Below, one piece after another: positions 1-64,000 of a stretch of 64,000 nucleotides of DNA. The position numbers and the translations under genes were made by a program. The notes under the pieces were generated by a model, which worked only from the letters and a program-made list of their open reading frames with translations, was not told where the DNA came from and did not search any database. Source of the stretch: Lentisphaerota bacterium. Lineage in GTDB: Bacteria; Verrucomicrobiota; Kiritimatiellia; JAAZAB01. Where the stretch lies: contig JACPGM010000018.1 of the NCBI GenBank assembly GCA_016188985.1, positions 4,736 to 68,735 of the forward strand, written 5' to 3'. The stretch's first letter is position 1. Every line of letters starts with the position of its first letter.

Positions 1-376
1 AGGCGAGCCACTTGACCAGGTCGCTGATGGCGCCGCTGCCCACGGCCAGCAAGCCGTCGCCAGACGGTAACCGGGCAGAGAGCGTATCGCGAGTGAGGTC
101 GTCACAAACCGGGCGGCCCTCTGGCGTGTCCGGCACGATAAAGGTTTGGACCGTTAGGCCTGCGCGGTTCAAGACGGCGGCGCATTCGCGGCCGATCAGG
201 GGATAGGTGCGTTGATCGGCCACCAGGTTTATGCGTTTCCCGGCCAGATGCGCGGCCAGCAGCGCCGGCAATTGCTGAATGGCCTGTTCGGAATAAACGA
301 CCGCATGGATGGGAATGGAATGCTTTTTACCGCATTCGCACGCGAACGTTTGGCCGAGCAGTTCGGCGGGATTCAT
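1..376 (-). CDS. Fe-alcohol dehydrogenase / glycerol-1-phosphate dehydrogenase-like protein, N-terminal part (gene runs off the window start)
   Basis: Own translation from ATG (rc) at 376-374: MNPAELLGQTFACECGKKHSIPIHAVVYSEQAIQQLPALLAAHLAGKRINLVADQRTYPLIGRECAAVLNRAGLTVQTFIVPD...LLAVGSGAISDLVKWLA, open to position 1. Layout resembles the DHQS-like/Fe-ADH superfamily. Absent from the ORF track because there is no stop in the window. Confidence 0.4.
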   Translation of the reverse strand, partial: MNPAELLGQTFACECGKKHSIPIHAVVYSEQAIQQLPALLAAHLAGKRINLVADQRTYPLIGRECAAVLNRAGLTVQTFIVPDTPEGRPVCDDLTRDTLSARLPSGDGLLAVGSGAISDLVKWLA

Positions 377-388
377 GATTCAATGCCA

Positions 389-509
389 GGGAATTTTAAA
401 GTTCGGACTGGATTCCCGTTTTCACGGGAATGACAGAATGGATGCGTGCGTTTGTCATTCCCGACTTGATCGGGAATCCAGAATAGTTACGGCTTGGCAG
501 CCTAATTCA
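389..509 (+). repeat. Structured intergenic repeat, copy 1 of 2 (four alternating ATTCCC/GGGAAT segments)
   Basis: Aligns by eye with 40173-40330: shared AAAGTTCGGACTGGATTCCC..GGGAATGACAGA..GTCATTCCCGA..CGGGAATCCAGAATAGTT..GCCTAATTCA. Its 3' end overlaps the fba stop codon. Confidence 0.8.
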
Positions 510-1449
510 GTGTCCGGCGCACGGCTTCCAATTGGCCGGCGCTGCCCAGGTAGCGGCTCTTGGCGGCAATGTAGCCGGTGAATTCAGCCATGAACACCTT
601 GCCGGGCGGGCGCAAATCGAAGTTCTCGGGGTGTTCTTTAAGGTGTTCGCGATGGACGCGGCACCAGACCAGGCGGCCGTCAGTGTCAATGTTCACCTTG
701 ATCACGCCGAGTTTGGCCGCCTTGGCGAACTCGGTCGGGTCTACGCCGCGGGCATCTTTCAGTTTGCCGCCCGCGGCGTTGATCCGGTTCACTTCATCCT
801 TGGGCACGGAGCTGGAGCCGTGCATCACCAGCGGGAAGCCGGGCAGAAGTTTCTGGATGGCCGCAATAATCTCGAAGTGGATGCCCTGCTTGGCGGTGAA
901 CTTGTAAGCGCCGTGGCTGGTGCCGATGGCGCAGGCCAGGCTGTCGCAGCCGCTGCGCTTGACGAAATCCGCGGCCTGGTTGGGATCGGTCAGGTGCACG
1001 CGATCTTCGGCCACGGAGATATGCTCCTCAACCCCGCCTAACTGGCCCAGTTCGGCTTCGACCGCCACGCCTTTTTGGTGAGCGGCCGCAACCACGCGCC
1101 GGGTGATGGCGATATTTTCCTCATAGGGTTTCATGCTGGCGTCAATCATGACGGAGCTGTAGAAACCGCTCTGAATACAATCCATGGCTGTTTCCTCGTC
1201 GCCATGATCCAGATGCACGGCGAAAATGGCATCGGGAAAAATCTGATCGGCCGTGCGCAGCATGGCTTCCAACATGCGCTTATCGGCATAGGCGCGGGCG
1301 CCCTTGGAAATCTGGACGATAAACGGCGCCTGGCTTTCCAGGTTACCGCGGAACAGCCCGATGGTCTGTTCCATGTTGTTGATGTTGTAAGCGCCGATGG
1401 CGTAGTTACCGTAGGCGTGTTTGAACAAGACCTTGGGGTTGACGATCAT
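502..1449 (-). CDS. fba: Fructose-1,6-bisphosphate aldolase, class II
   Basis: ORF 502..1500. MIVNPKVLFKHAYGNYAIGAYNINNMEQ...VQISKGARAY...HLDHG...GTSHGAYKF...MHGSSSVP are class II FBA hallmarks. Start moved to ATG 1449 (GGGAG 5 nt upstream); the 17 codons upstream translate repeat DNA. Confidence 0.9.
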   Translation of the reverse strand: MIVNPKVLFKHAYGNYAIGAYNINNMEQTIGLFRGNLESQAPFIVQISKGARAYADKRMLEAMLRTADQIFPDAIFAVHLDHGDEETAMDCIQSGFYSSVMIDASMKPYEENIAITRRVVAAAHQKGVAVEAELGQLGGVEEHISVAEDRVHLTDPNQAADFVKRSGCDSLACAIGTSHGAYKFTAKQGIHFEIIAAIQKLLPGFPLVMHGSSSVPKDEVNRINAAGGKLKDARGVDPTEFAKAAKLGVIKVNIDTDGRLVWCRVHREHLKEHPENFDLRPPGKVFMAEFTGYIAAKSRYLGSAGQLEAVRRTLN

Positions 1450-1507
1450 TGCGCTCCCTTCCAGAAGGTTTAGCTCTGCTGCGCTGCGCGAATACAACAT
1501 GGTTTAA

Positions 1508-1621
1508 AGTTCACAGTTGCTGAGTTCTCCTCCAGAGGCGGATCCGCCTACGGCGGAACAGTTGATCGAATTTATTCTCCAATCCGCCAACTGCTGAACT
1601 GTGTACCTGGAACCGTGAACC
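1508..1621. repeat. Inverted GTGAAC-type heptad arms flanking a GGCGGATCCGCC palindrome
   Basis: Left arm AGTTCACAGTTGCTGAGTTC (1508-1527). Right arm GAACTGTGTACCTGGAACCGTGAACC (1596-1621). Centre: GGCGGATCCGCC at 1537-1548 followed by TACGGCGGAA. Confidence 0.7.
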
Positions 1622-1677
1622 AAGCTGCGAATGCATCTATAGCGCTTTTCCCCCGGCCGTCAATCTTTTTGTAATGG

Positions 1678-1847
1678 GTCAGTTATAGGGGGGAAGTATG
1701 AATACGGCTGTGCCGGCTGCGAGGCTTAGCCGACACCGCCGAGATTCCTCGCTAACGCTCGGAATGACCGTGTCTGCGTGTCATGTCGAGCGAAGTCGAG
1801 ACATCTCACTTCAGTGGTATACTTCTGGTTGCCCCCCAATAACTGAC
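1678..1847. repeat. 170-bp element bounded by about 22-bp inverted repeats (MITE-like)
   Basis: GTCAGTTATAGGGGGGAAGTAT (1678-1699) versus the reverse complement of 1819-1847, GTCAGTTATTGGGGGGCAACCAGAAGTAT. The core contains hairpins GATTCCTCGCTAACGCTCGGAATGAC and GTCATGTCGAGCGAAGTCGAGACATCTC. Confidence 0.6.
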
Positions 1848-1931
1848 GCACTACATCTTTTTTAACATTTTGCTTGCTAAGTTCCAGGCATATAATCATA
1901 ATATGCTCCGAAAGCGAGGGGTGTATCGTAA

Positions 1932-2390
1932 ATGAACGATAGCCTGGCCAACGAGCAGGTAACCACCGAGGATATTGTCTTTGAATGCAATGCCTGCGGC
2001 CAAAGCCTGGTAATTAATGCCTTGGGCGCGGGCTTGGCGGTGGTTTGTCCGGCCTGTGGCGGCGAACTCCAGGTCCCGGAGACCCGGGGGGCGGATGGCG
2101 GCCTGAACGGGGCTGCTTTTACCGATGGCAACGGGAAAATTGAGCGGGAACTGCCGGAGATTTCCGAGTTGCTGGCTGATGCACGCACGCAGATTGATAC
2201 GCTCAGGCTGGAGATAGATGAATTGCAGGTCCGCCGTCAGTTTCTGGAGAAGCGTTATAGCCGCACGTCCCAGGGTCTGCAGGCGCTCCGGCGGGAGCTG
2301 AGCGCGATCCGCAAAGCGTTTGACCAGGTGGATGCCACGCTCAAGACCCTGGAAGAGTCGCCCGCCGGCGATACTCAGCCGATTGCCTGA
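1932..2390 (+). CDS. Hypothetical zinc-ribbon plus coiled-coil protein
   Basis: CNACG..17 aa..CPACG pair, then a heptad-like helical segment (LRLEIDELQVRRQFLEKRY). ATG is preceded by GAGGGG. No family recognised. Confidence 0.55.
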   Translation: MNDSLANEQVTTEDIVFECNACGQSLVINALGAGLAVVCPACGGELQVPETRGADGGLNGAAFTDGNGKIERELPEISELLADARTQIDTLRLEIDELQVRRQFLEKRYSRTSQGLQALRRELSAIRKAFDQVDATLKTLEESPAGDTQPIA

Positions 2391-2396
2391 GGCGGA

Positions 2397-2455
2397 CCGG
2401 AGAAGACGGACGCCAGACGACGGACGACAGCCCGGAGAAGACAGACGACGGAGAG
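2397..2455 (+). repeat. GACGRMS heptad array with CCGGAGAAGAC cap, 7 nt after a stop codon
   Basis: CCGGAGAAGACGGACGCCAGACGACGGACGACAGCCCGGAGAAGACAGACGACGGAGAG. Same motif as in 17726-17873, 25706-25750 and inside the secretin gene. Confidence 0.8.
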
Positions 2456-2472
2456 CGGCCTGGTTGCTCCGC

Positions 2473-2567
2473 GGTAGGGACGGCTCGCCGAGCCGTCCGC
2501 GGCGCTCTCGGCGAGAGCGCCCTACCAAAATTCCTCCGCCTTATGCGGATCCGCTCAAGGCGGAAAA
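2473..2567. repeat. Clamped double hairpin plus GCGGATCCGC palindrome between convergent genes (possible bidirectional terminator region)
   Basis: GGTAGGG..CCCTACC clamp (2473-2526) encloses two 21-nt palindromes, GGACGGCTCGCCGAGCCGTCC and GGCGCTCTCGGCGAGAGCGCC. Then TCCGCC-TTAT-GCGGATCCGC-TCAA-GGCGGA (2532-2567). Confidence 0.6.
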
Positions 2568-2611
2568 TATTTTTAGCGAAAGCTTTGGCTGACCGCTGAT
2601 TTCTACATTCT

Positions 2612-3694
2612 TTATTCGGCATTTCTCAAGAGCGGCGTGAGGCAGGTCTTGAGTTCGGCGCTCAAGTCGCGCTGCCGGTAGCGCTCCAGGCGCTGACGCT
2701 CTCCGGCGAGCACGGCTTCCCGCAGTGGTCCTGGCCGGACAAGCTGGCCCATCATCTCGGCGATTTCCTCCCATTTTTTTTCGCGCACCAGCACGCCGGC
2801 GCCGGAAAGAGTTTCCGGCACGGCCCCGGCGGCATAGGCCAGGATCGGCAGGTCGTGGGCCATGCTTTCGATGAGCGGAATACAGAATCCCTCATGTTCG
2901 CTCATACACAGGAACAGGTGCGCCCCCTGGTAATAGGCGCTCAACTCGTTCTGCGTCACGGTGCCGCTAAAGACAACCGGGTCGAGGCGCAGCCGGGCGG
3001 CATAAGCGCTCAGCAGGGCCTGGTAACGCTCAAGGCCCGTGAATGAGCCGACGTGAATGAACCGCGCGGCGCTCTCAACGAATTTCTGGAAATAGAAGAA
3101 GGCCAGGAGCGCATCTTCAATGCGCTTGTTGGGCACACAGCGGCCGACAAAGAGGATATTAATCCGGCCGTCGCGGAGCCCGCGCAGCACGCGGGAGTCG
3201 GGACGCGCGCCGATGGCCCTGAAATCCAGCACCAGCGGCACGACGCGCACGTCGGCATATCCCAGCGCGGTCAGCTCCGCGGCATTAAAAGAACTGACCG
3301 CCAGGTTGACCGCGGCCGTTTTAGCCAGTGAACGGGTCTGTTCCCGGCCCCAGGCCAGTTCGTGGACGAGCTCTTCCTGCAGGCCCCGGAAAAAGTGAGC
3401 GGGGGTAATATTGTGATAGCGCAGGGCCTTGCGGCAATTCAAGCCCTCAAAGATGTCGTTCACCCTCGAGCCGATTGAAAGGTGCAGCAAAGCAATATCA
3501 GCGGGACCGATTGAGCCGGGGGCCTCCGTGGCGGCACGGGCCTCAGCGCGCAAGTCAGGGCTGGTGTGATTGGGCTCGCAAAAAATTTCGGAGACATAAC
3601 CCCATCTTCGGAATAGGGCGCGCAGCTCCAGCGCCTCGTTACTGATGGCATCGGCGGGAGTGAACCCGGCCACAAGCTGATGAATGGCTTTCAT
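2612..3694 (-). CDS. Glycosyltransferase, GT4 (group 1) family
   Basis: FVGRCVPNKRIEDAL...LFLCMSEHEGFCIPLIESMAHDLPILAYAAGAVPETL is a typical GT-B E-x7-E region. Start overlaps the upstream GT stop (ATGA at 3691-3694). Confidence 0.85.
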   Translation of the reverse strand: MKAIHQLVAGFTPADAISNEALELRALFRRWGYVSEIFCEPNHTSPDLRAEARAATEAPGSIGPADIALLHLSIGSRVNDIFEGLNCRKALRYHNITPAHFFRGLQEELVHELAWGREQTRSLAKTAAVNLAVSSFNAAELTALGYADVRVVPLVLDFRAIGARPDSRVLRGLRDGRINILFVGRCVPNKRIEDALLAFFYFQKFVESAARFIHVGSFTGLERYQALLSAYAARLRLDPVVFSGTVTQNELSAYYQGAHLFLCMSEHEGFCIPLIESMAHDLPILAYAAGAVPETLSGAGVLVREKKWEEIAEMMGQLVRPGPLREAVLAGERQRLERYRQRDLSAELKTCLTPLLRNAE

Positions 3695-4890
3695 GTTCGG
3701 CGTTGGGCGAACTGCCGCAGGGCGTCCTGAAATTTGCGCTCAATGATTTCCCAGGCATATTCGCGCAGCACATAGGCTCTCCCGGCCTTGCCCAGGGCGC
3801 GGCGCAGACTTTCCTGTTGCAGGAGCGTGAGGAGCGCTTCCTCGAACTCCGGGTACACGCTGAACCATAATCCGCCGTTGCTCTTGCGGCAATGATCCAG
3901 GTTGACGGCGCAGCGGGCCGAGACCAGCACCGGCGTGCGGGCCAACCAGGATTCCAGAATGACAATGCCGAAACTTTCGTTGACCGATGGATGGCAGAAC
4001 GCCACGGCGCCGGCCAAGGCCTCGTGTTTCTCCACTTCCGAGAGAAAGCCGGCATCCAACACGTGCCCGTGCAACTCTGCCGGCGGCGAGAACTCGCCGC
4101 TGCCGGCCAGAACCAGTTTGAGGTCTTTTCCGGTGCGGCGCCGGAACAGGGTTATGTAATCCAGGAGCAACGGGGTGGCTTTGCCCTCTTCGCGCCGCCC
4201 GGCGTAAATCACGTAGGGCGCCACAAGACCGCGCTTGCGGGCGAAGGCGTCGGCGGAAGCCTCGAACGGATCGAGGCCCATGCCAACCACGGTGCAGACC
4301 TCGCCGGGCAGGTTATACAGGGCGCGGGCCAACGCGCATTCCGGCGCGGCATTAAACAGGCAACCGGCCACGCTCCGGAACATGTCGCGGATGGCGCGGG
4401 TATAAGCAAATCCTTCATCGTGCAGGCAGGGGACCAGGAGCGTTTTGGCCGGGTGCACCTGGCTGGCGAAATAGGTGAGCCCAAACAGATAAGGGCCCAT
4501 GATGATCCAATCGAATTCAGCGCTTTTGGCGGACAAATAATCGCACAAGGCGCGGCTGTTAACGCTGTTCTTCAGCCAGATCGTCTCGTCGGCGGCGGTA
4601 AAAAATGATTTGCGGCTGATGGCCGCCTGCGCGCGCAGGAACGCGGCAACGTCGCGGTCGGCATCCACGGGGAAAAAGATGACGTCCAACGCGCCGATCC
4701 GGCGTTGGCCCGGCGGGAGCTCATTGGCCCAGGTAAAATGATTTTGGGCGCAGGTGGTCAGGAAGGTTACGCGGTTACCGGCCGCGGCGGCGCGCTGGGC
4801 CATGGCCTTGAGGAGCGTTTCCACGCCTCCGACCGTGGCGCCTTCGGCAAACCGCGGGCAAACGAAGGCTATGCGTTCGGCTCGCGGCAT
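3691..4890 (-). CDS. Glycosyltransferase, GT4 (group 1) family
   Basis: FVCPRF..GGVETLL N-terminus and FCHPSVNESFGIVILESWLARTPVLVS C-terminal motif. Confidence 0.85.
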   Translation of the reverse strand: MPRAERIAFVCPRFAEGATVGGVETLLKAMAQRAAAAGNRVTFLTTCAQNHFTWANELPPGQRRIGALDVIFFPVDADRDVAAFLRAQAAISRKSFFTAADETIWLKNSVNSRALCDYLSAKSAEFDWIIMGPYLFGLTYFASQVHPAKTLLVPCLHDEGFAYTRAIRDMFRSVAGCLFNAAPECALARALYNLPGEVCTVVGMGLDPFEASADAFARKRGLVAPYVIYAGRREEGKATPLLLDYITLFRRRTGKDLKLVLAGSGEFSPPAELHGHVLDAGFLSEVEKHEALAGAVAFCHPSVNESFGIVILESWLARTPVLVSARCAVNLDHCRKSNGGLWFSVYPEFEEALLTLLQQESLRRALGKAGRAYVLREYAWEIIERKFQDALRQFAQRRT

Positions 4891-5339
4891 GGTTCAGCCT
4901 TTTTCTCTTCGAGGGCCGCCAGGCGGCGTTCGCAGTCGCGAAGGCCCTTACTGTATTTTTCCTCCAAGCCCTCGATGGTTGTGACCAGCAGGCTGTTGAC
5001 CTGGTTCTGCTGCGACCAGAGCCGATAGGTGTAGAACTTGAGCAGCTTCCAGATAATTTGCTTGAGGCCGACCAGGATTCCGGCGCCGAGCCGGCGCCGT
5101 TCGCGAATTGCAAAATCGTTAATGTCAACGGCCGCGGCTTGGCGCAGGCAACCCAGGTAATAGCGCATGAAGGCTTGGTCGTCCCGGAGGTTGGCCAGGT
5201 TGTGCCGCTCGGCCCGGGCAATCTGGGTATCGCGGTAGACTCCGCCGGCCATCTTGCGCGCGACCGCTTTCTGGATGTCGGCCATGAGCCGTTCGACATC
5301 CACGCCCGGCGCGCTAACTTGGAATAAAGGTTCGGTCAT
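4869..5339 (-). CDS. Hypothetical protein co-transcribed with the glycosyltransferases
   Basis: ORF 4869..5372. Start moved to ATG 5339 (MTEPLFQV...) because the first 11 codons translate the GTGAACC array. Overlaps the next gene by 22 nt. No family recognised. Confidence 0.5.
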   Translation of the reverse strand: MTEPLFQVSAPGVDVERLMADIQKAVARKMAGGVYRDTQIARAERHNLANLRDDQAFMRYYLGCLRQAAAVDINDFAIRERRRLGAGILVGLKQIIWKLLKFYTYRLWSQQNQVNSLLVTTIEGLEEKYSKGLRDCERRLAALEEKKAEPCREPNA

Positions 5340-5344
5340 AGATA

Positions 5345-5558
5345 GTTCACGGTTTAAGGGTTCACGGTTCAATGGTTGGAAGACACAGCCGGTTGTGCAA
5401 AATAAGGCATCCAGATAGAGTATTTGCCAGTTTGTAGCTTGTGGCCATTCATAAACCGCTCCAGTAACTATGAACCGTTGAACCCGCCGTCGCTCGTTGA
5501 CCTATGGCGGGCAGGCCGCGAACTGTGAACCGCTGAACTGTGAACTGTGAACCCAACC
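5345..5558. repeat. Inverted GTGAACY heptad arrays forming a long interrupted hairpin
   Basis: Left: GTTCACGGTTTAAGGGTTCACGGTTCAATGGTTGG (5345-5379). Right: TGAACCGTTGAACCC (5471-5485) and GAACTGTGAACCGCTGAACTGTGAACTGTGAACCCAACC (5520-5558). Confidence 0.8.
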
Positions 5559-5573
5559 AGTCTTGTCGTTAGG

Positions 5574-6125
5574 TTAGAAATGATAGTTCAGCCAGAGGCC
5601 GTATTCGAGCTCCTTGGGCTTGAAATCGCCGATGTTGCTCCACTTTTCCAGGACGTAATACGCGAGGGCGTCCACTGAAAATTTTTTGCCCAGCGGCAGG
5701 CTAAGGCCCAGCATCAGTTGCCAATAGGGGTCGAGCCAATCGTCTTCGTCGGAGTCGCCGCGGATATAACTGGTCAGAAGCCCGACGCCGCCGCGGAACG
5801 CGCGGTCCTTGATGATCAAATTAACCTGGGGCGTGATGACAAAATCAATTTGGTTGGTATTGGACTCGTCGCGCGCGCCGGAAACATCCGGCGCCAAATC
5901 AGCGCCGAGCTGCAGCCCGATATGCTCCTGGGCGAAGGTATAGGCCAGGGCATAGGACAGGTCGGCATTGCCGAACGGCAGGTTGGTGAAGACCGAGTTT
6001 TCGGTGTGATAGCGGCCGCCCAGGTTCAGGCTGTGCGGGCTTTCAGCCGGCGCCGGTTGCCCGGCCAGCGCCACAAGAGCGCTCAGCAGGGGAAGCGCGC
6101 CTTTGATTTTTTTTGTGGTCAGCAT
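5574..6125 (-). CDS. Small outer-membrane beta-barrel protein (OmpW/porin-like)
   Basis: Signal peptide MLTTKKIKGALPLLSALVALAGQPAPA, alternating amphipathic strands, C-terminal aromatic YGLWLNYHF. Confidence 0.6.
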   Translation of the reverse strand: MLTTKKIKGALPLLSALVALAGQPAPAESPHSLNLGGRYHTENSVFTNLPFGNADLSYALAYTFAQEHIGLQLGADLAPDVSGARDESNTNQIDFVITPQVNLIIKDRAFRGGVGLLTSYIRGDSDEDDWLDPYWQLMLGLSLPLGKKFSVDALAYYVLEKWSNIGDFKPKELEYGLWLNYHF

Positions 6126-6143
6126 GAATGTTTCCTCAGGGTG

Positions 6144-7211
6144 TTATCCGTACTCCTTGGCGTTCTGGGGGAGGCCCAAGAGGACGGGTTTAGCGGGGAG
6201 TTTCGCGCGCAGTTGCGCCAGTTCATCAGCGCCGGAAGTCAACGGCAAGGCCACCTGGCCGCCTTCGATCACACTACGGCAAAGCGCCATCATTATTTCA
6301 AAGCCCTGGTAGGCGCTCTGAAAATTACAGGGATGAACCTTGCGTTCATCATCCAGCCAGTCGGCGATCTCAAGGATATAGCCCGGCATATCAAGCTCGT
6401 AATTCATGCAGCCGGCGCCCGATTGCGCTCCGTTTTTGGTGACGGCGCGCCAGCCGCCGCCGGTCAGCACTTCAGCAAATCCCTCCGTGCCCAAGGCGCC
6501 CAGGCGGCACTTGCGCCACCAGTAATCCACTTCCGGCACGTCTGGCGCGCCGGCGCCGCATTCGACGATGCCGCGGACGCCGTTGGCAAAATGAATGAAC
6601 CCGGCGATATAATCCGGCGACGGATGCGCGTCGGCGAGCTTGCCGCGGCCGGCGGCCTGGGCCATAACCCAGCAGGCCTCGACATTGCCATTAAACCAGC
6701 GCAGGTAATCAATCAAGTGGCTGAGCATGTGCATCAGCCAGCCGGTGGCGGTGCCGTAGACGGTATGCACGCGGCCCAGCGCGCCGCTGGCGATAATTTC
6801 CTGCGCTTTGCGGTAATGCGCGCCATAACGGTGCTGGTGGCTGATGACGGCTTTAATGCCGGAAGCATCCAGTAGTTTTTTGATTTCCAGGCCTTCGGCG
6901 CTGGTGAGCGCCAGGGGTTTCTCGAAGGCGATCAAGCGGGCGCCGCTCTCGATTCCCAGGCGGATCAGGGGCAAGCGCACCTTAGGCAGGGTGCAGAAGC
7001 AGAACACATCCAGTTTAATACCGCGGATCATGGCCTGGGCATCGGTGAATACGGGAATGGCGCCCAGTTTGGCCGTGGCGGCCGTCAAACGCGCCGGATC
7101 CACGTCGCAGAGACCGGCGAGTTCAAAGCGCGGATTGGCTTTAAAGGTGACCGCGTGCGACAAGCCGCGCTTGCCCAGGCCGACGATACCAACGCGATAA
7201 GTGGCCGGCAT
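6144..7211 (-). CDS. Gfo/Idh/MocA family NAD(P)-dependent oxidoreductase
   Basis: N-terminal Rossmann motif YRVGIVGLGKRGLSHAVTF...LCDVD and EKPLA motif. Confidence 0.85.
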   Translation of the reverse strand: MPATYRVGIVGLGKRGLSHAVTFKANPRFELAGLCDVDPARLTAATAKLGAIPVFTDAQAMIRGIKLDVFCFCTLPKVRLPLIRLGIESGARLIAFEKPLALTSAEGLEIKKLLDASGIKAVISHQHRYGAHYRKAQEIIASGALGRVHTVYGTATGWLMHMLSHLIDYLRWFNGNVEACWVMAQAAGRGKLADAHPSPDYIAGFIHFANGVRGIVECGAGAPDVPEVDYWWRKCRLGALGTEGFAEVLTGGGWRAVTKNGAQSGAGCMNYELDMPGYILEIADWLDDERKVHPCNFQSAYQGFEIMMALCRSVIEGGQVALPLTSGADELAQLRAKLPAKPVLLGLPQNAKEYG

Positions 7212-7506
7212 GATTATCTCCTGAATTTACCGTCTCTCTCCCGGCAATGTGATCGAATTCGGTTCGAAAAGGCGGCGGCGATTCCGGCTCATCTGCGCCG
7301 TTGCCGTGCTCGCGCATACACGAGTATAGCGCTTCGCGCGGCGCCGGCGCATCTGGGCCGGACTTGCCTTGCTTTTTCGAATCCGCCTCTGGCGGAAACC
7401 GAATTCGACACACGGTAGCATCCGCCTTCGCCCTTCGACTGTGCTCGGGGCTACGGCGGATAAATCGCTGTCGCGGAAATCACCTATTTCTGGTTCCCCA
7501 GCCGAA

Positions 7507-7591
7507 TTCTCCGGTCCGTCGTCTGTCGTCCCACTTCGCCCCTTCGACTTCGCTCAGGGCTTCGCAGGGCAAGCCGCCGTCTGTCGTCCGC
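7507..7591 (-). repeat. CGTC-type heptad arrays (GACG in the sense of the minus-strand upstream gene), 6 nt from the DegT stop
   Basis: TTCTCCGGTCCGTCGTCTGTCGTCCC (7507-7532) and CCGCCGTCTGTCGTCCGC (7574-7591). Between them is CTTCGCCCCTTCGACTTCGCTCAGGGCTTCGCAGGGCAAGC, similar to 15379-15410 and 23507-23540. Confidence 0.75.
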
Positions 7592-7597
7592 TTTTTG

Positions 7598-8719
7598 TCA
7601 GGCGCGGCGGTCCCATTCCAGGACTTTTTGAATAACGTAATCAACTTCCGCGGCGGTCAATTCCGGGAACATGGGCAGCGAGACGCAGGTGGCGGCGTTG
7701 CGCTCGGCATTGGTCAGCGCGCCGACGATCCGCGCGCGCTTGCCCCAGGGATACCCGGACTGCTGGTGGATGGCGATGGGATAATGGCATTTGGCGTCAA
7801 TGCCATTGTCAACCAGGAACTTGAGCAGCGCCTCGCGCTCTTGCGGAGTGCCGGTTTCGATAACGTAGAGGTGGTAGACATGCCGGAAACCGGGGGTTTC
7901 ATAGGGAAGCGTAAGATGCCTGGCCGACTGCAAACCGGCGGTATAACGCTGGGCCCATTGCCGCCGCAAGTTGTTACCCTCATCGAGGGCCTTGAGTTTG
8001 GCGCTTAACACTCCGGCGTGCAGGTCGTCCAGCCGGCTGTTGAACCCGTAGCTGTGCATGGAGCGCTTCTCGGAGCCGTGATTGCGCAGCCGGCGGATAG
8101 CGCGGTCCACGTCGGCGCGATTGGTCAGGACGGCGCCGCCGTCGCCGTAAGTTCCCAGATTTTTCTGGATAATGAAGCTGATGGAAACGGCGTCGCTCAA
8201 TTCGCCGATTTTGAAGTTTTTGCCGGCGGCGCCGAAGGCTTGGGCGTTGTCTTCGATAACCAGCAGGCGGTGTTTCTCGGCAATCTTGCGGATAGCCGGC
8301 ATATCGGCGCACTGGCCATAGAGATGGACCGGGATAATGGCTTTAGTCTTGCTGGTGACGGCCGCCTCGATTTTCGAAGGGTCCAGGCATTTCGTGCGCG
8401 GGTCGCAATCCACAAACACGGCTGTGGCCCCGGCAATCCAGACGGCCTCCGCGGTGGCAAAGAACGTATTAGGGTGGGTGATGCATTCATCGTCCGGGCC
8501 GATTCCGAGGGCCATCAATGCCAGCCAGATAGCATCGGTGCCGTTGCCGACGCCGATGGCGTGTTGCATGAGGGCGTAGCTCGCCAGCTCGCCCTCAAAG
8601 CGCTTCAGCATGGGGCCCATGACATATTCGCCGCTATCCAGCACGGCTTGGATATTGGCGTCAATTTCCTTCTTCAGGTTATGATATTGGCGCACGTGGC
8701 CATAAAAACCGACTTGCAT
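7598..8719 (-). CDS. DegT/DnrJ/EryC1/StrS family sugar aminotransferase (PLP-dependent)
   Basis: GEYVMGPMLKRFEGELASY...GVGNGTDAIWLAL...PNTFFATAEAV...SFIIQKNLG (Lys-containing) pattern. Confidence 0.9.
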   Translation of the reverse strand: MQVGFYGHVRQYHNLKKEIDANIQAVLDSGEYVMGPMLKRFEGELASYALMQHAIGVGNGTDAIWLALMALGIGPDDECITHPNTFFATAEAVWIAGATAVFVDCDPRTKCLDPSKIEAAVTSKTKAIIPVHLYGQCADMPAIRKIAEKHRLLVIEDNAQAFGAAGKNFKIGELSDAVSISFIIQKNLGTYGDGGAVLTNRADVDRAIRRLRNHGSEKRSMHSYGFNSRLDDLHAGVLSAKLKALDEGNNLRRQWAQRYTAGLQSARHLTLPYETPGFRHVYHLYVIETGTPQEREALLKFLVDNGIDAKCHYPIAIHQQSGYPWGKRARIVGALTNAERNAATCVSLPMFPELTAAEVDYVIQKVLEWDRRA

Positions 8720-8828
8720 GACTGTTATCCTTTCGACGGGTATTCCTGAACCGTGAACTGCTTGGCCGAAAGATAGCGCCCTTTGCCGCTGGACGCAAGG
8801 TTTTTTCGGGCAACGACAACAATGCCAC

Positions 8829-8857
8829 TCGACATTGCCCGCGCCATGGTGTATCCT
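8829..8857 (+). promoter_or_regulatory. Candidate sigma-70-type promoter for the 2100-aa gene
   Basis: TCGACA (8829-8834), 17-nt spacer, TATCCT (8852-8857), 27 nt upstream of ATG 8884. Pattern match only. Confidence 0.25.
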
Positions 8858-8883
8858 GTAAGCGCGAAAGAAGAAAGGGAGTA

Positions 8884-11800
8884 ATGACTTTTCTCATAAA
8901 GCGCCTATGGGTCTGGGTTCCGGCCGGCATGGGTTTAATGCTCGGCGCCTTAAGCGCGGGGGGGGATGATCCCCTGGGAGCGCGGCAGCCCCGACAAGTC
9001 GGGCCCGTGGCTACAAGCGGAGCGTTGGGCGCGCTGGCGCGGGTGCCCTTTATTCAGAACCAGGGTCAGGTAGCCGACCAGCAAGTGCTCTTCTATGCCC
9101 GCACCTTCGGCGGCGCCGTCTATGTGACGGCCGAGGGCGCCTTGGTGTATGCCCTGCCGCGCGGCGCAGCCGACAGCCAACAGCCGACAGCCGTTCCACA
9201 GATGGTGCTGCTCCGCGAGACGCTGGTGGATGCCGACCTGGTGGCGCCGCCCGCGGGAGCGGAGCGTTCCGGGACTATTATCAATTCCTTCATAGGCGAT
9301 GACCCCTGCCGCTGGCAAGCGAACATCCCTTCGTTCAACGCCGTGGAGTTCGGCGAGATTTACGAAGGCGTTACCCTGGAAGTGCGCGCGGCCGGCAACA
9401 ATGTCGAAAAGATTTTCACCGTTGCGCCCGGGGCCGATCCTGGCCGGATTATCCTTGCGCTCGAAGGCGCCGATGGCGTGAGCATTACCGCGGCGGGTGA
9501 ACTTCAAGCCGAGACAATTTCAGGTCCTGTGCGGTTCAGCGCGCCGGTGGCCTATCAAGTGAGCGCCGCCGGCGAGCGCCAGAACGTGAATGTGGCCTAT
9601 GCCCTGGAAGGCGATCAGATCGGTTTTGGCGTGGGCGCCTTTGATGAGCGGCGGCCGCTGGTGATTGATCCCTTGCTGGCGGCGTCGTTTATCGGCGGGA
9701 GCAGCAACAACGTTATCCGGGCGATAGCGCTGGACAGCCAGACGAACGTGTTTGTGGCCGGCTACACGGCCTCAGCCAATTTCCCGACCGCAACCCCCTA
9801 TGATAGCAGCTATAATGGCGGGCTTTACGACGTGGTGCTTGCCAAGTTCGACCCAAAGCTTACTAACCTCTATGCCGCCACTTATTTGGGCGGTTCGGGC
9901 GCGGACTTTGGCATGGCCCTGGCGGTGAATACCAATAACGGCAGGGTCTACGTGGCGGGTTATACCGATTCCACCAACTTCCCCAGATACGCGGCGATTC
10001 ATAACAACTATGGCGGCGGGGCCTATGAAGCTTTTGTGACGCGCCTGAATAATAACCTCTCAGTGTTGCAGGTCTCGACCTACCTGGGCGGCGCAAACGT
10101 GGACCAGGCCTATGCCCTGGCGCTGGACAGCGAGGGCGAAGTATTCGTGGCGGGGTTGACCTCCTCGACCAATTTCCCGACTACGAACAATGCATTCGGC
10201 ATGTCCTACCAGACCCAGACCAACCGGCCGGGGTCGAACGACGCTTTCATTGTGCGCTTCAACGCCAACCTGAGCGCGAACCTGGCGGCCACTTATTTAG
10301 GCGGCACGAATGATGACGGTGCTTATGCAATGGCCTTGGTAGATAATTCTGTCTACGTGGCGGGCTGGACCACCTCGACCAATTTTCCCGTGCCCAACGG
10401 GGCCGACCAGACGCACAACTACTTGCGCGACGCCTTTGTGGCCCGGCTGACAAACACTTTGACCGGTCTGACCGCGGCTACGTTCCTGGGCGGCACGAAT
10501 AACGAGGAAGCTCTGGCCATATCCGTAGCCTCTTTCACCAATATGGTTTGCGTGGCGGGCTGGACGAGTTCAACAAATTTTCCCCGGAATCCCACCAACA
10601 ATGTATTTGCTCCCGGCTATACAAACACGTTTATGGGCGGGCGCGACGCCTTCCTGACCCGGCTTAGCGTGGGTTTGAACGGTATTTTGGCTTCGACCTA
10701 CCTGGGCGGCGCAACTAATGACGAAGCCACCGCCGTGCTGATCGCCAGCGTGACCAATGACGTGCGGGTCTACGTGGCGGGCTGGACGGATTCCGGAAAT
10801 TTTCCGGTTACCACCAATGCCTACGACACTGCGGCCAATGGCGGGCGCGATGCTTTCGTTTGCTATTGGAGCACCCCCTCCAACTTGCAGGCTTCGACCT
10901 ATTTGGGCGGCGGGACCGACGAGACGGCCTATGCCCTGGCTTTCCAGGCCAGTACCAACGCTCCAGTTTTGTTCGTGGCGGGCGCTACGGCTTCTTCTAA
11001 TTTCCCAGCTACCTTGCGCGCTTATGACTACAGCCGCACCGGCAGCCAGACTAATGACGACGGTTTCGTGGCCAAGCTGGGCGTCGGGTTGGCCTATGGC
11101 ACGCAGAGGTGGAAAATTACGTTTCCGGATCCTGGGGCGTCGGCGGAGTGCAGCTCAATGAGCTTAGGCTGGGATGGAAGTGTGTATATTGGTTTTTGGA
11201 GTAATCTATATGCCTTTGATGCCGAGGGCAATCTGAGCTGGCAGGTAGCGGCGGAGGGCCGGCTTGCTGAATATGCTGGCGGGTTGCTTAATGGGTTAGG
11301 CACAGCTCCGGCCGTTGCCACGAATGGAACCATCTATATCACGACTGAGCGGGCGGGAACAGCGGGCGCGCTGCAAGCGATCAACTCCGCCGGCAGCGTT
11401 CAATGGACTTTCAATGTTGCCGACCGCTGCTTTTACAGTTCGCCGGCCATCGGCAGTAACGGCGTCATTTATTTCGGGACGGTTGGCGGAAAATTCCACG
11501 CGGTGCGCAGCGATGGAGTGGGCTTATGGACCAATACCTTAGGTGGCGCGATCTATTCCTCGCCGGCCATAGCTACCAATGGCGATATCTTCGTGGCGAA
11601 CACGCTGAACGTCTTGTATTCGATCGCGCCCGATGGCCTGACCAACCGGACTTGGGGTCTGGCCAATCCGACCTATTCCTCGCCGGCTATCGGCTCCAAT
11701 GGCTGGGTCTATATTGGCGGCAGTTCCAACTTGTATGCTTTTGATCCGGCCAGTTCTGTGACCCAGTGGGTGTGCATACTGAACGGCGGCCAGATTTTTG

Positions 11801-14800
11801 CCACGCCCACAATCGGCACCAATGGCATGATTTATGTTGGCGCCGGGTCAAACTTGTATGTACTCACTTCCAATGGCACCACTAACCGCATCTGGGCTGT
11901 GAACGGGACTGTAAAATCCACGGCCACGCTGGACACAAACGGCAACGTGCTGGTCGGCGCGGACGTGACCGCCGACCTTCATTATCTACTTTCGCTCAAT
12001 CCCGTCAGCGGGGCCACTAACTGGGCTTGGGAAGTTGATGAGAATATTGCTTATCGTTCGCCGCTTATCCGGCGGGATGGCACGATCTATCTGTCCGACT
12101 GGTTTAATTTTTATTCTATTTTTGGCCCGGCGGCCACGGTGCGGAGCAACTGGCCGACGGCGCGGCACGATGTCTTGCGCACGGGCAACGCCGCGTTTGA
12201 CGCGGCGGCGTTACTAAAGCCTACGGGGCTGTCCGTCAGCCAGGGCGCCTACCAGGACCGGGTGCTGGTTAATTGGACGGGCAATCCCAACGCGGATTAT
12301 TACGAGATTTATCGCAGTTCGACCAACGATCTGACCACGGCCCAGCCGCTGAGCGGTCCGGTGGTGACCACCAATTATATTGATTATTTCAATCCTGATA
12401 TGAAGGGCATTATTTACTATTACTGGGTGAGGGTAACCACGCCCGTGGCCACCAGCGATTTCAGCGATCAGGATGCCGGCGGGGTGCCGCCGAATCCGCC
12501 GACGTGGGTCGAGGGCAGCAAGGGCAATCCCACCAATGCCATCGTCATTACCTGGAATTCTTCGTCGAATGCCACGGCGTATTACCTGTATCACAGCCTG
12601 AACAACGCCACCAATACCGCGGTGTTGTTGTGGACTACCAACACGGCCGCTACCAACATGATCTATACCAATTCAGCGCCCATCCGCGGTTTGACCTATT
12701 ATTACTGGGTGAAGGCGGGCAATGCCCAGGCCGGGATCAGCGACTTCAGCGCGGGCGGCGGCTACATCAATTCCGGCGGCACGCCGCCTCTGCCGCCGGT
12801 AACCGTCACGGCGACTTCCAATTCCTACGTGGCGGTAACGGTCGCCTGGAGTTCCTCGACCGGCGCCAGCATGTATGCGGTCTACCGCAACACGAACGCC
12901 GTCATTCCCGATAGCATCCTGACCAACTTGAGCGGCCTGGTCTTCAGCAATACGGCAACGGTCGCCTTCCAGAACTATTATTACTGGATCCGCGGGACCA
13001 ACCAGTATGGTCTGGGCGAATTCAGCGATTCGGCAGCAGGTTTCCGTTGGTTGGCGCCGCCCTTGACCGTGCACGCGACCGATGGAGAGTTCACCAATAA
13101 GGTCCGGGTGTCATGGCAGATTGAATCCACGGAGCCCTCGAGTTACCGCATCTGGCGCAGCACTACGCTCGATCCGGATACGTCTTCTAACCAGGCCACC
13201 GTTCCTTATCTGGACTCGACCTCGACCAATTATGACGACCTGAACATCACCCGGGGGCAGGGCTATTATTACTGGCTGCAGTCCCGGAATGACCACGGCA
13301 CCAGCGTATTAAGCGTGGCCTATGACCTCGGCGGCACCGCGCCGTTGGCGCCGGAGAATGTCAGCGCCACCGACGGCACGTTTGCCGACCGGATAAACGT
13401 GGCTTGGAATTCGGCCGGCTTTGCTGTCGTGTACGAAATATACCAGACAAACTCTTATGTGCCTGGCGCGCTGACGGTGCCCTACGCGGTCTCCTCCGGC
13501 ACGGCTTACTCCGATACGGGGGCCAAGCCGGGCGAGCGTTATTATTACTGGCTTAAAGCCAGCAATCAGTTTGGCCGCAGCGAATTGAGCGCGTTCGACA
13601 CCGGCTGGCGCCCCTTGGCGCCGCCGGCGGCGATTGCGGCCAGCGACGGGGTGTCCACGGCGCATCTCTACGTGGTCTGGAGCGCCGCGGAAAACGCTTC
13701 CAGCTATGAATTGTGGCGGGGCACTAACAGCAGCAGCGCCGCCGCGCTGATGGTGAACAATTCCGTTGCGACCAATGCCTATGACGACGCCGAAGCCACG
13801 CAAGGCGTGCTGTATTATTACTGGGTCAAGGCCAAGAATTCGCAGTTCAGCAGCGAGTTCAGTTCTTATGACAGCGGCTTCCGGGCCTTGGGGCAGGTGG
13901 ATCTGGGTATATCCGACTTCGTGTTCCTGCCGACCTTCATGGCGCCCGGGGGAAGTCCCGCGGCGGTATCTTTCCGTATTGCCAACTACGGTCAATTCGA
14001 CATGACCGAACCAAACTCCGCCTGGCTTGCCTGTAACTTTTATGTTTCCAGTAATGCCGTGTTTGGCGATGGCGATGACGACTGGTTGGGCGATTATACG
14101 ATGAGCTTGCCCCTGCCGGTCAACAGCAATGTCGTAGTGGTCTTGTCAAAGACCGTCCGGCAGTCGCTCGCCCTGCCCGCGGTTCTGCCCGGCGCGTATT
14201 ACGTGTATGTGAATATTCAGCATACTTTGCCCTCGACCTGGTTGGACCCGAATACGGCCAACAATACGGCCGAACGCAACGGCGGTGTTGTTCTTGTCGG
14301 AACCAATCAGCAGGCGGTGGGGTTCATGATGGCGATTAATGATTACAATGGCGATGGCTTGACCGACCTGGCCATGTATCAGGAGACGGCCGGCGCTTGG
14401 GCCGTATGGTTGTCCAGAAATTATGATCAGGTTGCGGCCAGCGGGTTCGGCGGAGCGAACTTCAGGGCGGTTCCCGCTGATTACGATGGCGATGGCAAGA
14501 CCGACTTGGCGGTTTATCGGGAAAGTAGCGGAACCTGGGAAGTATGGCTCTCGGCCAGTGATTATGGCATGACAACTGCTTCTGGATTAGGTGGCGCCGG
14601 TTTTGATCCGGTGCCGGCGGATTACGATGGCGATGGTCGCGTGGATCCGGCGGTGTACCAGGAAAGCACGGGGACCTGGATGGGGTGGCTTTCCGGCGCC
14701 GGCTATGCGGCGGTTACGGCCCCCGGCCTGGGAGGAACCGGTTTTGATCCGGTACCGGCCGATTACGATGGTGACGGTCGGGCGGACCCGGCGGTATATC

Positions 14801-15186
14801 AGGAGAGCACGGGATTCTGGATGGCCTGGCTCTCCAGTAACGGATATTCCATGGCAGCAGGCGCGGGGTTAGGAGGGGCGGGCTATCGGCCGGTGGCGGC
14901 TGATTATGACCGCGATGGGTTGGCCGATCCGGCGGTTTTCCAGGCGAGTTCGGGCGCCTGGCGCGTTTGGCTCTCGGCCAGCCTGTATGCGGAAGTCCGC
15001 GCCCAGGGCATGGGCGCAGCGGGCATGGTGGCCGCGCCGGGCGATTATGACGGCGATGGGCTGACGGATCCGGCGGTGTATTGGGCTTCTTTCAGCATGT
15101 GGCGCATGTGGCTCTCGACCCAGGGTTACCAGGAGATGAGTGTCCTGGCATGGCCGGGCGATGGGTACCAGCCGGTCTGGCCGTAG
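8884..15186 (+). CDS. Giant secreted multi-domain protein: SBBP beta-propeller repeats, PQQ-like propeller, about 7 FN3-like domains, CARDB-like domain, 6 FG-GAP/VCBS repeats
   Basis: Signal peptide; VPFIQNQGQV..FYAR N-domain. Seven YLGG..D.A.A...D....VYVAG.T.S.NFP repeats. IYSSPAIG.NG.IY propeller blades. Repeated YYYWV(K/R)A FN3-like cores. DYDGDG.(T/V)D.AVY repeats. GGGAG RBS. Confidence 0.9.
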   Translation: MTFLIKRLWVWVPAGMGLMLGALSAGGDDPLGARQPRQVGPVATSGALGALARVPFIQNQGQVADQQVLFYARTFGGAVYVTAEGALVYALPRGAADSQQPTAVPQMVLLRETLVDADLVAPPAGAERSGTIINSFIGDDPCRWQANIPSFNAVEFGEIYEGVTLEVRAAGNNVEKIFTVAPGADPGRIILALEGADGVSITAAGELQAETISGPVRFSAPVAYQVSAAGERQNVNVAYALEGDQIGFGVGAFDERRPLVIDPLLAASFIGGSSNNVIRAIALDSQTNVFVAGYTASANFPTATPYDSSYNGGLYDVVLAKFDPKLTNLYAATYLGGSGADFGMALAVNTNNGRVYVAGYTDSTNFPRYAAIHNNYGGGAYEAFVTRLNNNLSVLQVSTYLGGANVDQAYALALDSEGEVFVAGLTSSTNFPTTNNAFGMSYQTQTNRPGSNDAFIVRFNANLSANLAATYLGGTNDDGAYAMALVDNSVYVAGWTTSTNFPVPNGADQTHNYLRDAFVARLTNTLTGLTAATFLGGTNNEEALAISVASFTNMVCVAGWTSSTNFPRNPTNNVFAPGYTNTFMGGRDAFLTRLSVGLNGILASTYLGGATNDEATAVLIASVTNDVRVYVAGWTDSGNFPVTTNAYDTAANGGRDAFVCYWSTPSNLQASTYLGGGTDETAYALAFQASTNAPVLFVAGATASSNFPATLRAYDYSRTGSQTNDDGFVAKLGVGLAYGTQRWKITFPDPGASAECSSMSLGWDGSVYIGFWSNLYAFDAEGNLSWQVAAEGRLAEYAGGLLNGLGTAPAVATNGTIYITTERAGTAGALQAINSAGSVQWTFNVADRCFYSSPAIGSNGVIYFGTVGGKFHAVRSDGVGLWTNTLGGAIYSSPAIATNGDIFVANTLNVLYSIAPDGLTNRTWGLANPTYSSPAIGSNGWVYIGGSSNLYAFDPASSVTQWVCILNGGQIFATPTIGTNGMIYVGAGSNLYVLTSNGTTNRIWAVNGTVKSTATLDTNGNVLVGADVTADLHYLLSLNPVSGATNWAWEVDENIAYRSPLIRRDGTIYLSDWFNFYSIFGPAATVRSNWPTARHDVLRTGNAAFDAAALLKPTGLSVSQGAYQDRVLVNWTGNPNADYYEIYRSSTNDLTTAQPLSGPVVTTNYIDYFNPDMKGIIYYYWVRVTTPVATSDFSDQDAGGVPPNPPTWVEGSKGNPTNAIVITWNSSSNATAYYLYHSLNNATNTAVLLWTTNTAATNMIYTNSAPIRGLTYYYWVKAGNAQAGISDFSAGGGYINSGGTPPLPPVTVTATSNSYVAVTVAWSSSTGASMYAVYRNTNAVIPDSILTNLSGLVFSNTATVAFQNYYYWIRGTNQYGLGEFSDSAAGFRWLAPPLTVHATDGEFTNKVRVSWQIESTEPSSYRIWRSTTLDPDTSSNQATVPYLDSTSTNYDDLNITRGQGYYYWLQSRNDHGTSVLSVAYDLGGTAPLAPENVSATDGTFADRINVAWNSAGFAVVYEIYQTNSYVPGALTVPYAVSSGTAYSDTGAKPGERYYYWLKASNQFGRSELSAFDTGWRPLAPPAAIAASDGVSTAHLYVVWSAAENASSYELWRGTNSSSAAALMVNNSVATNAYDDAEATQGVLYYYWVKAKNSQFSSEFSSYDSGFRALGQVDLGISDFVFLPTFMAPGGSPAAVSFRIANYGQFDMTEPNSAWLACNFYVSSNAVFGDGDDDWLGDYTMSLPLPVNSNVVVVLSKTVRQSLALPAVLPGAYYVYVNIQHTLPSTWLDPNTANNTAERNGGVVLVGTNQQAVGFMMAINDYNGDGLTDLAMYQETAGAWAVWLSRNYDQVAASGFGGANFRAVPADYDGDGKTDLAVYRESSGTWEVWLSASDYGMTTASGLGGAGFDPVPADYDGDGRVDPAVYQESTGTWMGWLSGAGYAAVTAPGLGGTGFDPVPADYDGDGRADPAVYQESTGFWMAWLSSNGYSMAAGAGLGGAGYRPVAADYDRDGLADPAVFQASSGAWRVWLSASLYAEVRAQGMGAAGMVAAPGDYDGDGLTDPAVYWASFSMWRMWLSTQGYQEMSVLAWPGDGYQPVWP
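14341..15183 (+). repeat. Six tandem 138-141-nt coding repeats (47-aa FG-GAP/VCBS-like units)
   Basis: GATTA(C/T)(A/G)A(T/C)GG(C/T)GA(T/C)GG units start at 14341, 14479, 14620, 14761, 14902 and 15043. Confidence 0.85.
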
Positions 15187-15202
15187 GATGGAAGAGCTGA
15201 TA

Positions 15203-15263
15203 CAAACGAAGCAAACGTCCAACGCCCAACGCCCAACGCCCAACGTCCAACGTCCAACGTCGA
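15203..15263 (+). repeat. CCAACGY heptad array with GCAAACG and TCGAATG caps, 17 nt after the stop of the giant gene
   Basis: CAAACGAAGCAAACG TCCAACG CCCAACG CCCAACG CCCAACG TCCAACG TCCAACG TCGAATG. Period 7 continues into GAATGAA AACGAAG AATAAAG AATCGGA. Confidence 0.85.
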
Positions 15264-16379
15264 ATGAAAACGAAGAATAAAGAATCGGAAGGCACCGCAA
15301 ACGAAGCAAACATCCACGTGCTTCACGTGGTTGGGCGTTCGCTTCTCTTTCCATTTAGGCGTCCGTCGTCCGTCGTCCCTGCTTCGCCAAGGCGGCTTCG
15401 CAGGGCAAGCTGTCGTCCGCCGTCCGGCTTCACCCTGGTCGAGCTCATCGTGGTGGTGGCGATAATTGCGCTGTTGATTGGGCTGCTGATCCCCAATATC
15501 CAGACGGCGCGGGAAAAGGCCTGGTCCTCGAATTGCCAGAACAATCTCCGGCAGTTCGGCATTGCGGTTAACCAATATGCGATAGATTCAGGCGGCTATT
15601 TCAATTACGCCGGGGCGGCGTCCAGAACCCATATTGGAGCGCAAGCAACATTAGCCGAAGTTAGACCGGATGTAGGAACGAAGGACCTGACGCCATACTA
15701 CGGTGTCGCGGGACAGGGCGGCATTTCCGGTGGTGGCAGCAGTTATACGGTGGGTAATGCGTTGAGTTATGTTCCTGGCGGGGTTACGCTGGAATCGTTG
15801 GCGGACGGACAGGCCGCGGCGCGCGTTTGCCCCGTCGTGCTGCGTCATATAGTAAAAGACGGCAATTTCTTTGATCCCCAGTCGTCGAATTTCAAAGGGT
15901 TGCGCGACGTGCCGGACGCTCTGGATCCGAGCGTAATTTACACTCAGGCCGATTTTGAAGGCAGTTGGATTTGGGACGTAACCGACTCCACCAATCCGGT
16001 CGGGGAAGAGGCTGCCAATACTAATGAGGATGCCTACGATCCGGGCGGCACGCTGATATTAAGCGGGTCCTTCAGCACCTATGCCGTCAATTACACCCGC
16101 AGCGGCCAGTCGAAGGTAAACATTCCCGAAAATGTTGTGGCCTTTATTGATTGGAATGCCAGGGAAGGCTGGGCGGCTTACTTGGGCTATACGGCCTGGA
16201 CGTTTAACAGTCCTGATGGAAGCATTATTCAGGGCACGCCCAAGTGGACAAACGCCTGGTGGCTGACGGAGGTCGGGTTTCACCATCTGGTTGATGACGA
16301 ATACGGCGCCAATTACGTGGCCATGGATGGCCACGTGGCCTGGATCAGCTCCAACAGCATTTCCACCACGAATTTTTGA
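15264..16379 (+). CDS. Prepilin-type N-terminal cleavage/methylation domain protein (large pseudopilin, DUF1559-like C-terminus)
   Basis: G|[31 protein letters not shown] at codon 55, C-terminal [15 protein letters not shown]. Start uncertain: ATG 15264 (55-aa leader) or GTG near 15326. No start codon lies closer to the cleavage motif. Confidence 0.8.
15360..15426 (+). repeat. CGTC-type heptad arrays inside the predicted leader of the 15264 ORF
   Basis: CGTCCGTCGTCCGTCGTCCC (15360-15379) ... CTGTCGTCCGCCGTCCGG (15410-15427), ending directly at the GGC-TTC (G|F) codons. Confidence 0.8.
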
Positions 16380-16413
16380 TGGGACAATAAAGCACGTGGC
16401 GCATGGAGCCATT

Positions 16414-17118
16414 ATGAATTACAATCCAATAGTCAAGTATAAAAGCTGTTTGAGTGTTGGTGCTTTGAACGCTCTCCGCTCTCCGCTCTCCGCTCTCCGT
16501 GCCTTTACGCTCATTGAGCTCCTGGTGGTGATCCTGGTTATTGCCATCCTGTTGGGCATTACCTTCCCGGTTTCCCGGTATGTCACCCGGCGGGTGAGAG
16601 AAGAGCGCCAGAAAGTCATGCTGGCCAATATCAAGAGCGCCCTGGAGGATTACCGCGCTTCTTACGGCGAATATCCTATCAGCCCGCCCAACGCAAACTG
16701 GGACTCGCATTATCCCCAGAATTTTGCGACGCATGACGCTGAGATAGCCTACAGTCCTTACACCAACGTATCGTTCACGGCCGGCACAACTGAAAGCATT
16801 GAGACGCACAATATGACTTACCAGGTGGATTATAGCCTGACCTATCCTCTAATGTATAAGCAGTTGGAAAAAGGACGGCAGCCCTTTATGCAATTTCCAG
16901 ATGCAACCGTTGTGTATGTGGTCTATCAGACCCTCCAGGAGTCGGAACAGACGATCAAGCGCAAGACCAAAAGCGGCGGGTTCCGTTCAATAACACTGCG
17001 GTTCATCTCGGGCGACCCCGTCAACCGGGCCAAAGCGGTTGATCCGGTTTCGGGGTACCAATGGAAGTATGAATCCGCCGACGGTCTTTCTTACACGCTT
17101 TCGACGCATCCTTTTTAA
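16414..17118 (+). CDS. Prepilin-type pseudopilin (GspG-like N-terminal half)
   Basis: ORF 16291..17118; start moved to ATG 16414, after the upstream stop at 16379. A|FTLIELLVVILVIAILLGITFPV...NIKSALEDYRASYGEYP. Confidence 0.8.
   Translation: MNYNPIVKYKSCLSVGALNALRSPLSALRAFTLIELLVVILVIAILLGITFPVSRYVTRRVREERQKVMLANIKSALEDYRASYGEYPISPPNANWDSHYPQNFATHDAEIAYSPYTNVSFTAGTTESIETHNMTYQVDYSLTYPLMYKQLEKGRQPFMQFPDATVVYVVYQTLQESEQTIKRKTKSGGFRSITLRFISGDPVNRAKAVDPVSGYQWKYESADGLSYTLSTHPF
16471..16498 (+). repeat. Four perfect GCTCTCC heptamers inside the leader-coding region
   Basis: GCTCTCC x4 encodes ALRSPLSALR immediately before AFTLIEL. The same 28-nt tract occurs at 21945-21972. Confidence 0.9.
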
Positions 17119-17179
17119 TTGGATTTTTGCCCGGTTTTTCACTGGTGATGCAGCAACACGTTTGTTGGGCGGTTGATTC

Positions 17180-17725
17180 ATGACCCTTAAACAGAGAACC
17201 GTTAGTCCGTCGTCAGCTTTCACCGTGATGGAATTGCTGGTGGTGATTTCGATTATTGCCATTCTCCTGGGCATTCTCGTGCCGGCCTATTTAAAGGTCC
17301 GCGACAGGGCCAAGGAAACCGAAGCCCGGATTACGGCCCGAAACCTGCAGGATGCCTTTAGAAGCTACCTGGATTATTACCGCACCTGGCCGAGCGATTT
17401 TGGGGATGAAAGCGCGGCCGGCGAACAAATCAAGGGCAATGTGTTTCGGATCATGCGGGGCGAAAATATAAACAATGCCAACCCAAATACGTATGTTTTC
17501 TATGAATTTGCCACCACTAATTTCACGGAAGGCGCTCTCGACCCGTTGTGGGATCCTTTGGATGAAAACACCAAGCAGCCTTACCGCGTGCGCGTGGACG
17601 CCAACTACGACAACAAAATCAGCGTGGGCGGCAACGATATCTATCGCAGCGTGATTGTCTGGTCCTGCGGTTGGGATCACACTAATGACTTTGGCGCCGA
17701 TGATGATATCAGGAGTTGGGAGTAG
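17180..17725 (+). CDS. Prepilin-type pseudopilin
   Basis: MTLKQRTVSPSS A|FTVMELLVVISIIAILLGILVPAY, short leader. Confidence 0.8.
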   Translation: MTLKQRTVSPSSAFTVMELLVVISIIAILLGILVPAYLKVRDRAKETEARITARNLQDAFRSYLDYYRTWPSDFGDESAAGEQIKGNVFRIMRGENINNANPNTYVFYEFATTNFTEGALDPLWDPLDENTKQPYRVRVDANYDNKISVGGNDIYRSVIVWSCGWDHTNDFGADDDIRSWE

Positions 17726-17873
17726 GCGGAAGACGGATGGCAGAGGACAGACGACGGAGGATCGATCAAGCAAACGTCGAACATTCAACATCGAACGCCC
17801 AACGTCGAATGGAAGAGTAGATGGCAGACGACGGACGACAGACGACAGAGGACGGACGACGGAGCGGAGAAGG
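17726..17873 (+). repeat. Composite heptad array (GACG - CAACG - GACG) starting 1 nt after a stop codon; left arm of the MazEF bracket
   Basis: GCGGAAGACGGATGGCAGAGGACAGACGACGGAGG (17726-17760). GCAAACGTCGAACATTCAACATCGAACGCCCAACGTCGAATGG (17770-17813). CAGACGACGGACGACAGACGACAGAGGACGGACGACGGAGCGGAGAAGG (17825-17873). Confidence 0.85.
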
Positions 17874-17965
17874 CGGTATATTGTCGGTATGGTTCGCGGG
17901 CGAAATGATTTTGTTGCGGATATTGGTTTGGTATTATATCCTTATCTGATGGAGGTGATGAACTT

Positions 17966-18178
17966 ATGCTGAAGTCAGTTGAAGCCACAATCGAGGCGGA
18001 TGGCGAAATCCGCTTGCGCGAAAACGTCCGCTTGCCGCATGCGTGCCGGGCAATCGTAACAATCATCGAGGACTCCGACATTCCTGAGACAGCTCTGCTC
18101 AGCGAAGCGGCGCTCGGTGAGGACTGGAACAGGCCTGAGGAGGATAACGCATGGTCTCACCTGCAAAAGGTTCGGTAG
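17966..18178 (+). CDS. Antitoxin-like small protein (partner of the MazF/PemK toxin)
   Basis: 70 aa, GGAGG RBS, VEATIEADGEIRLRENVRLP beta-hairpin-like N-terminus and LSEAALGEDWNRPEEDNAW tail. Overlaps the toxin gene by 28 nt. Confidence 0.65.
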   Translation: MLKSVEATIEADGEIRLRENVRLPHACRAIVTIIEDSDIPETALLSEAALGEDWNRPEEDNAWSHLQKVR

Positions 18179-18483
18179 TCCTGGTCGCTTTCCCCTTCTC
18201 GGATCTTTCCGCCAGCAAGTTGCGCCCGGCCATCGTCCTCGCTTCGGCTGAGCGTGGCGACTGGATTATGTGTCAGGTCACCAGCAATCCTTATGCTGAT
18301 CAAAACGCCGTTCAAATCGAAGAAGCGGACTTTGAAGCTGGCTCTTTGCGGCGCACGAGTTTCGCCCGCCCTGGCAAGTTATTTACGGCGAACACAGCGC
18401 TCATGAAAGCCGAGATCGGTCACCTCAGCCCGGTTGCCTTCCAGAATGTTCTCAAGGCTGTAATGGCCATCCTCAACGGATGA
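18151..18483 (+). CDS. Type II toxin, PemK/MazF family endoribonuclease
   Basis: GSVVLVAFPFSDLSASKLRPAIVL....DWIMCQVTSNPY...SFARPGKLFT matches the MazF/PemK fold signature. GGAGG RBS. Confidence 0.85.
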   Translation: MVSPAKGSVVLVAFPFSDLSASKLRPAIVLASAERGDWIMCQVTSNPYADQNAVQIEEADFEAGSLRRTSFARPGKLFTANTALMKAEIGHLSPVAFQNVLKAVMAILNG

Positions 18484-18596
18484 ACCGGACAAAGAGGGAT
18501 GTAGGCCGAAGGCGGAAGAGCTCTGTAGCCGCGCCCACGCTCATAGTGTGGTAAACACGAGGCTTGCCCCGCGCTGCGCGGGACGCCCAATGCCGA

Positions 18597-19406
18597 ATGA
18601 AAACGAAAAATAAAGAACCAGAAGCCGCCGCAAACGAAGCAAACGGCCACGCGCTTGCCTGGGCGGAGCGCTCCGGCGTAGCCTGGTCCCGCAGGGTTAG
18701 GCGTTCGATGTTTGCTTCAACATTCCGTCTGTCGTCCGTCGTCTGTCGTCTGTCTTCTGTAGTCCATCGTCTGTTCTTCGTCGTCCGTCGTCCGTCGTCC
18801 GTCGTCCGTCCTTCGTCCTCCGCCTCTCCGGTCTGTCGTCCGTCGTCCGTCGTCTGTCGTCTGGCATCAGGCTTCACCCTCCTCGAAGTCATGCTGGTCG
18901 TGGGGATCATTGCCATCTTGGTGGCGATGCTCTTTCCGGTGATAATCGGCGTGCGCGAGAAGACCAAGCAGAGACAGGCCACGGCCGAGGCCCGCGCGAT
19001 TGCCCTGGCTCTCGATGCTTATCGCCAGGAATACGGCAAGTGGCCCGCGCAGGTCCAAACCATTGTGGACACTACCTATGTGATTACCAATAAGTGTGTC
19101 ATCCAGCCATTGCTGGGCAGCAACTGGGGCGGGTTTAACCCCAAAAATAAGCAGTTTCTTTCTCTGCCTACTAATAACCTGGATTACGCCGGAAATTACC
19201 TGGATCCCTGGGGGATTCCTTACGTCGTCGGTATTGACCAAAACGAGGATAACACGTTGTTATTCTACTATGTTGGTTCTTACGTAGCTTCCAACCCGCC
19301 GCTGGGCAATACCAATATTAACCTGAGCAACTCAGTAGCCAATACCAAGGCCGGCGCTGCCTCGCTGGGTAAAAGCTCCGATACCCTGAACTGGAAGTCA
19401 TGGTAG
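18597..19406 (+). CDS. GspG-like major pseudopilin candidate with very long predicted leader
   Basis: G|FTLLEVMLVVGIIAILVAMLFPV..EARAIALALDAYRQEYGKWP...LDPWGIPYVV (GspG-type DPWG.PY). ATG 18597 gives a 92-aa leader. The track ORF starts at TTG 18564. ATG at codon 49 of the track ORF is an alternative. Confidence 0.8.
   Translation: MKTKNKEPEAAANEANGHALAWAERSGVAWSRRVRRSMFASTFRLSSVVCRLSSVVHRLFFVVRRPSSVVRPSSSASPVCRPSSVVCRLASGFTLLEVMLVVGIIAILVAMLFPVIIGVREKTKQRQATAEARAIALALDAYRQEYGKWPAQVQTIVDTTYVITNKCVIQPLLGSNWGGFNPKNKQFLSLPTNNLDYAGNYLDPWGIPYVVGIDQNEDNTLLFYYVGSYVASNPPLGNTNINLSNSVANTKAGAASLGKSSDTLNWKSW
18725..18862 (+). repeat. About 20-unit CGTC-type heptad array (includes 4 perfect CGTCGTC units at 18779-18806); right arm of the MazEF bracket
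   Basis: CCGTCTGTCGTCCGTCGTCTGTCGTCTGTCTTCTGTAGTCC...CGTCGTCCGTCGTCCGTCGTCCGTCGTC...CTCTCCGGTCTGTCGTCCGTCGTCCGTCGTCTGTCGTCTGG. It is the reverse-complement sense of 17726-17873. Confidence 0.9.
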
Positions 19407-19518
19407 TTGGAAAACGGCGGTAGGCCGTGGGCTGTGCCCTTCGCTCGCCTCGGTGTAGCCTCCGGCGGAGCCTGGGTGCGACAGCTACAAAAATTATTAG
19501 TGATTAAAAAATTTGCTT

Positions 19519-20037
19519 ATGAAACCTACAGTCTACAGCCTACGGCCTACAGTTGGCCTCCGGGCTGCCTTCACTCTCCTCGAGCTCCTGTTGGTCATGG
19601 TGGTGGTGGTGACCATGCTGACCCTTTCCCTGCCGGCCTTCATCAATATCGGGCGGGGAATGAGTATGCGCACGGCGGTCAATAGCGTCTACGCCACGCT
19701 CGCCCTGACGCGCCAGTGGGCCATCACCCACCGCGAAGAAATCACCTTCGTGGCCAAGACCAATCTGGTCTATCCCAACGATGCAGGCGCCCTGGTCACC
19801 AATCCGGCCTATTACGCCACCAACCAGTCCGGCGTAATAGTGCAGAAAGGCACTCCTTTGCCCGCAGATGTGACCTTTGACCAGACTTTGGGTGCAACCA
19901 GTCTGACCTTCAAGACCGACGGCGGGTTAACAGGATCCGGCACTGAGGAAAAGATCGTGTTGCTAGACCGCAAGAACTCTAACATCAAGACGAACATCAT
20001 TATTAAGAAGATGACCGGCGGGATCAGGGTGGAATGA
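19519..20037 (+). CDS. GspH/FimT-like minor pseudopilin
   Basis: MKPTVYSLRPTVGLRA A|FTLLELLLVMVVVVTMLTL..NSVYATLALTRQWAI. The track ORF starts at TTG 19513; ATG 19519 preferred. Confidence 0.7.
   Translation: MKPTVYSLRPTVGLRAAFTLLELLLVMVVVVTMLTLSLPAFINIGRGMSMRTAVNSVYATLALTRQWAITHREEITFVAKTNLVYPNDAGALVTNPAYYATNQSGVIVQKGTPLPADVTFDQTLGATSLTFKTDGGLTGSGTEEKIVLLDRKNSNIKTNIIIKKMTGGIRVE
19525..19553 (+). repeat. CCTACAG heptamers (4 units) inside the leader-coding region
   Basis: CCTACAG TCTACAG CCTACGG CCTACAG. The same family occurs at 23595-23627. Confidence 0.85.
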
Positions 20038-20044
20038 CGCGGAA

Positions 20045-20647
20045 ATGCAGAATTCAGAATGCAGAATGATGAAACCGGAAATTAGAAGACAGCCTGCCGC
20101 CGGCAGTTGCCGCTCCTTGTTCTCCATTCGGAGTTGGGCGTTGGACGTTGGGCGTTGGACGTTTGCTTTTCTGTTGGGGCGTCCGTCATCCGCCTTCAGC
20201 CTGATCGAAGTCACCCTGGCGATGATGGTCATGGCGGTGGGCATTCTTGGCATTATGGTCTTGTTTCCCGCCGCCTTGCAGCAGAACGAGCGCTCGATCG
20301 GGGATACCCACGCCGCCGTCTTCGCCGAAGAGGTTTTTGCGGGCTTGCAGGCCAAGGCCGGAACAAACTGGGCAACTCTGGAAGCCTTCACTATGCCCAT
20401 AGCGGCGGCAAATATGTGGAGCAACCTTCCTGCAGTGCGCGCTACTAATTACCCAAAAATTTCGACGAATAGATATTTGGTTCCTTCAGAACCATATGAA
20501 GATCACGCTTTGCGCTACTGTCTGGCGACCAACTCCAGTGCCGTCGGCCTCCGCAAAAATGTTACGCTCTTTGTCTGGCCGGGCGAGTTTGGCGGGACCA
20601 ACGACCCCGACATTTTCTATATGGAGTTTTTCCGGTGGAAGCCGTGA
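20045..20647 (+). CDS. GspI-like minor pseudopilin
   Basis: A|FSLIEVTLAMMVMAVGILGIMVLFPAALQ. Possible starts at ATG 20045, 20066 or 20069; all lie upstream of repeat-derived codons (WALDVGRWTF). Confidence 0.65.
   Translation: MQNSECRMMKPEIRRQPAAGSCRSLFSIRSWALDVGRWTFAFLLGRPSSAFSLIEVTLAMMVMAVGILGIMVLFPAALQQNERSIGDTHAAVFAEEVFAGLQAKAGTNWATLEAFTMPIAAANMWSNLPAVRATNYPKISTNRYLVPSEPYEDHALRYCLATNSSAVGLRKNVTLFVWPGEFGGTNDPDIFYMEFFRWKP
20124..20166 (-). repeat. Complement-sense CCAACGY array inside the leader of the 20045 ORF
   Basis: CCATTCG GAGTTGG GCGTTGG ACGTTGG GCGTTGG ACGTTTGC is the reverse complement of the 15203-15263 architecture, including both caps. Confidence 0.85.
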
Positions 20648-20652
20648 GGAGT

Positions 20653-20820
20653 AACCACGAAACACACGGAACACACGAAATGGATGAGGACAAGATTCTC
20701 TACCGTGAGGAGAGCTATCGGATAATGGGCGCCTGTTTTGAGGTTTACATGGAAAAAGGAAATGGATTTCTTGAAAGATTTGTTCTCTAAACTTTCGTGT
20801 ATTTAGTGTGTTTCGTGGTT
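20653..20820. repeat. Inverted CACGAAA-type arrays enclosing a truncated gene fragment
   Basis: AACCACGAAACACACGGAACACACGAAA (20653-20680) versus TTTCGTGTATTTAGTGTGTTTCGTGGTT (20793-20820). The left arm starts 6 nt after the stop at 20647. Confidence 0.85.
20680..20790 (+). pseudogene. Truncated GxxExxY-family gene (N-terminal 36 codons only)
   Basis: MDEDKILYREESYRIMGACFEVYMEKGNGFLERFVL* matches the N-terminus of GxxExxY proteins (E.sy.I.ga.feV...lG.GflE). It stops at the signature motif; full-length members are about 120-130 aa. Confidence 0.6.
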
Positions 20821-20857
20821 AAATGTTTCTGCTGGACGCTATGAAGACGGAGACCGG

Positions 20858-21127
20858 ATGACTGGACGAGTTAAAATCATCGGGAAGCGCCGGCCGGCGG
20901 CCGGGTTTGAGCAGGCCGCGGCCTTTTTGGATACCGTGGTCGCCTTGCGCGGCGACCAACCCTTTATTCCCAGGGGTTATTACCGGTTTAAAACATTTGC
21001 TGAAGCGCAGGCTTGGTCAATTCGCATGATGGCGCGCACGGGACGGAGGACGGACGACAGGCGCCAGATCGGAGAAGAGGGACGGCGGATCAGGAGCAAA
21101 GAAGCAAGCGCCCAACATTCAACGTGA
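20858..21127 (+). CDS. Hypothetical small protein; last about 28 codons are heptad-array derived
   Basis: FIPRGYYRFKTFAEAQAWSIRMM core, then RTGRRTDDRRQIGEEGRRIR encoded by GACG-type array 21040-21090. Possible partner of the downstream nucleotidyltransferase-like gene. Confidence 0.45.
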   Translation: MTGRVKIIGKRRPAAGFEQAAAFLDTVVALRGDQPFIPRGYYRFKTFAEAQAWSIRMMARTGRRTDDRRQIGEEGRRIRSKEASAQHST

Positions 21128-21342
21128 CTGCTCAGGTCATCAAGAAATGAAACTACGAAACACACGAAAGGCACGAAAATGGGAATGGAAATTGCATTCA
21201 AATTTCGCGTATTTTCCGCCAGAGGCGGATCTGCCTCAGGCATGACGCGCATTTCGTAGTTTCCACCTGAGGCGGATCCGCCACGGGCGGAAATTGTTTT
21301 CTCAGATACCTGAGTAGTTACGAATAAAGAACGGCGAACAGA

Positions 21343-21825
21343 ATGCCTGACAATCACAACCAAGAATCCAGGCCGCCAACCCTGAATGACTTGGTAAATC
21401 TTTGCCGTCGGCTCAACGACGCTGGCGCCAATTATATGGTCATTGGGGGTATGGCCATTATTCAGCAGGGATTTGTCCGGGCAACCGAAGATATTGATTT
21501 GCTGATTGATGCCTTGCCGGAAAATCAGGATAGGGTCAGACAGGCGCTGCTGGAGTTGCCGGATGGCGCTGTCAAGGAAATGAAGCCCAAAGATCTGGAG
21601 ACTTACCTTGTCGTGCGTGTAGCCGATGAAATTGTGGTGGATTTAATGAAATCGGCCGGCGGCATCGAATTCAAGGAAGCTTCCCGTGATATCGAATGGG
21701 TGGCTATTCATGGCGTTAACATCCCCTTTGCGAGTGCCCAACTGCTGTGGCGTATGAAACAGACCGTGCGCGAAAAGGATGCGCTCGATCGAGTGTTTCT
21801 GAAGGAAAAGCTGAGAAAAGCATAG
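21343..21825 (+). CDS. Nucleotidyltransferase-fold protein (minimal NTase, TA/Abi-associated type)
   Basis: NYMVIGGMAIIQQGFVRATEDIDLLID resembles the G-x-A..G..R.T.D(I/L)D NTase core of small stand-alone NTases. Family assignment by eye only. Confidence 0.55.
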   Translation: MPDNHNQESRPPTLNDLVNLCRRLNDAGANYMVIGGMAIIQQGFVRATEDIDLLIDALPENQDRVRQALLELPDGAVKEMKPKDLETYLVVRVADEIVVDLMKSAGGIEFKEASRDIEWVAIHGVNIPFASAQLLWRMKQTVREKDALDRVFLKEKLRKA

Positions 21826-21866
21826 CCCGCGGAAGCATGTAGAGCGCAAAGCGTTAAGCGTGAATT

Positions 21867-22688
21867 ATGAACCATGGACAACAATCTGAGAAAAAAACAG
21901 GCTATGCCAATGGCATGTCTAACGGTTTTCGCTTCGCGTTTGACGCTCTCCGCTCTCCGCTCTCCGCTCTCCGTGCTTTCACCCTCATCGAGGTCCTCGT
22001 GGCCATGGCGGTCCTGGCGGTTCTGCTCCTGATGGCGGCCAATGTCTTCCAGGGCAGTTCCACCGCCTGGCTGATCGGCACCCAGAAAGCCGATATGAAC
22101 ACCTCCGCCCGCGCCGCCCTGGATTTCATGGCCCGCGAACTCGCCAGCGCCGTGGCCGGGCCGATTGAGAAAGCTATTGGCGGTGGAGCGCAGTATCTGC
22201 AATTTCGGGTAGAGGACCTCGATGACATCCGGTTTCTGGCTTTAAGTAATGACCCAGACGCATCCGGAAACGAGCGCGCGGTGCGCGGCGTTTTTTTCTG
22301 GCATGATGATACCGTAGATAAAAATACATTAAAATATGATCGTGAGGTGAGCACGCCTGCTACGCTGGATTGTTATGCCGTTGCCTCACCTGCCTGGCAC
22401 GATGGCCGTAGCAGCAGTTCTGTGCTGATTACCAATGTCTTGGCCCTCAATTTTTATGTGTATACTAGCGAGACCGGCCTGTTAGCCACTAATTTTATCA
22501 GCCCTCCGCAAACGCTGACTGAATTGCCATTCTGCGTAGATATCAGCATCGAGACGATAAGCGATGATGACATGCGGAAATATAACAAGCTGAGCGGCGC
22601 CGATCAGGCAAACTTCCGCGCCCGCAACGCCAAGCTCTATACCACCCGCGTCTATTCCCTGAACCGGGTGGGGTATCAAGCGCGGTGA
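21867..22688 (+). CDS. GspJ/PilW-like minor pseudopilin
   Basis: A|FTLIEVLVAMAVLAVLLLMAANVFQG...SARAALDFMARELASAV. Start at ATG 21867 or ATG 21915. Confidence 0.7.
   Translation: MNHGQQSEKKTGYANGMSNGFRFAFDALRSPLSALRAFTLIEVLVAMAVLAVLLLMAANVFQGSSTAWLIGTQKADMNTSARAALDFMARELASAVAGPIEKAIGGGAQYLQFRVEDLDDIRFLALSNDPDASGNERAVRGVFFWHDDTVDKNTLKYDREVSTPATLDCYAVASPAWHDGRSSSSVLITNVLALNFYVYTSETGLLATNFISPPQTLTELPFCVDISIETISDDDMRKYNKLSGADQANFRARNAKLYTTRVYSLNRVGYQAR
21945..21972 (+). repeat. Four perfect GCTCTCC heptamers inside the leader-coding region (second copy)
   Basis: Identical 28-nt tract to 16471-16498, again encoding ALRSPLSALR directly before AFTLIE. Confidence 0.9.
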
Positions 22689-22693
22689 TGCAG

Positions 22694-22708
22694 CCGGACG
22701 ACAGACGG
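22694..22708 (+). repeat. Short GACG-type array 6 nt after a stop codon; left arm of the DUF433/DUF5615 bracket
   Basis: CCGGACGACAGACGG follows TGA 22686-22688. Confidence 0.6.
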
Positions 22709-22833
22709 TGTAGCGGCGGTTCGTAGTTGGCCCGCTCCCAGCGGGAAGAACCGTCATCCATCGCGGAGCGGCAATAATATTTGGCATTGTTGGGTAGGAA
22801 GTGGTAGGTTTGAAGCGGAACGAGGGAAGCAAC

Positions 22834-23064
22834 ATGAAGACAATAGACCGCATTACATTCGATCCTGAAGTAATGGGCGGAAAGCCCTGCATTCGGGGAC
22901 TCCGCGTAACTGTCGGCACGCTTGTCGGACTGATTGCCGCGGGACGGACAAGGGATGAGATCCTCAAGCTGTATCCTTATCTGGAGGCGGAAGATGTCAC
23001 CCAAGCGCTTGCCTATGCCGCGTGGCGAGTTGAGGAAATTGACGTTCCCCTGGTCCCGGCGTGA
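22834..23064 (+). CDS. DUF433-family protein (putative antitoxin)
   Basis: ITFDPEVMGGKPCIRGLRVTVGTLVGLIAAGRTRDEILKLYPYLEAEDVTQAL is the DUF433 signature. Start moved to ATG 22834. Confidence 0.8.
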   Translation: MKTIDRITFDPEVMGGKPCIRGLRVTVGTLVGLIAAGRTRDEILKLYPYLEAEDVTQALAYAAWRVEEIDVPLVPA

Positions 23065-23468
23065 AGGTTCTGATCGACATGAATCTATCGCCTGCCTGGG
23101 TCTCGCCTATAGTGCAGGCGGGGTACACGGCGACGCACTGGTCTTCGGTCGGATCGCCCAATGCCGCTGACCGGGAGATACTGGGCTGGGCAAGGCGGAA
23201 TAATTATGTCGTTTTTACCCACGATCTCGATTTTGGCGCCATTCTTGCCGCCACCGCCGCGAATGCGCCAAGCGTTGTTCAAATCAGAACGCAAGATCCC
23301 ACGCCGATCCTTTGCGCAGAACTTCTGCTCGATATCCTCAAGCGCTACGCTCAGGAACTTTCGGCGGGAGCCTTGATCTCCGTTGAAGACGATCGGGCCA
23401 GAATCCGCATCCTTCCTCTGAAGCGCGATGGAATCGGAGCGGAACATGAGATCAATCATGAACATTGA
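23061..23468 (+). CDS. DUF5615-family PIN-like protein (putative toxin)
   Basis: MKVLIDMNLSPAWV....REILGWARRNNYVVFTHDLDFG. GTG start overlaps the DUF433 stop (GTGA). Confidence 0.8.
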   Translation: MKVLIDMNLSPAWVSPIVQAGYTATHWSSVGSPNAADREILGWARRNNYVVFTHDLDFGAILAATAANAPSVVQIRTQDPTPILCAELLLDILKRYAQELSAGALISVEDDRARIRILPLKRDGIGAEHEINHEH

Positions 23469-25701
23469 TCCAGAGGTCAGAGGTCGGACTCCGTCGTCCG
23501 TCGTCCCACCTTCGCCCAAAAGGCTACGGTGGGCAGGCCGCCGTCCGTCTTTCCTCTTTTCCGGTCTGTCGTCTGTCATCCGTCGTCCGGTCCCCAGCCT
23601 ACAGCCTACAGCCTGCAGTCTACAGACCGCTTCAGAGCGCGGCATCGCCCTGATCATGGTCCTGGGCGTGCTCTCGGTGATGGTGATCATGGCCGTGGCC
23701 TTTGCCATCGCCATGCGCACTGAGCGCCTGGCCGCCGGGAATTATGCCGATAGCGTCCGCGCCCGGCAGTTGGTTCAGACCGGGTTAGCCCGTGCGCTGA
23801 ATGACGTGGCGAATTTGCTGGGTAGCGAAGGATTGGCAACCCCAGCCGGCTCGGTTTATCCGCCTTGTAGCGTGACCAATTCTTACACAAACCCTGCTGT
23901 GTTTTCAGCGGGCTCCAGTATTATTGCCGGCCAAGCCACCAATTTTGTGCCCAGAGCCCTGTGGAGCGCGGCGGCTAATGCCGATGCGCTTGATTCCGTC
24001 AACCACTGGCTGCCAATTGATAGCTTAGTGTATACTAACGACACGGCGGGAACCCCTTATCTCGTCGCGTCCAACCGCATGGGCCGGGTGAAATATCTTA
24101 TTCTCAACTGTTCCGGCCTGCTGGACGCCAATTTTGTGGGGGGAATGAGCCGCAGCGTGGGCACCAATCCGTTGGAAATAGCAATCAACTATATGCCGGA
24201 AATGTCAAACGCAACTGCTTTTCTCGATAATCGGGATAATGATAAGCGCTATGAGACTTTGGAAGAGTTGGCGGTATTGAACATACCCGCTTTTTCCAAC
24301 GGGCTTCCGGTCAATTTCACCGTTTATTCCCATGCCCCGGCCGGATTCTGGGCCGCCAATTGGGCATGTGCCGCCACTCAAGTAAATCTGGCTGGTGAAT
24401 ATGGCCACATTGGGAATGCAGTGCGGAAAGTGGCGATTTCTAATGGATTTGTCCAGGCCGGGTTCACCCTTGAGCAGGCCGATATCCTTTATAATAATCT
24501 TTATAATTACATGAGGGGCGGCTCTATCCCGAATGAGGCTTTGTCTCAATCTCCCGATTTCAAGAACATTGTTACGGCGGTGCCAATGATTAATGAAATT
24601 TTGCTGGAAAGTTTTGTGAATGGCCCGGGCGCCAGGAACGTTATAACATTTGAATTGTGGTTCCCCTTTATGACGCTGCCACCCGATAATTACCAGTTGA
24701 AAGTTGACGTTGATGTATCGTCCGGTGTAGATATACCGGAAACTACGCAAGTCATTCCTATTGCTGGCACCAATTATGCCTATCTGTCGTTTGAGAGCAT
24801 AGATGGCTCTCTGAATTCGCCCTATACGTTTACCATTCAACGGGCGGAAGTTTTGAACGCCCAGGGTTTTCCCGTGGATATGCTCCTGGATACGCCAAAA
24901 ACATTGGCAGCGGTTACCACCGGTGGCGACAAAAGATCTTATCAGTGCATTGACCCGCGGTTTAACTGGGACGTGCTTAATCCTCAGCAATGGGTTGTTT
25001 ATACCGGGCCTGATCCGGGAACCTTGGGCGAGACCAATGCCAGCACGCTCAGTTACATGACGGCTAATCCGGACTGCGACCAGGATGCGGCCATGTACGT
25101 GAACACGAACGCGCTTGTTCAGAGGCTTCAATCAGTGGGCGAACTGGGCTATCTGGCCTATGACCTCTGGAAGACCGTGAAACTCTACGGGGCCGGGCTG
25201 CACTCAGTCCTGGATGTTTTTGCCATTGGAACCAATGACAATTATATCTATGTCACCACCACGGCCTGGCGTGGGCGGGTTAATCCCAATTCGCGCGAGC
25301 GGGAGGTGCTCGCGGCCGTGTTCTCCAATATGCCGTTAGATGAATATTCGGGACAGGGGTCGCCAGCCACACTCACCGACCAGGCCGCGATTCAGGCGGT
25401 GGTGGACAATGTGCAAAATGCAGCCTACATAGCTTACACGAATCTTTCCGCGATCGGCCGCAATTTCACTGCCTTCCCCGCTGCGGCGAATAATGAACTG
25501 AAAAGGGAAGCCATCTTCCGCAACACCGCCGGTCTGCTGAGCGCGCGGCAGAACCTCTTCACGATCATCATCGAGGCCCAGGTGGCCTCGGGCGGCAATA
25601 TCCCGCAAAACCCGATTCGCCAGAAAGCCGTGGCCCTGGTCTGGCGCGATCCTTATACCGGCGAAATGTTCGTGCGCTCGATCAAATGGCTGAAGGACTG
25701 A
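23458..25701 (+). CDS. GspK/PilX-like large minor pseudopilin
   Basis: ERGIALIMVLGVLSVMVIMAVAFAIAMRTERLAAGNY is GspK-like. Possible ATGs at 23428, 23446 and 23458. No ATG/GTG/TTG between 23458 and the hydrophobic segment, so the arrays are in frame. Confidence 0.7.
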   Translation: MNIDPEVRGRTPSSVVPPSPKRLRWAGRRPSFLFSGLSSVIRRPVPSLQPTACSLQTASERGIALIMVLGVLSVMVIMAVAFAIAMRTERLAAGNYADSVRARQLVQTGLARALNDVANLLGSEGLATPAGSVYPPCSVTNSYTNPAVFSAGSSIIAGQATNFVPRALWSAAANADALDSVNHWLPIDSLVYTNDTAGTPYLVASNRMGRVKYLILNCSGLLDANFVGGMSRSVGTNPLEIAINYMPEMSNATAFLDNRDNDKRYETLEELAVLNIPAFSNGLPVNFTVYSHAPAGFWAANWACAATQVNLAGEYGHIGNAVRKVAISNGFVQAGFTLEQADILYNNLYNYMRGGSIPNEALSQSPDFKNIVTAVPMINEILLESFVNGPGARNVITFELWFPFMTLPPDNYQLKVDVDVSSGVDIPETTQVIPIAGTNYAYLSFESIDGSLNSPYTFTIQRAEVLNAQGFPVDMLLDTPKTLAAVTTGGDKRSYQCIDPRFNWDVLNPQQWVVYTGPDPGTLGETNASTLSYMTANPDCDQDAAMYVNTNALVQRLQSVGELGYLAYDLWKTVKLYGAGLHSVLDVFAIGTNDNYIYVTTTAWRGRVNPNSREREVLAAVFSNMPLDEYSGQGSPATLTDQAAIQAVVDNVQNAAYIAYTNLSAIGRNFTAFPAAANNELKREAIFRNTAGLLSARQNLFTIIIEAQVASGGNIPQNPIRQKAVALVWRDPYTGEMFVRSIKWLKD
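23473..23627 (+). repeat. Mosaic of heptad arrays (GAGGTCR, CGTC-type, CCTACAG) in the 5' end of the GspK-like ORF; right arm of the DUF433/DUF5615 bracket
   Basis: GAGGTCAGAGGTCGG (23473-23487). CCGTCGTCCGTCGTCCC (23491-23507). CCGCCGTCCGTC..TTTTCCGGTCTGTCGTCTGTCATCCGTCGTCCGG (23538-23590). CAGCCTACAGCCTACAGCCTGCAGTCTACAGAC (23595-23627). Confidence 0.85.
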
Positions 25702-25705
25702 GGCG

Positions 25706-25750
25706 CAGACGGACGACAGACGGCGGACGACAGACGACAGACCGGAGAAT
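25706..25750 (+). repeat. GACG-type heptad array with CCGGAGAA cap, 5 nt after a stop codon
   Basis: CAGACGGACGACAGACGGCGGACGACAGACGACAGACCGGAGAA. Confidence 0.85.
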
Positions 25751-25805
25751 TAGGGTACCCTGAAGGGGTGGCACACTTGTCCTGCGTAGCCTCCGGCGAA
25801 GCAGG

Positions 25806-26004
25806 ATCATAGCCCAGGGTGCCTGCCTGCCGGCAGGCAGGCAACCCTGGGAACCGCCGTTGGTGTGCGTGAATCTTGTATTTGCCGCCTGGATTTCGAT
25901 GTGGTAGATTGCCGCTTAACCAACAGTCCCAAGACGCCTGCCTGCCTGCCCGCAGGACTTCGTCCAGCGATGTAGGCGGGCCGGCAGGCAGGCACCCTGG
26001 GAGC
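25806..26004. repeat. Nested palindromes of the CCCAGGG..CCCTGGG / CCTGCCTGCCGGCAGGCAGG family (two copies)
   Basis: ATCATAGCCCAGGGTGCCTGCCTGCCGGCAGGCAGGCAACCCTGGGA (25806-25852). GCCTGCCTGCCTGCCCGCAGGACTTCGTCCAGCGATGTAGGCGGGCCGGCAGGCAGGCACCCTGGGAGC (25936-26004). Confidence 0.8.
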
Positions 26005-26026
26005 TTATCAAAGAGGAGCCGGACTT

Positions 26027-26653
26027 ATGCGAGCGTATAATTTTGCGGGCAGGTGGGGAGTGTGTTTACTCAGCGTCCTGATTGCCGCCACGGTCTTGGC
26101 CCAGGCGCGGCGGGCGCCGACCCCTTCGGGCGCGGTCCCGGTTCAGCCGGCCAAAGCCAGGGAACCCGTCGTCATCAAGAAAATGGAAGCCGTTGGCCAG
26201 GCTTGCCGGGTAAAAACCCCGGAATTCAGAAACGACGCCAATGAGCCGGCCGCTCCAGCCAGAGAATGGGCGCGGATTACCCTCAAGTACGAAACCAATC
26301 TTGACTGGATTGACGAGCTGGAGTTCCGCTTTTCCGTCGTGTTAAAAGATGCCAAGGCCAATGCTTTTATAATGTTTCCCGGCTCGGTAACCTATGTGGA
26401 TATTGCCAAAGGCAAGCAGCATCAGAGCACGGTGTTTTTGCGGCCGGCGACCTTGGAACGTTATGGCGAGATTATCTGGGCGGGGGTAAAAGTTTATCTC
26501 AACGGCGAGCTCCTTGCCACGGCGCAATCCCCTGATGACCAGCGGCCCTGGACCATCAACTACAAAACCAGGGAAGGCGTGCTCTTGAACCGCGACCAGA
26601 CGCCCTTTGCCCTGGTGGCAATTGACAACCACGGGACGATTAAGCCGAAGTAG
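26027..26653 (+). CDS. Hypothetical exported protein, first gene of the pilus-like block (position of Amuc_1102)
   Basis: Signal peptide GVCLLSVLIAATVLAQA, GAGGAG RBS, beta-rich body. Assignment by gene order only. Confidence 0.5.
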   Translation: MRAYNFAGRWGVCLLSVLIAATVLAQARRAPTPSGAVPVQPAKAREPVVIKKMEAVGQACRVKTPEFRNDANEPAAPAREWARITLKYETNLDWIDELEFRFSVVLKDAKANAFIMFPGSVTYVDIAKGKQHQSTVFLRPATLERYGEIIWAGVKVYLNGELLATAQSPDDQRPWTINYKTREGVLLNRDQTPFALVAIDNHGTIKPK

Positions 26654-26677
26654 GCCGTAGGCTAAAGACCAGGCCAA

Positions 26678-26823
26678 GATGATTTGATGATTGGTTGATT
26701 GGATGATTCGTAAACCGAAGAACCAAGAACAGGATTACGAATCACCGAATCACCGAATCATCGAATCAACCAATTAACCAATCATCGAATTCACGAATCC
26801 ACGAATCACCGAATTAACGAATG
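26678..26823. repeat. Inverted CGAATCAY arrays (7-8 nt period) forming a long hairpin between two genes
   Basis: GATGATTTGATGATTGGTTGATTGGATGATTCG (26678-26710) versus ATTACGAATCACCGAATCACCGAATCATCGAATCAACCAATTAACCAATCATCGAATTCACGAATCCACGAATCACCGAATTAACGAATG (26734-26823). Confidence 0.85.
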
Positions 26824-26833
26824 TCTTGCCAAG

Positions 26834-28561
26834 ATGAATTTCTTCAAGTCCAACCGCGTGCTGGCCATGGATATCGGCGCCGCCCAGTTGAAACTGGCGG
26901 AGTTCGTGGCCGGTAAGGCCGGCCTTGAGCTTGCCAACCTGGCGGTGTGCCCCCTGGGTATTGCCCCGGGCGACGAGACCGATCCCACCTTGGCGATTGT
27001 TGATGCCATCCAGGCGGTCCTGAAGGAAAAGGCGATTAAACCAGCGCCGGTAATGCTTTCGGTGACGGGGCAGTCGGCCTTCCTGCGCCTGGTTAAGCTC
27101 CCGCCGGTCAAGCGCCATAAACTTCATCAGACCATCCTTTACGAGGCGCAGCAGAATGTGCCCTTCCCCATGCAAGAGGTTGTCTGGGACTACCAGTTGA
27201 TGGGCGCCTCGGAAAACGAGCTTAACGTGACGCTGGTAGTCATCAAAAAGGATATTGTGCAGAACCTGGCCGACTGTGTCGAGGCGGTCGGCTTGGATAT
27301 CGAGCTTATTGATGTGGCGCCCATGGCCCTCTACAATGCCGTGCGCTATAATTACGCCGAACTGAAAGGCTGCACGCTCGTCGTGGATATCGGCGCGCGC
27401 TCGACCAATTTGATCTTCATGGAGGAAGGCCAGTTTTTCAGCCGCAACCTGCCGATTGTGGGCACGGGCAACGTTATTACCCAGCAGTTGATGAAGGAAT
27501 TCAACCTCTCCTTCCAGGATGCCGAGGCGCTTAAATTTGCCCATGCCTCGGTGGCCTTCGGCGGGTCCTATGAGGATTACTCCGACCAGGTGCTTTCCAA
27601 GGCCTCCAAAACCGTGCGCGGGGTTATGACCCGCCTTCACATCGAAGTGGAGCGCTCGATCAATTTCTACCGCACGCAGCAGGGTGGCGCCAACCCCGAG
27701 CGCATGCTCCTGGCGGGCGGCACTTCGGTCATTGCCCGCACCGACGAGTTCTTCCGGGAAAAGCTGAAGATGGACGTGGAGTATCTCAATCCCTTCCGCA
27801 ACATCATTGTCACCGAGGGCATTTCGGAAGAAACCGTCGGAACTTGCGCGCATGTTATGGGCGCGGTGGTCGGGGTAGGCCTGCGCTATGCCTTGCCTTG
27901 CCCGCTGGAAGTCAATCTGCTGCCGCCGCGTCTGATGGCGGAAAAGTCTTTCCGACGCAAGCAACCGTTTCTCGTGGCCGCCGGCGTTACCGGCGTGCTG
28001 GTCGCGCTCTGCTGGTGGTTCTTTTTCCATACCATGACCCAGCGGATCGCTCTGCGCCACGGCGCAGTGCGCTCGCAGGTGGTTCAGTTGGAAGCAGTGG
28101 AAGCCCAATTACGCCCGATTGAAGAACGCCAGGCCGCCGTAAAAGCCGGCGCCGAAGTGCTCGCCGATATGGTCTTTCTGCGCGGACGCTGGCTCGAGGT
28201 CTTGAATGCCGTCCAGGATAACTTGTTGGACGGCATGTGGCTGGTATCCTTCGTGCCGGTGTCGCGGACGGTAGCGGATAATCCACTTTCGGCGTCGGCA
28301 GCCGGCCCGACCCCGCCCGGCCACAAGGCATTAGCCGCCCTGCGGCAGGGGGCTTCCATCCCGCAATATACGCATATCCAGGTCAAGGGCCTGATCTTTG
28401 CCGACAAGGCCACCGACCGTTCAATTGCCCAGTTCCGCGACCGCCTGCGCCAATCGCCTTTTTTTACCGAGGCCACCGAAATCCTGCTCGCGCCGCTGCC
28501 GAATATGGATGATTATGCCCGGCAATTCACCCTGGAAATCGCCCTGAAGCATCCGCTCTGA
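26834..28561 (+). CDS. pilM: PilM-PilN fusion (actin-like pilus assembly ATPase-fold protein fused to PilN-like bitopic segment)
   Basis: LAMDIGAAQLKLAEF, VVDIGARSTNLIFMEEG, LLAGGTS actin-fold motifs. Then EVNLLPPRLMAEKSFRRKQPFLVAAGVTGVLVALCWWFFF (PilN-type INLLP motif plus TM) and a periplasmic tail. Confidence 0.85.
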   Translation: MNFFKSNRVLAMDIGAAQLKLAEFVAGKAGLELANLAVCPLGIAPGDETDPTLAIVDAIQAVLKEKAIKPAPVMLSVTGQSAFLRLVKLPPVKRHKLHQTILYEAQQNVPFPMQEVVWDYQLMGASENELNVTLVVIKKDIVQNLADCVEAVGLDIELIDVAPMALYNAVRYNYAELKGCTLVVDIGARSTNLIFMEEGQFFSRNLPIVGTGNVITQQLMKEFNLSFQDAEALKFAHASVAFGGSYEDYSDQVLSKASKTVRGVMTRLHIEVERSINFYRTQQGGANPERMLLAGGTSVIARTDEFFREKLKMDVEYLNPFRNIIVTEGISEETVGTCAHVMGAVVGVGLRYALPCPLEVNLLPPRLMAEKSFRRKQPFLVAAGVTGVLVALCWWFFFHTMTQRIALRHGAVRSQVVQLEAVEAQLRPIEERQAAVKAGAEVLADMVFLRGRWLEVLNAVQDNLLDGMWLVSFVPVSRTVADNPLSASAAGPTPPGHKALAALRQGASIPQYTHIQVKGLIFADKATDRSIAQFRDRLRQSPFFTEATEILLAPLPNMDDYARQFTLEIALKHPL

Positions 28562-28565
28562 CCCC

Positions 28566-29525
28566 ATGAACATGGCCTTTCTTAAAAAAAATTTGGTGTT
28601 TTGGCTGTGCCTGGCGGTAACGGCCGGGCTGCTCTTGGGCGCCTTGGCGGGCTTGTTCAGTGCCCAGCGCCGTTATTCCCGACAAGCCCGCGCGTTGGAT
28701 CTGGCAACGATGCGCCTGCAGCAGCTCTATCGCCGCGAGATATTCCCGGCCGCGGCCAATGTTCGCAAGGAAACGGAGAACTTGAAGGACATCGTTGACC
28801 AGTATAATGAACTGAACGAGCTCCTGCGCGCCGGTCAGGCCGATCCCCAGCCCATGGAGGCGGCCAAGTTTATGCAGTTGCTGGAACATACCCTGCGCCA
28901 GTTGCGCGACCGTCTGCAAAACGCCCGCGTCAAGTTCCCGGAAAGATACGCGTTTGGTTTTGACCGGTACGCCGGCGGCCGGTTGCCGGCCCCCGGCGAT
29001 ATTCCGCGCCTGGTCCAGCAGTTGAAGATTATCGAGACGCTCTGCGCTATTCTCCGGGAGGCGGCCGTTGCCGAGCTGGTAGCCATTGAGCGCGAATCTT
29101 TTGAGCAGGCGGCCGGCGCGGCCGGCGGCCGCCGCGGCGCGCCGCCATCGCCGGCGGCGCCGCCCGTGTCCGACATAGCCGCCCTGGCTTCCTGCCAGCA
29201 TTTCAAAATTACCGTTAAAGCCGCCGAAAATGCCGTACTGACAATGTTAACCCTCCTGGCCGGCGGGCCAATGTTTATGGTCGTAACGCGGATTGAAGTA
29301 ACCAACCCCAATCAGGGCTCCAGCGCCGCCGGCCCAGCTCCCACCACGGACGCGGCGCACCCCCGCGCCGCCATGCCCGGACCGGCCGCCGAGGAGCGCC
29401 GGGTCATCCTCGGCCGCGAAGAGCTGGAGGTAAAGCTGGATCTGGATGTTTATCAGTTCGCCCCTTCCTTGGCCTTTTCCGCCGAAGGAACATCCGTCTC
29501 TCAGGCTGGAAAAGAGGGCCCTTAG
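28566..29525 (+). CDS. Amuc_1100-like / PilO-position bitopic protein
   Basis: N-terminal TM, coiled coil, C-terminal FKITVKAAENAVLTMLTLLAGGPMFMVVTRIEVTN and LEVKLDLDVYQF. Motif order recalls Akkermansia Amuc_1100 (from memory; needs alignment). Confidence 0.6.
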   Translation: MNMAFLKKNLVFWLCLAVTAGLLLGALAGLFSAQRRYSRQARALDLATMRLQQLYRREIFPAAANVRKETENLKDIVDQYNELNELLRAGQADPQPMEAAKFMQLLEHTLRQLRDRLQNARVKFPERYAFGFDRYAGGRLPAPGDIPRLVQQLKIIETLCAILREAAVAELVAIERESFEQAAGAAGGRRGAPPSPAAPPVSDIAALASCQHFKITVKAAENAVLTMLTLLAGGPMFMVVTRIEVTNPNQGSSAAGPAPTTDAAHPRAAMPGPAAEERRVILGREELEVKLDLDVYQFAPSLAFSAEGTSVSQAGKEGP

Positions 29526-29526
29526 C

Positions 29527-29702
29527 TCACAGGGCGATGCCCTGGGCTGTGATGTCGCACGCCGTTGGCGTGCACGGAACGGCGATGCCGTGGGAACCGT
29601 GGCACGCCAAAGGCGTACATGGAAATGGTGAGGCCCTATAATGTGAAATCGGGGCACCCCGAAGGGGTGCAACATCATAGCCCAGGGTGCAACCCTGGGA
29701 GC
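29527..29702. repeat. Tandem double-hairpin units followed by a GCACCCC..GGGGTGC / CCCAGGG..CCCTGGG palindrome
   Basis: Two units of about 47 nt, each with CRGGGC/ACGGC-GAT-GCCCTG/GCCGT and G(C/T)ACGCC-NNN-GGCGT(G/A)C hairpins (29527-29622). GGGCACCCCGAAGGGGTGCAACATCATAGCCCAGGGTGCAACCCTGGGAGC (29652-29702). Confidence 0.75.
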
Positions 29703-29740
29703 TTGAAGGGTAATGAACGTTTTAAGAAGGTCATATTTCC

Positions 29741-30835
29741 ATGACGATCAACATACAAGCTCTTAAGGCCTGGGCCAAGGAGGTCTACGATAAGATCATC
29801 CTGTTTGTGGCCTTGTTGGGTCTGTTGTTGTCGCTGATTTTTTTGATCCTGATGGTGGGCCGCGAGCGAAAGAAAATGGAGGATCTAAGCCGGCGGCAGG
29901 GACAGTCCCGCATTCTTTCCCAGACCGCCCGTTTGCTGGACTTGACGCCCCTGGCTGAGGGCATTGAAGCGCTGCAGGGCGCGGAACGCCGCGTGGCCTG
30001 GCCGAAGCGGCTGATGGTGGCCGAATTGCGGGTGGGCTGCAAAAAGTGCGGCCGCCCCATACCGCTCGAGGCCGTGCTCTGCCCGTTCCTGAATTGCGCC
30101 GCGCCGCAACCCGTCGCGCCGGTGCCGGGTGCCAAAGACAGCGACCTCGATGGCATGAGCGATGAATGGGAGCTTAAATTCGGATTGAACCCCAACGCGG
30201 ATGACGCCGGCCAGGATAATGATGGCGATGGTTTTTTCAACCTGGAGGAATACCGGGTGCTTTCCAGTCCGCGCGACGCAAACGACCACCCGCCCAATGC
30301 GCTGAAATTGCGGGTGGTTAAAACCGGCCGCGCGCCGATGCCGCTCAGCTTCCAGGGAGTGCAGCGCCTGAGCACGAACGACGCGCTCTTCCTGCTGCGC
30401 AATAAGGCGCAGCAGCGCGACAACTATGCCCGGCTGGGCGATACCGTGGAAGGTTATAAGCTGGAGAAATTTGAGGAGAAGTCCGCCACGGTTCGCAGAG
30501 ACGGCCTGGAGTTGAAGGAAGATGTTTCGGTGTTGACCGTCAGCCGGGGCGGTAAGCTCTTTCCCTTGACTATTTACCGCGAAAATCAGGGCGAGCTGGC
30601 CGCCGACCTGATCTTTCTGGTTGATCAGTCCAAATTGCGGGTCAAGCGGGGCGACGTCATTGCGCTGAAAAATAGTTCCTACAAGGTTGTTGACATTAAA
30701 GAAGACGGCGTTATTGTTGCTGACGCGAATACCGGTATGGAAATACCGGTCCAGCCGATTACGGATGCGGAGCGCCAGCTTTTACCCGGTCTGCGCCCGG
30801 CGAAACCCGGCAGCACGGCCGAACTTAAACCGTGA
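29741..30835 (+). CDS. Bitopic protein with Cys-cluster, Asp-rich Ca-binding-like motif and PilP-like C-terminal beta domain (position of Amuc_1099)
   Basis: TM IILFVALLGLLLSLIFLILMV; CKKCGRP..CPFLNC; DSDLDGMSDEWELKFGLNPNADDAGQDNDGDGFFNLEEY. C-terminus (GDTVEGYKLEKFEE...GDVIALKNSSYKVVDIKEDGVIV) is like the pilot protein PilP/GspC HR domain. Confidence 0.55.
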   Translation: MTINIQALKAWAKEVYDKIILFVALLGLLLSLIFLILMVGRERKKMEDLSRRQGQSRILSQTARLLDLTPLAEGIEALQGAERRVAWPKRLMVAELRVGCKKCGRPIPLEAVLCPFLNCAAPQPVAPVPGAKDSDLDGMSDEWELKFGLNPNADDAGQDNDGDGFFNLEEYRVLSSPRDANDHPPNALKLRVVKTGRAPMPLSFQGVQRLSTNDALFLLRNKAQQRDNYARLGDTVEGYKLEKFEEKSATVRRDGLELKEDVSVLTVSRGGKLFPLTIYRENQGELAADLIFLVDQSKLRVKRGDVIALKNSSYKVVDIKEDGVIVADANTGMEIPVQPITDAERQLLPGLRPAKPGSTAELKP

Positions 30836-30855
30836 GGACAGCCAACGGTATCGTG

Positions 30856-33800
30856 ATGAAATCTGCGGTCATCTTGTTTGTTGCCGGGGTAATCCTGTTG
30901 ACCCACACCGTTGGGAGCGTCCTGGCCCAGGACGAAAACCAGCCTGAAACTGACGCGGAAGTTGATGTTACGGCCTTGCCGGAGAATCCGAATCCGCCGA
31001 CACCACCGCCTGAGGCCGTGGCTGAGCCGCCGGCCGAGATGCCAGCCGTTGCCGAACCTGTGGCTGAAACTCCCGTTGTTGCGCCGGAACAAATTGAACC
31101 CGCCACGCCTGTAGACCAGGCTCCAATAGAAACGGAGCCGGCCTTGCCGGAGAAGACAGACGACGGACGCCGGACGCCGGACGCCGGCCTGGAACCGGAG
31201 AAGCCCGCCGTTGTAGAACCCGCGGAAAAACCGGCGGAGGAAGAGACGGCCATCACGCCCGCGGAAGCTGAGCCGCCCTCCGAAGTAACCGCTCCAACGG
31301 TCGCGGAACAGCCCGCGGAACCTGCGGCTGCCGAAGGGGAGCCCATCCCGGCGGTTGTCGAGCCTGCCGCCGAACCAGTAGTCGTCGAGACTGCCCCGGA
31401 ACCGGAAGCCATAGAGCCGACCCCCGAGGCGGTGGTTGAAACGCCCGAGGTGCCAACGGCCTTGCCGGAGAAGACGGACGCCGGACGCCGGACGCCGGAC
31501 GACGGCTTGGAACCGGAGACGACAGACACCGGACGCCGGACGCCGGACGACGGCTTGGAACCGGAGAAGACGGACGACAGCCTGGAACCGGAGAAGCTCC
31601 CTGTAAAAGGAGAAGAAGAAATTGTTTTTGAATTGGAGCGCGAGGCGGTGAGTGCCACGCCGGAAGAGCCGTCCGAGGCGGTTGAAGAAGCGGTAGGCGC
31701 TGAGCCGAAGGTGTCGCTGTGGCGGCGTCTTGTGGGGCGGGTGCCGCGCGAGCCGGAGGCAGGTAAAGAAGTTGAAGTTGGCGCGCCGAGCGCCGAAGAA
31801 AAAACGCTTACGCCGGAAGAACTGGTTGCCGCCCAGGAAGAAGTGCGGCGCCAGGCCAGGGAAGTTGAGGCGCTTAAATCACTGGATCAGGCCTACCAGG
31901 CGATGGGCCGCAACGAATTTGAGAGCGCCTTGAAACTTTTTAACCAGGCGCTGAACCTTATGCCCATCCGCCCGCATACGGTGGAAACGCGGCAGAAAGC
32001 CAGACAGAGCCAGGCCGAATGCGAGTATCGCCTGGCGCTGAGTTACTACAAGGCCGGTAACTATAAAGATGCCAAAGCCGCCATCAGCCGCGCCTTGGAA
32101 TTCTACCCGGCGCATCAGCGCGTCGCGCGCCTGAGCGCCGACATCAAAAAGGAAGAAGAGCGCATAGCTGAAATCGCCGACCGACCCACGCCGCCCCGCC
32201 TGGCTACGGAGTATCTCGATCGGCAAGGACAGATCAGCGCCGCCATTGATCGCGGCCGGCAGTATTATGCCATCGGCGACTATGAAAAAGCCCGCCGCGA
32301 ATTCCGCAATGTGCTTGCACTCGATGAAAAGAACGACGAAGCCGCCGCCCAGTTGAAAAAGCTTGCCGACAAAATGTACCTGCTCGAAACCGACCAGATG
32401 ACCCGCCAGCAGGCCGAGATGATCTCACAGGTGCGCGATACGTGGACTCCGCCGGTCAGGCGCGAAATCGTCGGTCCGGGGGCGGTCGGGCCGGGTCCCG
32501 AGCCTTTCCGGCCGGGTAAACGCCGGCTGCTGGAGAAGTTGAATGCTATCCAAATTCCCAAGTTGGAGTTCCGCCAGGCTAATATCGTGGATGTGATCAA
32601 GTATCTTGACGAGGTCAGTGTCGCTAATGACAAGGAATCGGCGCCGGGCGAAAAGGGCGTGAATTTTATTCTACATTTAAAGCGGCCGGATGCCGCGGAA
32701 GTGGCGCCGACCCAGCCGGTGGAGGGCGAGCTTGTGGGCGAGGAAGCGACCGTAACCCCGCCGCCGACATCACTGCCGACGGTAACCTTGAGCTTGCGCA
32801 ACATTGTGCTGATGGATGCCATTAAATATATTACGGAAGTTACCGGGTTAAAATACCGGATTGAGGAAAATGTGGTTATTATTACGCCTGCCGATATGAT
32901 CACCGAAGCGTTGATCACGCGCACTTATAAAGTTCAGCCCGCCATTGCGGATATGATTATTGGCGCGGCGGAAACCGCCGGGGGCGTTACCGAGCTGGGC
33001 GGCCCGGCGCCGACCGTGGAGCGGGGCGACGTGAAAAAATTCTTTATTGATGCCGGCGTGCCTTTTCCGGATAGCACCTCGATTGTCTACAAGCCGAGCT
33101 TAAACCTGCTGATCGTCAAGAACACGGCCGAAAACCTGGAAAACTTTGAGCGCATCCTCAACTCCCTGAACGTTGTGCCGGTGCAGGTGGAAATCGAGGC
33201 CCGTTTTGTGGAAGTGGCTCAGAGCGACCTGGAGGAGCTGGGCCTGGAGTGGTTATTGACCGACAACTGGGAAGTGGCCCAGGATGCCAGCGCTAATGCC
33301 CCGCTGCAGCTCAGCGCCCGTGAACGCATCCAGGTGAATCAGGGCTCTTTTTCGAGGGGCCTGCGCACCCTGGCCATGGGCGCCAGCGGTGTCGCGGCGG
33401 TCCCCGGCGGCGATATGGCCGGGGTAATCTCCATTGCCAGCGTTCTGACCAATCCGGAAATGACCATGATTCTGCATGCCCTCGAGCAGCGCAGCGGCGC
33501 TAATCTGCTGTCCGCGCCCAAGGTGACCACCCGCAGCGGCGCCAACGCCGAAATCAAAGTGGTTCGCGAACTGATTTATCCGACCGAATTTACCTTAACC
33601 CAACCGCAGGTTTCGGGGAGTGGCGCCGGCAGCCTGGCGGTGGTAGGTCAAGCCGTGGTTACCCCGGCGGGGTTCGAAAAGCGCGATACGGGCGTCGTGC
33701 TGAATGTTACGCCGACCGTGGGGCCGGACGGTTTTTCCATTGACCTGGTTATGCTGCCCCAGGTGGTTGAACTGGCCGATTGGATCAATTATGGCTCATC

Positions 33801-34164
33801 ATTTACGGATGCGCAGGGTAACCCGCAACAATGGAATATGCCCCAGCCGATTTTCCATAGCCGCACGATTACCACGGGCATTACCATCTGGGACGGCCAG
33901 ACCGTGGTAATGGGCGGGCTGATTACCGAAGGCCAGTCCACCACCCAGGATAAAGTCCCGGTTCTGGGCGATATTCCCCTGGTGGGCGCGCTCTTCCGCA
34001 GCAAGAGCAGCGTCAGCCGGAAATTCAACCTGTTGATCTTTGTCACCGCCAACCTGGTTGATCCGGCCGGCAACAAGATTAATAAGGAAGGCATTGCCAC
34101 TGCCGCCGGCACCGTCGGCGCCGCCGCCCCAGCCGCCGGCGTGGCCGCCACAACGACGCCCTGA
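30856..34164 (+). CDS. Secretin (PilQ/GspD family) with long Pro/Glu/Ala-rich N-terminal region and TPR-like segment
   Basis: C-terminal secretin domain: VPVQVEIEARFVEV, LSAPKVTTRSGANAEIKV, GQTVVMGGLI...VPVLGDIPLVGALFRS...NLLIFVTANLV. The track ORF starts at GTG 30832; ATG 30856 (MKSAVILFVAGV signal) preferred. Confidence 0.9.
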   Translation: MKSAVILFVAGVILLTHTVGSVLAQDENQPETDAEVDVTALPENPNPPTPPPEAVAEPPAEMPAVAEPVAETPVVAPEQIEPATPVDQAPIETEPALPEKTDDGRRTPDAGLEPEKPAVVEPAEKPAEEETAITPAEAEPPSEVTAPTVAEQPAEPAAAEGEPIPAVVEPAAEPVVVETAPEPEAIEPTPEAVVETPEVPTALPEKTDAGRRTPDDGLEPETTDTGRRTPDDGLEPEKTDDSLEPEKLPVKGEEEIVFELEREAVSATPEEPSEAVEEAVGAEPKVSLWRRLVGRVPREPEAGKEVEVGAPSAEEKTLTPEELVAAQEEVRRQAREVEALKSLDQAYQAMGRNEFESALKLFNQALNLMPIRPHTVETRQKARQSQAECEYRLALSYYKAGNYKDAKAAISRALEFYPAHQRVARLSADIKKEEERIAEIADRPTPPRLATEYLDRQGQISAAIDRGRQYYAIGDYEKARREFRNVLALDEKNDEAAAQLKKLADKMYLLETDQMTRQQAEMISQVRDTWTPPVRREIVGPGAVGPGPEPFRPGKRRLLEKLNAIQIPKLEFRQANIVDVIKYLDEVSVANDKESAPGEKGVNFILHLKRPDAAEVAPTQPVEGELVGEEATVTPPPTSLPTVTLSLRNIVLMDAIKYITEVTGLKYRIEENVVIITPADMITEALITRTYKVQPAIADMIIGAAETAGGVTELGGPAPTVERGDVKKFFIDAGVPFPDSTSIVYKPSLNLLIVKNTAENLENFERILNSLNVVPVQVEIEARFVEVAQSDLEELGLEWLLTDNWEVAQDASANAPLQLSARERIQVNQGSFSRGLRTLAMGASGVAAVPGGDMAGVISIASVLTNPEMTMILHALEQRSGANLLSAPKVTTRSGANAEIKVVRELIYPTEFTLTQPQVSGSGAGSLAVVGQAVVTPAGFEKRDTGVVLNVTPTVGPDGFSIDLVMLPQVVELADWINYGSSFTDAQGNPQQWNMPQPIFHSRTITTGITIWDGQTVVMGGLITEGQSTTQDKVPVLGDIPLVGALFRSKSSVSRKFNLLIFVTANLVDPAGNKINKEGIATAAGTVGAAAPAAGVAATTTP
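31147..31596 (+). repeat. GACG-type heptad arrays with CCGGAGAAGAC caps embedded in frame in the secretin gene
   Basis: 31147-31202 and 31465-31596: CCGGAGAAGAC(A/G)GACG(A/C)CGGACGCCGGACGCCGGAC...GGAACCGGAGAAG encoding LPEKTDDGRRTPDAGLEPEK repeats. Same nucleotide motif as non-coding 2397-2455. Confidence 0.85.
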
Positions 34165-34175
34165 GCTCTCTTTTT

Positions 34176-34259
34176 CGATTGCCGATTTGCGATTTCAGAT
34201 TTCCCTGGATAAGGCAGACTACGTGCAGAATTAGTAATCGGTAATCGGCAGTCGCAATC
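34176..34259. terminator. Heptad-periodic inverted arms 12 nt after the secretin stop (hairpin; candidate terminator)
   Basis: CGATTGCCGATTTGCGATTTCAGATTT (34176-34202) versus ATTAGTAATCGGTAATCGGCAGTCGCAATC (34230-34259). End of the operon. No clear U-tract. Confidence 0.4.
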
Positions 34260-34300
34260 ATATTTTTCTGTAGCCGTCGGACGTCAGGCCGACGTTCCGG

Positions 34301-34333
34301 TCCACCGAAGGCGGATCCGCCTTTGGCGGAAAA
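34301..34333. repeat. GGCGGATCCGCC palindrome family member
   Basis: TCCACCGAAGGCGGATCCGCCTTTGGCGGAAAA. Other members at 1531-1558, 2532-2567, 7381-7398, 21213-21240 and 21261-21294. Confidence 0.8.
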
Positions 34334-34381
34334 CGCGAGCCTACCGTCTCGCGGCTACAGGTTAAATTGCATATTTCCCAA

Positions 34382-35248
34382 ATGCCCTCCCGTCTTTTAC
34401 TCGTGGATGCTCACTGTTTGGTCTATCGCGCGTTTTATGCTATTACCGGCCTGGCCACCGCCGCCGGCAAGCCCACTAACGCGGTCTTTGGCTTCATCAA
34501 GACGCTTAAGGCCATGGAACGCTTCTGGCGACCGTCGCATTGTCTGGTGGTCTTTGACGGTGGCTTGCCCGCCGAACGGCTGGCGCTCTTGAGCACCTAT
34601 AAGGCCCAGCGGCCGGCCATGCCGACGGCGCTGCGCGAGCAATTGCCGCTGATTGGCGCCTGGCTGGATGCCGGAAAAATAGCCCATGTGCGCCTGGAAG
34701 GTCAGGAAGCGGATGATGTCGCCGCCTCGGTGGCGGTCCAAGCCGCCGCCCAAGGCCTGGACGTTCTCATCGCCTCCAGCGATAAGGACTTGTTCCAGTT
34801 GGTTAGCCCATCCATTGCCATGATCCTGCCGGGCAAGGTGGAAGAAAAGTACGGCCCCCCTGAGGTGGTGGCCAAACTGGGTATCCGTCCGGACCAGGTG
34901 GTGGATTTCCTTGCGCTGACCGGCGACAGTTCCGACAATATTCCGGGTGTGCCGGGCATCGGCGCCAAGACCGCGGCCAAACTTCTTCAGCAGTGGCAAT
35001 CCCTGGCGAATGCGCTGGAGCATGCCGCGCAGATCGAACCGGAAAAGGTGCGGCGCGCCCTCAGCGAACATCGCGAACTGCTGGAACGCAACCAGGCCAT
35101 GCTCCGGCTTCAGACGAGCATTGATTGCGGCCTGTTGCTGGAGGCGCTGCGGGTCCGGCCGCCGGATGTGCCCCGTCTGCTGGCCTTGTATCAGGAACTG
35201 GAGTTTCATTCGCTGGCTAAAGCACTGCAAGAACCCGCGCTGTTCTGA
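34382..35248 (+). CDS. Stand-alone 5'-3' exonuclease (Pol I N-terminal/FEN-like domain)
   Basis: LLLVDAHCLVYRAFYA, VVFDGG, YKAQR, EADDV, SSDKDLFQL, LTGDSSDNIPGVPGIGAKTA (H3TH). ATG 34382 preferred over TTG 34367. No polymerase domain follows. Confidence 0.85.
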   Translation: MPSRLLLVDAHCLVYRAFYAITGLATAAGKPTNAVFGFIKTLKAMERFWRPSHCLVVFDGGLPAERLALLSTYKAQRPAMPTALREQLPLIGAWLDAGKIAHVRLEGQEADDVAASVAVQAAAQGLDVLIASSDKDLFQLVSPSIAMILPGKVEEKYGPPEVVAKLGIRPDQVVDFLALTGDSSDNIPGVPGIGAKTAAKLLQQWQSLANALEHAAQIEPEKVRRALSEHRELLERNQAMLRLQTSIDCGLLLEALRVRPPDVPRLLALYQELEFHSLAKALQEPALF

Positions 35249-35353
35249 AGGTGATCTGTAATTTTATATCCGAGTAGCTGCGCCGGTGACGGCGCGGATT
35301 CCTCCGGCAGCCACGGCGTCACCGCCGCGTCTACATGAAACAGGCTTAAATCC

Positions 35354-37372
35354 ATGATTGCCCGTTACATAAAAATCCTGCTAGCCGTGCTGGGACTCTC
35401 GGCGTTGTTTGCCGCCGGCCTGACTATCCGGCGTGTTGTGCTTTCCACCCAGTTTGCGCAGTATGGGCGGCCATTGCCGTTTAACCTGGAAAGCGCGCTG
35501 GAGTTTCGCTATGTCCGCATGCTCTTTGAAACCGGGCGCATCCCTTACCGGGACAAGGCCATTCAGGCGCCCGAAGGCGTCGTGGTGCGCGCCACATATA
35601 CGCTGGGCGCGGAATATGTTTATGCCGCGCTGGCGCGTTTGCTCCCGGACACGCTCCCCCTGGATGAACGCGTGCGTTGGATCGCGGTCGCCTGGTTCTG
35701 CCTGGGCATTCCCCTGCTGAGTATTTGGTTGTGGGCCTGGACCAGGTCGCTTTGGGCGGGCGGACTGGCCGGGGCTTATTACGCCGTGGCGCTCTCCGCC
35801 GTTATGCGCTCAACCGGCCAGGAACTCCACCATGAAAATTTTGCGCTGCCGTTGCTGATTGCTTACTTGGCCTTGGCTGCTCTGGCCGGCCGCGCCGCCG
35901 GGCGTGGCGCATTTTTGCTTTTGGCTTTGCTCGCCGCGCTCGCCTTGGCCTGCGCCGCGGCAACCTGGGACCTGATTCAGTATTATCTCATTGTCTGGGC
36001 CGTGGTTCATTACGCCCGATTTGTATACGGTGAATATTTCCGTGCGGAGCGCCGGCGCCTGGCCTGGTGGCTGACGCTGCTCGCCCTCGGCGGCGCCGGA
36101 GTGCTGAACCCCTATCTGCGCGCCCATGCGTTTCTGGCTTCGTATGCCATGCTGCTGGTCTACGGCGTGGCCTTGGGCCTGCTCGCCGAACGGCTTTTGG
36201 CGCGGCCTCTGGCGCGAGCGCTTCTACCCTTATTGCCCGTGGTGGCGGGGGTGATCTTTTTGTCCGCTTATGGTGAAACCTATAACCATTTTCTTAGCTT
36301 GCTCTGGGCTAAACTGCGCTTTTTCGACCATAAACCGGCCGACCCCGCGCTCTTGACCTTCGACCAGCGCATCCTCTGGACCCCCCCCTTAAATTCCGCA
36401 ACTTTTCTGTTGACAGCCCGGCTGTTTCCTGCAACACTACCCTTGTTTTTATTGGCTGGTACCATCGCCTTTTTTCATTCACGTAAGCACCCTGATCCGG
36501 AAATCAATCGTCTGCTTGCATTTACGATCGTTACATTCCTAACCTTTTTGCTTTTCGTGCGGTTCCATGTGTTCCTGATCCTGGGACTGGCGGCGTTGCT
36601 GGGATGGTTAGGTTACTGGGTTTTCATCAAACGCAGTTTGTGGCGCTGGCTGGTCCTGGTGCTGTTGTTCTTTGGGCTGGGGGTGGAGGCCGCGCAGGTT
36701 CTAAGAAATCCTGTGCGCTGGGGCAGTTGGCCGGGCTATCTCCGGGAAAAACAGGAACTGGTCCAGTGGCTGCGCGCTAATACGGCCGGCGGGATCGTCC
36801 TGGCCAATTTCGGCTTGAGCGCTTTTTTGCTGACTTATGCGGATTGTCCCATTGTGTTGCACCCGAAGTTCGAGTCGCCGGTTATTCGTGAACGCGTGCG
36901 CGCCTATGGTGAAACCTTGTTCACGGCCGACGAGCAAGCCTTGCGCGCCTGGATGGAACCTTTGCGGGTCCCCTATTATGTCTATGCCCGCGGCGAGTTT
37001 GCCGATGTTCAGCCGGAATCCCAGATGCGCTATTTCGTGAATGCCTTGAATCCGCCGGTGTTCGCCGCCGCGCGTCTGTTTGAGGAGCGTCCGGACGAAG
37101 GCCGTTATTTCCGTTTGCTGTGGGAAAATGCCAAGTATCGCGTCTTCCGCGTCATCACGCGCGCGGATGAGCGCATGGCCCGGCGTCTGGCCGCGGAGGC
37201 GGCGCAGGCTTTGCGTGGTGGTCGCGTGGCGGAGGCCGAAGGCAAGGGGAGCCAAGCCTTGATGTACGACCCGCAGAATACCAATGCGATGCAGGTCCTT
37301 TTACACGCGCAAGAACGGCGCGCTGGCGCCCAGTCGCCGGCGGGCGCCCCGCCGCGTGGAACAGCAGAGTAA
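35354..37372 (+). CDS. Polytopic membrane protein with soluble C-terminal domain (possible GT-C-type glycosyltransferase)
   Basis: At least 12 hydrophobic segments over about 440 aa, then a soluble about 230-aa region ending in a TPR-like helix pair. Function is inference only. Confidence 0.6.
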   Translation: MIARYIKILLAVLGLSALFAAGLTIRRVVLSTQFAQYGRPLPFNLESALEFRYVRMLFETGRIPYRDKAIQAPEGVVVRATYTLGAEYVYAALARLLPDTLPLDERVRWIAVAWFCLGIPLLSIWLWAWTRSLWAGGLAGAYYAVALSAVMRSTGQELHHENFALPLLIAYLALAALAGRAAGRGAFLLLALLAALALACAAATWDLIQYYLIVWAVVHYARFVYGEYFRAERRRLAWWLTLLALGGAGVLNPYLRAHAFLASYAMLLVYGVALGLLAERLLARPLARALLPLLPVVAGVIFLSAYGETYNHFLSLLWAKLRFFDHKPADPALLTFDQRILWTPPLNSATFLLTARLFPATLPLFLLAGTIAFFHSRKHPDPEINRLLAFTIVTFLTFLLFVRFHVFLILGLAALLGWLGYWVFIKRSLWRWLVLVLLFFGLGVEAAQVLRNPVRWGSWPGYLREKQELVQWLRANTAGGIVLANFGLSAFLLTYADCPIVLHPKFESPVIRERVRAYGETLFTADEQALRAWMEPLRVPYYVYARGEFADVQPESQMRYFVNALNPPVFAAARLFEERPDEGRYFRLLWENAKYRVFRVITRADERMARRLAAEAAQALRGGRVAEAEGKGSQALMYDPQNTNAMQVLLHAQERRAGAQSPAGAPPRGTAE

Positions 37373-37383
37373 ACCCGGTTATT

Positions 37384-37668
37384 GCTTAGTGTTCAAAGAC
37401 ATAAATACGCTCACGTTAGTGGGAGCGCCGTTGGGCAGGACGCACGGCGCGTTCGCGGCGCCAATCCCTGGAAGGGCTTGGCCCGCGAATGCAACAAAGC
37501 GCACTGCCCAACGCCGCCCCATTCTTCGGAACCGGGCGCTTTTGGCGCTGGGCCGCGTTCTTCGCGCCGGGCAAGGCCTGGCAAGGTATTGCTCCGGCGC
37601 GAACGCCTTGCCCAGCGCCAAAATCGCCTCGGCTAACGTTAGCGAATTTATGCCTTTGAGCACTTAGC
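37384..37668. repeat. 285-bp highly structured element with 38-bp terminal inverted repeats and two long internal hairpins (MITE or structured RNA)
   Basis: GCTTAGTGTTCAAAGACATAAATACGCTCACGTTAGTG (37384-) versus rc of 37631-37668, GCTAAGTGCTCAAAGGCATAAATTCGCTAACGTTAGCC. Internal stems: 37425-38/37504-17, 37449-58/37483-92, 37461-68/37474-81, 37539-53/37610-24, 37555-70/37594-606. Confidence 0.7.
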
Positions 37669-37722
37669 ACTTAGGCCACCTTTGATATGCCCGCCTTTGG
37701 CTGAAAAGCTGATGTAATAGTT

Positions 37723-38386
37723 ATGGCTTCCAGAATATCAGACAGGGAAATGCCACGCTCTTCTGCTTCCTGGCTGCGTCTTTGCCTTACCGGCGGCCTG
37801 GCTTGCGGCAAAAGCCTGGTCGGCGCGTTCCTGCGCCGCCGCGGGGTTCCGGTGATCGAGGCCGATGATGTCTGTCACGATCTGCTGCGCGTGGGTACGC
37901 CCCAGTTTGCCAAGGTCGTTGCCGCCTTTGGTCGGACTATTCTTGGCTCCGATGGCGCGATTGACCGCGGCGCCTTGGGCGCCCGCGTGTTTGGCGATCC
38001 CGCGGCGCTTGCGCAGTTGAATGCGCTCTTGCATCCCGCGGCTCAAGCGGCCATTGCCGCGTGGGTAACGGCGCGCTGCGCAGAGGCCCGGGCCGGGCGC
38101 GCTGCTCTCTGGCGCGGCGGGGCGGTGGCTATTATTCCGCTGGTCTACGAGGTGGGCTGGGAATCAGCCTGGGACCGGATTATCTGCGTGGGCGCGCCGC
38201 CGGCCGTCCAACGCGAGCGCCTGCGCGCCAAAGGATTCGGCGTAAAGGAAATTCAAGACCGGCTTGCCGCCCAGTGGCCGGTGGAAGAAAAGATGAAGCG
38301 CGCTGATTACGTGATTTTTAATTCCGGCAACGAGGAATGCGCCCGACAGCAAACCGTTCAAGTCATGCAACAAGTGGAGAACAGCA

Positions 38387-38397
<11 letters not shown>
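37723..38397 (+). CDS. coaE: Dephospho-CoA kinase
   Basis: [32 protein letters not shown]-loop context; ...PLVYEVGWE...; CoaE-like length. Start may be ATG 37750. Confidence 0.85.
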
Positions 38398-39937
<1,540 letters not shown>

Positions 39938-40172
39938 GAAATATTGGTTCTTTCTTAAAAAGTGTGATCCATGATTTATGCCGCGGCGGTGACGCCGCGG
40001 CCTGCCCGCCCGCCTACATCGCTGGACAAAGTCCTGCCTGCCCGCAGTGGCTGCGCCACAGGCGCTGCAGGCGGGCCGTCGGAAGAATCCACGTCCTCAC
40101 GGACGTGGCTACAAATATCTTAAGCAATATTTAATGGTTGAATGCTTCAACGCTTTGGTAGTTTAATACATA

Positions 40173-40330
40173 GGAATTTCAAAGTTCGGACTGGATTCCC
40201 TCTTTTGCGGGAATGACAGACAAAGTCAGCCTGGTTGTCATTCCCGATCTAATGCTACTCTGCGAAGTAAGCCTTCGCTACGAAGCACGAGTCGGGAATC
40301 CAGAATAGTTCCGGATTTGCCGCCTAATTC
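40173..40330 (+). repeat. Structured intergenic repeat, copy 2 of 2 (with about 38-nt insertion)
   Basis: Collinear with 389-509. Extra segment ATGCTACTCTGCGAAGTAAGCCTTCGCTACGAAGCACGAG sits between the third and fourth ATTCCC/GGGAAT segments. Lies 33 nt upstream of tig. Confidence 0.8.
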
Positions 40331-40362
40331 AATGATCCTCGGTTTTGCGGAGAGGCTCGCTC

Positions 40363-41694
40363 ATGAAAATAAAAGTGGAAAAGGCCGGACCGTGCCGGAA
40401 AATAATGGAGGTGACTGTGCCGGCCGAAACTGTGGCGGCGGAATATGCCACGGCGGTCGCGGCCTATGTGAAGAATGCGAAAATGCCGGGATACCGGCCG
40501 GGTCGCGCGCCATCGGCGCTGGTCGAACGCCGCTATGCCCGCGAAATTGATGAAAGCGTCCAGGAAGCCGTAGTGGCCCAAACCTACCCGGAAGCGCTGA
40601 AACGCTCCGCGCTCGATCCCGTGGCCGTCCTTGATTTGAACGTTACCCTGAAACGCAACGAGAGCGCAACTTACAAGGTTACTTTGGATGTGCCCCCGGA
40701 GTTCAAGCTGCCGAAGTATAAAGGCATCAGCCTCAAGGAAAAACCCGCGGACGTTTCCGCTGAAGCCCTTCAGCGGGCTTTTACTCAGTGGCTCGAGCGC
40801 CATGCATCTTTTGAAGAAGTAACCGGCCGCCCGGTGGCCAAAGGCGACGCCGTCCAGGTTGATTTTGAAGGCCGCCTTGATGGCCGACCGCTTGCGGCGC
40901 TGGGCAAGCGCGTGGGCGCCCTCGCCCAAGCCAGGGATTTATGGATCATGGCGGATGAAAGTACGCCATTGCCCGGCTTCGGCTTGGGGCTCCTGGACCT
41001 TGCGGTGGGCGCCCGCCGCGAAATCACCGTTGCCTTTCCTGCCGATTTCGGTGTTGCGGAATTGGCCGGTAAAGCGGCGGTCTACCAGGTGCGGGTCAAG
41101 GCTATCCGCGCCAAGCGCTTGCCAACCCTGGATGAACAGCTCCTCAAAAAAGCCGGAGTGGCCTCGGAAGCCGAGTTGCGCGGCAAGCTGAAAGAAGCGT
41201 TGGAACACGAGACGCAACGAACGGCCAGAGAACGGCAAAAGGAAGAAATCATCAAACACCTGCTGGCGCGCACGACGCTGGAACTGCCGGAAACGCTCGT
41301 GCAGGAAGAAATCCGCCACCAGTTTTCCGCGCTGGTTCGCCAGAATCTGCTGCGGGGTGTTCCCCGCGAACAGTTGACCGAAAAAAGGGGGGATCTCCTG
41401 ACCGCGGCGACCAACACGGCTACGGAAAAAGTCAAGCTGGGCTATATTCTGCACCGCATTGCCGAGGAAGAAAAGATCACGCTGAGCGACCAGGAACTGG
41501 CTGCGTCTGTGGATGCCCTGGCCCAGCGCTATGCGGTGCCCAGCGCCGAACTACGCAAGGAATTGGAAGAAAAAAAAGAAATGGATTCTATCCGGCACCA
41601 GGCGCGCATGGATAAAACGCTCGATTTTCTGCTGACGGAATCCCGCGGCGAGGAGGAAGAAGCGGGCTTGTTCGGCCGCCTGCTGGGCCGCTGA
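40363..41694 (+). CDS. tig: Trigger factor
   Basis: MKIKVEKAGPCRKIMEVTVPAE..; PGYRPGRAP; FKBP-type middle domain; conserved tig-clpP-clpX order. The track ORF starts at TTG 40345; ATG 40363 preferred. Confidence 0.9.
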   Translation: MKIKVEKAGPCRKIMEVTVPAETVAAEYATAVAAYVKNAKMPGYRPGRAPSALVERRYAREIDESVQEAVVAQTYPEALKRSALDPVAVLDLNVTLKRNESATYKVTLDVPPEFKLPKYKGISLKEKPADVSAEALQRAFTQWLERHASFEEVTGRPVAKGDAVQVDFEGRLDGRPLAALGKRVGALAQARDLWIMADESTPLPGFGLGLLDLAVGARREITVAFPADFGVAELAGKAAVYQVRVKAIRAKRLPTLDEQLLKKAGVASEAELRGKLKEALEHETQRTARERQKEEIIKHLLARTTLELPETLVQEEIRHQFSALVRQNLLRGVPREQLTEKRGDLLTAATNTATEKVKLGYILHRIAEEEKITLSDQELAASVDALAQRYAVPSAELRKELEEKKEMDSIRHQARMDKTLDFLLTESRGEEEEAGLFGRLLGR

Positions 41695-41775
41695 GTTAAT
41701 TTTTTTAATTTCAGCTTGCCAGTTGAGAACGGGAAATGATAATCGCCAATCAGAAATCATAAAAGGGGGTTTATT

Positions 41776-42393
41776 ATGGATACTTCGAACCAGATGTTAG
41801 TGCCGATGGTGGTGGAGCAAACCGGGCGCGGCGAGCGCGCCTATGACATCTATTCGCGGCTGTTGAAGGATCGGATCATCTTTCTGGGAACGGTCATTTC
41901 CGATGAAGTCAGCAGCCTGATCGTGGCCCAGATGCTGTTTCTGCAGGCGGAAGACGCCAATAAGGATATCAGCTTCTACATCAACACGGCCGGCGGCTCG
42001 GTGACCGCCGGCATGGCTATTTATGACACCATCCAGTTTCTCAAGTGCGATGTGGCCACCTACTGCGTGGGCCAGGCGGCCAGCATGGGCTCCATCCTGC
42101 TGGCGGCCGGGACGTCAGGCAAGCGCTTTGCCCTGCCGCACGCGCGGATCATGATGCATCAACCCTGGGGCGGGGTGCAGGGCGCGGCGGCCGATATCAG
42201 CATCCAGGCTCAGGAAATCCTGCGGATCCGCGATATTCTTAATGGTCTCCTGGCCAGGCATACCGGCAAGCCGGTTGAGGTCGTGGCCAAAGATACGGAC
42301 CGTGATTTCTTCATGTCCCCGGAAGAGGCGAAAAATTACGGCCTGGTGGATGAAGTGCTCGTCGGACGTAAAGGCCTGGAAGTTAAGCAATAA
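41776..42393 (+). CDS. clpP: ATP-dependent Clp protease proteolytic subunit
   Basis: [27 protein letters not shown] (Ser), MMHQP (His), DTDRDFF (Asp). Confidence 0.95.
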
Positions 42394-42407
42394 GCAGGAG
42401 ATAATTC

Positions 42408-43658
42408 ATGGCCAGACGCAACTTGCCGGCCTGTTCTTTTTGCGGGCGGAGCCGTGACCAAGTGGCCCAGTTGCTCGTCGGCTCAGGATCCAATATCTGC
42501 GACGCCTGTGTTGAGGCCAGCCGTAGGATTTTGAGCGAGCAGCCGGGCGCCGTCGCGCCCGCCGGCGCCCTGCTCAAGGTGCCCAAGCCGCACGAGATCA
42601 AGGCGTTCCTGGATGCCTATGTTGTCGGCCAGGAATACGCCAAGAAGGCGCTGGCCGTGGCGGTGCATAATCATTACAAGCGCCTGAACCAGGGCGCTCA
42701 TTTTTCCGCCGGCGACCCCTTGGCCGGCGTGGAGATTCAGAAGAGCAATATCCTTCTCATCGGGCCGACCGGCAGCGGCAAGACGTTGCTGGCCCAGACC
42801 CTGGCGCGGCTCCTGGAGGTGCCCTTCAGCATTTCGGATGCTACCCCGCTGACCGAGGCCGGCTACGTGGGCGAGGACGTGGAAAATGTGCTCTTGCGCC
42901 TGATTCAGGCCGCCAACATGGATGTCGCGCGCGCGGAACGCGGCATCATCTATATTGACGAGATTGATAAAATTGGCCGTAAAGCCGAGAATGTTTCGAT
43001 CACCCGCGATGTTTCCGGCGAAGGCGTGCAGCAAGCCCTCCTGAAAATCCTGGAAGGCACCGTTGCCAACGTGCCGGCCCACGGCGGACGTAAACATCCC
43101 CAGGAACAGTTCATCAAGATCAATACCGAGGGCATCCTCTTTATTTGCGGCGGCGCCTTTGTCGGCCTGGAGGAGATTGTCCGGCGCCGCCTGGGTGCGC
43201 GCGCGATTGGTTTTATCAAACCGTCGGCCGGGGATGCGCCGGACAAGCAGGGCCATAATCCGCTCAAGGCGGTGGAACCGGAAGACCTGATCCGCTACGG
43301 GATGATCCCTGAATTTGTGGGCCGGGTGCCGGTGATCGTAGTGCTGGATGAGTTGTTGGAAGCTGATCTGGTGCGCGTGCTCACGGAGCCCCGCAACAGC
43401 ATGATCCGCCAGTACGAAAAGCTGATGGCTATGGAGAATATCAAGCTTTCCTTTGTGCCGGCGGCTCTGCGCGAGTTGGCTCGCTTGGCCGTCCGCAAGA
43501 AGACCGGCGCCCGCGGTCTGCGTTCCATCCTGGAACGCATCATGCTGGATATCATGTACGAGGCGCCGAGGCAAACGCACGCGCGCGCCTGTCAGATCAC
43601 CAAAGCCGTCGTGAATGCGCACTATGCCGACGTTGACCAGAACCGCCAGACCGCCTGA
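42408..43658 (+). CDS. clpX: ATP-dependent Clp protease ATP-binding subunit ClpX
   Basis: CSFCGRS...ICDACV zinc finger, [31 protein letters not shown]. Confidence 0.95.
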
Positions 43659-43668
43659 CGGCGGGTGA

Positions 43669-43774
43669 GACGTCAGAAATCGGAGGTCAGCGGTCAGAGT
43701 ATAGAGGTGGACAAGCTAAATGCCATGCGCATTTCGTCTGACTGCTGACTTCTGACCACTGACTTCTGGTCAGA
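43669..43774. terminator. Heptad-periodic inverted arms between convergent clpX and panD (hairpin; candidate bidirectional terminator)
   Basis: GACGTCAGAAATCGGAGGTCAGCGGTCAGAG (43669-43699) versus CGTCTGACTGCTGACTTCTGACCACTGACTTCTGGTCAGA (43735-43774). The right arm overlaps the panD stop codon. Confidence 0.45.
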
Positions 43775-44135
43775 TTTCCTTCAACGGGCCAGTCGGCTGG
43801 TTCCGCTCGTTCAGCGTCAGGATCAGCGGGCGATGCCGGCGGGCTTCATCGGTGGGAACCGCGCTGAAGGCCAGAATGACCAGTTTGTCGCCCACGCTGC
43901 CCAAACGCGCGGCCGGACCGTTCAGGCAGATGACGCCGTCGCCGGGTTTGCCCGGGATGACGTACGTTTCAAACCGGTTGGCATTGGCCAGATTCGCCAC
44001 CAGCACCTTTTCATAAGGCAGCAGCTTGACCGCGTCCATCAGGTTGCGGTCAATGGTCAGGCTGCCTTCATAGTCCGGCTTGACGTGGGTAACGCGCGCC
44101 AGATGCAATTTGGATTTCAACATGATTGAAAACAT
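43770..44135 (-). CDS. panD: Aspartate 1-decarboxylase
   Basis: MLKSKLHLARVTHVKPDYEGSLTIDRNLMDA (Gly-Ser self-processing site). 121 aa from ATG 44135. The longer track ORF upstream is not PanD-like. Confidence 0.9.
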   Translation of the reverse strand: MFSIMLKSKLHLARVTHVKPDYEGSLTIDRNLMDAVKLLPYEKVLVANLANANRFETYVIPGKPGDGVICLNGPAARLGSVGDKLVILAFSAVPTDEARRHRPLILTLNERNQPTGPLKEI

Positions 44136-44211
44136 GGCCTTAACTTCCTGGCCAGGCAATATAGCGGTCACTCCCCGTAAAAGCAAGCGCGCGGCAGCCA
44201 AGGGCCGGCTG

Positions 44212-45768
44212 ATGCGCGTGCTTGTTCTGGCCGTGCCTTTGTTGTTCCTGGCCTTGGGTCTTTCGGCGCGCGAGGTGGCCATCACCATCTTGCATACCAC
44301 CGATGTGCATGGCCGCGTGGCGGAAGTCAGATCGGAACGCGAGTTGAAATTGGGCGGCGGGCTGCTGCGCTGCGCCACGCTTGTCCGGGAAATCCGCGCC
44401 CGCGAGCCGAATGTGATCATGGTGGATTGCGGCGACCTGTTCCAGGGCTCAACGGAAAGTTTTTTGACCAGCAACCGGATCATGGTCTCGGCCGTGCAGT
44501 ACCTGCGCTATGACGCCCTGGTGACCGGCAACCATGAATTTGACGGCGGGGTGAAAGCGCTGCGCCAATTCTACGAGCAGGCTCAAATCCCGGTGCTGGC
44601 GGCCAATATCCGTTCCGCGGCCGAACCGGCGCTGCCCGGCGCCCAAGACTTTTTGCTCAAGGAGCTGGAAGGCGTGCGCGTGGCCGTGGTCGGGCTGACC
44701 ACGCCAATCATTCCGCTCTTGTCGCGGCCGCCTTTGCTGGACGATGTCACTGTGGAAGATTCCCGGAAGGTTCTTCATCGGGTTATGCCCAAGGTGCGCG
44801 CGGCCAAGCCCGATATCCTGGTGCTGGCGGCGCACCAGGGCTTGCGCGAATGGGGCGATGATTCCGCCAACGAGATCAAGACAATTGCCCGGGCCTTTCC
44901 CGAGTTTGATCTGATCCTGGGCGGGCACACCCACCAGGCGGTGGAATGGGAGACCGTGAACGGCGTGAGCTATACGCAAGCGGGGAAATATGCGCTCTGG
45001 CTCGGAGTCGCGCGCTTGATCTTCGATACCCAGACGCGCCGGATTAAGTCCAGGAAAATTCAACTGCTGCCCGTGGATTCCACCGTTGCCCGTGAGCGGG
45101 CCTTGGCCGAGCAGCTCGCCAAGCCTTTGCAGGAAACCAAACAATATCTTGACCAGGAACTCGGCGCAACCACCACGGAATTAACGCCAACTTCACCTCA
45201 CCCGGGTCAATCCGCCATTCAGACGCTGATTGCCGCGGCTATCGCCGAACAGGCGCAAGCGCAGATCGTTTTTCATCGGCCTTTGTCCGAGGCCTCGCTG
45301 CGCTCCGGAAGCATTAAGATGCGGGATGTCTGGCGCATCGTGCCCTACGATAATTATATCGGCGTGGCCCACTTGACGCTCGCGGAGCTTCGAGCGATTC
45401 TGGAGGAAAACAGCGAATACTACGACTCTGAAAATTTTCGGGGGGTCTATGGCCTGACCTATAACTTGAAAATCGGCGCCGCGCCCGGAACGCGCGTTGC
45501 TAATATCCGGCTGACGGGAGAGCCGAAGGCCGGTCGCGCCGAACAGTCGGCGCCGGAACGCCTGCGGGTGGCATTCAACAGTTACGATCTGGCTTCGGCC
45601 GGCGGGAAGTTGCCGCGCCTGCGTGAGATCGTGGAACGGCGCACGTCCCGCTTGGAGGAGCGCCTGGATGCGAATACCCGCGACGCGGTTATCGCGTATC
45701 TGCAAGCGCACCGGCCGCTCAATATCGAGGTGCTGCCGGGAGCGCAGACCGGCGACAAGCGGAAATAG
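44212..45768 (+). CDS. Secreted bifunctional metallophosphatase/5'-nucleotidase family protein
   Basis: Signal MRVLVLAVPLLFLALGLSA; ILHTTDVHG; DCGDLFQGS; GNHEFD; GGHTH. Start moved to ATG 44212. Confidence 0.8.
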   Translation: MRVLVLAVPLLFLALGLSAREVAITILHTTDVHGRVAEVRSERELKLGGGLLRCATLVREIRAREPNVIMVDCGDLFQGSTESFLTSNRIMVSAVQYLRYDALVTGNHEFDGGVKALRQFYEQAQIPVLAANIRSAAEPALPGAQDFLLKELEGVRVAVVGLTTPIIPLLSRPPLLDDVTVEDSRKVLHRVMPKVRAAKPDILVLAAHQGLREWGDDSANEIKTIARAFPEFDLILGGHTHQAVEWETVNGVSYTQAGKYALWLGVARLIFDTQTRRIKSRKIQLLPVDSTVARERALAEQLAKPLQETKQYLDQELGATTTELTPTSPHPGQSAIQTLIAAAIAEQAQAQIVFHRPLSEASLRSGSIKMRDVWRIVPYDNYIGVAHLTLAELRAILEENSEYYDSENFRGVYGLTYNLKIGAAPGTRVANIRLTGEPKAGRAEQSAPERLRVAFNSYDLASAGGKLPRLREIVERRTSRLEERLDANTRDAVIAYLQAHRPLNIEVLPGAQTGDKRK

Positions 45769-45852
45769 CGTTTCTTTTTCCCGCGCGGGCGATACACTAA
45801 CAGGTTTGATTTGCCGGATCAGTCGGATCTATCGGATAACCTTGTGCTTCCC

Positions 45853-48810
45853 ATGAACCAGGACTGGATCACCATCGCCGGCGCCCGCGAGCATAACCTC
45901 AAGAACATTACCGTGCGCCTGCCGCGCAACCGGTTGACGGTCATAACCGGTTTAAGCGGTTCGGGGAAGTCGTCGCTGGCGTTTGACACCTTGTATGCCG
46001 AGGGTCAGCGCCGGTACGTGGAAAGCCTTTCGGCCTACGCCCGCCAGTTTCTGGAGCAGATGCAGAAACCCGACGTGGACTATATCGAAGGCCTTTCCCC
46101 CGCCATTGCCATTGAACAGCGCACGGCCGGGTCCAATCCGCGCTCGATTGTCGCTACCAGCACGGAAATTCACGACTATCTGCGGCTGCTCTTTGCCACC
46201 ATCGGCCGCCAGCATTGTCCGCGCTGCCGGCGCCCGGTGGCGCGGCAGAGCGCCGAACAAATCGTTGAGCGCCTGCTCAAGTTGCCGGCGCGGACCAAGT
46301 TGACTTTGCTCGCGCCCCTGGTGCGCGGTCGCAAGGGCCAGCACACGGAAGTGTTCGAAAGCGCCCGGCGCCAGGGGTTCGTGCGCGTGCGCGTGGATGG
46401 CGCCCTGCGGGAATTGGATGCAGTGACCGAGCTTGATAAGAAGAAAAAACATTCCATTGATCTGGTGGTTGACCGCCTGATCATCACCAATCTCATCCGC
46501 ACGCGCCTGACCGATTCCACCGAACTGGCCCTGCGCCAGGGAGCCAGCGTGATGATTGTCCTTCACCAGGAAAGCGATGGCCAATGGCGGGAAACGCTAT
46601 ATTCCGAAAAGCACGCTTGCGCTAATTGCGGCATCAGCTTCGAGCCGCCGACCCCGCGTCATTTTTCGTTTAACAGTCCCTATGGAGCGTGTCCCACCTG
46701 CTCCGGGATCGGGGCGCGCCTGGTATTTGACGAGGCGCTGGTGGCGCCCAATCGCGAACTTGGCATCGAAAAGGGGGCCATCCATGCCTGGCGCCGTGGC
46801 GGCCGCCGGTTGATCATCTATTACAACGGGCTGTTGCGCGCCCTGGCGACCCATTATGGTTTCAGCCTGAGCACGCCCTTCCGGGATCTCGGCGCCGCGA
46901 TTCAAAAAATCCTGTTTTATGGCTCAGGGGACGAGGCCATTACCTTCGGTTATTGGCGCCGCGGCGCCTGGCGCAAGCTGGTTAAACCGTTTGAGGGTAT
47001 TCTGCCCAATCTGGCGCGCCGCTATGCGGAAACGGACAGCGAGTTCACCAAAAAGCGGCTCGAGCAATACATGAGCCGCCGGCCTTGCGCCGATTGCCAG
47101 GGTGCGCGCCTGAAACCGGAAGTCCTGGCCTGCACCATCGCGGGGAAATCCATTGCCGAAGTCTGCCGGATGGCCGTGCGCGCCGCCCGGGATTTTTTCG
47201 AGCGCCTGGAGCTTAGCCCCGAGGAGCAGCAAAAAGCCCACGAGGTGCTCAAGGAAATCCGCCAGCGCCTGCAGTTCCTGGCCAATGTGGGCCTGGATTA
47301 TTTGACGCTCGACCGCGAAAGCGGCACGCTTTCGGGCGGCGAGGCGCAGCGTATCCGCCTGGCAACCCAGATCGGCTCCGGCCTGGTTGGCGTGCTCTAC
47401 GTGCTCGATGAGCCCAGTATCGGCTTGCACCACCGCGATAACCAGCGCCTGATCAGCACGCTGAAAAACCTGCGCGACCTGGGCAATACCGTGGTGGTAG
47501 TCGAGCACGATGAAGATACCATCCGGCAGGCCGATTTTGTTCTGGATCTTGGCCCGGGCGCGGGCCGGCATGGCGGCGCGGTCGTGTTTGCCGGGGCGGC
47601 AAGCGACCTGTTGGCCGATCCCAATTCGCTCACGGCCCGTTACCTGAACGGGCTTTTGACTATTGCCATTCCGCGTGAGCGTAAGACACCTAAGGGCGAA
47701 TTGGGGCGCCTGACCATCAGTGGCGCTTGTGAAAATAATCTGAAGAACATCACGATCAGCATTCCCTTGGGTTTATTCGTTTGCGTGACCGGTGTTTCCG
47801 GCAGCGGCAAAAGCACGCTTATTGATGACATCCTGCGGCGGGCCCTCTTCCGCAAGTTCTATGGCGCCAAGGAACTGCCGGGCAAGTTCAATGAGATCAA
47901 AGGTATGGACCGGCTCGACAAGGTAGTGGTGATTGACCAGTCGCCGATCGGCCGCACGCCGCGCAGTAACCCGGCGACCTACACCGGCGCCTTCACGCTG
48001 ATCCGCGCCCTGTTTGCCGGGTTGCCCGCCTCCAAGGTGCGCGGCTATGGCCCGGGCCGTTACAGTTTCAATGTCAAAGGCGGGCGCTGCGAAGCCTGCT
48101 GCGGCGACGGCATCCTGCGGATCGAGATGCATTTCCTGCCGGATGTCTATGTCACTTGCGAACAGTGCGGCGGCCGGCGCTACAACCGCGAGACCCTGGA
48201 AGTTCGCTATGCCGGCAAATCAATCGCCGATACCTTGGCCATGACCATTGACGAGGCCCTGGAGTTCTTCGGCCGCGTCCCGGCTCTGCGGCAAAAGCTC
48301 AAAACCCTTTCGGAAGTCGGGCTGGGCTATGTTCAATTGGGGCAATCGGCCACTACGCTTTCCGGCGGGGAAGCCCAGCGCGTAAAACTCTCGGCCGAGC
48401 TCAGCCGCAAGGCCACTGGCCGAACGCTTTATCTTCTGGATGAACCCACCACCGGGCTGCATTTTGCCGATATTCAGAAACTGCTCGACGTGCTGCACCG
48501 GTTGCGCGATGCCGGCAATACCGTCGTGGTCATCGAGCATAACGTTGAGGTGATTAAGACGGCCGATTACATAATTGACCTGGGGCCGGAAGGCGGCGAC
48601 GAAGGCGGCGAGGTCGTTGTCTACGGCACGCCCGAAGAAGTCGCCGCCTGCGACCGCTCCTATACGGGGGAACTCCTGCGGCGGGTGCTCGCAGCGGCGA
48701 AGGCCCGGGAAAAGCTACACGGGGAAACTGTCGCGCTGCAGGCGCGCACTCACAGCGCTGTTGTAAGCCTCGAAGAAAGCTCTGACATCCGGCGGGGTGC
48801 ACCAGCCTAA
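45853..48810 (+). CDS. uvrA: Excinuclease ABC subunit A
   Basis: [28 protein letters not shown], zinc modules [17 protein letters not shown], second [28 protein letters not shown] 45853 preferred. The C-terminal tail overlaps the convergent gene by 96 nt. Confidence 0.95.
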
Positions 48811-50382
48811 TGCTCCTAACGATAAGCCCACCCGCCGCAGGTCGCGGCCGGCGCGGCGGCGGGTAATCCAGGGCAAAGACCGAACGCCATCCAGATCCAC
48901 GACCCATAGCCCGCCAGGCGCGGCGCGCGCGCATAACACATTCTCGTGTTTCAGGTCGCGATTGGAAAAACCGGCGCGGTGAAAACTGGCGGCCAAGCGG
49001 CCGTAAGCGCGCATGGCTTCGGCGCGGCTCGACGGGTCGCGCGCTTGACGCTCAAGCCAGGCGCTCAGTTCTTCGGCTTGTTCCAGCTCAAGGCTGACGC
49101 CGTGGTCAGATAGCCGCAAACCGAGGCGCCGCTGGCAGCTCCAGGCTATGGGTGTCGGCGTGGGAATGCCCTGCTCGGCGAGCTCTCGGCCCATCAGGAA
49201 AGCACGGCGTGTGCGCGATGGTAGCAAGCGAAAACGCCAGCCGCGCCGGCCGGGAAGAGGAGTGTATTCTTTCCAGACCATTCCCCGGTAAGCCCGCACG
49301 CGGCAGCCGGCATAGGCTTTCAGGACGCGAGCATCGGGTAGGGCGCCGGATTTTAGAGCGTCTAACCAGGCCGAAAAACGAGTGGCTTGAGAGGGCAGGA
49401 TATGCCAGGTTTGGCCGTGGCGGCGCAGGAGTTGGCCGCTATTCGCCGCGCGCGCCATGATCCAGGAGAGCACTCCAGCGAGCATGATGGTGGCCAGGGG
49501 CGAATCCATGAAATCGTTGCGTTTGCCCAGCCAGGCCGCCAAGGGCGCCGCCGGATAAAACATCGTGATAACCCCGTGTGTTTTTATCATCCAGACCCAG
49601 GCCACGTGCGCGCCGACGCTCAACCAGATGGTTTTTGTGCGAATCACAAACGCGCAGAGGACAAGGCCCAGGAGCGTCAGGTTAATGAACTGCACCGCCA
49701 ACCTGGGGATTTGCCAGACGGTCGAAAAGGTAGAAATGAACACGGAGTGGGTTACGGATAAAAAAGAATCCCCGTTGAAGGCCGTGCTGGAGGGCTCCCC
49801 AAAATGGGCCGCGGCGAAGACCACACTGGACAACACGGCGGCCGGCCAGGCGCGCCAGATGCGCGCGAGGACCCGGAAGAAGATGCCGCGCATCACGGTT
49901 TCTTCGAAAAAGCCTACCACCAGCGCCGGTAACAGCAAAAAAGCCGGAGTCTTAATCAAATCATGGCAGGCAAGGCCGGGTGGGATATACAGGCGATGAA
50001 TTCCGGCCAGAGTGGTCAACGCAGCCACTATGCCCATGGTCAGGATGCCCATGATGATGCCGTTCAGTAGACCGGCGTGCCATGCCCGCCAGGACCAGTC
50101 CGGATCGGCCGTAGTGAATCCGCAATCCTTCCAGCCGCGCCAGCCGGCGCGCCAGAGAAAGAGCAACAGGAAAATGAGAGAAAAAAACAGCAGACAACGG
50201 CGCATGACTTTGCCGCCGCCGGCTTCCAGCAGGTAAGCGCCCAGGGGTCCGCCGAAGCTGCCGGCGAGCTTCATGATCAGTACGGCCGCGGCGGAGGCCA
50301 GCCAGGTTGCGCCGCCCAGAAAGAGGACAGCCAGGATGAGCGCCTGCCAGAAGGAGATAGCGGGTCGCGGATATTGCTTCAT
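48715..50382 (-). CDS. Fusion of a CPBP (CAAX) intramembrane protease domain with a lipopolysaccharide-kinase (Kdo/WaaP/InaA) family domain
   Basis: N-terminal half: multiple TMs with [12 protein letters not shown] (EExxxR) and FAAAHF. C-terminal half: [11 protein letters not shown] ... VVDLDGV kinase catalytic/DxD motifs. Start moved to ATG 50382 (MKQYPRP). Confidence 0.7.
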
Positions 50383-50538
50383 TTCTTCTGATGGGTTTGT
50401 AGCCGCGCCCGTAAGGGCGTGGTTTCTTTCGGCGGCCACGGCGTCACCGCCGCGGCTACTTAATTTTTTCGGATGGGTTTGTAGCCACGGCTACATGTGT
50501 AGCGGCCGTTCGTGAGAACGGCAGAAGTTGCCCCTGCC

Positions 50539-51774
50539 TCAGACGGGCCGGAAAGCCAGCGTGGCGTTGTGGCCGCCAAAGCCCAGGGAATTGCTCAAGG
50601 CCAGCCGGATTTTTTTCGGGCGGGCGGTATTGGGCACGTAGTCCAGGTCGCATTCCGGGTCGGGCGTCGTATAATTGATCGTCGGCGGCACAATGCCGTG
50701 CTTGATTGCCAGGGCGCAGACCGCGGCTTCCACGGCGCCGGCCGCGCCCAGCAGATGGCCGGTCATGGATTTGGTTGAACTGATCATAACCCGCCGGGCT
50801 TCACTATCGCCCAGGGCGCGTTTGATGGCCAGCGTTTCACAGCGGTCATTAAGCGGTGTGCTTGTGCCGTGGGCGTTAATATAATCCACGTCCTCGGCCC
50901 GGGCGCGCGACTCCTGGATGGCCCGCTGCATGGCCGCCGCGGCGCCGGCGCCATCCTCGTCGGGGGCGGTTTCATGAAACGCGTCGCAGGTGGCGCCATA
51001 ACCGGACAACTCGCAGTAGATGGGCGCGCCGCGCTTACGGGCGTGCTCCAGACTCTCAAGCACCAGGATGCCGGCGCCATCGCCCATGACGAAGCCATCG
51101 CGGTCCTTGTCGAATGGGCGGCTGGCTTTTTCCGGCTCATGGTTGCGCGTGCTCAAGGCGCGCAAGGCGCAGAAGCCGGCGAAGCCCAAGGCGCAGATGC
51201 CGGCATCCGACCCGCCGGAAATCATCATGTCGGCGTCGCCGCATTGGATAAGGCGCAGGGCATCGCCCAAGGCATGGCTGGCGGAAGCGCAGGCGGAGAC
51301 GATGGCGTAATTCGGGCCTTTGAACTGGAATTCGATGGCAATCAGGCCGGAGGCCATGTTGCAGATCATTTGAGGAATCATGAAGGGGCTGCAACGATTC
51401 GGCCCTTTTTCCAGCAGGATGCGATGCTGCCCTTGGAGCGATTGCAGCCCGCCGATACCGGAGGCCACCACCACGCCCGCGCGGTCGGGATTTTCTTTGG
51501 CCGGATCCAAGCCGGCATCCTTAACGGCCATTTTGGCGGCGGCCAGGGCATACTGGCAGTAAAGATCAGCCCGGCGCTGGTCCTTCTTGCTCAGAAAATC
51601 ATCTGGATTGAATTCAACGACCTCGCCGGCGATTTGGCAAGGATAAGGCGAGGCATCAAACTGCGTTACCCGGCGGACGCCGGAAGCCCCCGCCACGTTG
51701 CGTTCCCAGAAGCGTTTGAGATCGCAGCCCAGGGGGGTTACGACCCCGATACCTGTGATCACCACCGGCCGCAT
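50539..51774 (-). CDS. fabF: Beta-ketoacyl-ACP synthase II
   Basis: VVITGIGVVTPLG, SACASASHA (active Cys), NAHGTSTPLND, SSTKSMTGHLLGAAG. Start moved to ATG 51774. Confidence 0.95.
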   Translation of the reverse strand: MRPVVITGIGVVTPLGCDLKRFWERNVAGASGVRRVTQFDASPYPCQIAGEVVEFNPDDFLSKKDQRRADLYCQYALAAAKMAVKDAGLDPAKENPDRAGVVVASGIGGLQSLQGQHRILLEKGPNRCSPFMIPQMICNMASGLIAIEFQFKGPNYAIVSACASASHALGDALRLIQCGDADMMISGGSDAGICALGFAGFCALRALSTRNHEPEKASRPFDKDRDGFVMGDGAGILVLESLEHARKRGAPIYCELSGYGATCDAFHETAPDEDGAGAAAAMQRAIQESRARAEDVDYINAHGTSTPLNDRCETLAIKRALGDSEARRVMISSTKSMTGHLLGAAGAVEAAVCALAIKHGIVPPTINYTTPDPECDLDYVPNTARPKKIRLALSNSLGFGGHNATLAFRPV

Positions 51775-51810
51775 ATTTGAAATTATCCGGCGCTTTCGGG
51801 CGGCAATGAT

Positions 51811-51848
51811 AAAAAGGCCGAGGCGCTCCGCACGCGGAGCCTCGGCCT
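51811..51848 (-). terminator. Rho-independent terminator-like hairpin between acpP and fabF
   Basis: Minus-strand sense: GGCCGAGGCTCCGCGTGCGGAGCGCCTCGGCC followed by TTTTT (plus-strand AAAAA at 51811-51815). Confidence 0.55.
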
Positions 51849-51864
51849 TTCTCACGGCAACCGC

Positions 51865-52104
51865 TTATTCGCCGAACCCTTTTTCCTTCAGATAGTTCAC
51901 CACCGCGCCGACGGTAGTAAGCTTTTCGGCTTCTTCGTCCGGAATTTCGGCGCCGAATTCCTCTTCGAAGGCCATGACCAGCTCAACCGTGTCCAGGCTA
52001 TCGGCGCCGAGGTCCTCGATGAAGGACGCTTCGGCCGTTACCTGTTCCGGGTTGACGCCCAGTTGTTCCACGATAATGTCGCGCACCTTTTCTTCCAATG
52101 CCAT
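51865..52104 (-). CDS. acpP: Acyl carrier protein
   Basis: [21 protein letters not shown] phosphopantetheine site; 79 aa. Confidence 0.95.
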
Positions 52105-52127
52105 TGGTTTAACCTCCTGCCTTGTTT

Positions 52128-52871
52128 TTACATCACCATGCCGCCGCTGACGTTCAGCACCTGGCCGGTCATGTAGGCCGACGCGTCGCTCGCCAGGAAC
52201 AGGACGATATTGGCGACGTCCTCCGGCAAGCCAAACCGCGCCAGCGGAATGGTTTCTAACATTTTGTTGCGTAACGTTTCCGACAATTCGGCGGTCATCT
52301 TGGTCTCGATAAATCCCGGCGCTACGGCATTGACCCGGATGTTGCGCCCGGCCAATTCCCGGGCCGCCGATTTAGTCAGGGCAATTACCCCGGCTTTAGA
52401 GGCGGCATAATTACACTGACCGGCGTTGCCAATCAAGCCGATAATTGAAGCCAAATTAATGATGGCCCCGGACTTCTGTTTCATCATCGCTCGGGCGACC
52501 GCCTTGGTGAACAAGAAGGTGCCTTTCAGGTTGACCGCCAGAACCCGATCAAAGTCTTCTTCGGCCATGCGTACCAGCAGCCCGTCGCGGGTGATGCCCG
52601 CGTTGTTGACCAGGATATCTAGGCGGCCAAAGGCTTGCAAGGCTTCGTCCACCGTCCGTTGCACGCTTGGGCCTTGGCTGACATCGGTAGCCAGGGCCAA
52701 GGTCTTGCGGCCCATGGCCGTGATGGCTTGGGCAGTTTCGGCGAGCCAAGCGTGCTCAAGGTCGCACACGACCAGGTCGGCGCCCGCACCGGCGAGTTTT
52801 TCGGCAATCGCGCGCCCAATGCCGCGCGCTGCGCCGGTTACCAGTGCCGTTTTGCCGTCCAATTGTCCCAT
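52128..52871 (-). CDS. fabG: 3-oxoacyl-ACP reductase
   Basis: [39 protein letters not shown], classic SDR; fab cluster context. Confidence 0.9.
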
Positions 52872-52956
52872 GGCGTTGTGCTCAGCCTCAAAAACGGTTT
52901 AAGCCCGCTATAATTAAACTGCCAAGTTTTATAACAGAAAAGCAGCAGGTCGTCTA

Positions 52957-53742
52957 TCAGTTTGTTTCATCTGTCCAGACCGCGCTGATCTTATCGGCAT
53001 AGGTCAGGCTGACCTGCACGTGGTCGCAGCCCTGCTGGCGCAGGGCGGCCCCGGCCAGCTTGAGCGCCAGCTCGGGCCGGTTGCAGTCCCGGCTCAGGTG
53101 GCATAAGAAGACTTTTTGCAGGTCGGCGTTGGCGACGGCCGCGAGCAGTTCCGCGGCATGCCGGTTGGAAAGATGGCCTTGGCGGCCGGCAATGCGCTGT
53201 TTAAGATGCCACGGCCGCCGGGCATCGGCCAACAGGCGCTCATCATGGTTGGCCTCGATCAGCAGAACCCGGCAGCCCCGCAGGCGTTGCTGAACCAGGT
53301 GGGTGCTTACGCCGATATCGGTAACGATGCCCACGCGGATGGAATCGGCTTCCACAATGAAGCCCACCGGATCGTAAGCGTCATGCGAAACGGAAAATGG
53401 CGTAACAGTCAGATTCCCGATAACGAAGGCAGCGCCGGTGGTGAAGACTTGCCATTTCAAGGTGCCGAGCGTATGGTCTTGCCGGCAGGCTTCAATGGTG
53501 CCGGCATTGGCATAGAGGGGGATGCCGAACTGAGTATGCAGGGTGGCCAACCCGGCAGTGTGGTCGCCATGCTCGTGGGTCAGGCAGATGCCCTGGATGG
53601 CCGCGGGTGTTTCCCCAATCAGTTCCAGGCGCCGGGCAGTTTCGCGCATGGTAAGGCCGACATCAATGAGAATCCGGGTAGTGGCCGAGCCGGCAAAAAT
53701 GCAATTGCCGGAACTGCCGCTGGCCAGAACGCAGACTTTCAT
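52957..53742 (-). CDS. MBL-fold metallo-hydrolase (YycJ/PhnP-like)
   Basis: MKVCVLASGSSGNC...LIDVG...LTHEHGDH motif. Start moved to ATG 53742. Confidence 0.8.
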   Translation of the reverse strand: MKVCVLASGSSGNCIFAGSATTRILIDVGLTMRETARRLELIGETPAAIQGICLTHEHGDHTAGLATLHTQFGIPLYANAGTIEACRQDHTLGTLKWQVFTTGAAFVIGNLTVTPFSVSHDAYDPVGFIVEADSIRVGIVTDIGVSTHLVQQRLRGCRVLLIEANHDERLLADARRPWHLKQRIAGRQGHLSNRHAAELLAAVANADLQKVFLCHLSRDCNRPELALKLAGAALRQQGCDHVQVSLTYADKISAVWTDETN

Positions 53743-53860
53743 TGTTGGTCCTTTCCGGTGAAGCCCCCCCCCTGGCAAGGTCGCCAGCCGGGTTTTTGCG
53801 CTTGTGCGTCCACGCGGAATTATTATACTCGTTCCGGCTAAAACTAAAGAAAAATGCGTC

Positions 53861-55297
53861 ATGGCTGATCAGTCACAATCGCTGGCCCTTACCCAGGAAC
53901 AGCGCCAGATCCAATTGCTGGCGCCGCAGTTGCGCCAGTCCCTGGAGCTGCTCCAGGCGCCGATGCTGGAACTGCGCGAGCTGGTCCAGCAGGAGCTTCA
54001 GCTCAATCCGACCCTGGAGGAAAAGCCGCCCAAGTCCGTCAGCCTGGAAGTCGAGCCCGGGGGCAGCGAAGTTGATGACGCCAAGGAACTGGCCTTCAAT
54101 AAAGAGTTTGAAATCCTCTCGCGCATTGACGAAGAAGGCTACCGGTATTTCATGCAGGATCTTTCCGCCGAAGCGGGTGATAGCGGCCGCGAGAAACGGC
54201 GGGCTTTCTTCCTCGATTCCCAGGTCAAGCCCGAATCCCTGCAAGAGCACCTGGAAAGGCAACTGCGCGTGGCCGGGCTGAGCGAGCTGGACTTGCGCAT
54301 CGGCGAATTCATCATCGGCAGCATTAATGATGACGGTTATTTGTTGCAGAGCGTGGAAGAAATGGCCGCGGCGACGGGGTTTGACGCCGCGCGCATCCAC
54401 GATGTCCTGGTGGTTATTCAGGATTTTGACCCCATTGGCGTAGGCGCCCGCGACGTCCGGGAATGCCTGCAGTTGCAGTTAGAAAGGCTCGGTCAGGCCG
54501 AGTCGCTGGCCTGGACCATAGTGAAAGACCACCTGGAGGCGCTGGGCAACAAGCAGTTCCGCGAAATTGCCCAGGCCCTGGCCGTACCGGTGGAGCAGGT
54601 GCAGCTCTCCGCTAAGGTCATTGCCACGCTGGAGCCGAAGCCGGGCCGGGCTTTTGGCGCGGAGATGCCGACCTATATCCTGCCGGATGTCGTGGTGGAA
54701 AAAACCGGTAACGGCTATGCCATCCAGTTGAACGATGAACACATTCCGCGGCTCTGGATCAGCCGGCAATACAAGGAGATGATGCGCGCCGGCACGACCA
54801 GGCCCGAGGTCAAAACCTATATTCGGGAACGAATCCAGTCCGGGCTCTTGTTAATCAAGAGCATTACCCAGCGCCAGCGCACGCTCTACCGGGTGGCCAG
54901 CGAGATTGTCCGCGTCCAGGCCGAGTTCCTGGATGAGGGGATCTCGCGGCTCAAAGCCCTGAATATGACCGACATAGCGCGCGTCGTCGGCCTGCATGAA
55001 ACGACGATTTGCCGCTGTGTGGCCAACAAGTACATCAAAACGCCGCGGGGGCTGTTTGAGCTGAGGTATTTTTTCACGCCCGGTTTTAAAACGCAGAACG
55101 GCCAGACCATTTCATTCCGCGCCGTTCAAGACCGGCTGGCCGCACTGGTAGCCGGTGAAGACCCGAAACGCCCGCTCTCGGACCATGAGCTCGTGGAATG
55201 CTTCAAACGCGAAGGGTTGCCGGTAGCGCGCCGGACGGTGGCCAAGTACCGGGTTGATCTGAAAATCCCGCCTTCGCACTTGCGCCGACTGGCCTGA
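53861..55297 (+). CDS. rpoN: RNA polymerase sigma-54 factor
   Basis: Gln/Leu-rich region I (LAPQLRQSLELLQ), HTH region and RpoN box ARRTVAKYR. ATG 53861 preferred. Confidence 0.9.
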   Translation: MADQSQSLALTQEQRQIQLLAPQLRQSLELLQAPMLELRELVQQELQLNPTLEEKPPKSVSLEVEPGGSEVDDAKELAFNKEFEILSRIDEEGYRYFMQDLSAEAGDSGREKRRAFFLDSQVKPESLQEHLERQLRVAGLSELDLRIGEFIIGSINDDGYLLQSVEEMAAATGFDAARIHDVLVVIQDFDPIGVGARDVRECLQLQLERLGQAESLAWTIVKDHLEALGNKQFREIAQALAVPVEQVQLSAKVIATLEPKPGRAFGAEMPTYILPDVVVEKTGNGYAIQLNDEHIPRLWISRQYKEMMRAGTTRPEVKTYIRERIQSGLLLIKSITQRQRTLYRVASEIVRVQAEFLDEGISRLKALNMTDIARVVGLHETTICRCVANKYIKTPRGLFELRYFFTPGFKTQNGQTISFRAVQDRLAALVAGEDPKRPLSDHELVECFKREGLPVARRTVAKYRVDLKIPPSHLRRLA

Positions 55298-55305
55298 AAA
55301 CGCCC

Positions 55306-55329
55306 CGCGTAGCCCGAAGGGCGAAGCGT
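55306..55329 (+). repeat. 24-bp direct repeat, copy 1 (flanks the GIY-YIG gene)
   Basis: CGCGTAGCCCGAAGGGCGAAGCGT, identical to 55648-55671. Contains the GCCCGAAGGGC hairpin. Abuts the GIY-YIG stop codon. Confidence 0.9.
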
Positions 55330-55550
55330 CAAAGAAGTCGTTTGGCGGTAAATGCTTTTCCGGGATGGGATTTCAGGTACGCCTCGAACGCAAACGCACA
55401 GTAAAAGACCAGTTTCCATGGCCGGTACGTGGCCGTGGAAATATTACCCCCTTCATTATGTTTTGTGACCCGTGCATTCAAACTCTCCGTGAAACCCACG
55501 TAGGTTTGATCGGGGTAATTGATACTGCGCAAGATGTAGATGAAATACAT
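55329..55550 (-). CDS. GIY-YIG nuclease-domain small protein
   Basis: MYFIYILRS...YVGFTESLNARVTKHNEG...RPWKLVF matches the GIY..YIG...R..H/N core. 73 aa. Confidence 0.8.
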   Translation of the reverse strand: MYFIYILRSINYPDQTYVGFTESLNARVTKHNEGGNISTATYRPWKLVFYCAFAFEAYLKSHPGKAFTAKRLL

Positions 55551-55647
55551 GGCCCTGCTTTGTTGCCCGTGCTTCGTTGATCTCGCAAAGCTCGATCAAC
55601 TACGCATGCTCACGCTTCGCGCCTTCGGCTCTGCTGTGGCTGCGCCA

Positions 55648-55671
55648 CGCGTAGCCCGAAGGGCGAAGCGT
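55648..55671 (+). repeat. 24-bp direct repeat, copy 2 (abuts the tRNA-Asp 3' end)
   Basis: CGCGTAGCCCGAAGGGCGAAGCGT. The last base is the complement of the tRNA terminal A. Confidence 0.9.
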
Positions 55672-55747
55672 GGCGGGAGAGACGGGGCTCGAACCCGCAA
55701 CCTTCGGCGTGACAAGCCGATGCTCTAGCCAATTGCGCTACTCCCCC
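55671..55747 (-). tRNA. tRNA-Asp (GTC)
   Basis: Hand-folded rc: GGGGGAG-TA-GCGC-AATTGGCTA-GAGC-A-TCGGC-TTGTCAC-GCCGA-AGGTT-GCGGG-TTCGAGC-CCCGT-CTCTCCC-G-CCA. 7-bp acceptor (one G-U), 5-bp anticodon stem, GTC anticodon, encoded CCA. Confidence 0.9.
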
Positions 55748-55954
55748 TTTAAAACCGAAAATACCCTACTGATTTAATTTCCCGGAGCAAGAATAAAATT
55801 TTAATCTGCCAAACTCCCAAACCGTACTATCCTTCGCAAAATCATTCAGCCCTGATATATATATCGCCATAATGGGCAGACAATACAAATTCAAACGCTA
55901 AACAACTTTCATCTTGATTAAATTGCGGGGGGGATCGAAAGTAATAATTCAAGC

Positions 55955-57145
55955 ATGCACTCCGATCTGATCAAACAATGCTGTCGGCTTTACCGCGCAA
56001 CCCTGCTTGAAGAAGTCGTGCCCTTCTGGATGCGGCATGGCTTCGACCGCGAATATGGCGGGATCAGCAACGTGGTGGATGATGCCGGGCGCGCGCTCAG
56101 CCGCGACAAGTATCTCTGGTCGCAGGGGCGCGCGCTCTGGACCTTTTCCGCTCTCTATAACCGGATTGAAAAGCGGAAGGAATGGCTCGAATTCGCCGAC
56201 CATATCTTCCGCTACCTGGCCGCGCACGGTCGCGACGAAAAGGGGCGCTGGATGTACCGGCTGGACCAGGCTGGGAACATAGTGGAGCGCGATATCAGCG
56301 TGTATGTTGACGGCTTCGTGATGAACGGCCTGTCCGAATATCACCTCGCCGTCGGCAGCCGCGAAGCGCTCGAAATAGCGCTGCAAACTTATGGAATAAT
56401 TTCCACGCTCCTGCGCACGCCGGAAAGCTACCGCAGCGCGCCGTATGAAATCCCGCCCGGCTTGAAAGCCCACGGCATCAACATGATATTTTCGTTCTTT
56501 TTTTATCAGCTTGGCCGCGTGGCTAACCGCGCCGATATCCGCGCCGCGGGGCTGCAGCTGGGCCGCGAGATCCTGGAGCAGTTTTACGCGCCGGCGCGCG
56601 ACGCGATCATGGAATACACGCGCCTTGACAGCAAGTCCGATGACCGGATCCATTGCCGGACCTGCGTGCCCGGCCACGCCATCGAAAGTCTCTGGTTCCT
56701 GATCAGCATGTTCGAGCAGGAAAAGAATCCGGCTCGGATCCGGGAATGCTGCCGGTTGATCCGCCGCCATATCGAGCTGGCCTGGGATGAAGAGCACGGC
56801 GGGCTCAAACTGGCCCTGGATATCGAGGGCAGGGCGCCGCCGGCCTGGAACAAGCCGGACTGCAAGGCCTGGTGGGTCCATGTAGAAGCGCTGGTGGCCA
56901 CGGCTTTTGCTCATCTCCATACACGCGAAAGCTGGTGTCTTGACTGGCATCAGCGCATTCAGAAATATTCCTGGGAGCATTTCCCCGTTCCCACCGGCGA
57001 ATGGACCCAATGGCTGGACCGTGAGGGGCGCAAAATCGAAAGCACCGCCTTGCCGGTTAAAGACCCTTTTCATCTTTCCCGGGCTTTGATTTACTTGATC
57101 GATCTGTTTGAAAACCGGATTGAGGAGAGAAAAAATAAGCAGTAA
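55955..57145 (+). CDS. N-acylglucosamine 2-epimerase (AGE) family epimerase/isomerase
   Basis: VVPFWMRHGFDREYGG....DKYLWSQGRALWTFSALY and GHAIESLWFL (alpha/alpha)6-barrel motifs. Confidence 0.8.
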   Translation: MHSDLIKQCCRLYRATLLEEVVPFWMRHGFDREYGGISNVVDDAGRALSRDKYLWSQGRALWTFSALYNRIEKRKEWLEFADHIFRYLAAHGRDEKGRWMYRLDQAGNIVERDISVYVDGFVMNGLSEYHLAVGSREALEIALQTYGIISTLLRTPESYRSAPYEIPPGLKAHGINMIFSFFFYQLGRVANRADIRAAGLQLGREILEQFYAPARDAIMEYTRLDSKSDDRIHCRTCVPGHAIESLWFLISMFEQEKNPARIRECCRLIRRHIELAWDEEHGGLKLALDIEGRAPPAWNKPDCKAWWVHVEALVATAFAHLHTRESWCLDWHQRIQKYSWEHFPVPTGEWTQWLDREGRKIESTALPVKDPFHLSRALIYLIDLFENRIEERKNKQ

Positions 57146-57920
57146 ATCGTTCCGTGAAGTTGTCAAGAGCGGCACGCCCCAGTTGGGCCTTTGCATTATG
57201 TACCCGGCGCCGGGAGCGGTTGAACGTATTGCCCCGGATTGGGACTGGGTCTGGCTGGATGGCCAGCACGGGCAAATCGGCTACGGCGAGATGCTTGCCT
57301 TGGTCCGGGCCTGCGACCTGGCCAACCGGCCAGCGTTCGTGCGGGTTCCCTGGCATGAGCCGGGTCCCATTGGACTGGCCCTCGACATGGGCGCCGCCGG
57401 CGTCATCGTCCCGTGCGTGGATACGCCGGAAGAAGCACGTGCTATAGTCGCGGCCGCCCGTTTCCCGCCGGTCGGGAAGCGCTCCTACGGCGGCCGGCGG
57501 CTGATTGACTTCAAGGGACGCGATTATTCCAACACGGCCAATGAAGGCACCATTCTGGTCCTGCAGATCGAAACTCCGCTTGGCATCGAGAACGCCGGGG
57601 AAATCGCGGCCGTCCCTGGGGTGGACGCGCTGTTTCTCGGTCCCGATGACATTATCCTGCGGCGGGGATTCAAGATGGCCACGCCACGCACGAAGGACGT
57701 GCTTGGCAAGGACATGGAAGCGGTGATCGGCGCCTGCCGCAAGCACGGGAAATTTGGCGTGATGGTCGGGATCGGGGCTGAAATGTTCAAGCTTTCCCTC
57801 CAGATGGGCTTCCACATGATCGTGGCCGGCGGGGACGTGCTCTTTCTCGCTAATTCCTCAAAGCAGGCTTCAGCCGCTGCGCGCGCCATGATAAAAGAGA
57901 TGTTGCTGTCAGGCACTTGA
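57108..57920 (+). CDS. HpcH/HpaI-family aldolase
   Basis: WDWVWLDGQHG, VRVPW..P..I...LD.GA.GVIVP.V.T.EEA..IV.AARFPP.G.RS. Only TTG starts are available (57108 or 57120); overlaps the AGE gene. Confidence 0.75.
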   Translation: MKTGLRREKISSKSFREVVKSGTPQLGLCIMYPAPGAVERIAPDWDWVWLDGQHGQIGYGEMLALVRACDLANRPAFVRVPWHEPGPIGLALDMGAAGVIVPCVDTPEEARAIVAAARFPPVGKRSYGGRRLIDFKGRDYSNTANEGTILVLQIETPLGIENAGEIAAVPGVDALFLGPDDIILRRGFKMATPRTKDVLGKDMEAVIGACRKHGKFGVMVGIGAEMFKLSLQMGFHMIVAGGDVLFLANSSKQASAAARAMIKEMLLSGT

Positions 57921-57977
57921 TATACCTGGGCTTTCATATATTTTACGACCAAGCTCATAAGTGCACGTGGGTACTCC

Positions 57978-58510
57978 ATGAAAAACGCGGTCCTGTCTCG
58001 GCTGCTTTTAGTCGCGCTGCTCAGCCGGCTCCTGGTTGACGCGGCTTGGGGCGCGACGCGCAACTTCAAGGCCGGCACCACTGGCGACTGGTCGGTGGCG
58101 GCCAACTGGGTAGAGGGGTCGGTGCCTGATCATGGCGATGATGTCTACATTACCTACACCGGATCGCTGGCCATTATTTCCGGCGCGTCTTCCAACTTAA
58201 AAAAGGCCGGGACTCCAACGGTTTCTTCACAACCGCCGATGTGCCCGGCTACCGCATCTACAGTCAGGTCCCCCGCTGGCCATTGGCCCAGTGCCTGCCC
58301 GTGATGGATGCCCTGTACCGCCTGACGGGCGACCGCACCTGGCTGAAGTGGGGCTGCACCAGTGCCGGCTGCTGTTCAAGCTCACGGCGGCGGAGACCGG
58401 CTGAAAAGAGGAGCTGTCATGGCCTCACGAAGGCAGCCTGATCTATGCTTACGCCTTCGGATTCCTAGAAAGCGCGCGAGAGACGGGCTTGCTCACGGAT
58501 GTGGGGTGAG
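57978..58510 (+). pseudogene. Gene remnants: N-terminal fragment of a secreted GDW..NW-repeat protein fused to a frameshifted/stop-containing fragment of another gene
   Basis: Signal peptide plus TTGDWSVAANWVEGSVPDHGDDVYI, then loss of sense. Another frame reads DSNGFFTTADVPGYRIYSQVPRWPLAQCLPVMDALYRLTGDRTWLK, then after a shift VGLHQCRLLFKLTAAETG*KEELSWPHEGSLIYAYAFGFLESARETGLLTDVG*. Confidence 0.4.
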
Positions 58511-58649
58511 GGAAGAAGATGTTCGCTTTCGGGTTGGTGTTTCCGGATCTGGCGGTCATGCGAATAGCCCGTGAAGTTTTTTCTTGTGCCGCGAATGAAC
58601 GATATGCAAAGTGCCTTTTTTCAAGCCAATTTGTGAGGCTACAAAGGCC

Positions 58650-60866
58650 ATGGTAACAAAAGCGAGGTCTGGTTGGTGTTTCGCGCTGGTTGCGGCGGCT
58701 TTATTGCAGGTCGGCCATGCGCCGGCAGCCTATGTGCAGGTGGGTCTGCCGCTTAAGCAATTGCCGCAAGATCATGCCTACCAGCAGCAAATCCGCGCTT
58801 TTTTGGGGACGCTCTCGGAAAAGGATTTCGCCGTCGAACGCAACACTTTCACGGTTGGACCAACCAACGCGCCTGGCGACCCGGACCAACTTTTCCAACT
58901 ATGGCTGCTTTCGCTCTGGATTCCCTCAATTACCCCCGTGGCGCAAGCCGCGGGCGGGTTCACCCTCTCCGCGCTTGAGTCGCAGCCGGGTATCCTCTTG
59001 CCCGCGGCGCCGAACACTTCCGATCAACTGGCCTGGCTGGCTAACTGGGACTATCCCGGCAATCCCTATCGTGGCTCGCGGGCCATAAAGCTGCGGGCTT
59101 TCGTGCTGGCCGCGGTGGATTTGATGATGCTCGATGCGCTCTATGAGCATGCCCCCCAAGGCGCGGCCCGCTCCGATTATCTTGGCGGCAACCTCATCTG
59201 GATCGGCTATACTTATAGCGTCGTCAAGGATATCCTGCCGGCCGAAGTCCTGGCGGCTTTTGAAGCCGGCATTAAAAAGCAGGTCCTGCGGCTGAACAAG
59301 TGGGGCCCCACCGGGGCAATGACTGATATGGACCTGTTTGCGCCCGTGGGTCTGAGCTATATCGCGCAAGCGTCGTCTGATCCAGAGATTAAGCAGGTCG
59401 CGCAAGACTATTCCCGCAAGCTCTTCAGCGATGAGCGTTACTTTCATCCCGCCGGCTACTTCGTTGATAATGGCTGTTTCGACACCTCTTATAACGGCAT
59501 CAGCCTTTATTTTGCGACCTGGGCGGCGCTCAGCAGCGACTGGCCGTTTGTGCGCGAGGCGCTCAATAAGGCCTTCCGCCTGCGAGCGCATCTTTGTTTT
59601 CCTGACCCGGACGGCGCGTTCCAAGGTCCCAGCCAGATGAGTTCCCGGACCTCCGCGCCGCCGCCGAGCGACCAGTGGAATTTTCCTCACCGGCCTTATG
59701 CCGCGGCCCTGGTGACGGATGAAGCGTTCCATCTGGCTCCGTTGCCATCGGAAAATACAATCAGATCGGCCAGCGCAACGGTGATCAATAGTCTTAACAA
59801 CGACCTGGCTAAGGCGCCTGCGGGCGAATCGCACATCTGGAAGGAAAGTCACTGGTACTCCCGGCGCAATTTTGCTTATGAGCATTACCAGCGCGGCACC
59901 TACGCGCGCATGCTGAAGCTTGCCAATTCGCCGCTCGTGAAGCCGCTTTACCGGCGTGATGAGAACTTTATCCGTGAATTTGAAAAGGCCTTCGTGATCA
60001 CCCGGTTTAACAGCTATGCCCTGGCTATCCATACCGGGCCCGTGGGCCGAAGCGTCGGGCACAATGGCCTGCCTTATGGCTATGGCGGCGGCGAGCTTGC
60101 CGCTTTCTGGACGCCACCGGCCGGCTCGGTTATTCTCGGACGCCGGCGCGGGGTCCAGGGGGCCGCGCCAAGGTTCGATAGCTATGCCGAGTGGCGCAGT
60201 TGGCCCGTGCATGCGGTCAGCGGCCTGACGGCCAAGGACGAGCTGATCAGCTCCACGCGCATCCAGCAGCCGGCCGTCGAATTGGAGAACACGACCACCC
60301 AGTGCCAAGTGCGGGTTTCCGGGCTCATGCCGAAATATAACAAGGACAAAACGGCAACCGGTCCCTCCGGCCTGTTCTATGAGCGGCAGTTCGTAATGAA
60401 CTCGGCCGGTCTGAAGATCAGCACTGCCCTCAAGGGCCAGGATGAGGAGCGCCTGACCGAGCTATATGAGACCATTCCTGTTTTTCTGCGGAACCTCAGT
60501 GCAAAAAACGAAAAAGCGTGCACCGCTATCGAGTTTTGCAGCGCCGGAGAGTGGCACCCGGCAACGAACGAATACGGCAAGGGTGTTGATGCCGTCCGGC
60601 TGAGGCGCTTTGCGGGCGAAGTCTTGATTACGTTCAGCCAGCCGCGCCGGGTTAAATTGTCGCCCGCCGACTGGTCCGACGGTTATCAGACTGACGCGGC
60701 CTGCCGCACGGTCCTGGTGGATCTCCTGGAGGGCGACGGCCAGCCGCAGACGATCACGAACGCTTCCGTGAGCTATACGATCAGTGCCGTTCCGGCCTCG
60801 ACCAAGCCGGCAGCCGAAACGTCCGAAACGCCCGCCGCGCAACAGCTTGAATCGGCGAAGAAGTAG
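58650..60866 (+). CDS. Large secreted protein of unknown function
   Basis: Signal peptide MVTKARSGWCFALVAAALLQVGHAPAA (ATG 58650). Helix-rich N-terminal half, beta-rich C-terminal half. No family recognised by eye. Confidence 0.6.
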   Translation: MVTKARSGWCFALVAAALLQVGHAPAAYVQVGLPLKQLPQDHAYQQQIRAFLGTLSEKDFAVERNTFTVGPTNAPGDPDQLFQLWLLSLWIPSITPVAQAAGGFTLSALESQPGILLPAAPNTSDQLAWLANWDYPGNPYRGSRAIKLRAFVLAAVDLMMLDALYEHAPQGAARSDYLGGNLIWIGYTYSVVKDILPAEVLAAFEAGIKKQVLRLNKWGPTGAMTDMDLFAPVGLSYIAQASSDPEIKQVAQDYSRKLFSDERYFHPAGYFVDNGCFDTSYNGISLYFATWAALSSDWPFVREALNKAFRLRAHLCFPDPDGAFQGPSQMSSRTSAPPPSDQWNFPHRPYAAALVTDEAFHLAPLPSENTIRSASATVINSLNNDLAKAPAGESHIWKESHWYSRRNFAYEHYQRGTYARMLKLANSPLVKPLYRRDENFIREFEKAFVITRFNSYALAIHTGPVGRSVGHNGLPYGYGGGELAAFWTPPAGSVILGRRRGVQGAAPRFDSYAEWRSWPVHAVSGLTAKDELISSTRIQQPAVELENTTTQCQVRVSGLMPKYNKDKTATGPSGLFYERQFVMNSAGLKISTALKGQDEERLTELYETIPVFLRNLSAKNEKACTAIEFCSAGEWHPATNEYGKGVDAVRLRRFAGEVLITFSQPRRVKLSPADWSDGYQTDAACRTVLVDLLEGDGQPQTITNASVSYTISAVPASTKPAAETSETPAAQQLESAKK

Positions 60867-60898
60867 TCAGTCATTATAAGAGGAGGAAAAACCGCACT

Positions 60899-63451
60899 AT
60901 GCAACTTCACAAGCAAGCAGCCAGAGCCGCGCTCGCCACTATGATTGTTTGGGCTGCCACAACTCAGGTGGCGAGTTATGGCCAGGCCCCGGCCGAATCT
61001 GGGCAAACCTATCGGCTCTATGAGGGTATCACGGTCTATATCAATAACCCGGAAGGCCAGGACTTCACGCTCGCATTGGACGTCCGCGACCTTAATCTTC
61101 TGGCTAGCGGCCCCCGCGAGCTGCTCTTCAAAGTCTATGATCCCGACGGCCAGCCGGTGGTGCGCGAAATTATTCCGGATGACGGCTGCGCTTCACCGAA
61201 TTTTCCTGACCGGATCGGCGGCTGGGATCACGAACTGCAGTACTATGCCAATCTGTATGCCAAGGGCACTTTCCCCGCGTTCCGCTGGAGCGCCTGGTCG
61301 GATCCGGCGCGCCTCAACACGCTCGTCAAACGCACGTTCGAGCGGCCGATCAAGGGCGGCAAAAAGGGCGCCTACCGGCTCGTGCTGGCGGGAACGTCCG
61401 ACAATTATGTCACGGTCAGAATCAATCCGGAACTCAAGACCGCCGTCGGCGGGCACCCTAATTTTCTGCATGGGCACGGCGATCAACATAAGAAGAGTTT
61501 CGTCTATGTGCCGAAAGGCACCGTCGGACTTTTCTTTGCTGCGGTGGAGCCCGACCTGCCGCGCGCGCGGCGTTTCAAGATTACCGCGCCGGATGGCAAG
61601 GTGCTGCTCGAGACCGAGGCCAAAGGCGGCTATGCGAGCGTGATTACCAATACCTGGATGGATGCCATTCTTAAGTTTACCCAACCGGGCGAATATGACG
61701 GCAAGCTGCTGACTATGGAGGTGACGTCGGGAACAGGCGATTACCTGGTCAAGCTTATGCTGCAGCAGCCGAAAGAGGGCGCCTTTGCTGATTACGTTGG
61801 GATGGGTTCTACAGTTCTTCTGGCGCCAGATGCCGCCACGGCGCTGGCGCTTAAGGGAGGCACGCTGGAAGCGGATGGTCTGGTGTTCTGGCATCCTTTT
61901 CAGGTTAAGTTTTACAACTGGCTTAAGGCCAACAAGCTTGACGCCACCGACCAGGAAAAGGCGTTGCGCAAGGAGTTGGAACTGGAATTCAATGGCATGC
62001 GGTTGCTGGAGACCAGCGATGGGCGCGGCACGCTCACCTGGGCCAATTGGGCCTATGCCATGGGCTATTACGGCTGCAAGATTTTCCAGCGCGGCTGGCA
62101 GCTCATGCAGCGCGCCGACGTGCCGGCTGAGGCCAAGGCTCTTATCAGGGAAGCCTTGATCATGGCCGGGGATCGGCTGAGCTTCGCCGTGGGCGGCGAG
62201 CGGGTTAATGGCAACGCCTTTGCCCAGATCAATGTGGCGCTCTGGTACAGCCAGCGCGCCACCGGCGATGCGCTGCAGAAGGAAAGGTTTGAAACTTTCT
62301 GGCAGCGTTGGACAACCGATGGCTGGGGGCCGGGAGCGGGCCTGTCGCGTTCCGGCGATGCGCAGGAGCATTTTGCCCACGATTGCCATTATGGCTCATA
62401 CCTAATGGATAATTGGAAAGCGACGGGGAATACCTGGATAACCACCGGCGGCATCCTGGGCGACGCCACCGATGACCCGCGCTTTCAGAAAGTGCTGGAC
62501 CGCTATCAGGAGCTCTACAGCTACCTGTTCTGCCGCGAAGTCAATCAGACACCGGTGGCTGCCAACCCGTGGTCGGCGCGGACGGCGATGTCGCCACATG
62601 CTGGGTCCAGCAACTGGCAGTCCGCTAAACATCCTTGGAAGGGTGAGCCGGGGCCGGATTTCATGGTGAGCGTCAATGGCGGCGACGAATGGTTCGCGGC
62701 TCGCCGCAAGAATTATTATTTGCTTACCTTTCACGGTCGGCTTGCGCCAGAATGGTTGTGCCGGAGCTTCTATGGGCAGTCGGGTTTCGGCGGCGGCATT
62801 ATCTGTCAGCTCACTGTGCCCGGCAAAGGCCCGGTGCTGGCCTCGACCTTGGAAGATTCTTATGGCAAGGAGATGGATCCATCCAACATGCGGAAATTCC
62901 ACATTCATACGCTGGTTGGAGAATTATGGGATGGCCGCCCGCTGATTTCCGCGATCAGCGAGCATGACGATGCCCGGCTTGACGGCAATGTCCTCAGCAG
63001 TTCCGGCGAGGTCCGCGATGGCCATGTGCGGGTGCTGCGCCGTTACACTTATAACGCCGACAGCATTGACTGCGCCGTCAGCTTAGCGGAGTCGGATTAT
63101 GCGCGGGTGCTCTCGATCTGGGCGCCGCAACGCGAGTGGTCGGGCGTCAGGCTGGTGAATGAAATGATTCCGTACCTGCCCAAGGATCCTGCCAGCAAGC
63201 AGGCCACTGCGGTCACGCTGTTCGACGCGAATGCCAAGGACTTGGGCACAGCTACTACCACGCCCGTCCTGGCTAAGAGCATCCGCATTGACCGCGGCGG
63301 GTTCGGGGTAAATATCCAGCTCGACCAGCCCCGTAAGGTTTCGCTGGGCAGCAATGGCACGGTTCTGATTCAGGTGGTGGAACCCGGCGAAAAACCGATA
63401 CTGGCCGACAAGGTTGCTTTGAGCTACCGCCTGGTGCCCTTTGGCAGTTAA
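60899..63451 (+). CDS. Large secreted protein of unknown function
   Basis: Signal peptide AALATMIVWAATTQVASYGQA, GGAGGA RBS, 850 aa. No family recognised by eye. Confidence 0.6.
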   Translation: MQLHKQAARAALATMIVWAATTQVASYGQAPAESGQTYRLYEGITVYINNPEGQDFTLALDVRDLNLLASGPRELLFKVYDPDGQPVVREIIPDDGCASPNFPDRIGGWDHELQYYANLYAKGTFPAFRWSAWSDPARLNTLVKRTFERPIKGGKKGAYRLVLAGTSDNYVTVRINPELKTAVGGHPNFLHGHGDQHKKSFVYVPKGTVGLFFAAVEPDLPRARRFKITAPDGKVLLETEAKGGYASVITNTWMDAILKFTQPGEYDGKLLTMEVTSGTGDYLVKLMLQQPKEGAFADYVGMGSTVLLAPDAATALALKGGTLEADGLVFWHPFQVKFYNWLKANKLDATDQEKALRKELELEFNGMRLLETSDGRGTLTWANWAYAMGYYGCKIFQRGWQLMQRADVPAEAKALIREALIMAGDRLSFAVGGERVNGNAFAQINVALWYSQRATGDALQKERFETFWQRWTTDGWGPGAGLSRSGDAQEHFAHDCHYGSYLMDNWKATGNTWITTGGILGDATDDPRFQKVLDRYQELYSYLFCREVNQTPVAANPWSARTAMSPHAGSSNWQSAKHPWKGEPGPDFMVSVNGGDEWFAARRKNYYLLTFHGRLAPEWLCRSFYGQSGFGGGIICQLTVPGKGPVLASTLEDSYGKEMDPSNMRKFHIHTLVGELWDGRPLISAISEHDDARLDGNVLSSSGEVRDGHVRVLRRYTYNADSIDCAVSLAESDYARVLSIWAPQREWSGVRLVNEMIPYLPKDPASKQATAVTLFDANAKDLGTATTTPVLAKSIRIDRGGFGVNIQLDQPRKVSLGSNGTVLIQVVEPGEKPILADKVALSYRLVPFGS

Positions 63452-63488
63452 GGTGCGCTGCGCATCCCGTATCCCGGGGTTTCACCAC

Positions 63489-63593
63489 GGGCTATGATGT
63501 TGCACCCTTTCAGGGTGCCAGCACCCCAAAGGGGTGCTACATTATAGCCTAGGGTTTTCCTGCCTGCCGGCAGGCAGGTACCCTGGGTTATCA
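63489..63593. repeat. Inverted duplication of the GCACCC..GGGTGC / CATAGCC / CCTGCCTGCCGGCAGGCAGG / CCCTGGG palindrome family between convergent genes
   Basis: GGGCTATGATGTTGCACCCTTTCAGGGTGCCAGCACCCCAAAGGGGTGCTACATTATAGCCTAGGGTTTTCCTGCCTGCCGGCAGGCAGGTACCCTGGGTTATCATG. Related to 25806-25852 and 29652-29702. Confidence 0.8.
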
Positions 63594-64000
63594 TGTTGAC
63601 GGCCGTCCCGGATTAGCCAGGCGCGCGATCACGCGCCCCAGACCGGCGACCACCCGGGTCATGCGCTCATAATCAAGCTGCTCAGGCGTGTCGGTCAGTT
63701 CATGGTAATGCGGATAGCGATAAGGGGCGGTGTCTGTAACCATGATGCCCGGGTAGCCGCACTTCCAGAATGACCAGTGATCGGACCAGCCCACCCCGGG
63801 AACCAATCCCGGCAACGCCGCGCCTTCCGAGGGAAAAGCCGTCTCACGCCGAAATACGCCAATGGCTTTGGCAACCAGTTTGCGGTTGGCCAGATTGCCG
63901 ACAAAGCCGACGAAATTGCCGGTGGCCGGATAGAAAAAGCTGAACGGCCAGGGATATTTTTGGCTTCCTTTTGAATCAAAGTAACAGCCGATCGTTTCCA
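63591..64000 (-). CDS. M28-family peptidase, C-terminal part (gene runs off the window end)
   Basis: Own translation is open from 63998 down to stop 63591: ...YPATGNFVGFVGNLANRKLV...GVGWSDHWSFWKCGYPGIMVTDTAPYRYPHYHELTDT. SDH..F and metal-ligand context are typical of M28 aminopeptidases. The track M at 63815 is only an internal TTG. Confidence 0.75.
   Translation of the reverse strand, partial: ETIGCYFDSKGSQKYPWPFSFFYPATGNFVGFVGNLANRKLVAKAIGVFRRETAFPSEGAALPGLVPGVGWSDHWSFWKCGYPGIMVTDTAPYRYPHYHELTDTPEQLDYERMTRVVAGLGRVIARLANPGRPST

Follow-up and report, generated by a model that had tools for sequence, protein, structure and literature searches.

Intervening sequences (IVSs) of 23S rRNA are excised by RNase III (PMC4990558). 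The IVS of Coxiella carries AGAAGA and two to three GACAGAT heptamers, the copy number of which differs among strains, and RNase III cuts it at the first repeat (PMC4990558). Heptanucleotide simple-sequence repeats (SSRs) have been published for Xanthomonas (GGGAATC) and Nostoc (GGGGAYT); over-represented SSRs of this kind lie ~28 nt from the end of the upstream ORF, often as convergent pairs (PMC4692102). TAACTGA repeats are known from Beggiatoaceae, and three heptanucleotides of Calothrix are cited in the same paper (PMC4679880). In Xanthomonas, Nostoc/Calothrix and Beggiatoaceae, as at the locus considered here, tandem heptanucleotides lie near ORF 3' ends, often in inverted pairs, and the phenomenon is therefore not new in kind, although a sequence-only reading of this locus had known of no description. 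The locus is a 64,000-nt stretch of Lentisphaerota DNA (the window), in which arrays lie between and within genes of a Kiritimatiellae secretion operon. Its GACG arrays, with their CCGGAGAAGAC cap, are laid out like the Coxiella IVS.

Period-7 arrays of the window

Our scan (at least 80% self-match across 21 nt) found 17 period-7 arrays in the window versus none across ten dinucleotide shuffles; the same scan gave three arrays at period 8 and none at periods 5, 6 and 9-13. Related loci (~600 kb) hold 233 period-7 arrays versus 6-41 at other periods. The observation of 7-base arrays is confirmed, with TRF recovering period 7 at nearly every coordinate given by the sequence-only reading, and that reading was also right that these are not CRISPR, one REP family or codon periodicity. 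Its units and strands are correct at every interval, but some intervals needed amending: 8747-8758 and 22694-22708 hold at most two units each and are meaningless alone, the CACGAAA family has a true period of 9 (unit CACGAAACA), and the GTGAACY, AATCGSN, GTCAGAR and CGAATCAY intervals each comprise two arms and a loop. No arrays occur in the window at 44-64 kb, despite gaps there. The elements are as follows.

1505..1622, unstranded: ORF-less hairpin, GTGAACY-type arms 1505-1535 / 1590-1622, mini-hairpin GGCGGATCCGCC in the loop (fold, unit check)
2397..2455, +: solo array of the GACG family, capped twice by CCGGAGAAGAC, 6 nt past the stop at 2390, no partner within its gap
5343..5558, unstranded: ORF-less hairpin, GTTCACG / GAACTGT arms, loop ~140 nt, 15 nt from the stop of minus-strand gene 5574-6125 (fold)
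7507..7591, -: GACG-sense array in minus-strand reading, 6 nt past the DegT stop, broken by a nested small palindrome (~7520-7565), terminus CCGGAGAA
15203..15426, +: CCAACGY x7 array that ends in the ATG at 15264, degenerate inverse partner (~15297-15345), then CGTC arrays with nested palindrome, all within a 55-aa pseudopilin leader (N_methyl at residue 54)
16471..16498, +: perfect GCTCTCC x4, translated ALRSPLSALR, with AFTLIELLVV directly after
17726..17873, +: composite 5' arm of GACG, CCAACG and GACG arrays, from the first base after the stop at 17725
17967..18483, +: cargo between arms, a small antitoxin-like ORF and a PemK/MazF toxin, missing at the orthologous place in relative L047
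18640..18865, +: 3' arm, an inverse CCAACG remnant and ~19 CGTCYGT units, translated as (RPSSVV)n in the leader of pseudopilin 18597-19406
19417..19553, +: ORF-less cassette, CTGTRGG 5' arm past the stop at 19406, loop, then ATG (19519) and CCTACAG x4 3' arm encoding the GspH-like leader MKPTVYSLRPTV
20047..20195, +: GCAGAAT array, inverse CCAACG array and short CGTC array in the leader ORF of pseudopilin 20045-20647
20652..20822, +: hairpin with 9-nt CACGAAACA arms enclosing an N-terminal fragment of a GxxExxY / PDDEXK_3 gene (fold; Pfam E = 0.002)
21040..21262, +: GACG array, CCAACG remnant and CACGAAA array, the last flanking GGCGGATCTGCC hairpins together with its inverse partner (fold z = -6.3)
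21945..21972, +: perfect GCTCTCC x4 in the leader of GspJ-like pseudopilin 21867-22688
22694..23627, +: short GACG remnant past the stop at 22688, DUF433/DUF5615 as cargo (22836-23468) and, in a GspK-like leader, CGTC arrays that contain a nested palindrome, with CCTACAG x4 behind them
25706..25750, +: solo GACG array with CCGGAGAA cap, 4 nt past the GspK-like stop
26678..26823, +: hairpin built from 8-nt units, GATGATTG / CGAATCAY, that occupies the whole gap upstream of pilM
31147..31596, +: GACG arrays capped by CCGGAGAAGAC (48-nt super-repeat), read in frame as part of the secretin's Pro/Glu/Ala-rich N-terminal linker (PEKTDDGRRTPD)
34172..34262, +: hairpin with GATTKCS arms, 11 nt past the secretin stop (fold)
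43669..43774, unstranded: GTCAGAR hairpin filling the convergent gap past clpX (fold)

Placement at stop codons and in coding sequence

All 11 stop codons beside which arrays had been said to begin are the ends of real ORFs, and the adjacency is significant against uniform placement inside each gap (Fisher's combined p = 3.6e-4); in four gaps the element takes up the whole space. The proposed orientation rule is borne out in the window and in relatives, where true GACG-family arrays after a stop or in a linker all read GACG in mRNA sense and CGTC-sense arrays all lie just upstream of a pseudopilin N-terminal motif. The arrays had been placed in intergenic gaps, but a large subset is translated. 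Those at 15360-15426, 16471-16498, 18725-18862, 19525-19553, 20047-20195, 21945-21972 and 23491-23627 lie inside ORFs, and GACG arrays at 31147-31192 and 31465-31596, absent from the earlier list, are in frame within the secretin gene. All seven pseudopilin leaders of the window have an in-frame ATG and stay open as far as the N-methyl motif, with no in-frame start between array and motif; the conserved starts ATTATGAAG / ATCATGAACATTGA are always in frame with GspK, in leaders of 35 to ~100 aa. Translation of so many arrays, as long pseudopilin leader peptides and within a secretin linker, appears to be new.

Turnover among relatives

The arrays turn over between relatives. In the closest ones (L047 and L066, 70-80% nucleotide identity) orthologous junctions carry different unit families, and comparison with these two reveals the insertion of an 80-nt array at the exact boundary of TGA and CCCATG. 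In the same comparison only the window has mazEF and DUF433/DUF5615 as cargo between arms, and only the window has the secretin-linker arrays, which the L066 ortholog lacks; in place of GCTCTCC x4 in the GspJ-like leader, L047 has ~190 nt of CGTC units. At the junction before pilM, L012 and L018 carry a GTCAGAG cassette that includes an IVS-protein gene, and L066 has other arrays. The hairpin past the secretin is conserved in L066 (same family, same place; loops of 30 nt and, in L066, ~200 nt). At the position of 25706..25750, L066, L006, L009 and L012 also have a GACG-type array, and L002 and L005 one of other units. The position of solo GACG arrays past stop codons is conserved from species to species, a possible sign of a host function.

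Hairpins formed by inverted pairs

The alternating orientation pointed out from the sequence does give inverted pairs, many of which form long hairpins. The six pairs originally listed fold significantly, in segments 1501-1625 (z = -3.96), 5340-5565 (-4.09), 20648-20830 (-6.48), 26670-26819 (-6.47), 34165-34270 (-2.33) and 43659-43775 (-4.43). A pair missing from that list (19407-19556) has z = -3.53, and the long-range pair 17726-17875 / 18640-18865, flanking mazEF, a duplex z of -6.7. Among the ORF-bearing cassettes described below, the sense-strand RNA duplex is stabler than the antisense in 18 of 23 (p = 0.002; mean ddG -8.3 kcal/mol; G-U pairs 225 vs 163); the ratio for ORF-less and mixed pairs is 24:12 (p = 0.057), and at 5343-5558 the strand antisense to the neighbouring genes gives the better fold. 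The suggestion that the arrays are terminators found no support, as their hairpins lack T-runs and are not detected as terminators, and terminator-like sites are not enriched.

PF05635 cassettes in and beyond the Kiritimatiellae

Searching Kiritimatiellae loci for PF05635, the 23S-rRNA-IVS protein (a four-helix bundle), gave 17 hmmsearch hits; inverted arrays bracket 13 of the 14 ORFs examined and all are co-oriented with the operon, counts that are not all independent because some sampled cassettes are orthologous. Protein identity within arm-unit lineages is high (GACGRCR 94%, GTTCTTY 93%, AGTCAGA 93%, GTCAGAG 87%, CTGTAGG 83-88%) and between them 19-48%. The copies nevertheless stand upstream of various genes (gspG, gspH, gspJ, gspK), and identity among the host GspK proteins is only 40-50%. 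One genome (L009, L026) contains two PF05635 lineages, each with its own arms, and there is nesting in L002. Lineage and arm unit thus correspond one to one despite differing insertion sites; this, and the bracketing of the gene by window-type unit families in relatives, appear to be new. The window families GACG, CCTACAG and GTCAGAR are arm units of ORF-bearing cassettes in relatives, GTCAGAR (43669..43774) in L012 and L018. For seven of the ten window families no ORF-bearing copy was found, and the window itself has no PF05635 gene; across Kiritimatiellae loci ~1/6 of arrays flank one.

The architecture extends across phyla. Beyond the clade, 13 PF05635 genes were sampled at 12 loci, from Lacunisphaera, Anaerolineae, six cyanobacterial plasmids, a metagenome contig, Azospirillum and Xanthomonas. 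All have inverted arms of 7-8-nt tandem units, including a genuine 23S IVS in Azospirillum with GACGGAT/GACAGAG units (GACRGAN heptads) and accB-IVP-accC of Xanthomonas with GGGAATC.

Origin of the arrays

The window arrays are probably arms, ORF-less derivatives and solo remnants of IVS-type selfish cassettes. Among the roles first suggested, processing by an RNase III-type enzyme and the footprint of a mobile process that depends on hairpins are the best leads, the architecture being that of 23S-rRNA IVSs (PMC4990558); we infer that RNase III cleaves within mRNA, that the protein recognizes the unit and how the cassettes move. In the direction of host transcription, a full cassette begins with a 5' arm, usually purine-rich, made of 3-20 tandem units 7-9 nt long. 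An A/G-rich, AGAAGA-like stretch follows, then a small ORF encoding a PF05635 four-helix bundle (S23p, bAvd-like), and last a 3' arm reverse-complementary to the 5' arm; the unit is particular to each protein lineage. Co-transcribed with the host operon, the arms would pair in RNA into a long stem, tolerant of register shifts because they are periodic; by analogy with rRNA IVSs this stem may be an RNase III substrate, and insertion would therefore do little harm. Cassettes would persist only in unconstrained DNA, just past stops and in 5' leaders, or in dispensable coding sequence if the arm lacks a stop codon, with 3' arms read through as a cleaved pseudopilin leader peptide (one family even providing the ATG) and GACG arms in frame in disordered linkers. 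The mosaic of the window would then reflect ORF loss, capture of other cargo (toxin-antitoxin pairs, the GxxExxY fragment), nesting and replication slippage, the last plausible as a secondary process reshaping arrays. Mobility is deduced from comparison only, as neither a target-site duplication nor a transposase or reverse transcriptase turned up, and causation could be reversed, small genes inserting preferentially into array hairpins already present.

That the arrays are instead host-selected intercistronic RNA stem-loops, acting in mRNA processing, 3'-end stability or translational coupling in the secretion operon with PF05635 genes as occasional passengers, is unlikely. Such elements would fit the array that every relative has past the GspK stop and before the GspK N-terminus, the significant hairpins, the strict orientation rule, the starts directly past stops and the TAACTGA-type units just 5' of pilM in L002, L009 and L066, likewise reported in Beggiatoaceae (PMC4679880). 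They fit poorly with unit families, lengths and presence that vary between relatives 70-80% identical, in-frame arrays within the secretin linker, the array-free gaps at 44-64 kb and hairpins unlike intrinsic terminators.

Ordinary SSRs arising by in-place polymerase slippage, with neither mobility nor a gene link, would explain the dominance of period 7, seven bases having been proposed as a favoured slippage unit (Mrazek 2007, as cited in PMC4679880 and PMC4692102), as well as copy numbers that vary between orthologous arrays and among Coxiella strains (PMC4990558). This origin is nevertheless quite improbable: slippage from random seeds would not be expected to yield a small set of unit families that recurs at many non-orthologous sites and in several genomes, and matched inverted partners, fixed caps and a unit that tracks a protein lineage go unexplained. 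Highly improbable is the idea that the 5' leader arrays are contingency loci, in which gain or loss of one 7-nt unit would shift the frame and switch a pseudopilin on or off. Slippage is suppressed by the imperfection of most arrays, members of the same families are present in non-coding DNA and to either side of genes, and the seven leaders are all in frame, against which stand the perfect GCTCTCC x4 in two leaders, the indivisibility of 7 by 3 and the precedent of heptanucleotide phase variation in Haemophilus HMW1A (PMC8262952, PMC12721329). Derivation from IVS-type selfish cassettes most likely ties long-unexplained bacterial heptanucleotide repeats to one protein family.

Periodicity, units and placement of the arrays

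Tandem Repeats Finder recovers period-7 arrays at nearly all of the places where the sequence-only reading of the window had located them, and a separate scan, requiring a self-match of 80 % or more across 21 nt, yields 17 arrays of period 7 and three of period 8, with none of periods 5, 6 or 9–13. The excess over shuffled DNA, which that reading had named as a check, is clear: ten dinucleotide-preserving shuffles of the window contain no period-7 array, against the 17 of the real sequence. The unit assigned to each interval lies on the assigned strand throughout, save that 8747–8758 and 22694–22708 hold at most two units and that the CACGAAA family has a unit of 9 nt. The eleven stop codons said to precede arrays are true, Pfam-supported ORF ends, and arrays lie significantly closer to stops than a uniform distribution over the gaps would give (combined Fisher p = 3.6e-4); four of the gaps are wholly taken up by the element. 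The orientation rule, whereby GACG units follow stop codons and CGTC units precede or enter the next ORF, is strict. The description of the arrays as intergenic suits most of them, which lie near the end of the upstream ORF, but not a large subset inside ORFs. Between 44 and 64 kb of the window there are no arrays.

Codon periodicity as a source is ruled out by anatomy, and so is a CRISPR array, the units being contiguous and 7–9 nt long as opposed to repeats of 24–47 nt with unique spacers of similar length; on both points the sequence-only reading was right. A search of the arrays against Rfam returned no family.

Features of the window referred to in the text
1537, 2545–2570, 21224, 21271 and 34310: hairpins centred on GGCGGATCCGCC, some inside the loops of array hairpins
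2397, 2432 and 31147–31561: CCGGAGAAGAC caps with GACGRCR units
7520–7565 (minus strand), 15379–15410 and 23506–23538: palindrome of the CCYGCCTTCGCC-AAGG-GCTWCGSRGGGCAGG type, nested in GACG/CGTC arrays
8884–15186: giant ORF of 2100 aa, with a 141 nt tandem repeat at 14597–14860 (1.9 copies, 76 % match)
17726–17875 and 18640–18865: arms flanking the mazEF pair
17967–18483: antitoxin-like ORF and PemK/MazF
19407–19556: inverted pair additional to those first listed
19519: gene beginning ATGAAACCTACAG
22836–23468: DUF433 and DUF5615
25811 and 29678: similar CATAGCCCAGGGTGC motifs
29655–29699 (minus strand): Acido-Lenti-1 RNA match in Rfam at 41.5 bits (gathering score 37), within the gap that precedes the gene at 29741
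31147–31596: Pro/Glu/Ala-rich linker of the secretin

Inverted pairs and hairpins

All six inverted pairs that had been claimed fold better than shuffles (z from −2.3 to −6.5), as does the additional pair at 19407–19556, and the two arms that enclose mazEF are mutually complementary (z = −6.7). In all, at least eight hairpins with terminal inverted repeats and a long stem are present in the window. The suggestion that these hairpins are intrinsic terminators fails, for they have no T-runs, are absent from the sites found and show no enrichment over shuffles. Separately, the GGCGGATCCGCC-centred hairpins at 2550 and 21277 are followed by a T-run and resemble genuine intrinsic terminators (GGCGGA..TCCGCC). 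CsrA-type GGA sites were also considered and set aside, GGA being on the sense strand in some unit families only.

Arrays translated within coding sequence

The genes that follow arrays between 15 and 26 kb encode type II secretion pseudopilins, in whose ORFs the N-terminal methylation motif starts at residue 36–101 as against the usual ~6–10. Arrays lie immediately 5' of [A/G]↓F-T-L-[IV]-E, and because there is no in-frame start between array and motif, translation must run through the arrays, which read as RPSSVV (CGTCCGT), ALRSPLS (GCTCTCC) or PTVYSLR (CCTACAG). In the GspK-like gene of eight related loci, arrays separate a conserved start context (ATTATGAAG.. or ATCATGAACATTGA..) from the mature N-terminus SGIALVMVLG, with the conserved ATG in frame in every case and a leader of 35 to ~100 residues. 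The secretin linker likewise contains in-frame GACG arrays and CCGGAGAAGAC caps, reading PEKTDDGRRTPD. With regard to phase-variable contingency loci, two perfect four-unit tracts lie in coding leaders.

The nested palindrome (CCYGCCTTCGCC..GGGCAGG type), which also occurs upstream of gspK in three relatives (L002, L006 and L009), is translated in leaders as PSPKRLRWAG-like peptides. The linker of a PilM-like fusion protein carries in-frame GACG arrays at one shared position (..TKAATTDDGRQTTDDG..) in four relatives (L002 6570–6607, L009 15508–15547, L018 8036–8064 and L066 2775–2805), with none in the window's pilM at the threshold used. The 141 nt repeat of the giant ORF encodes C-terminal DYDGDG-type repeats, in the window as in the related contig L047.

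Comparison with relatives in the Kiritimatiellae

Relatives of the GspK-like protein, 40–50 % identical, occur in Kiritimatiellae metagenome-assembled genomes. Across ~600 kb of related loci there are 233 period-7 arrays, versus 6, 22, 20, 41 and 11 of periods 5, 6, 8, 9 and 10, and among the loci scanned the arrays are confined to those whose GspK is at least ~39 % identical. The GACGRCR, CCTACAG, GTCAGAR, CCAACGY, GCTCTCC and GCAGAAT families are common to the window and its relatives, which have GAACGAA, TAACTGA-like and GAACACT units as well. The closest relatives found, L047 and L066, are two contigs of one metagenome that are syntenic with the window at 70–80 % nucleotide identity; no nearer genome was found, and there was no exact protein match for two window proteins.

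The content of orthologous junctions varies. Where the window has four GCTCTCC units L047 has ~190 nt of CGTC units, and the place of the window's four CCTACAG units is taken in L047 by a cassette that carries a gene and 220 nt of CGTC units. The secretin-linker arrays are found in the window only, as are the two toxin–antitoxin-like pairs (mazEF and DUF433/DUF5615) that interrupt its pseudopilin operon and that the syntenic L047 does not have. A hairpin after the secretin is conserved in family and place, with loops of 30 versus ~200 nt. In L066, an 80 nt composite array lies precisely between the pilM TGA and the CCCATG of the next gene; relative to the window, this insertion has no evident target-site duplication of the sort expected of an IS-derived MITE, and no parent IS was found. 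The composite array starts with CGCTCTGAAGCACGT at both of its insertion sites (1205–1225 and 3070–3090; compare window 28553–28562), and at the pilM junction its first eight bases are the host's own final codons and stop (CCGCTCTGA). This overlap may point to microhomology-driven insertion or to an element that brings the stop codon with it.

Directly 5' of the start of pilM or the next gene, several relatives carry TAACTGA/TCACTRA-type heptads ending CACTTCCC (L002 5069–5127; L009 13984–14020; L066 1285–1320 and 3140–3165), a placement also described for the TAACTGA unit of the Beggiatoaceae (MacGregor, PMC4679880). The gap before the gene at 29741 is ~215 nt in the window versus ~80 nt in L066, which suggests that the Acido-Lenti-1 match there is another small inserted repeat.

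PF05635 cassettes in relatives

The small ORFs between inverted arrays in relatives belong to PF05635, the family of the 23S rRNA intervening-sequence protein (S23p), a bAvd-like four-helix bundle (Pfam E 1e-22 to 1e-31). A profile search of all loci gave 17 such ORFs, each co-oriented with its operon; inverted arrays bracket 13 of the 14 examined, and some of these cassettes occupy junctions orthologous to those of the window. Their layout is constant, namely a 5' arm, an A/G-rich stretch, the ORF and a 3' arm. In these cassettes, each protein lineage has an arm unit of its own, and each unit a single lineage.

PF05635 lineages of the relatives, by arm unit, with protein identity
GACGRCR: 94 % within lineage
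GTTCTTY: 93 % within lineage
AGTCAGA: 93 % within lineage
GTCAGAG: 87 % within lineage
CTGTAGG: 83–88 % within lineage
Between lineages: 19–48 %

Cassettes of the same lineage precede differing host genes (gspG, gspH, gspJ and gspK), and the cassette proteins of one lineage are much more similar than their host proteins. Two lineages may coexist in one genome, each with its distinct arms, and in L002 one cassette is nested within the arms of another. In the CTGTAGG lineage, TCATTATGAAG stands between the ORF stop and the 3' arm, and the downstream pseudopilin thereby takes its start codon from the cassette; the window gene at 19519 retains this start arrangement with the ORF absent. An AGAAGA-like stretch with GACAGAT-type heptamers appears in the window as the CCGGAGAAGAC caps with GACGRCR units, and the same cap-and-heptamer layout is present at four other loci (L047, L009, L067 and L079). 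A search for full GxxExxY genes with flanking CACGAAACA arms gave one distant match only.

PF05635 genes outside the Kiritimatiellae

All of the non-Kiritimatiellae PF05635 genes sampled are flanked by inverted arms of 7–8 nt tandem units.

Arms of PF05635 genes outside the Kiritimatiellae
Lacunisphaera limnophila: GACGGCR / GACAGAT
Anaerolineae genome: TCAGTNA / TAACTGA
Metagenome contig: GGAGTCY, 17 units
Six cyanobacterial plasmids: GGGGAGCA, GGGAGAGT, GGGTGTA, GGGAARA and others
Azospirillum plasmid, genuine 23S rRNA intervening sequence (IVS): GACGGAT GACAGAG GACGGAG GACAGAA and inverse

GGGAATC and GATTCCC arrays flank the Xanthomonas homologue of the crystallised XCC0516 (2GSC, five chains), a gene placed between accB and accC. 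The GGGAATC unit is known to be strongly enriched genome-wide in Xanthomonas, with ~186 sites, 70 of them convergent pairs, and an average distance of 28 nt to the upstream ORF; that report makes no mention of the accB–accC PF05635 gene (PMC4692102). A 50 kb stretch of a Nostoc punctiforme plasmid contains 13 arrays of period 7–8, several as inverted pairs, one of which flanks a PF05635 gene, with an ORF-less pair of the same unit 20 kb away. In the 23S IVS of Coxiella burnetii, AGAAGA and then two to three tandem GACAGAT heptamers lie 5' of the S23p ORF, heptamer copy number is strain-dependent and the first heptamer is the site of RNase III cleavage (PMC4990558).

Strand asymmetry

For 24 ORF-bearing cassettes, the sense strand gives the more stable flank-to-flank duplex in 18 and the antisense strand in five (mean ddG −8.3 kcal/mol, Wilcoxon p = 0.002; 225 versus 163 G–U pairs), in a test that is partly non-independent as some cassettes are orthologous. 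Selection acting on the transcript would give such a sense-strand bias. In ORF-less and mixed pairs, the ratio of sense to antisense is 24:12 (p = 0.057), with one window pair in the opposite direction.

Origin of the arrays

The most economical reading derives the window arrays from IVS-type cassettes, as their arms, their ORF-less derivatives or their solo remnants. Such an origin accounts for inverted pairs, fixed caps, the multiplicity of unit families, nesting and cargo between arms, as well as for the strict orientation, because the 5' arm follows the upstream stop and the 3' arm enters the next gene. Within a signal-peptide leader, a 3' arm would survive only in the orientation that encodes a basic, stop-free peptide. 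Avoidance of Rho could also underlie the GACG/CGTC rule, but cassette polarity together with the need for a basic leader (RPSSVV versus TDDGRR) explains it more economically. Closeness to stops would follow because a tight operon offers few unconstrained bases and insertions elsewhere are lost. Slippage would later alter unit copy number, and RNase III may process the cassette stems in the transcript. By inference, the cassettes would also have a means of movement, and the unit would be recognised by the pentameric PF05635 protein.

The cassette origin has its weaknesses, in that the window itself has no PF05635 gene and arrays lacking an ORF predominate in the clade. Alternatively, the array hairpins may have come first and served as homing sites for the small genes. 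There is also room for a host function, as some solo GACG arrays hold their position across species.

Relationship to known elements

Head-to-tail 7 nt units in excess of other lengths place the window arrays with the heptanucleotide repeats of the LSSR/STRR type, and their placement (intergenic, near the upstream ORF end, in convergent pairs) agrees, apart from the in-ORF subset. We file them as ORF-less derivatives of IVS-type cassettes rather than as full members, since the PF05635 ORF present in cassettes of relatives is absent from the window. The copies are at junctions or inside genes of protein-coding operons, with none in 23S rRNA helix 25 or 45; the window contains no rRNA.

As in the 23S IVSs of Coxiella, Leptospira, Azospirillum and others, terminal inverted repeats build a long stem that encloses a small ORF for a four-helix-bundle protein, the 5' end carries A/G-rich AGAAGA and then tandem heptamers (GACAGAT/GACGGAT), and the element is co-transcribed with the host gene; in the rRNA elements, heptamer copy number differs among strains (PMC4990558; locus L079). 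Unlike those IVSs, the elements here inhabit protein-coding operons, most copies are ORF-less or carry other cargo, and the arms are far longer (to ~220 nt), fall into at least ten unit families and are translated in leaders and linkers.

The tandem 7 nt units also recall Xanthomonas GGGAATC and Nostoc GGGGAYT (Rehm 2015, PMC4692102), the Calothrix/Anabaena STRR and Beggiatoaceae TAACTGA (MacGregor 2015, PMC4679880). Shared features are a mainly intergenic location, with the distance to the preceding ORF end far shorter than that to the following ORF, many convergent pairs, species-dependent length at conserved sites and, for Beggiatoaceae, TAACTGA-like units immediately 5' of start codons. 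The present arrays differ in belonging to another phylum, in having many unit families side by side and in lying partly within coding sequence. The published papers each treat one unit, propose G-quadruplexes or translational regulation and draw no link to PF05635 genes (PMC4692102, PMC4679880).

The extragenic hairpins that gather after stops, in mosaic combinations and with inverted doublets as the likely unit, are also reminiscent of REP/BIME/REPIN elements. They differ from these in that the arms are tandem 7–9 nt repeats, not a single imperfect palindrome of ~35 nt (range ~20–40 nt), and in that the associated gene is PF05635, with no RAYT gene in the window or the loci; no transposase-like gene is among the annotated window ORFs. 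In Nostoc, small dispersed repeats are reportedly nested in tandem heptameric repeats (Elhai et al. 2008, Genome Res 18:1484, as cited in PMC3116915), much as the CCYGCCTTCGCC-type palindrome lies within GACG/CGTC arrays, although the two share neither sequence nor phylum.

The sequence-only reading knew of no description of such arrays; however, heptanucleotide arrays by ORF ends and in inverted pairs are already known (PMC4692102, PMC4679880), as are IVSs with S23p (PMC4990558). In the literature searched, we found no description of a one-to-one match of repeat units to PF05635 lineages, of IVS-type cassettes in Kiritimatiellae protein-coding operons, or of cassette arms translated as pseudopilin leaders or a secretin linker, and only the Coxiella IVS paper connects PF05635 proteins with heptamer repeats (PMC4990558).

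Significance

In this clade, pseudopilin leaders of 13 to ~100 aa are encoded by repeat arms, and start-codon calls and signal predictions for these genes can be expected to err often. For evolution, this is a case of repeat DNA tolerated in frame within genes, in cleaved leaders and disordered linkers. Heptanucleotide repeats have been on record in some bacterial genomes since 1990 as a curiosity with no explanation, PF05635/S23p proteins have two solved pentameric structures (2GSC and 2RLD) and no known function, and the origin of 23S rRNA intervening sequences is not known. It is possible, if doubtful, that wherever tandem heptanucleotide repeats are over-represented in bacteria, from cyanobacterial STRR, Xanthomonas GGGAATC and Beggiatoaceae TAACTGA to the Kiritimatiellae arrays, they are arms of one widespread class of IVS-type mobile cassette, each cassette having its own 7–8 nt unit, recognised by its pentameric PF05635 protein. 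Were this so, there would be a protein–repeat recognition code and a kind of mobile element not recognised before, one that lives inside transcripts, rRNA and coding leaders included, and is tolerated through the pairing of its arms in RNA. If the association between PF05635 and repeats holds genome-wide, heptanucleotide repeats, the function of S23p and the origin of IVSs would become one puzzle, and a testable one.
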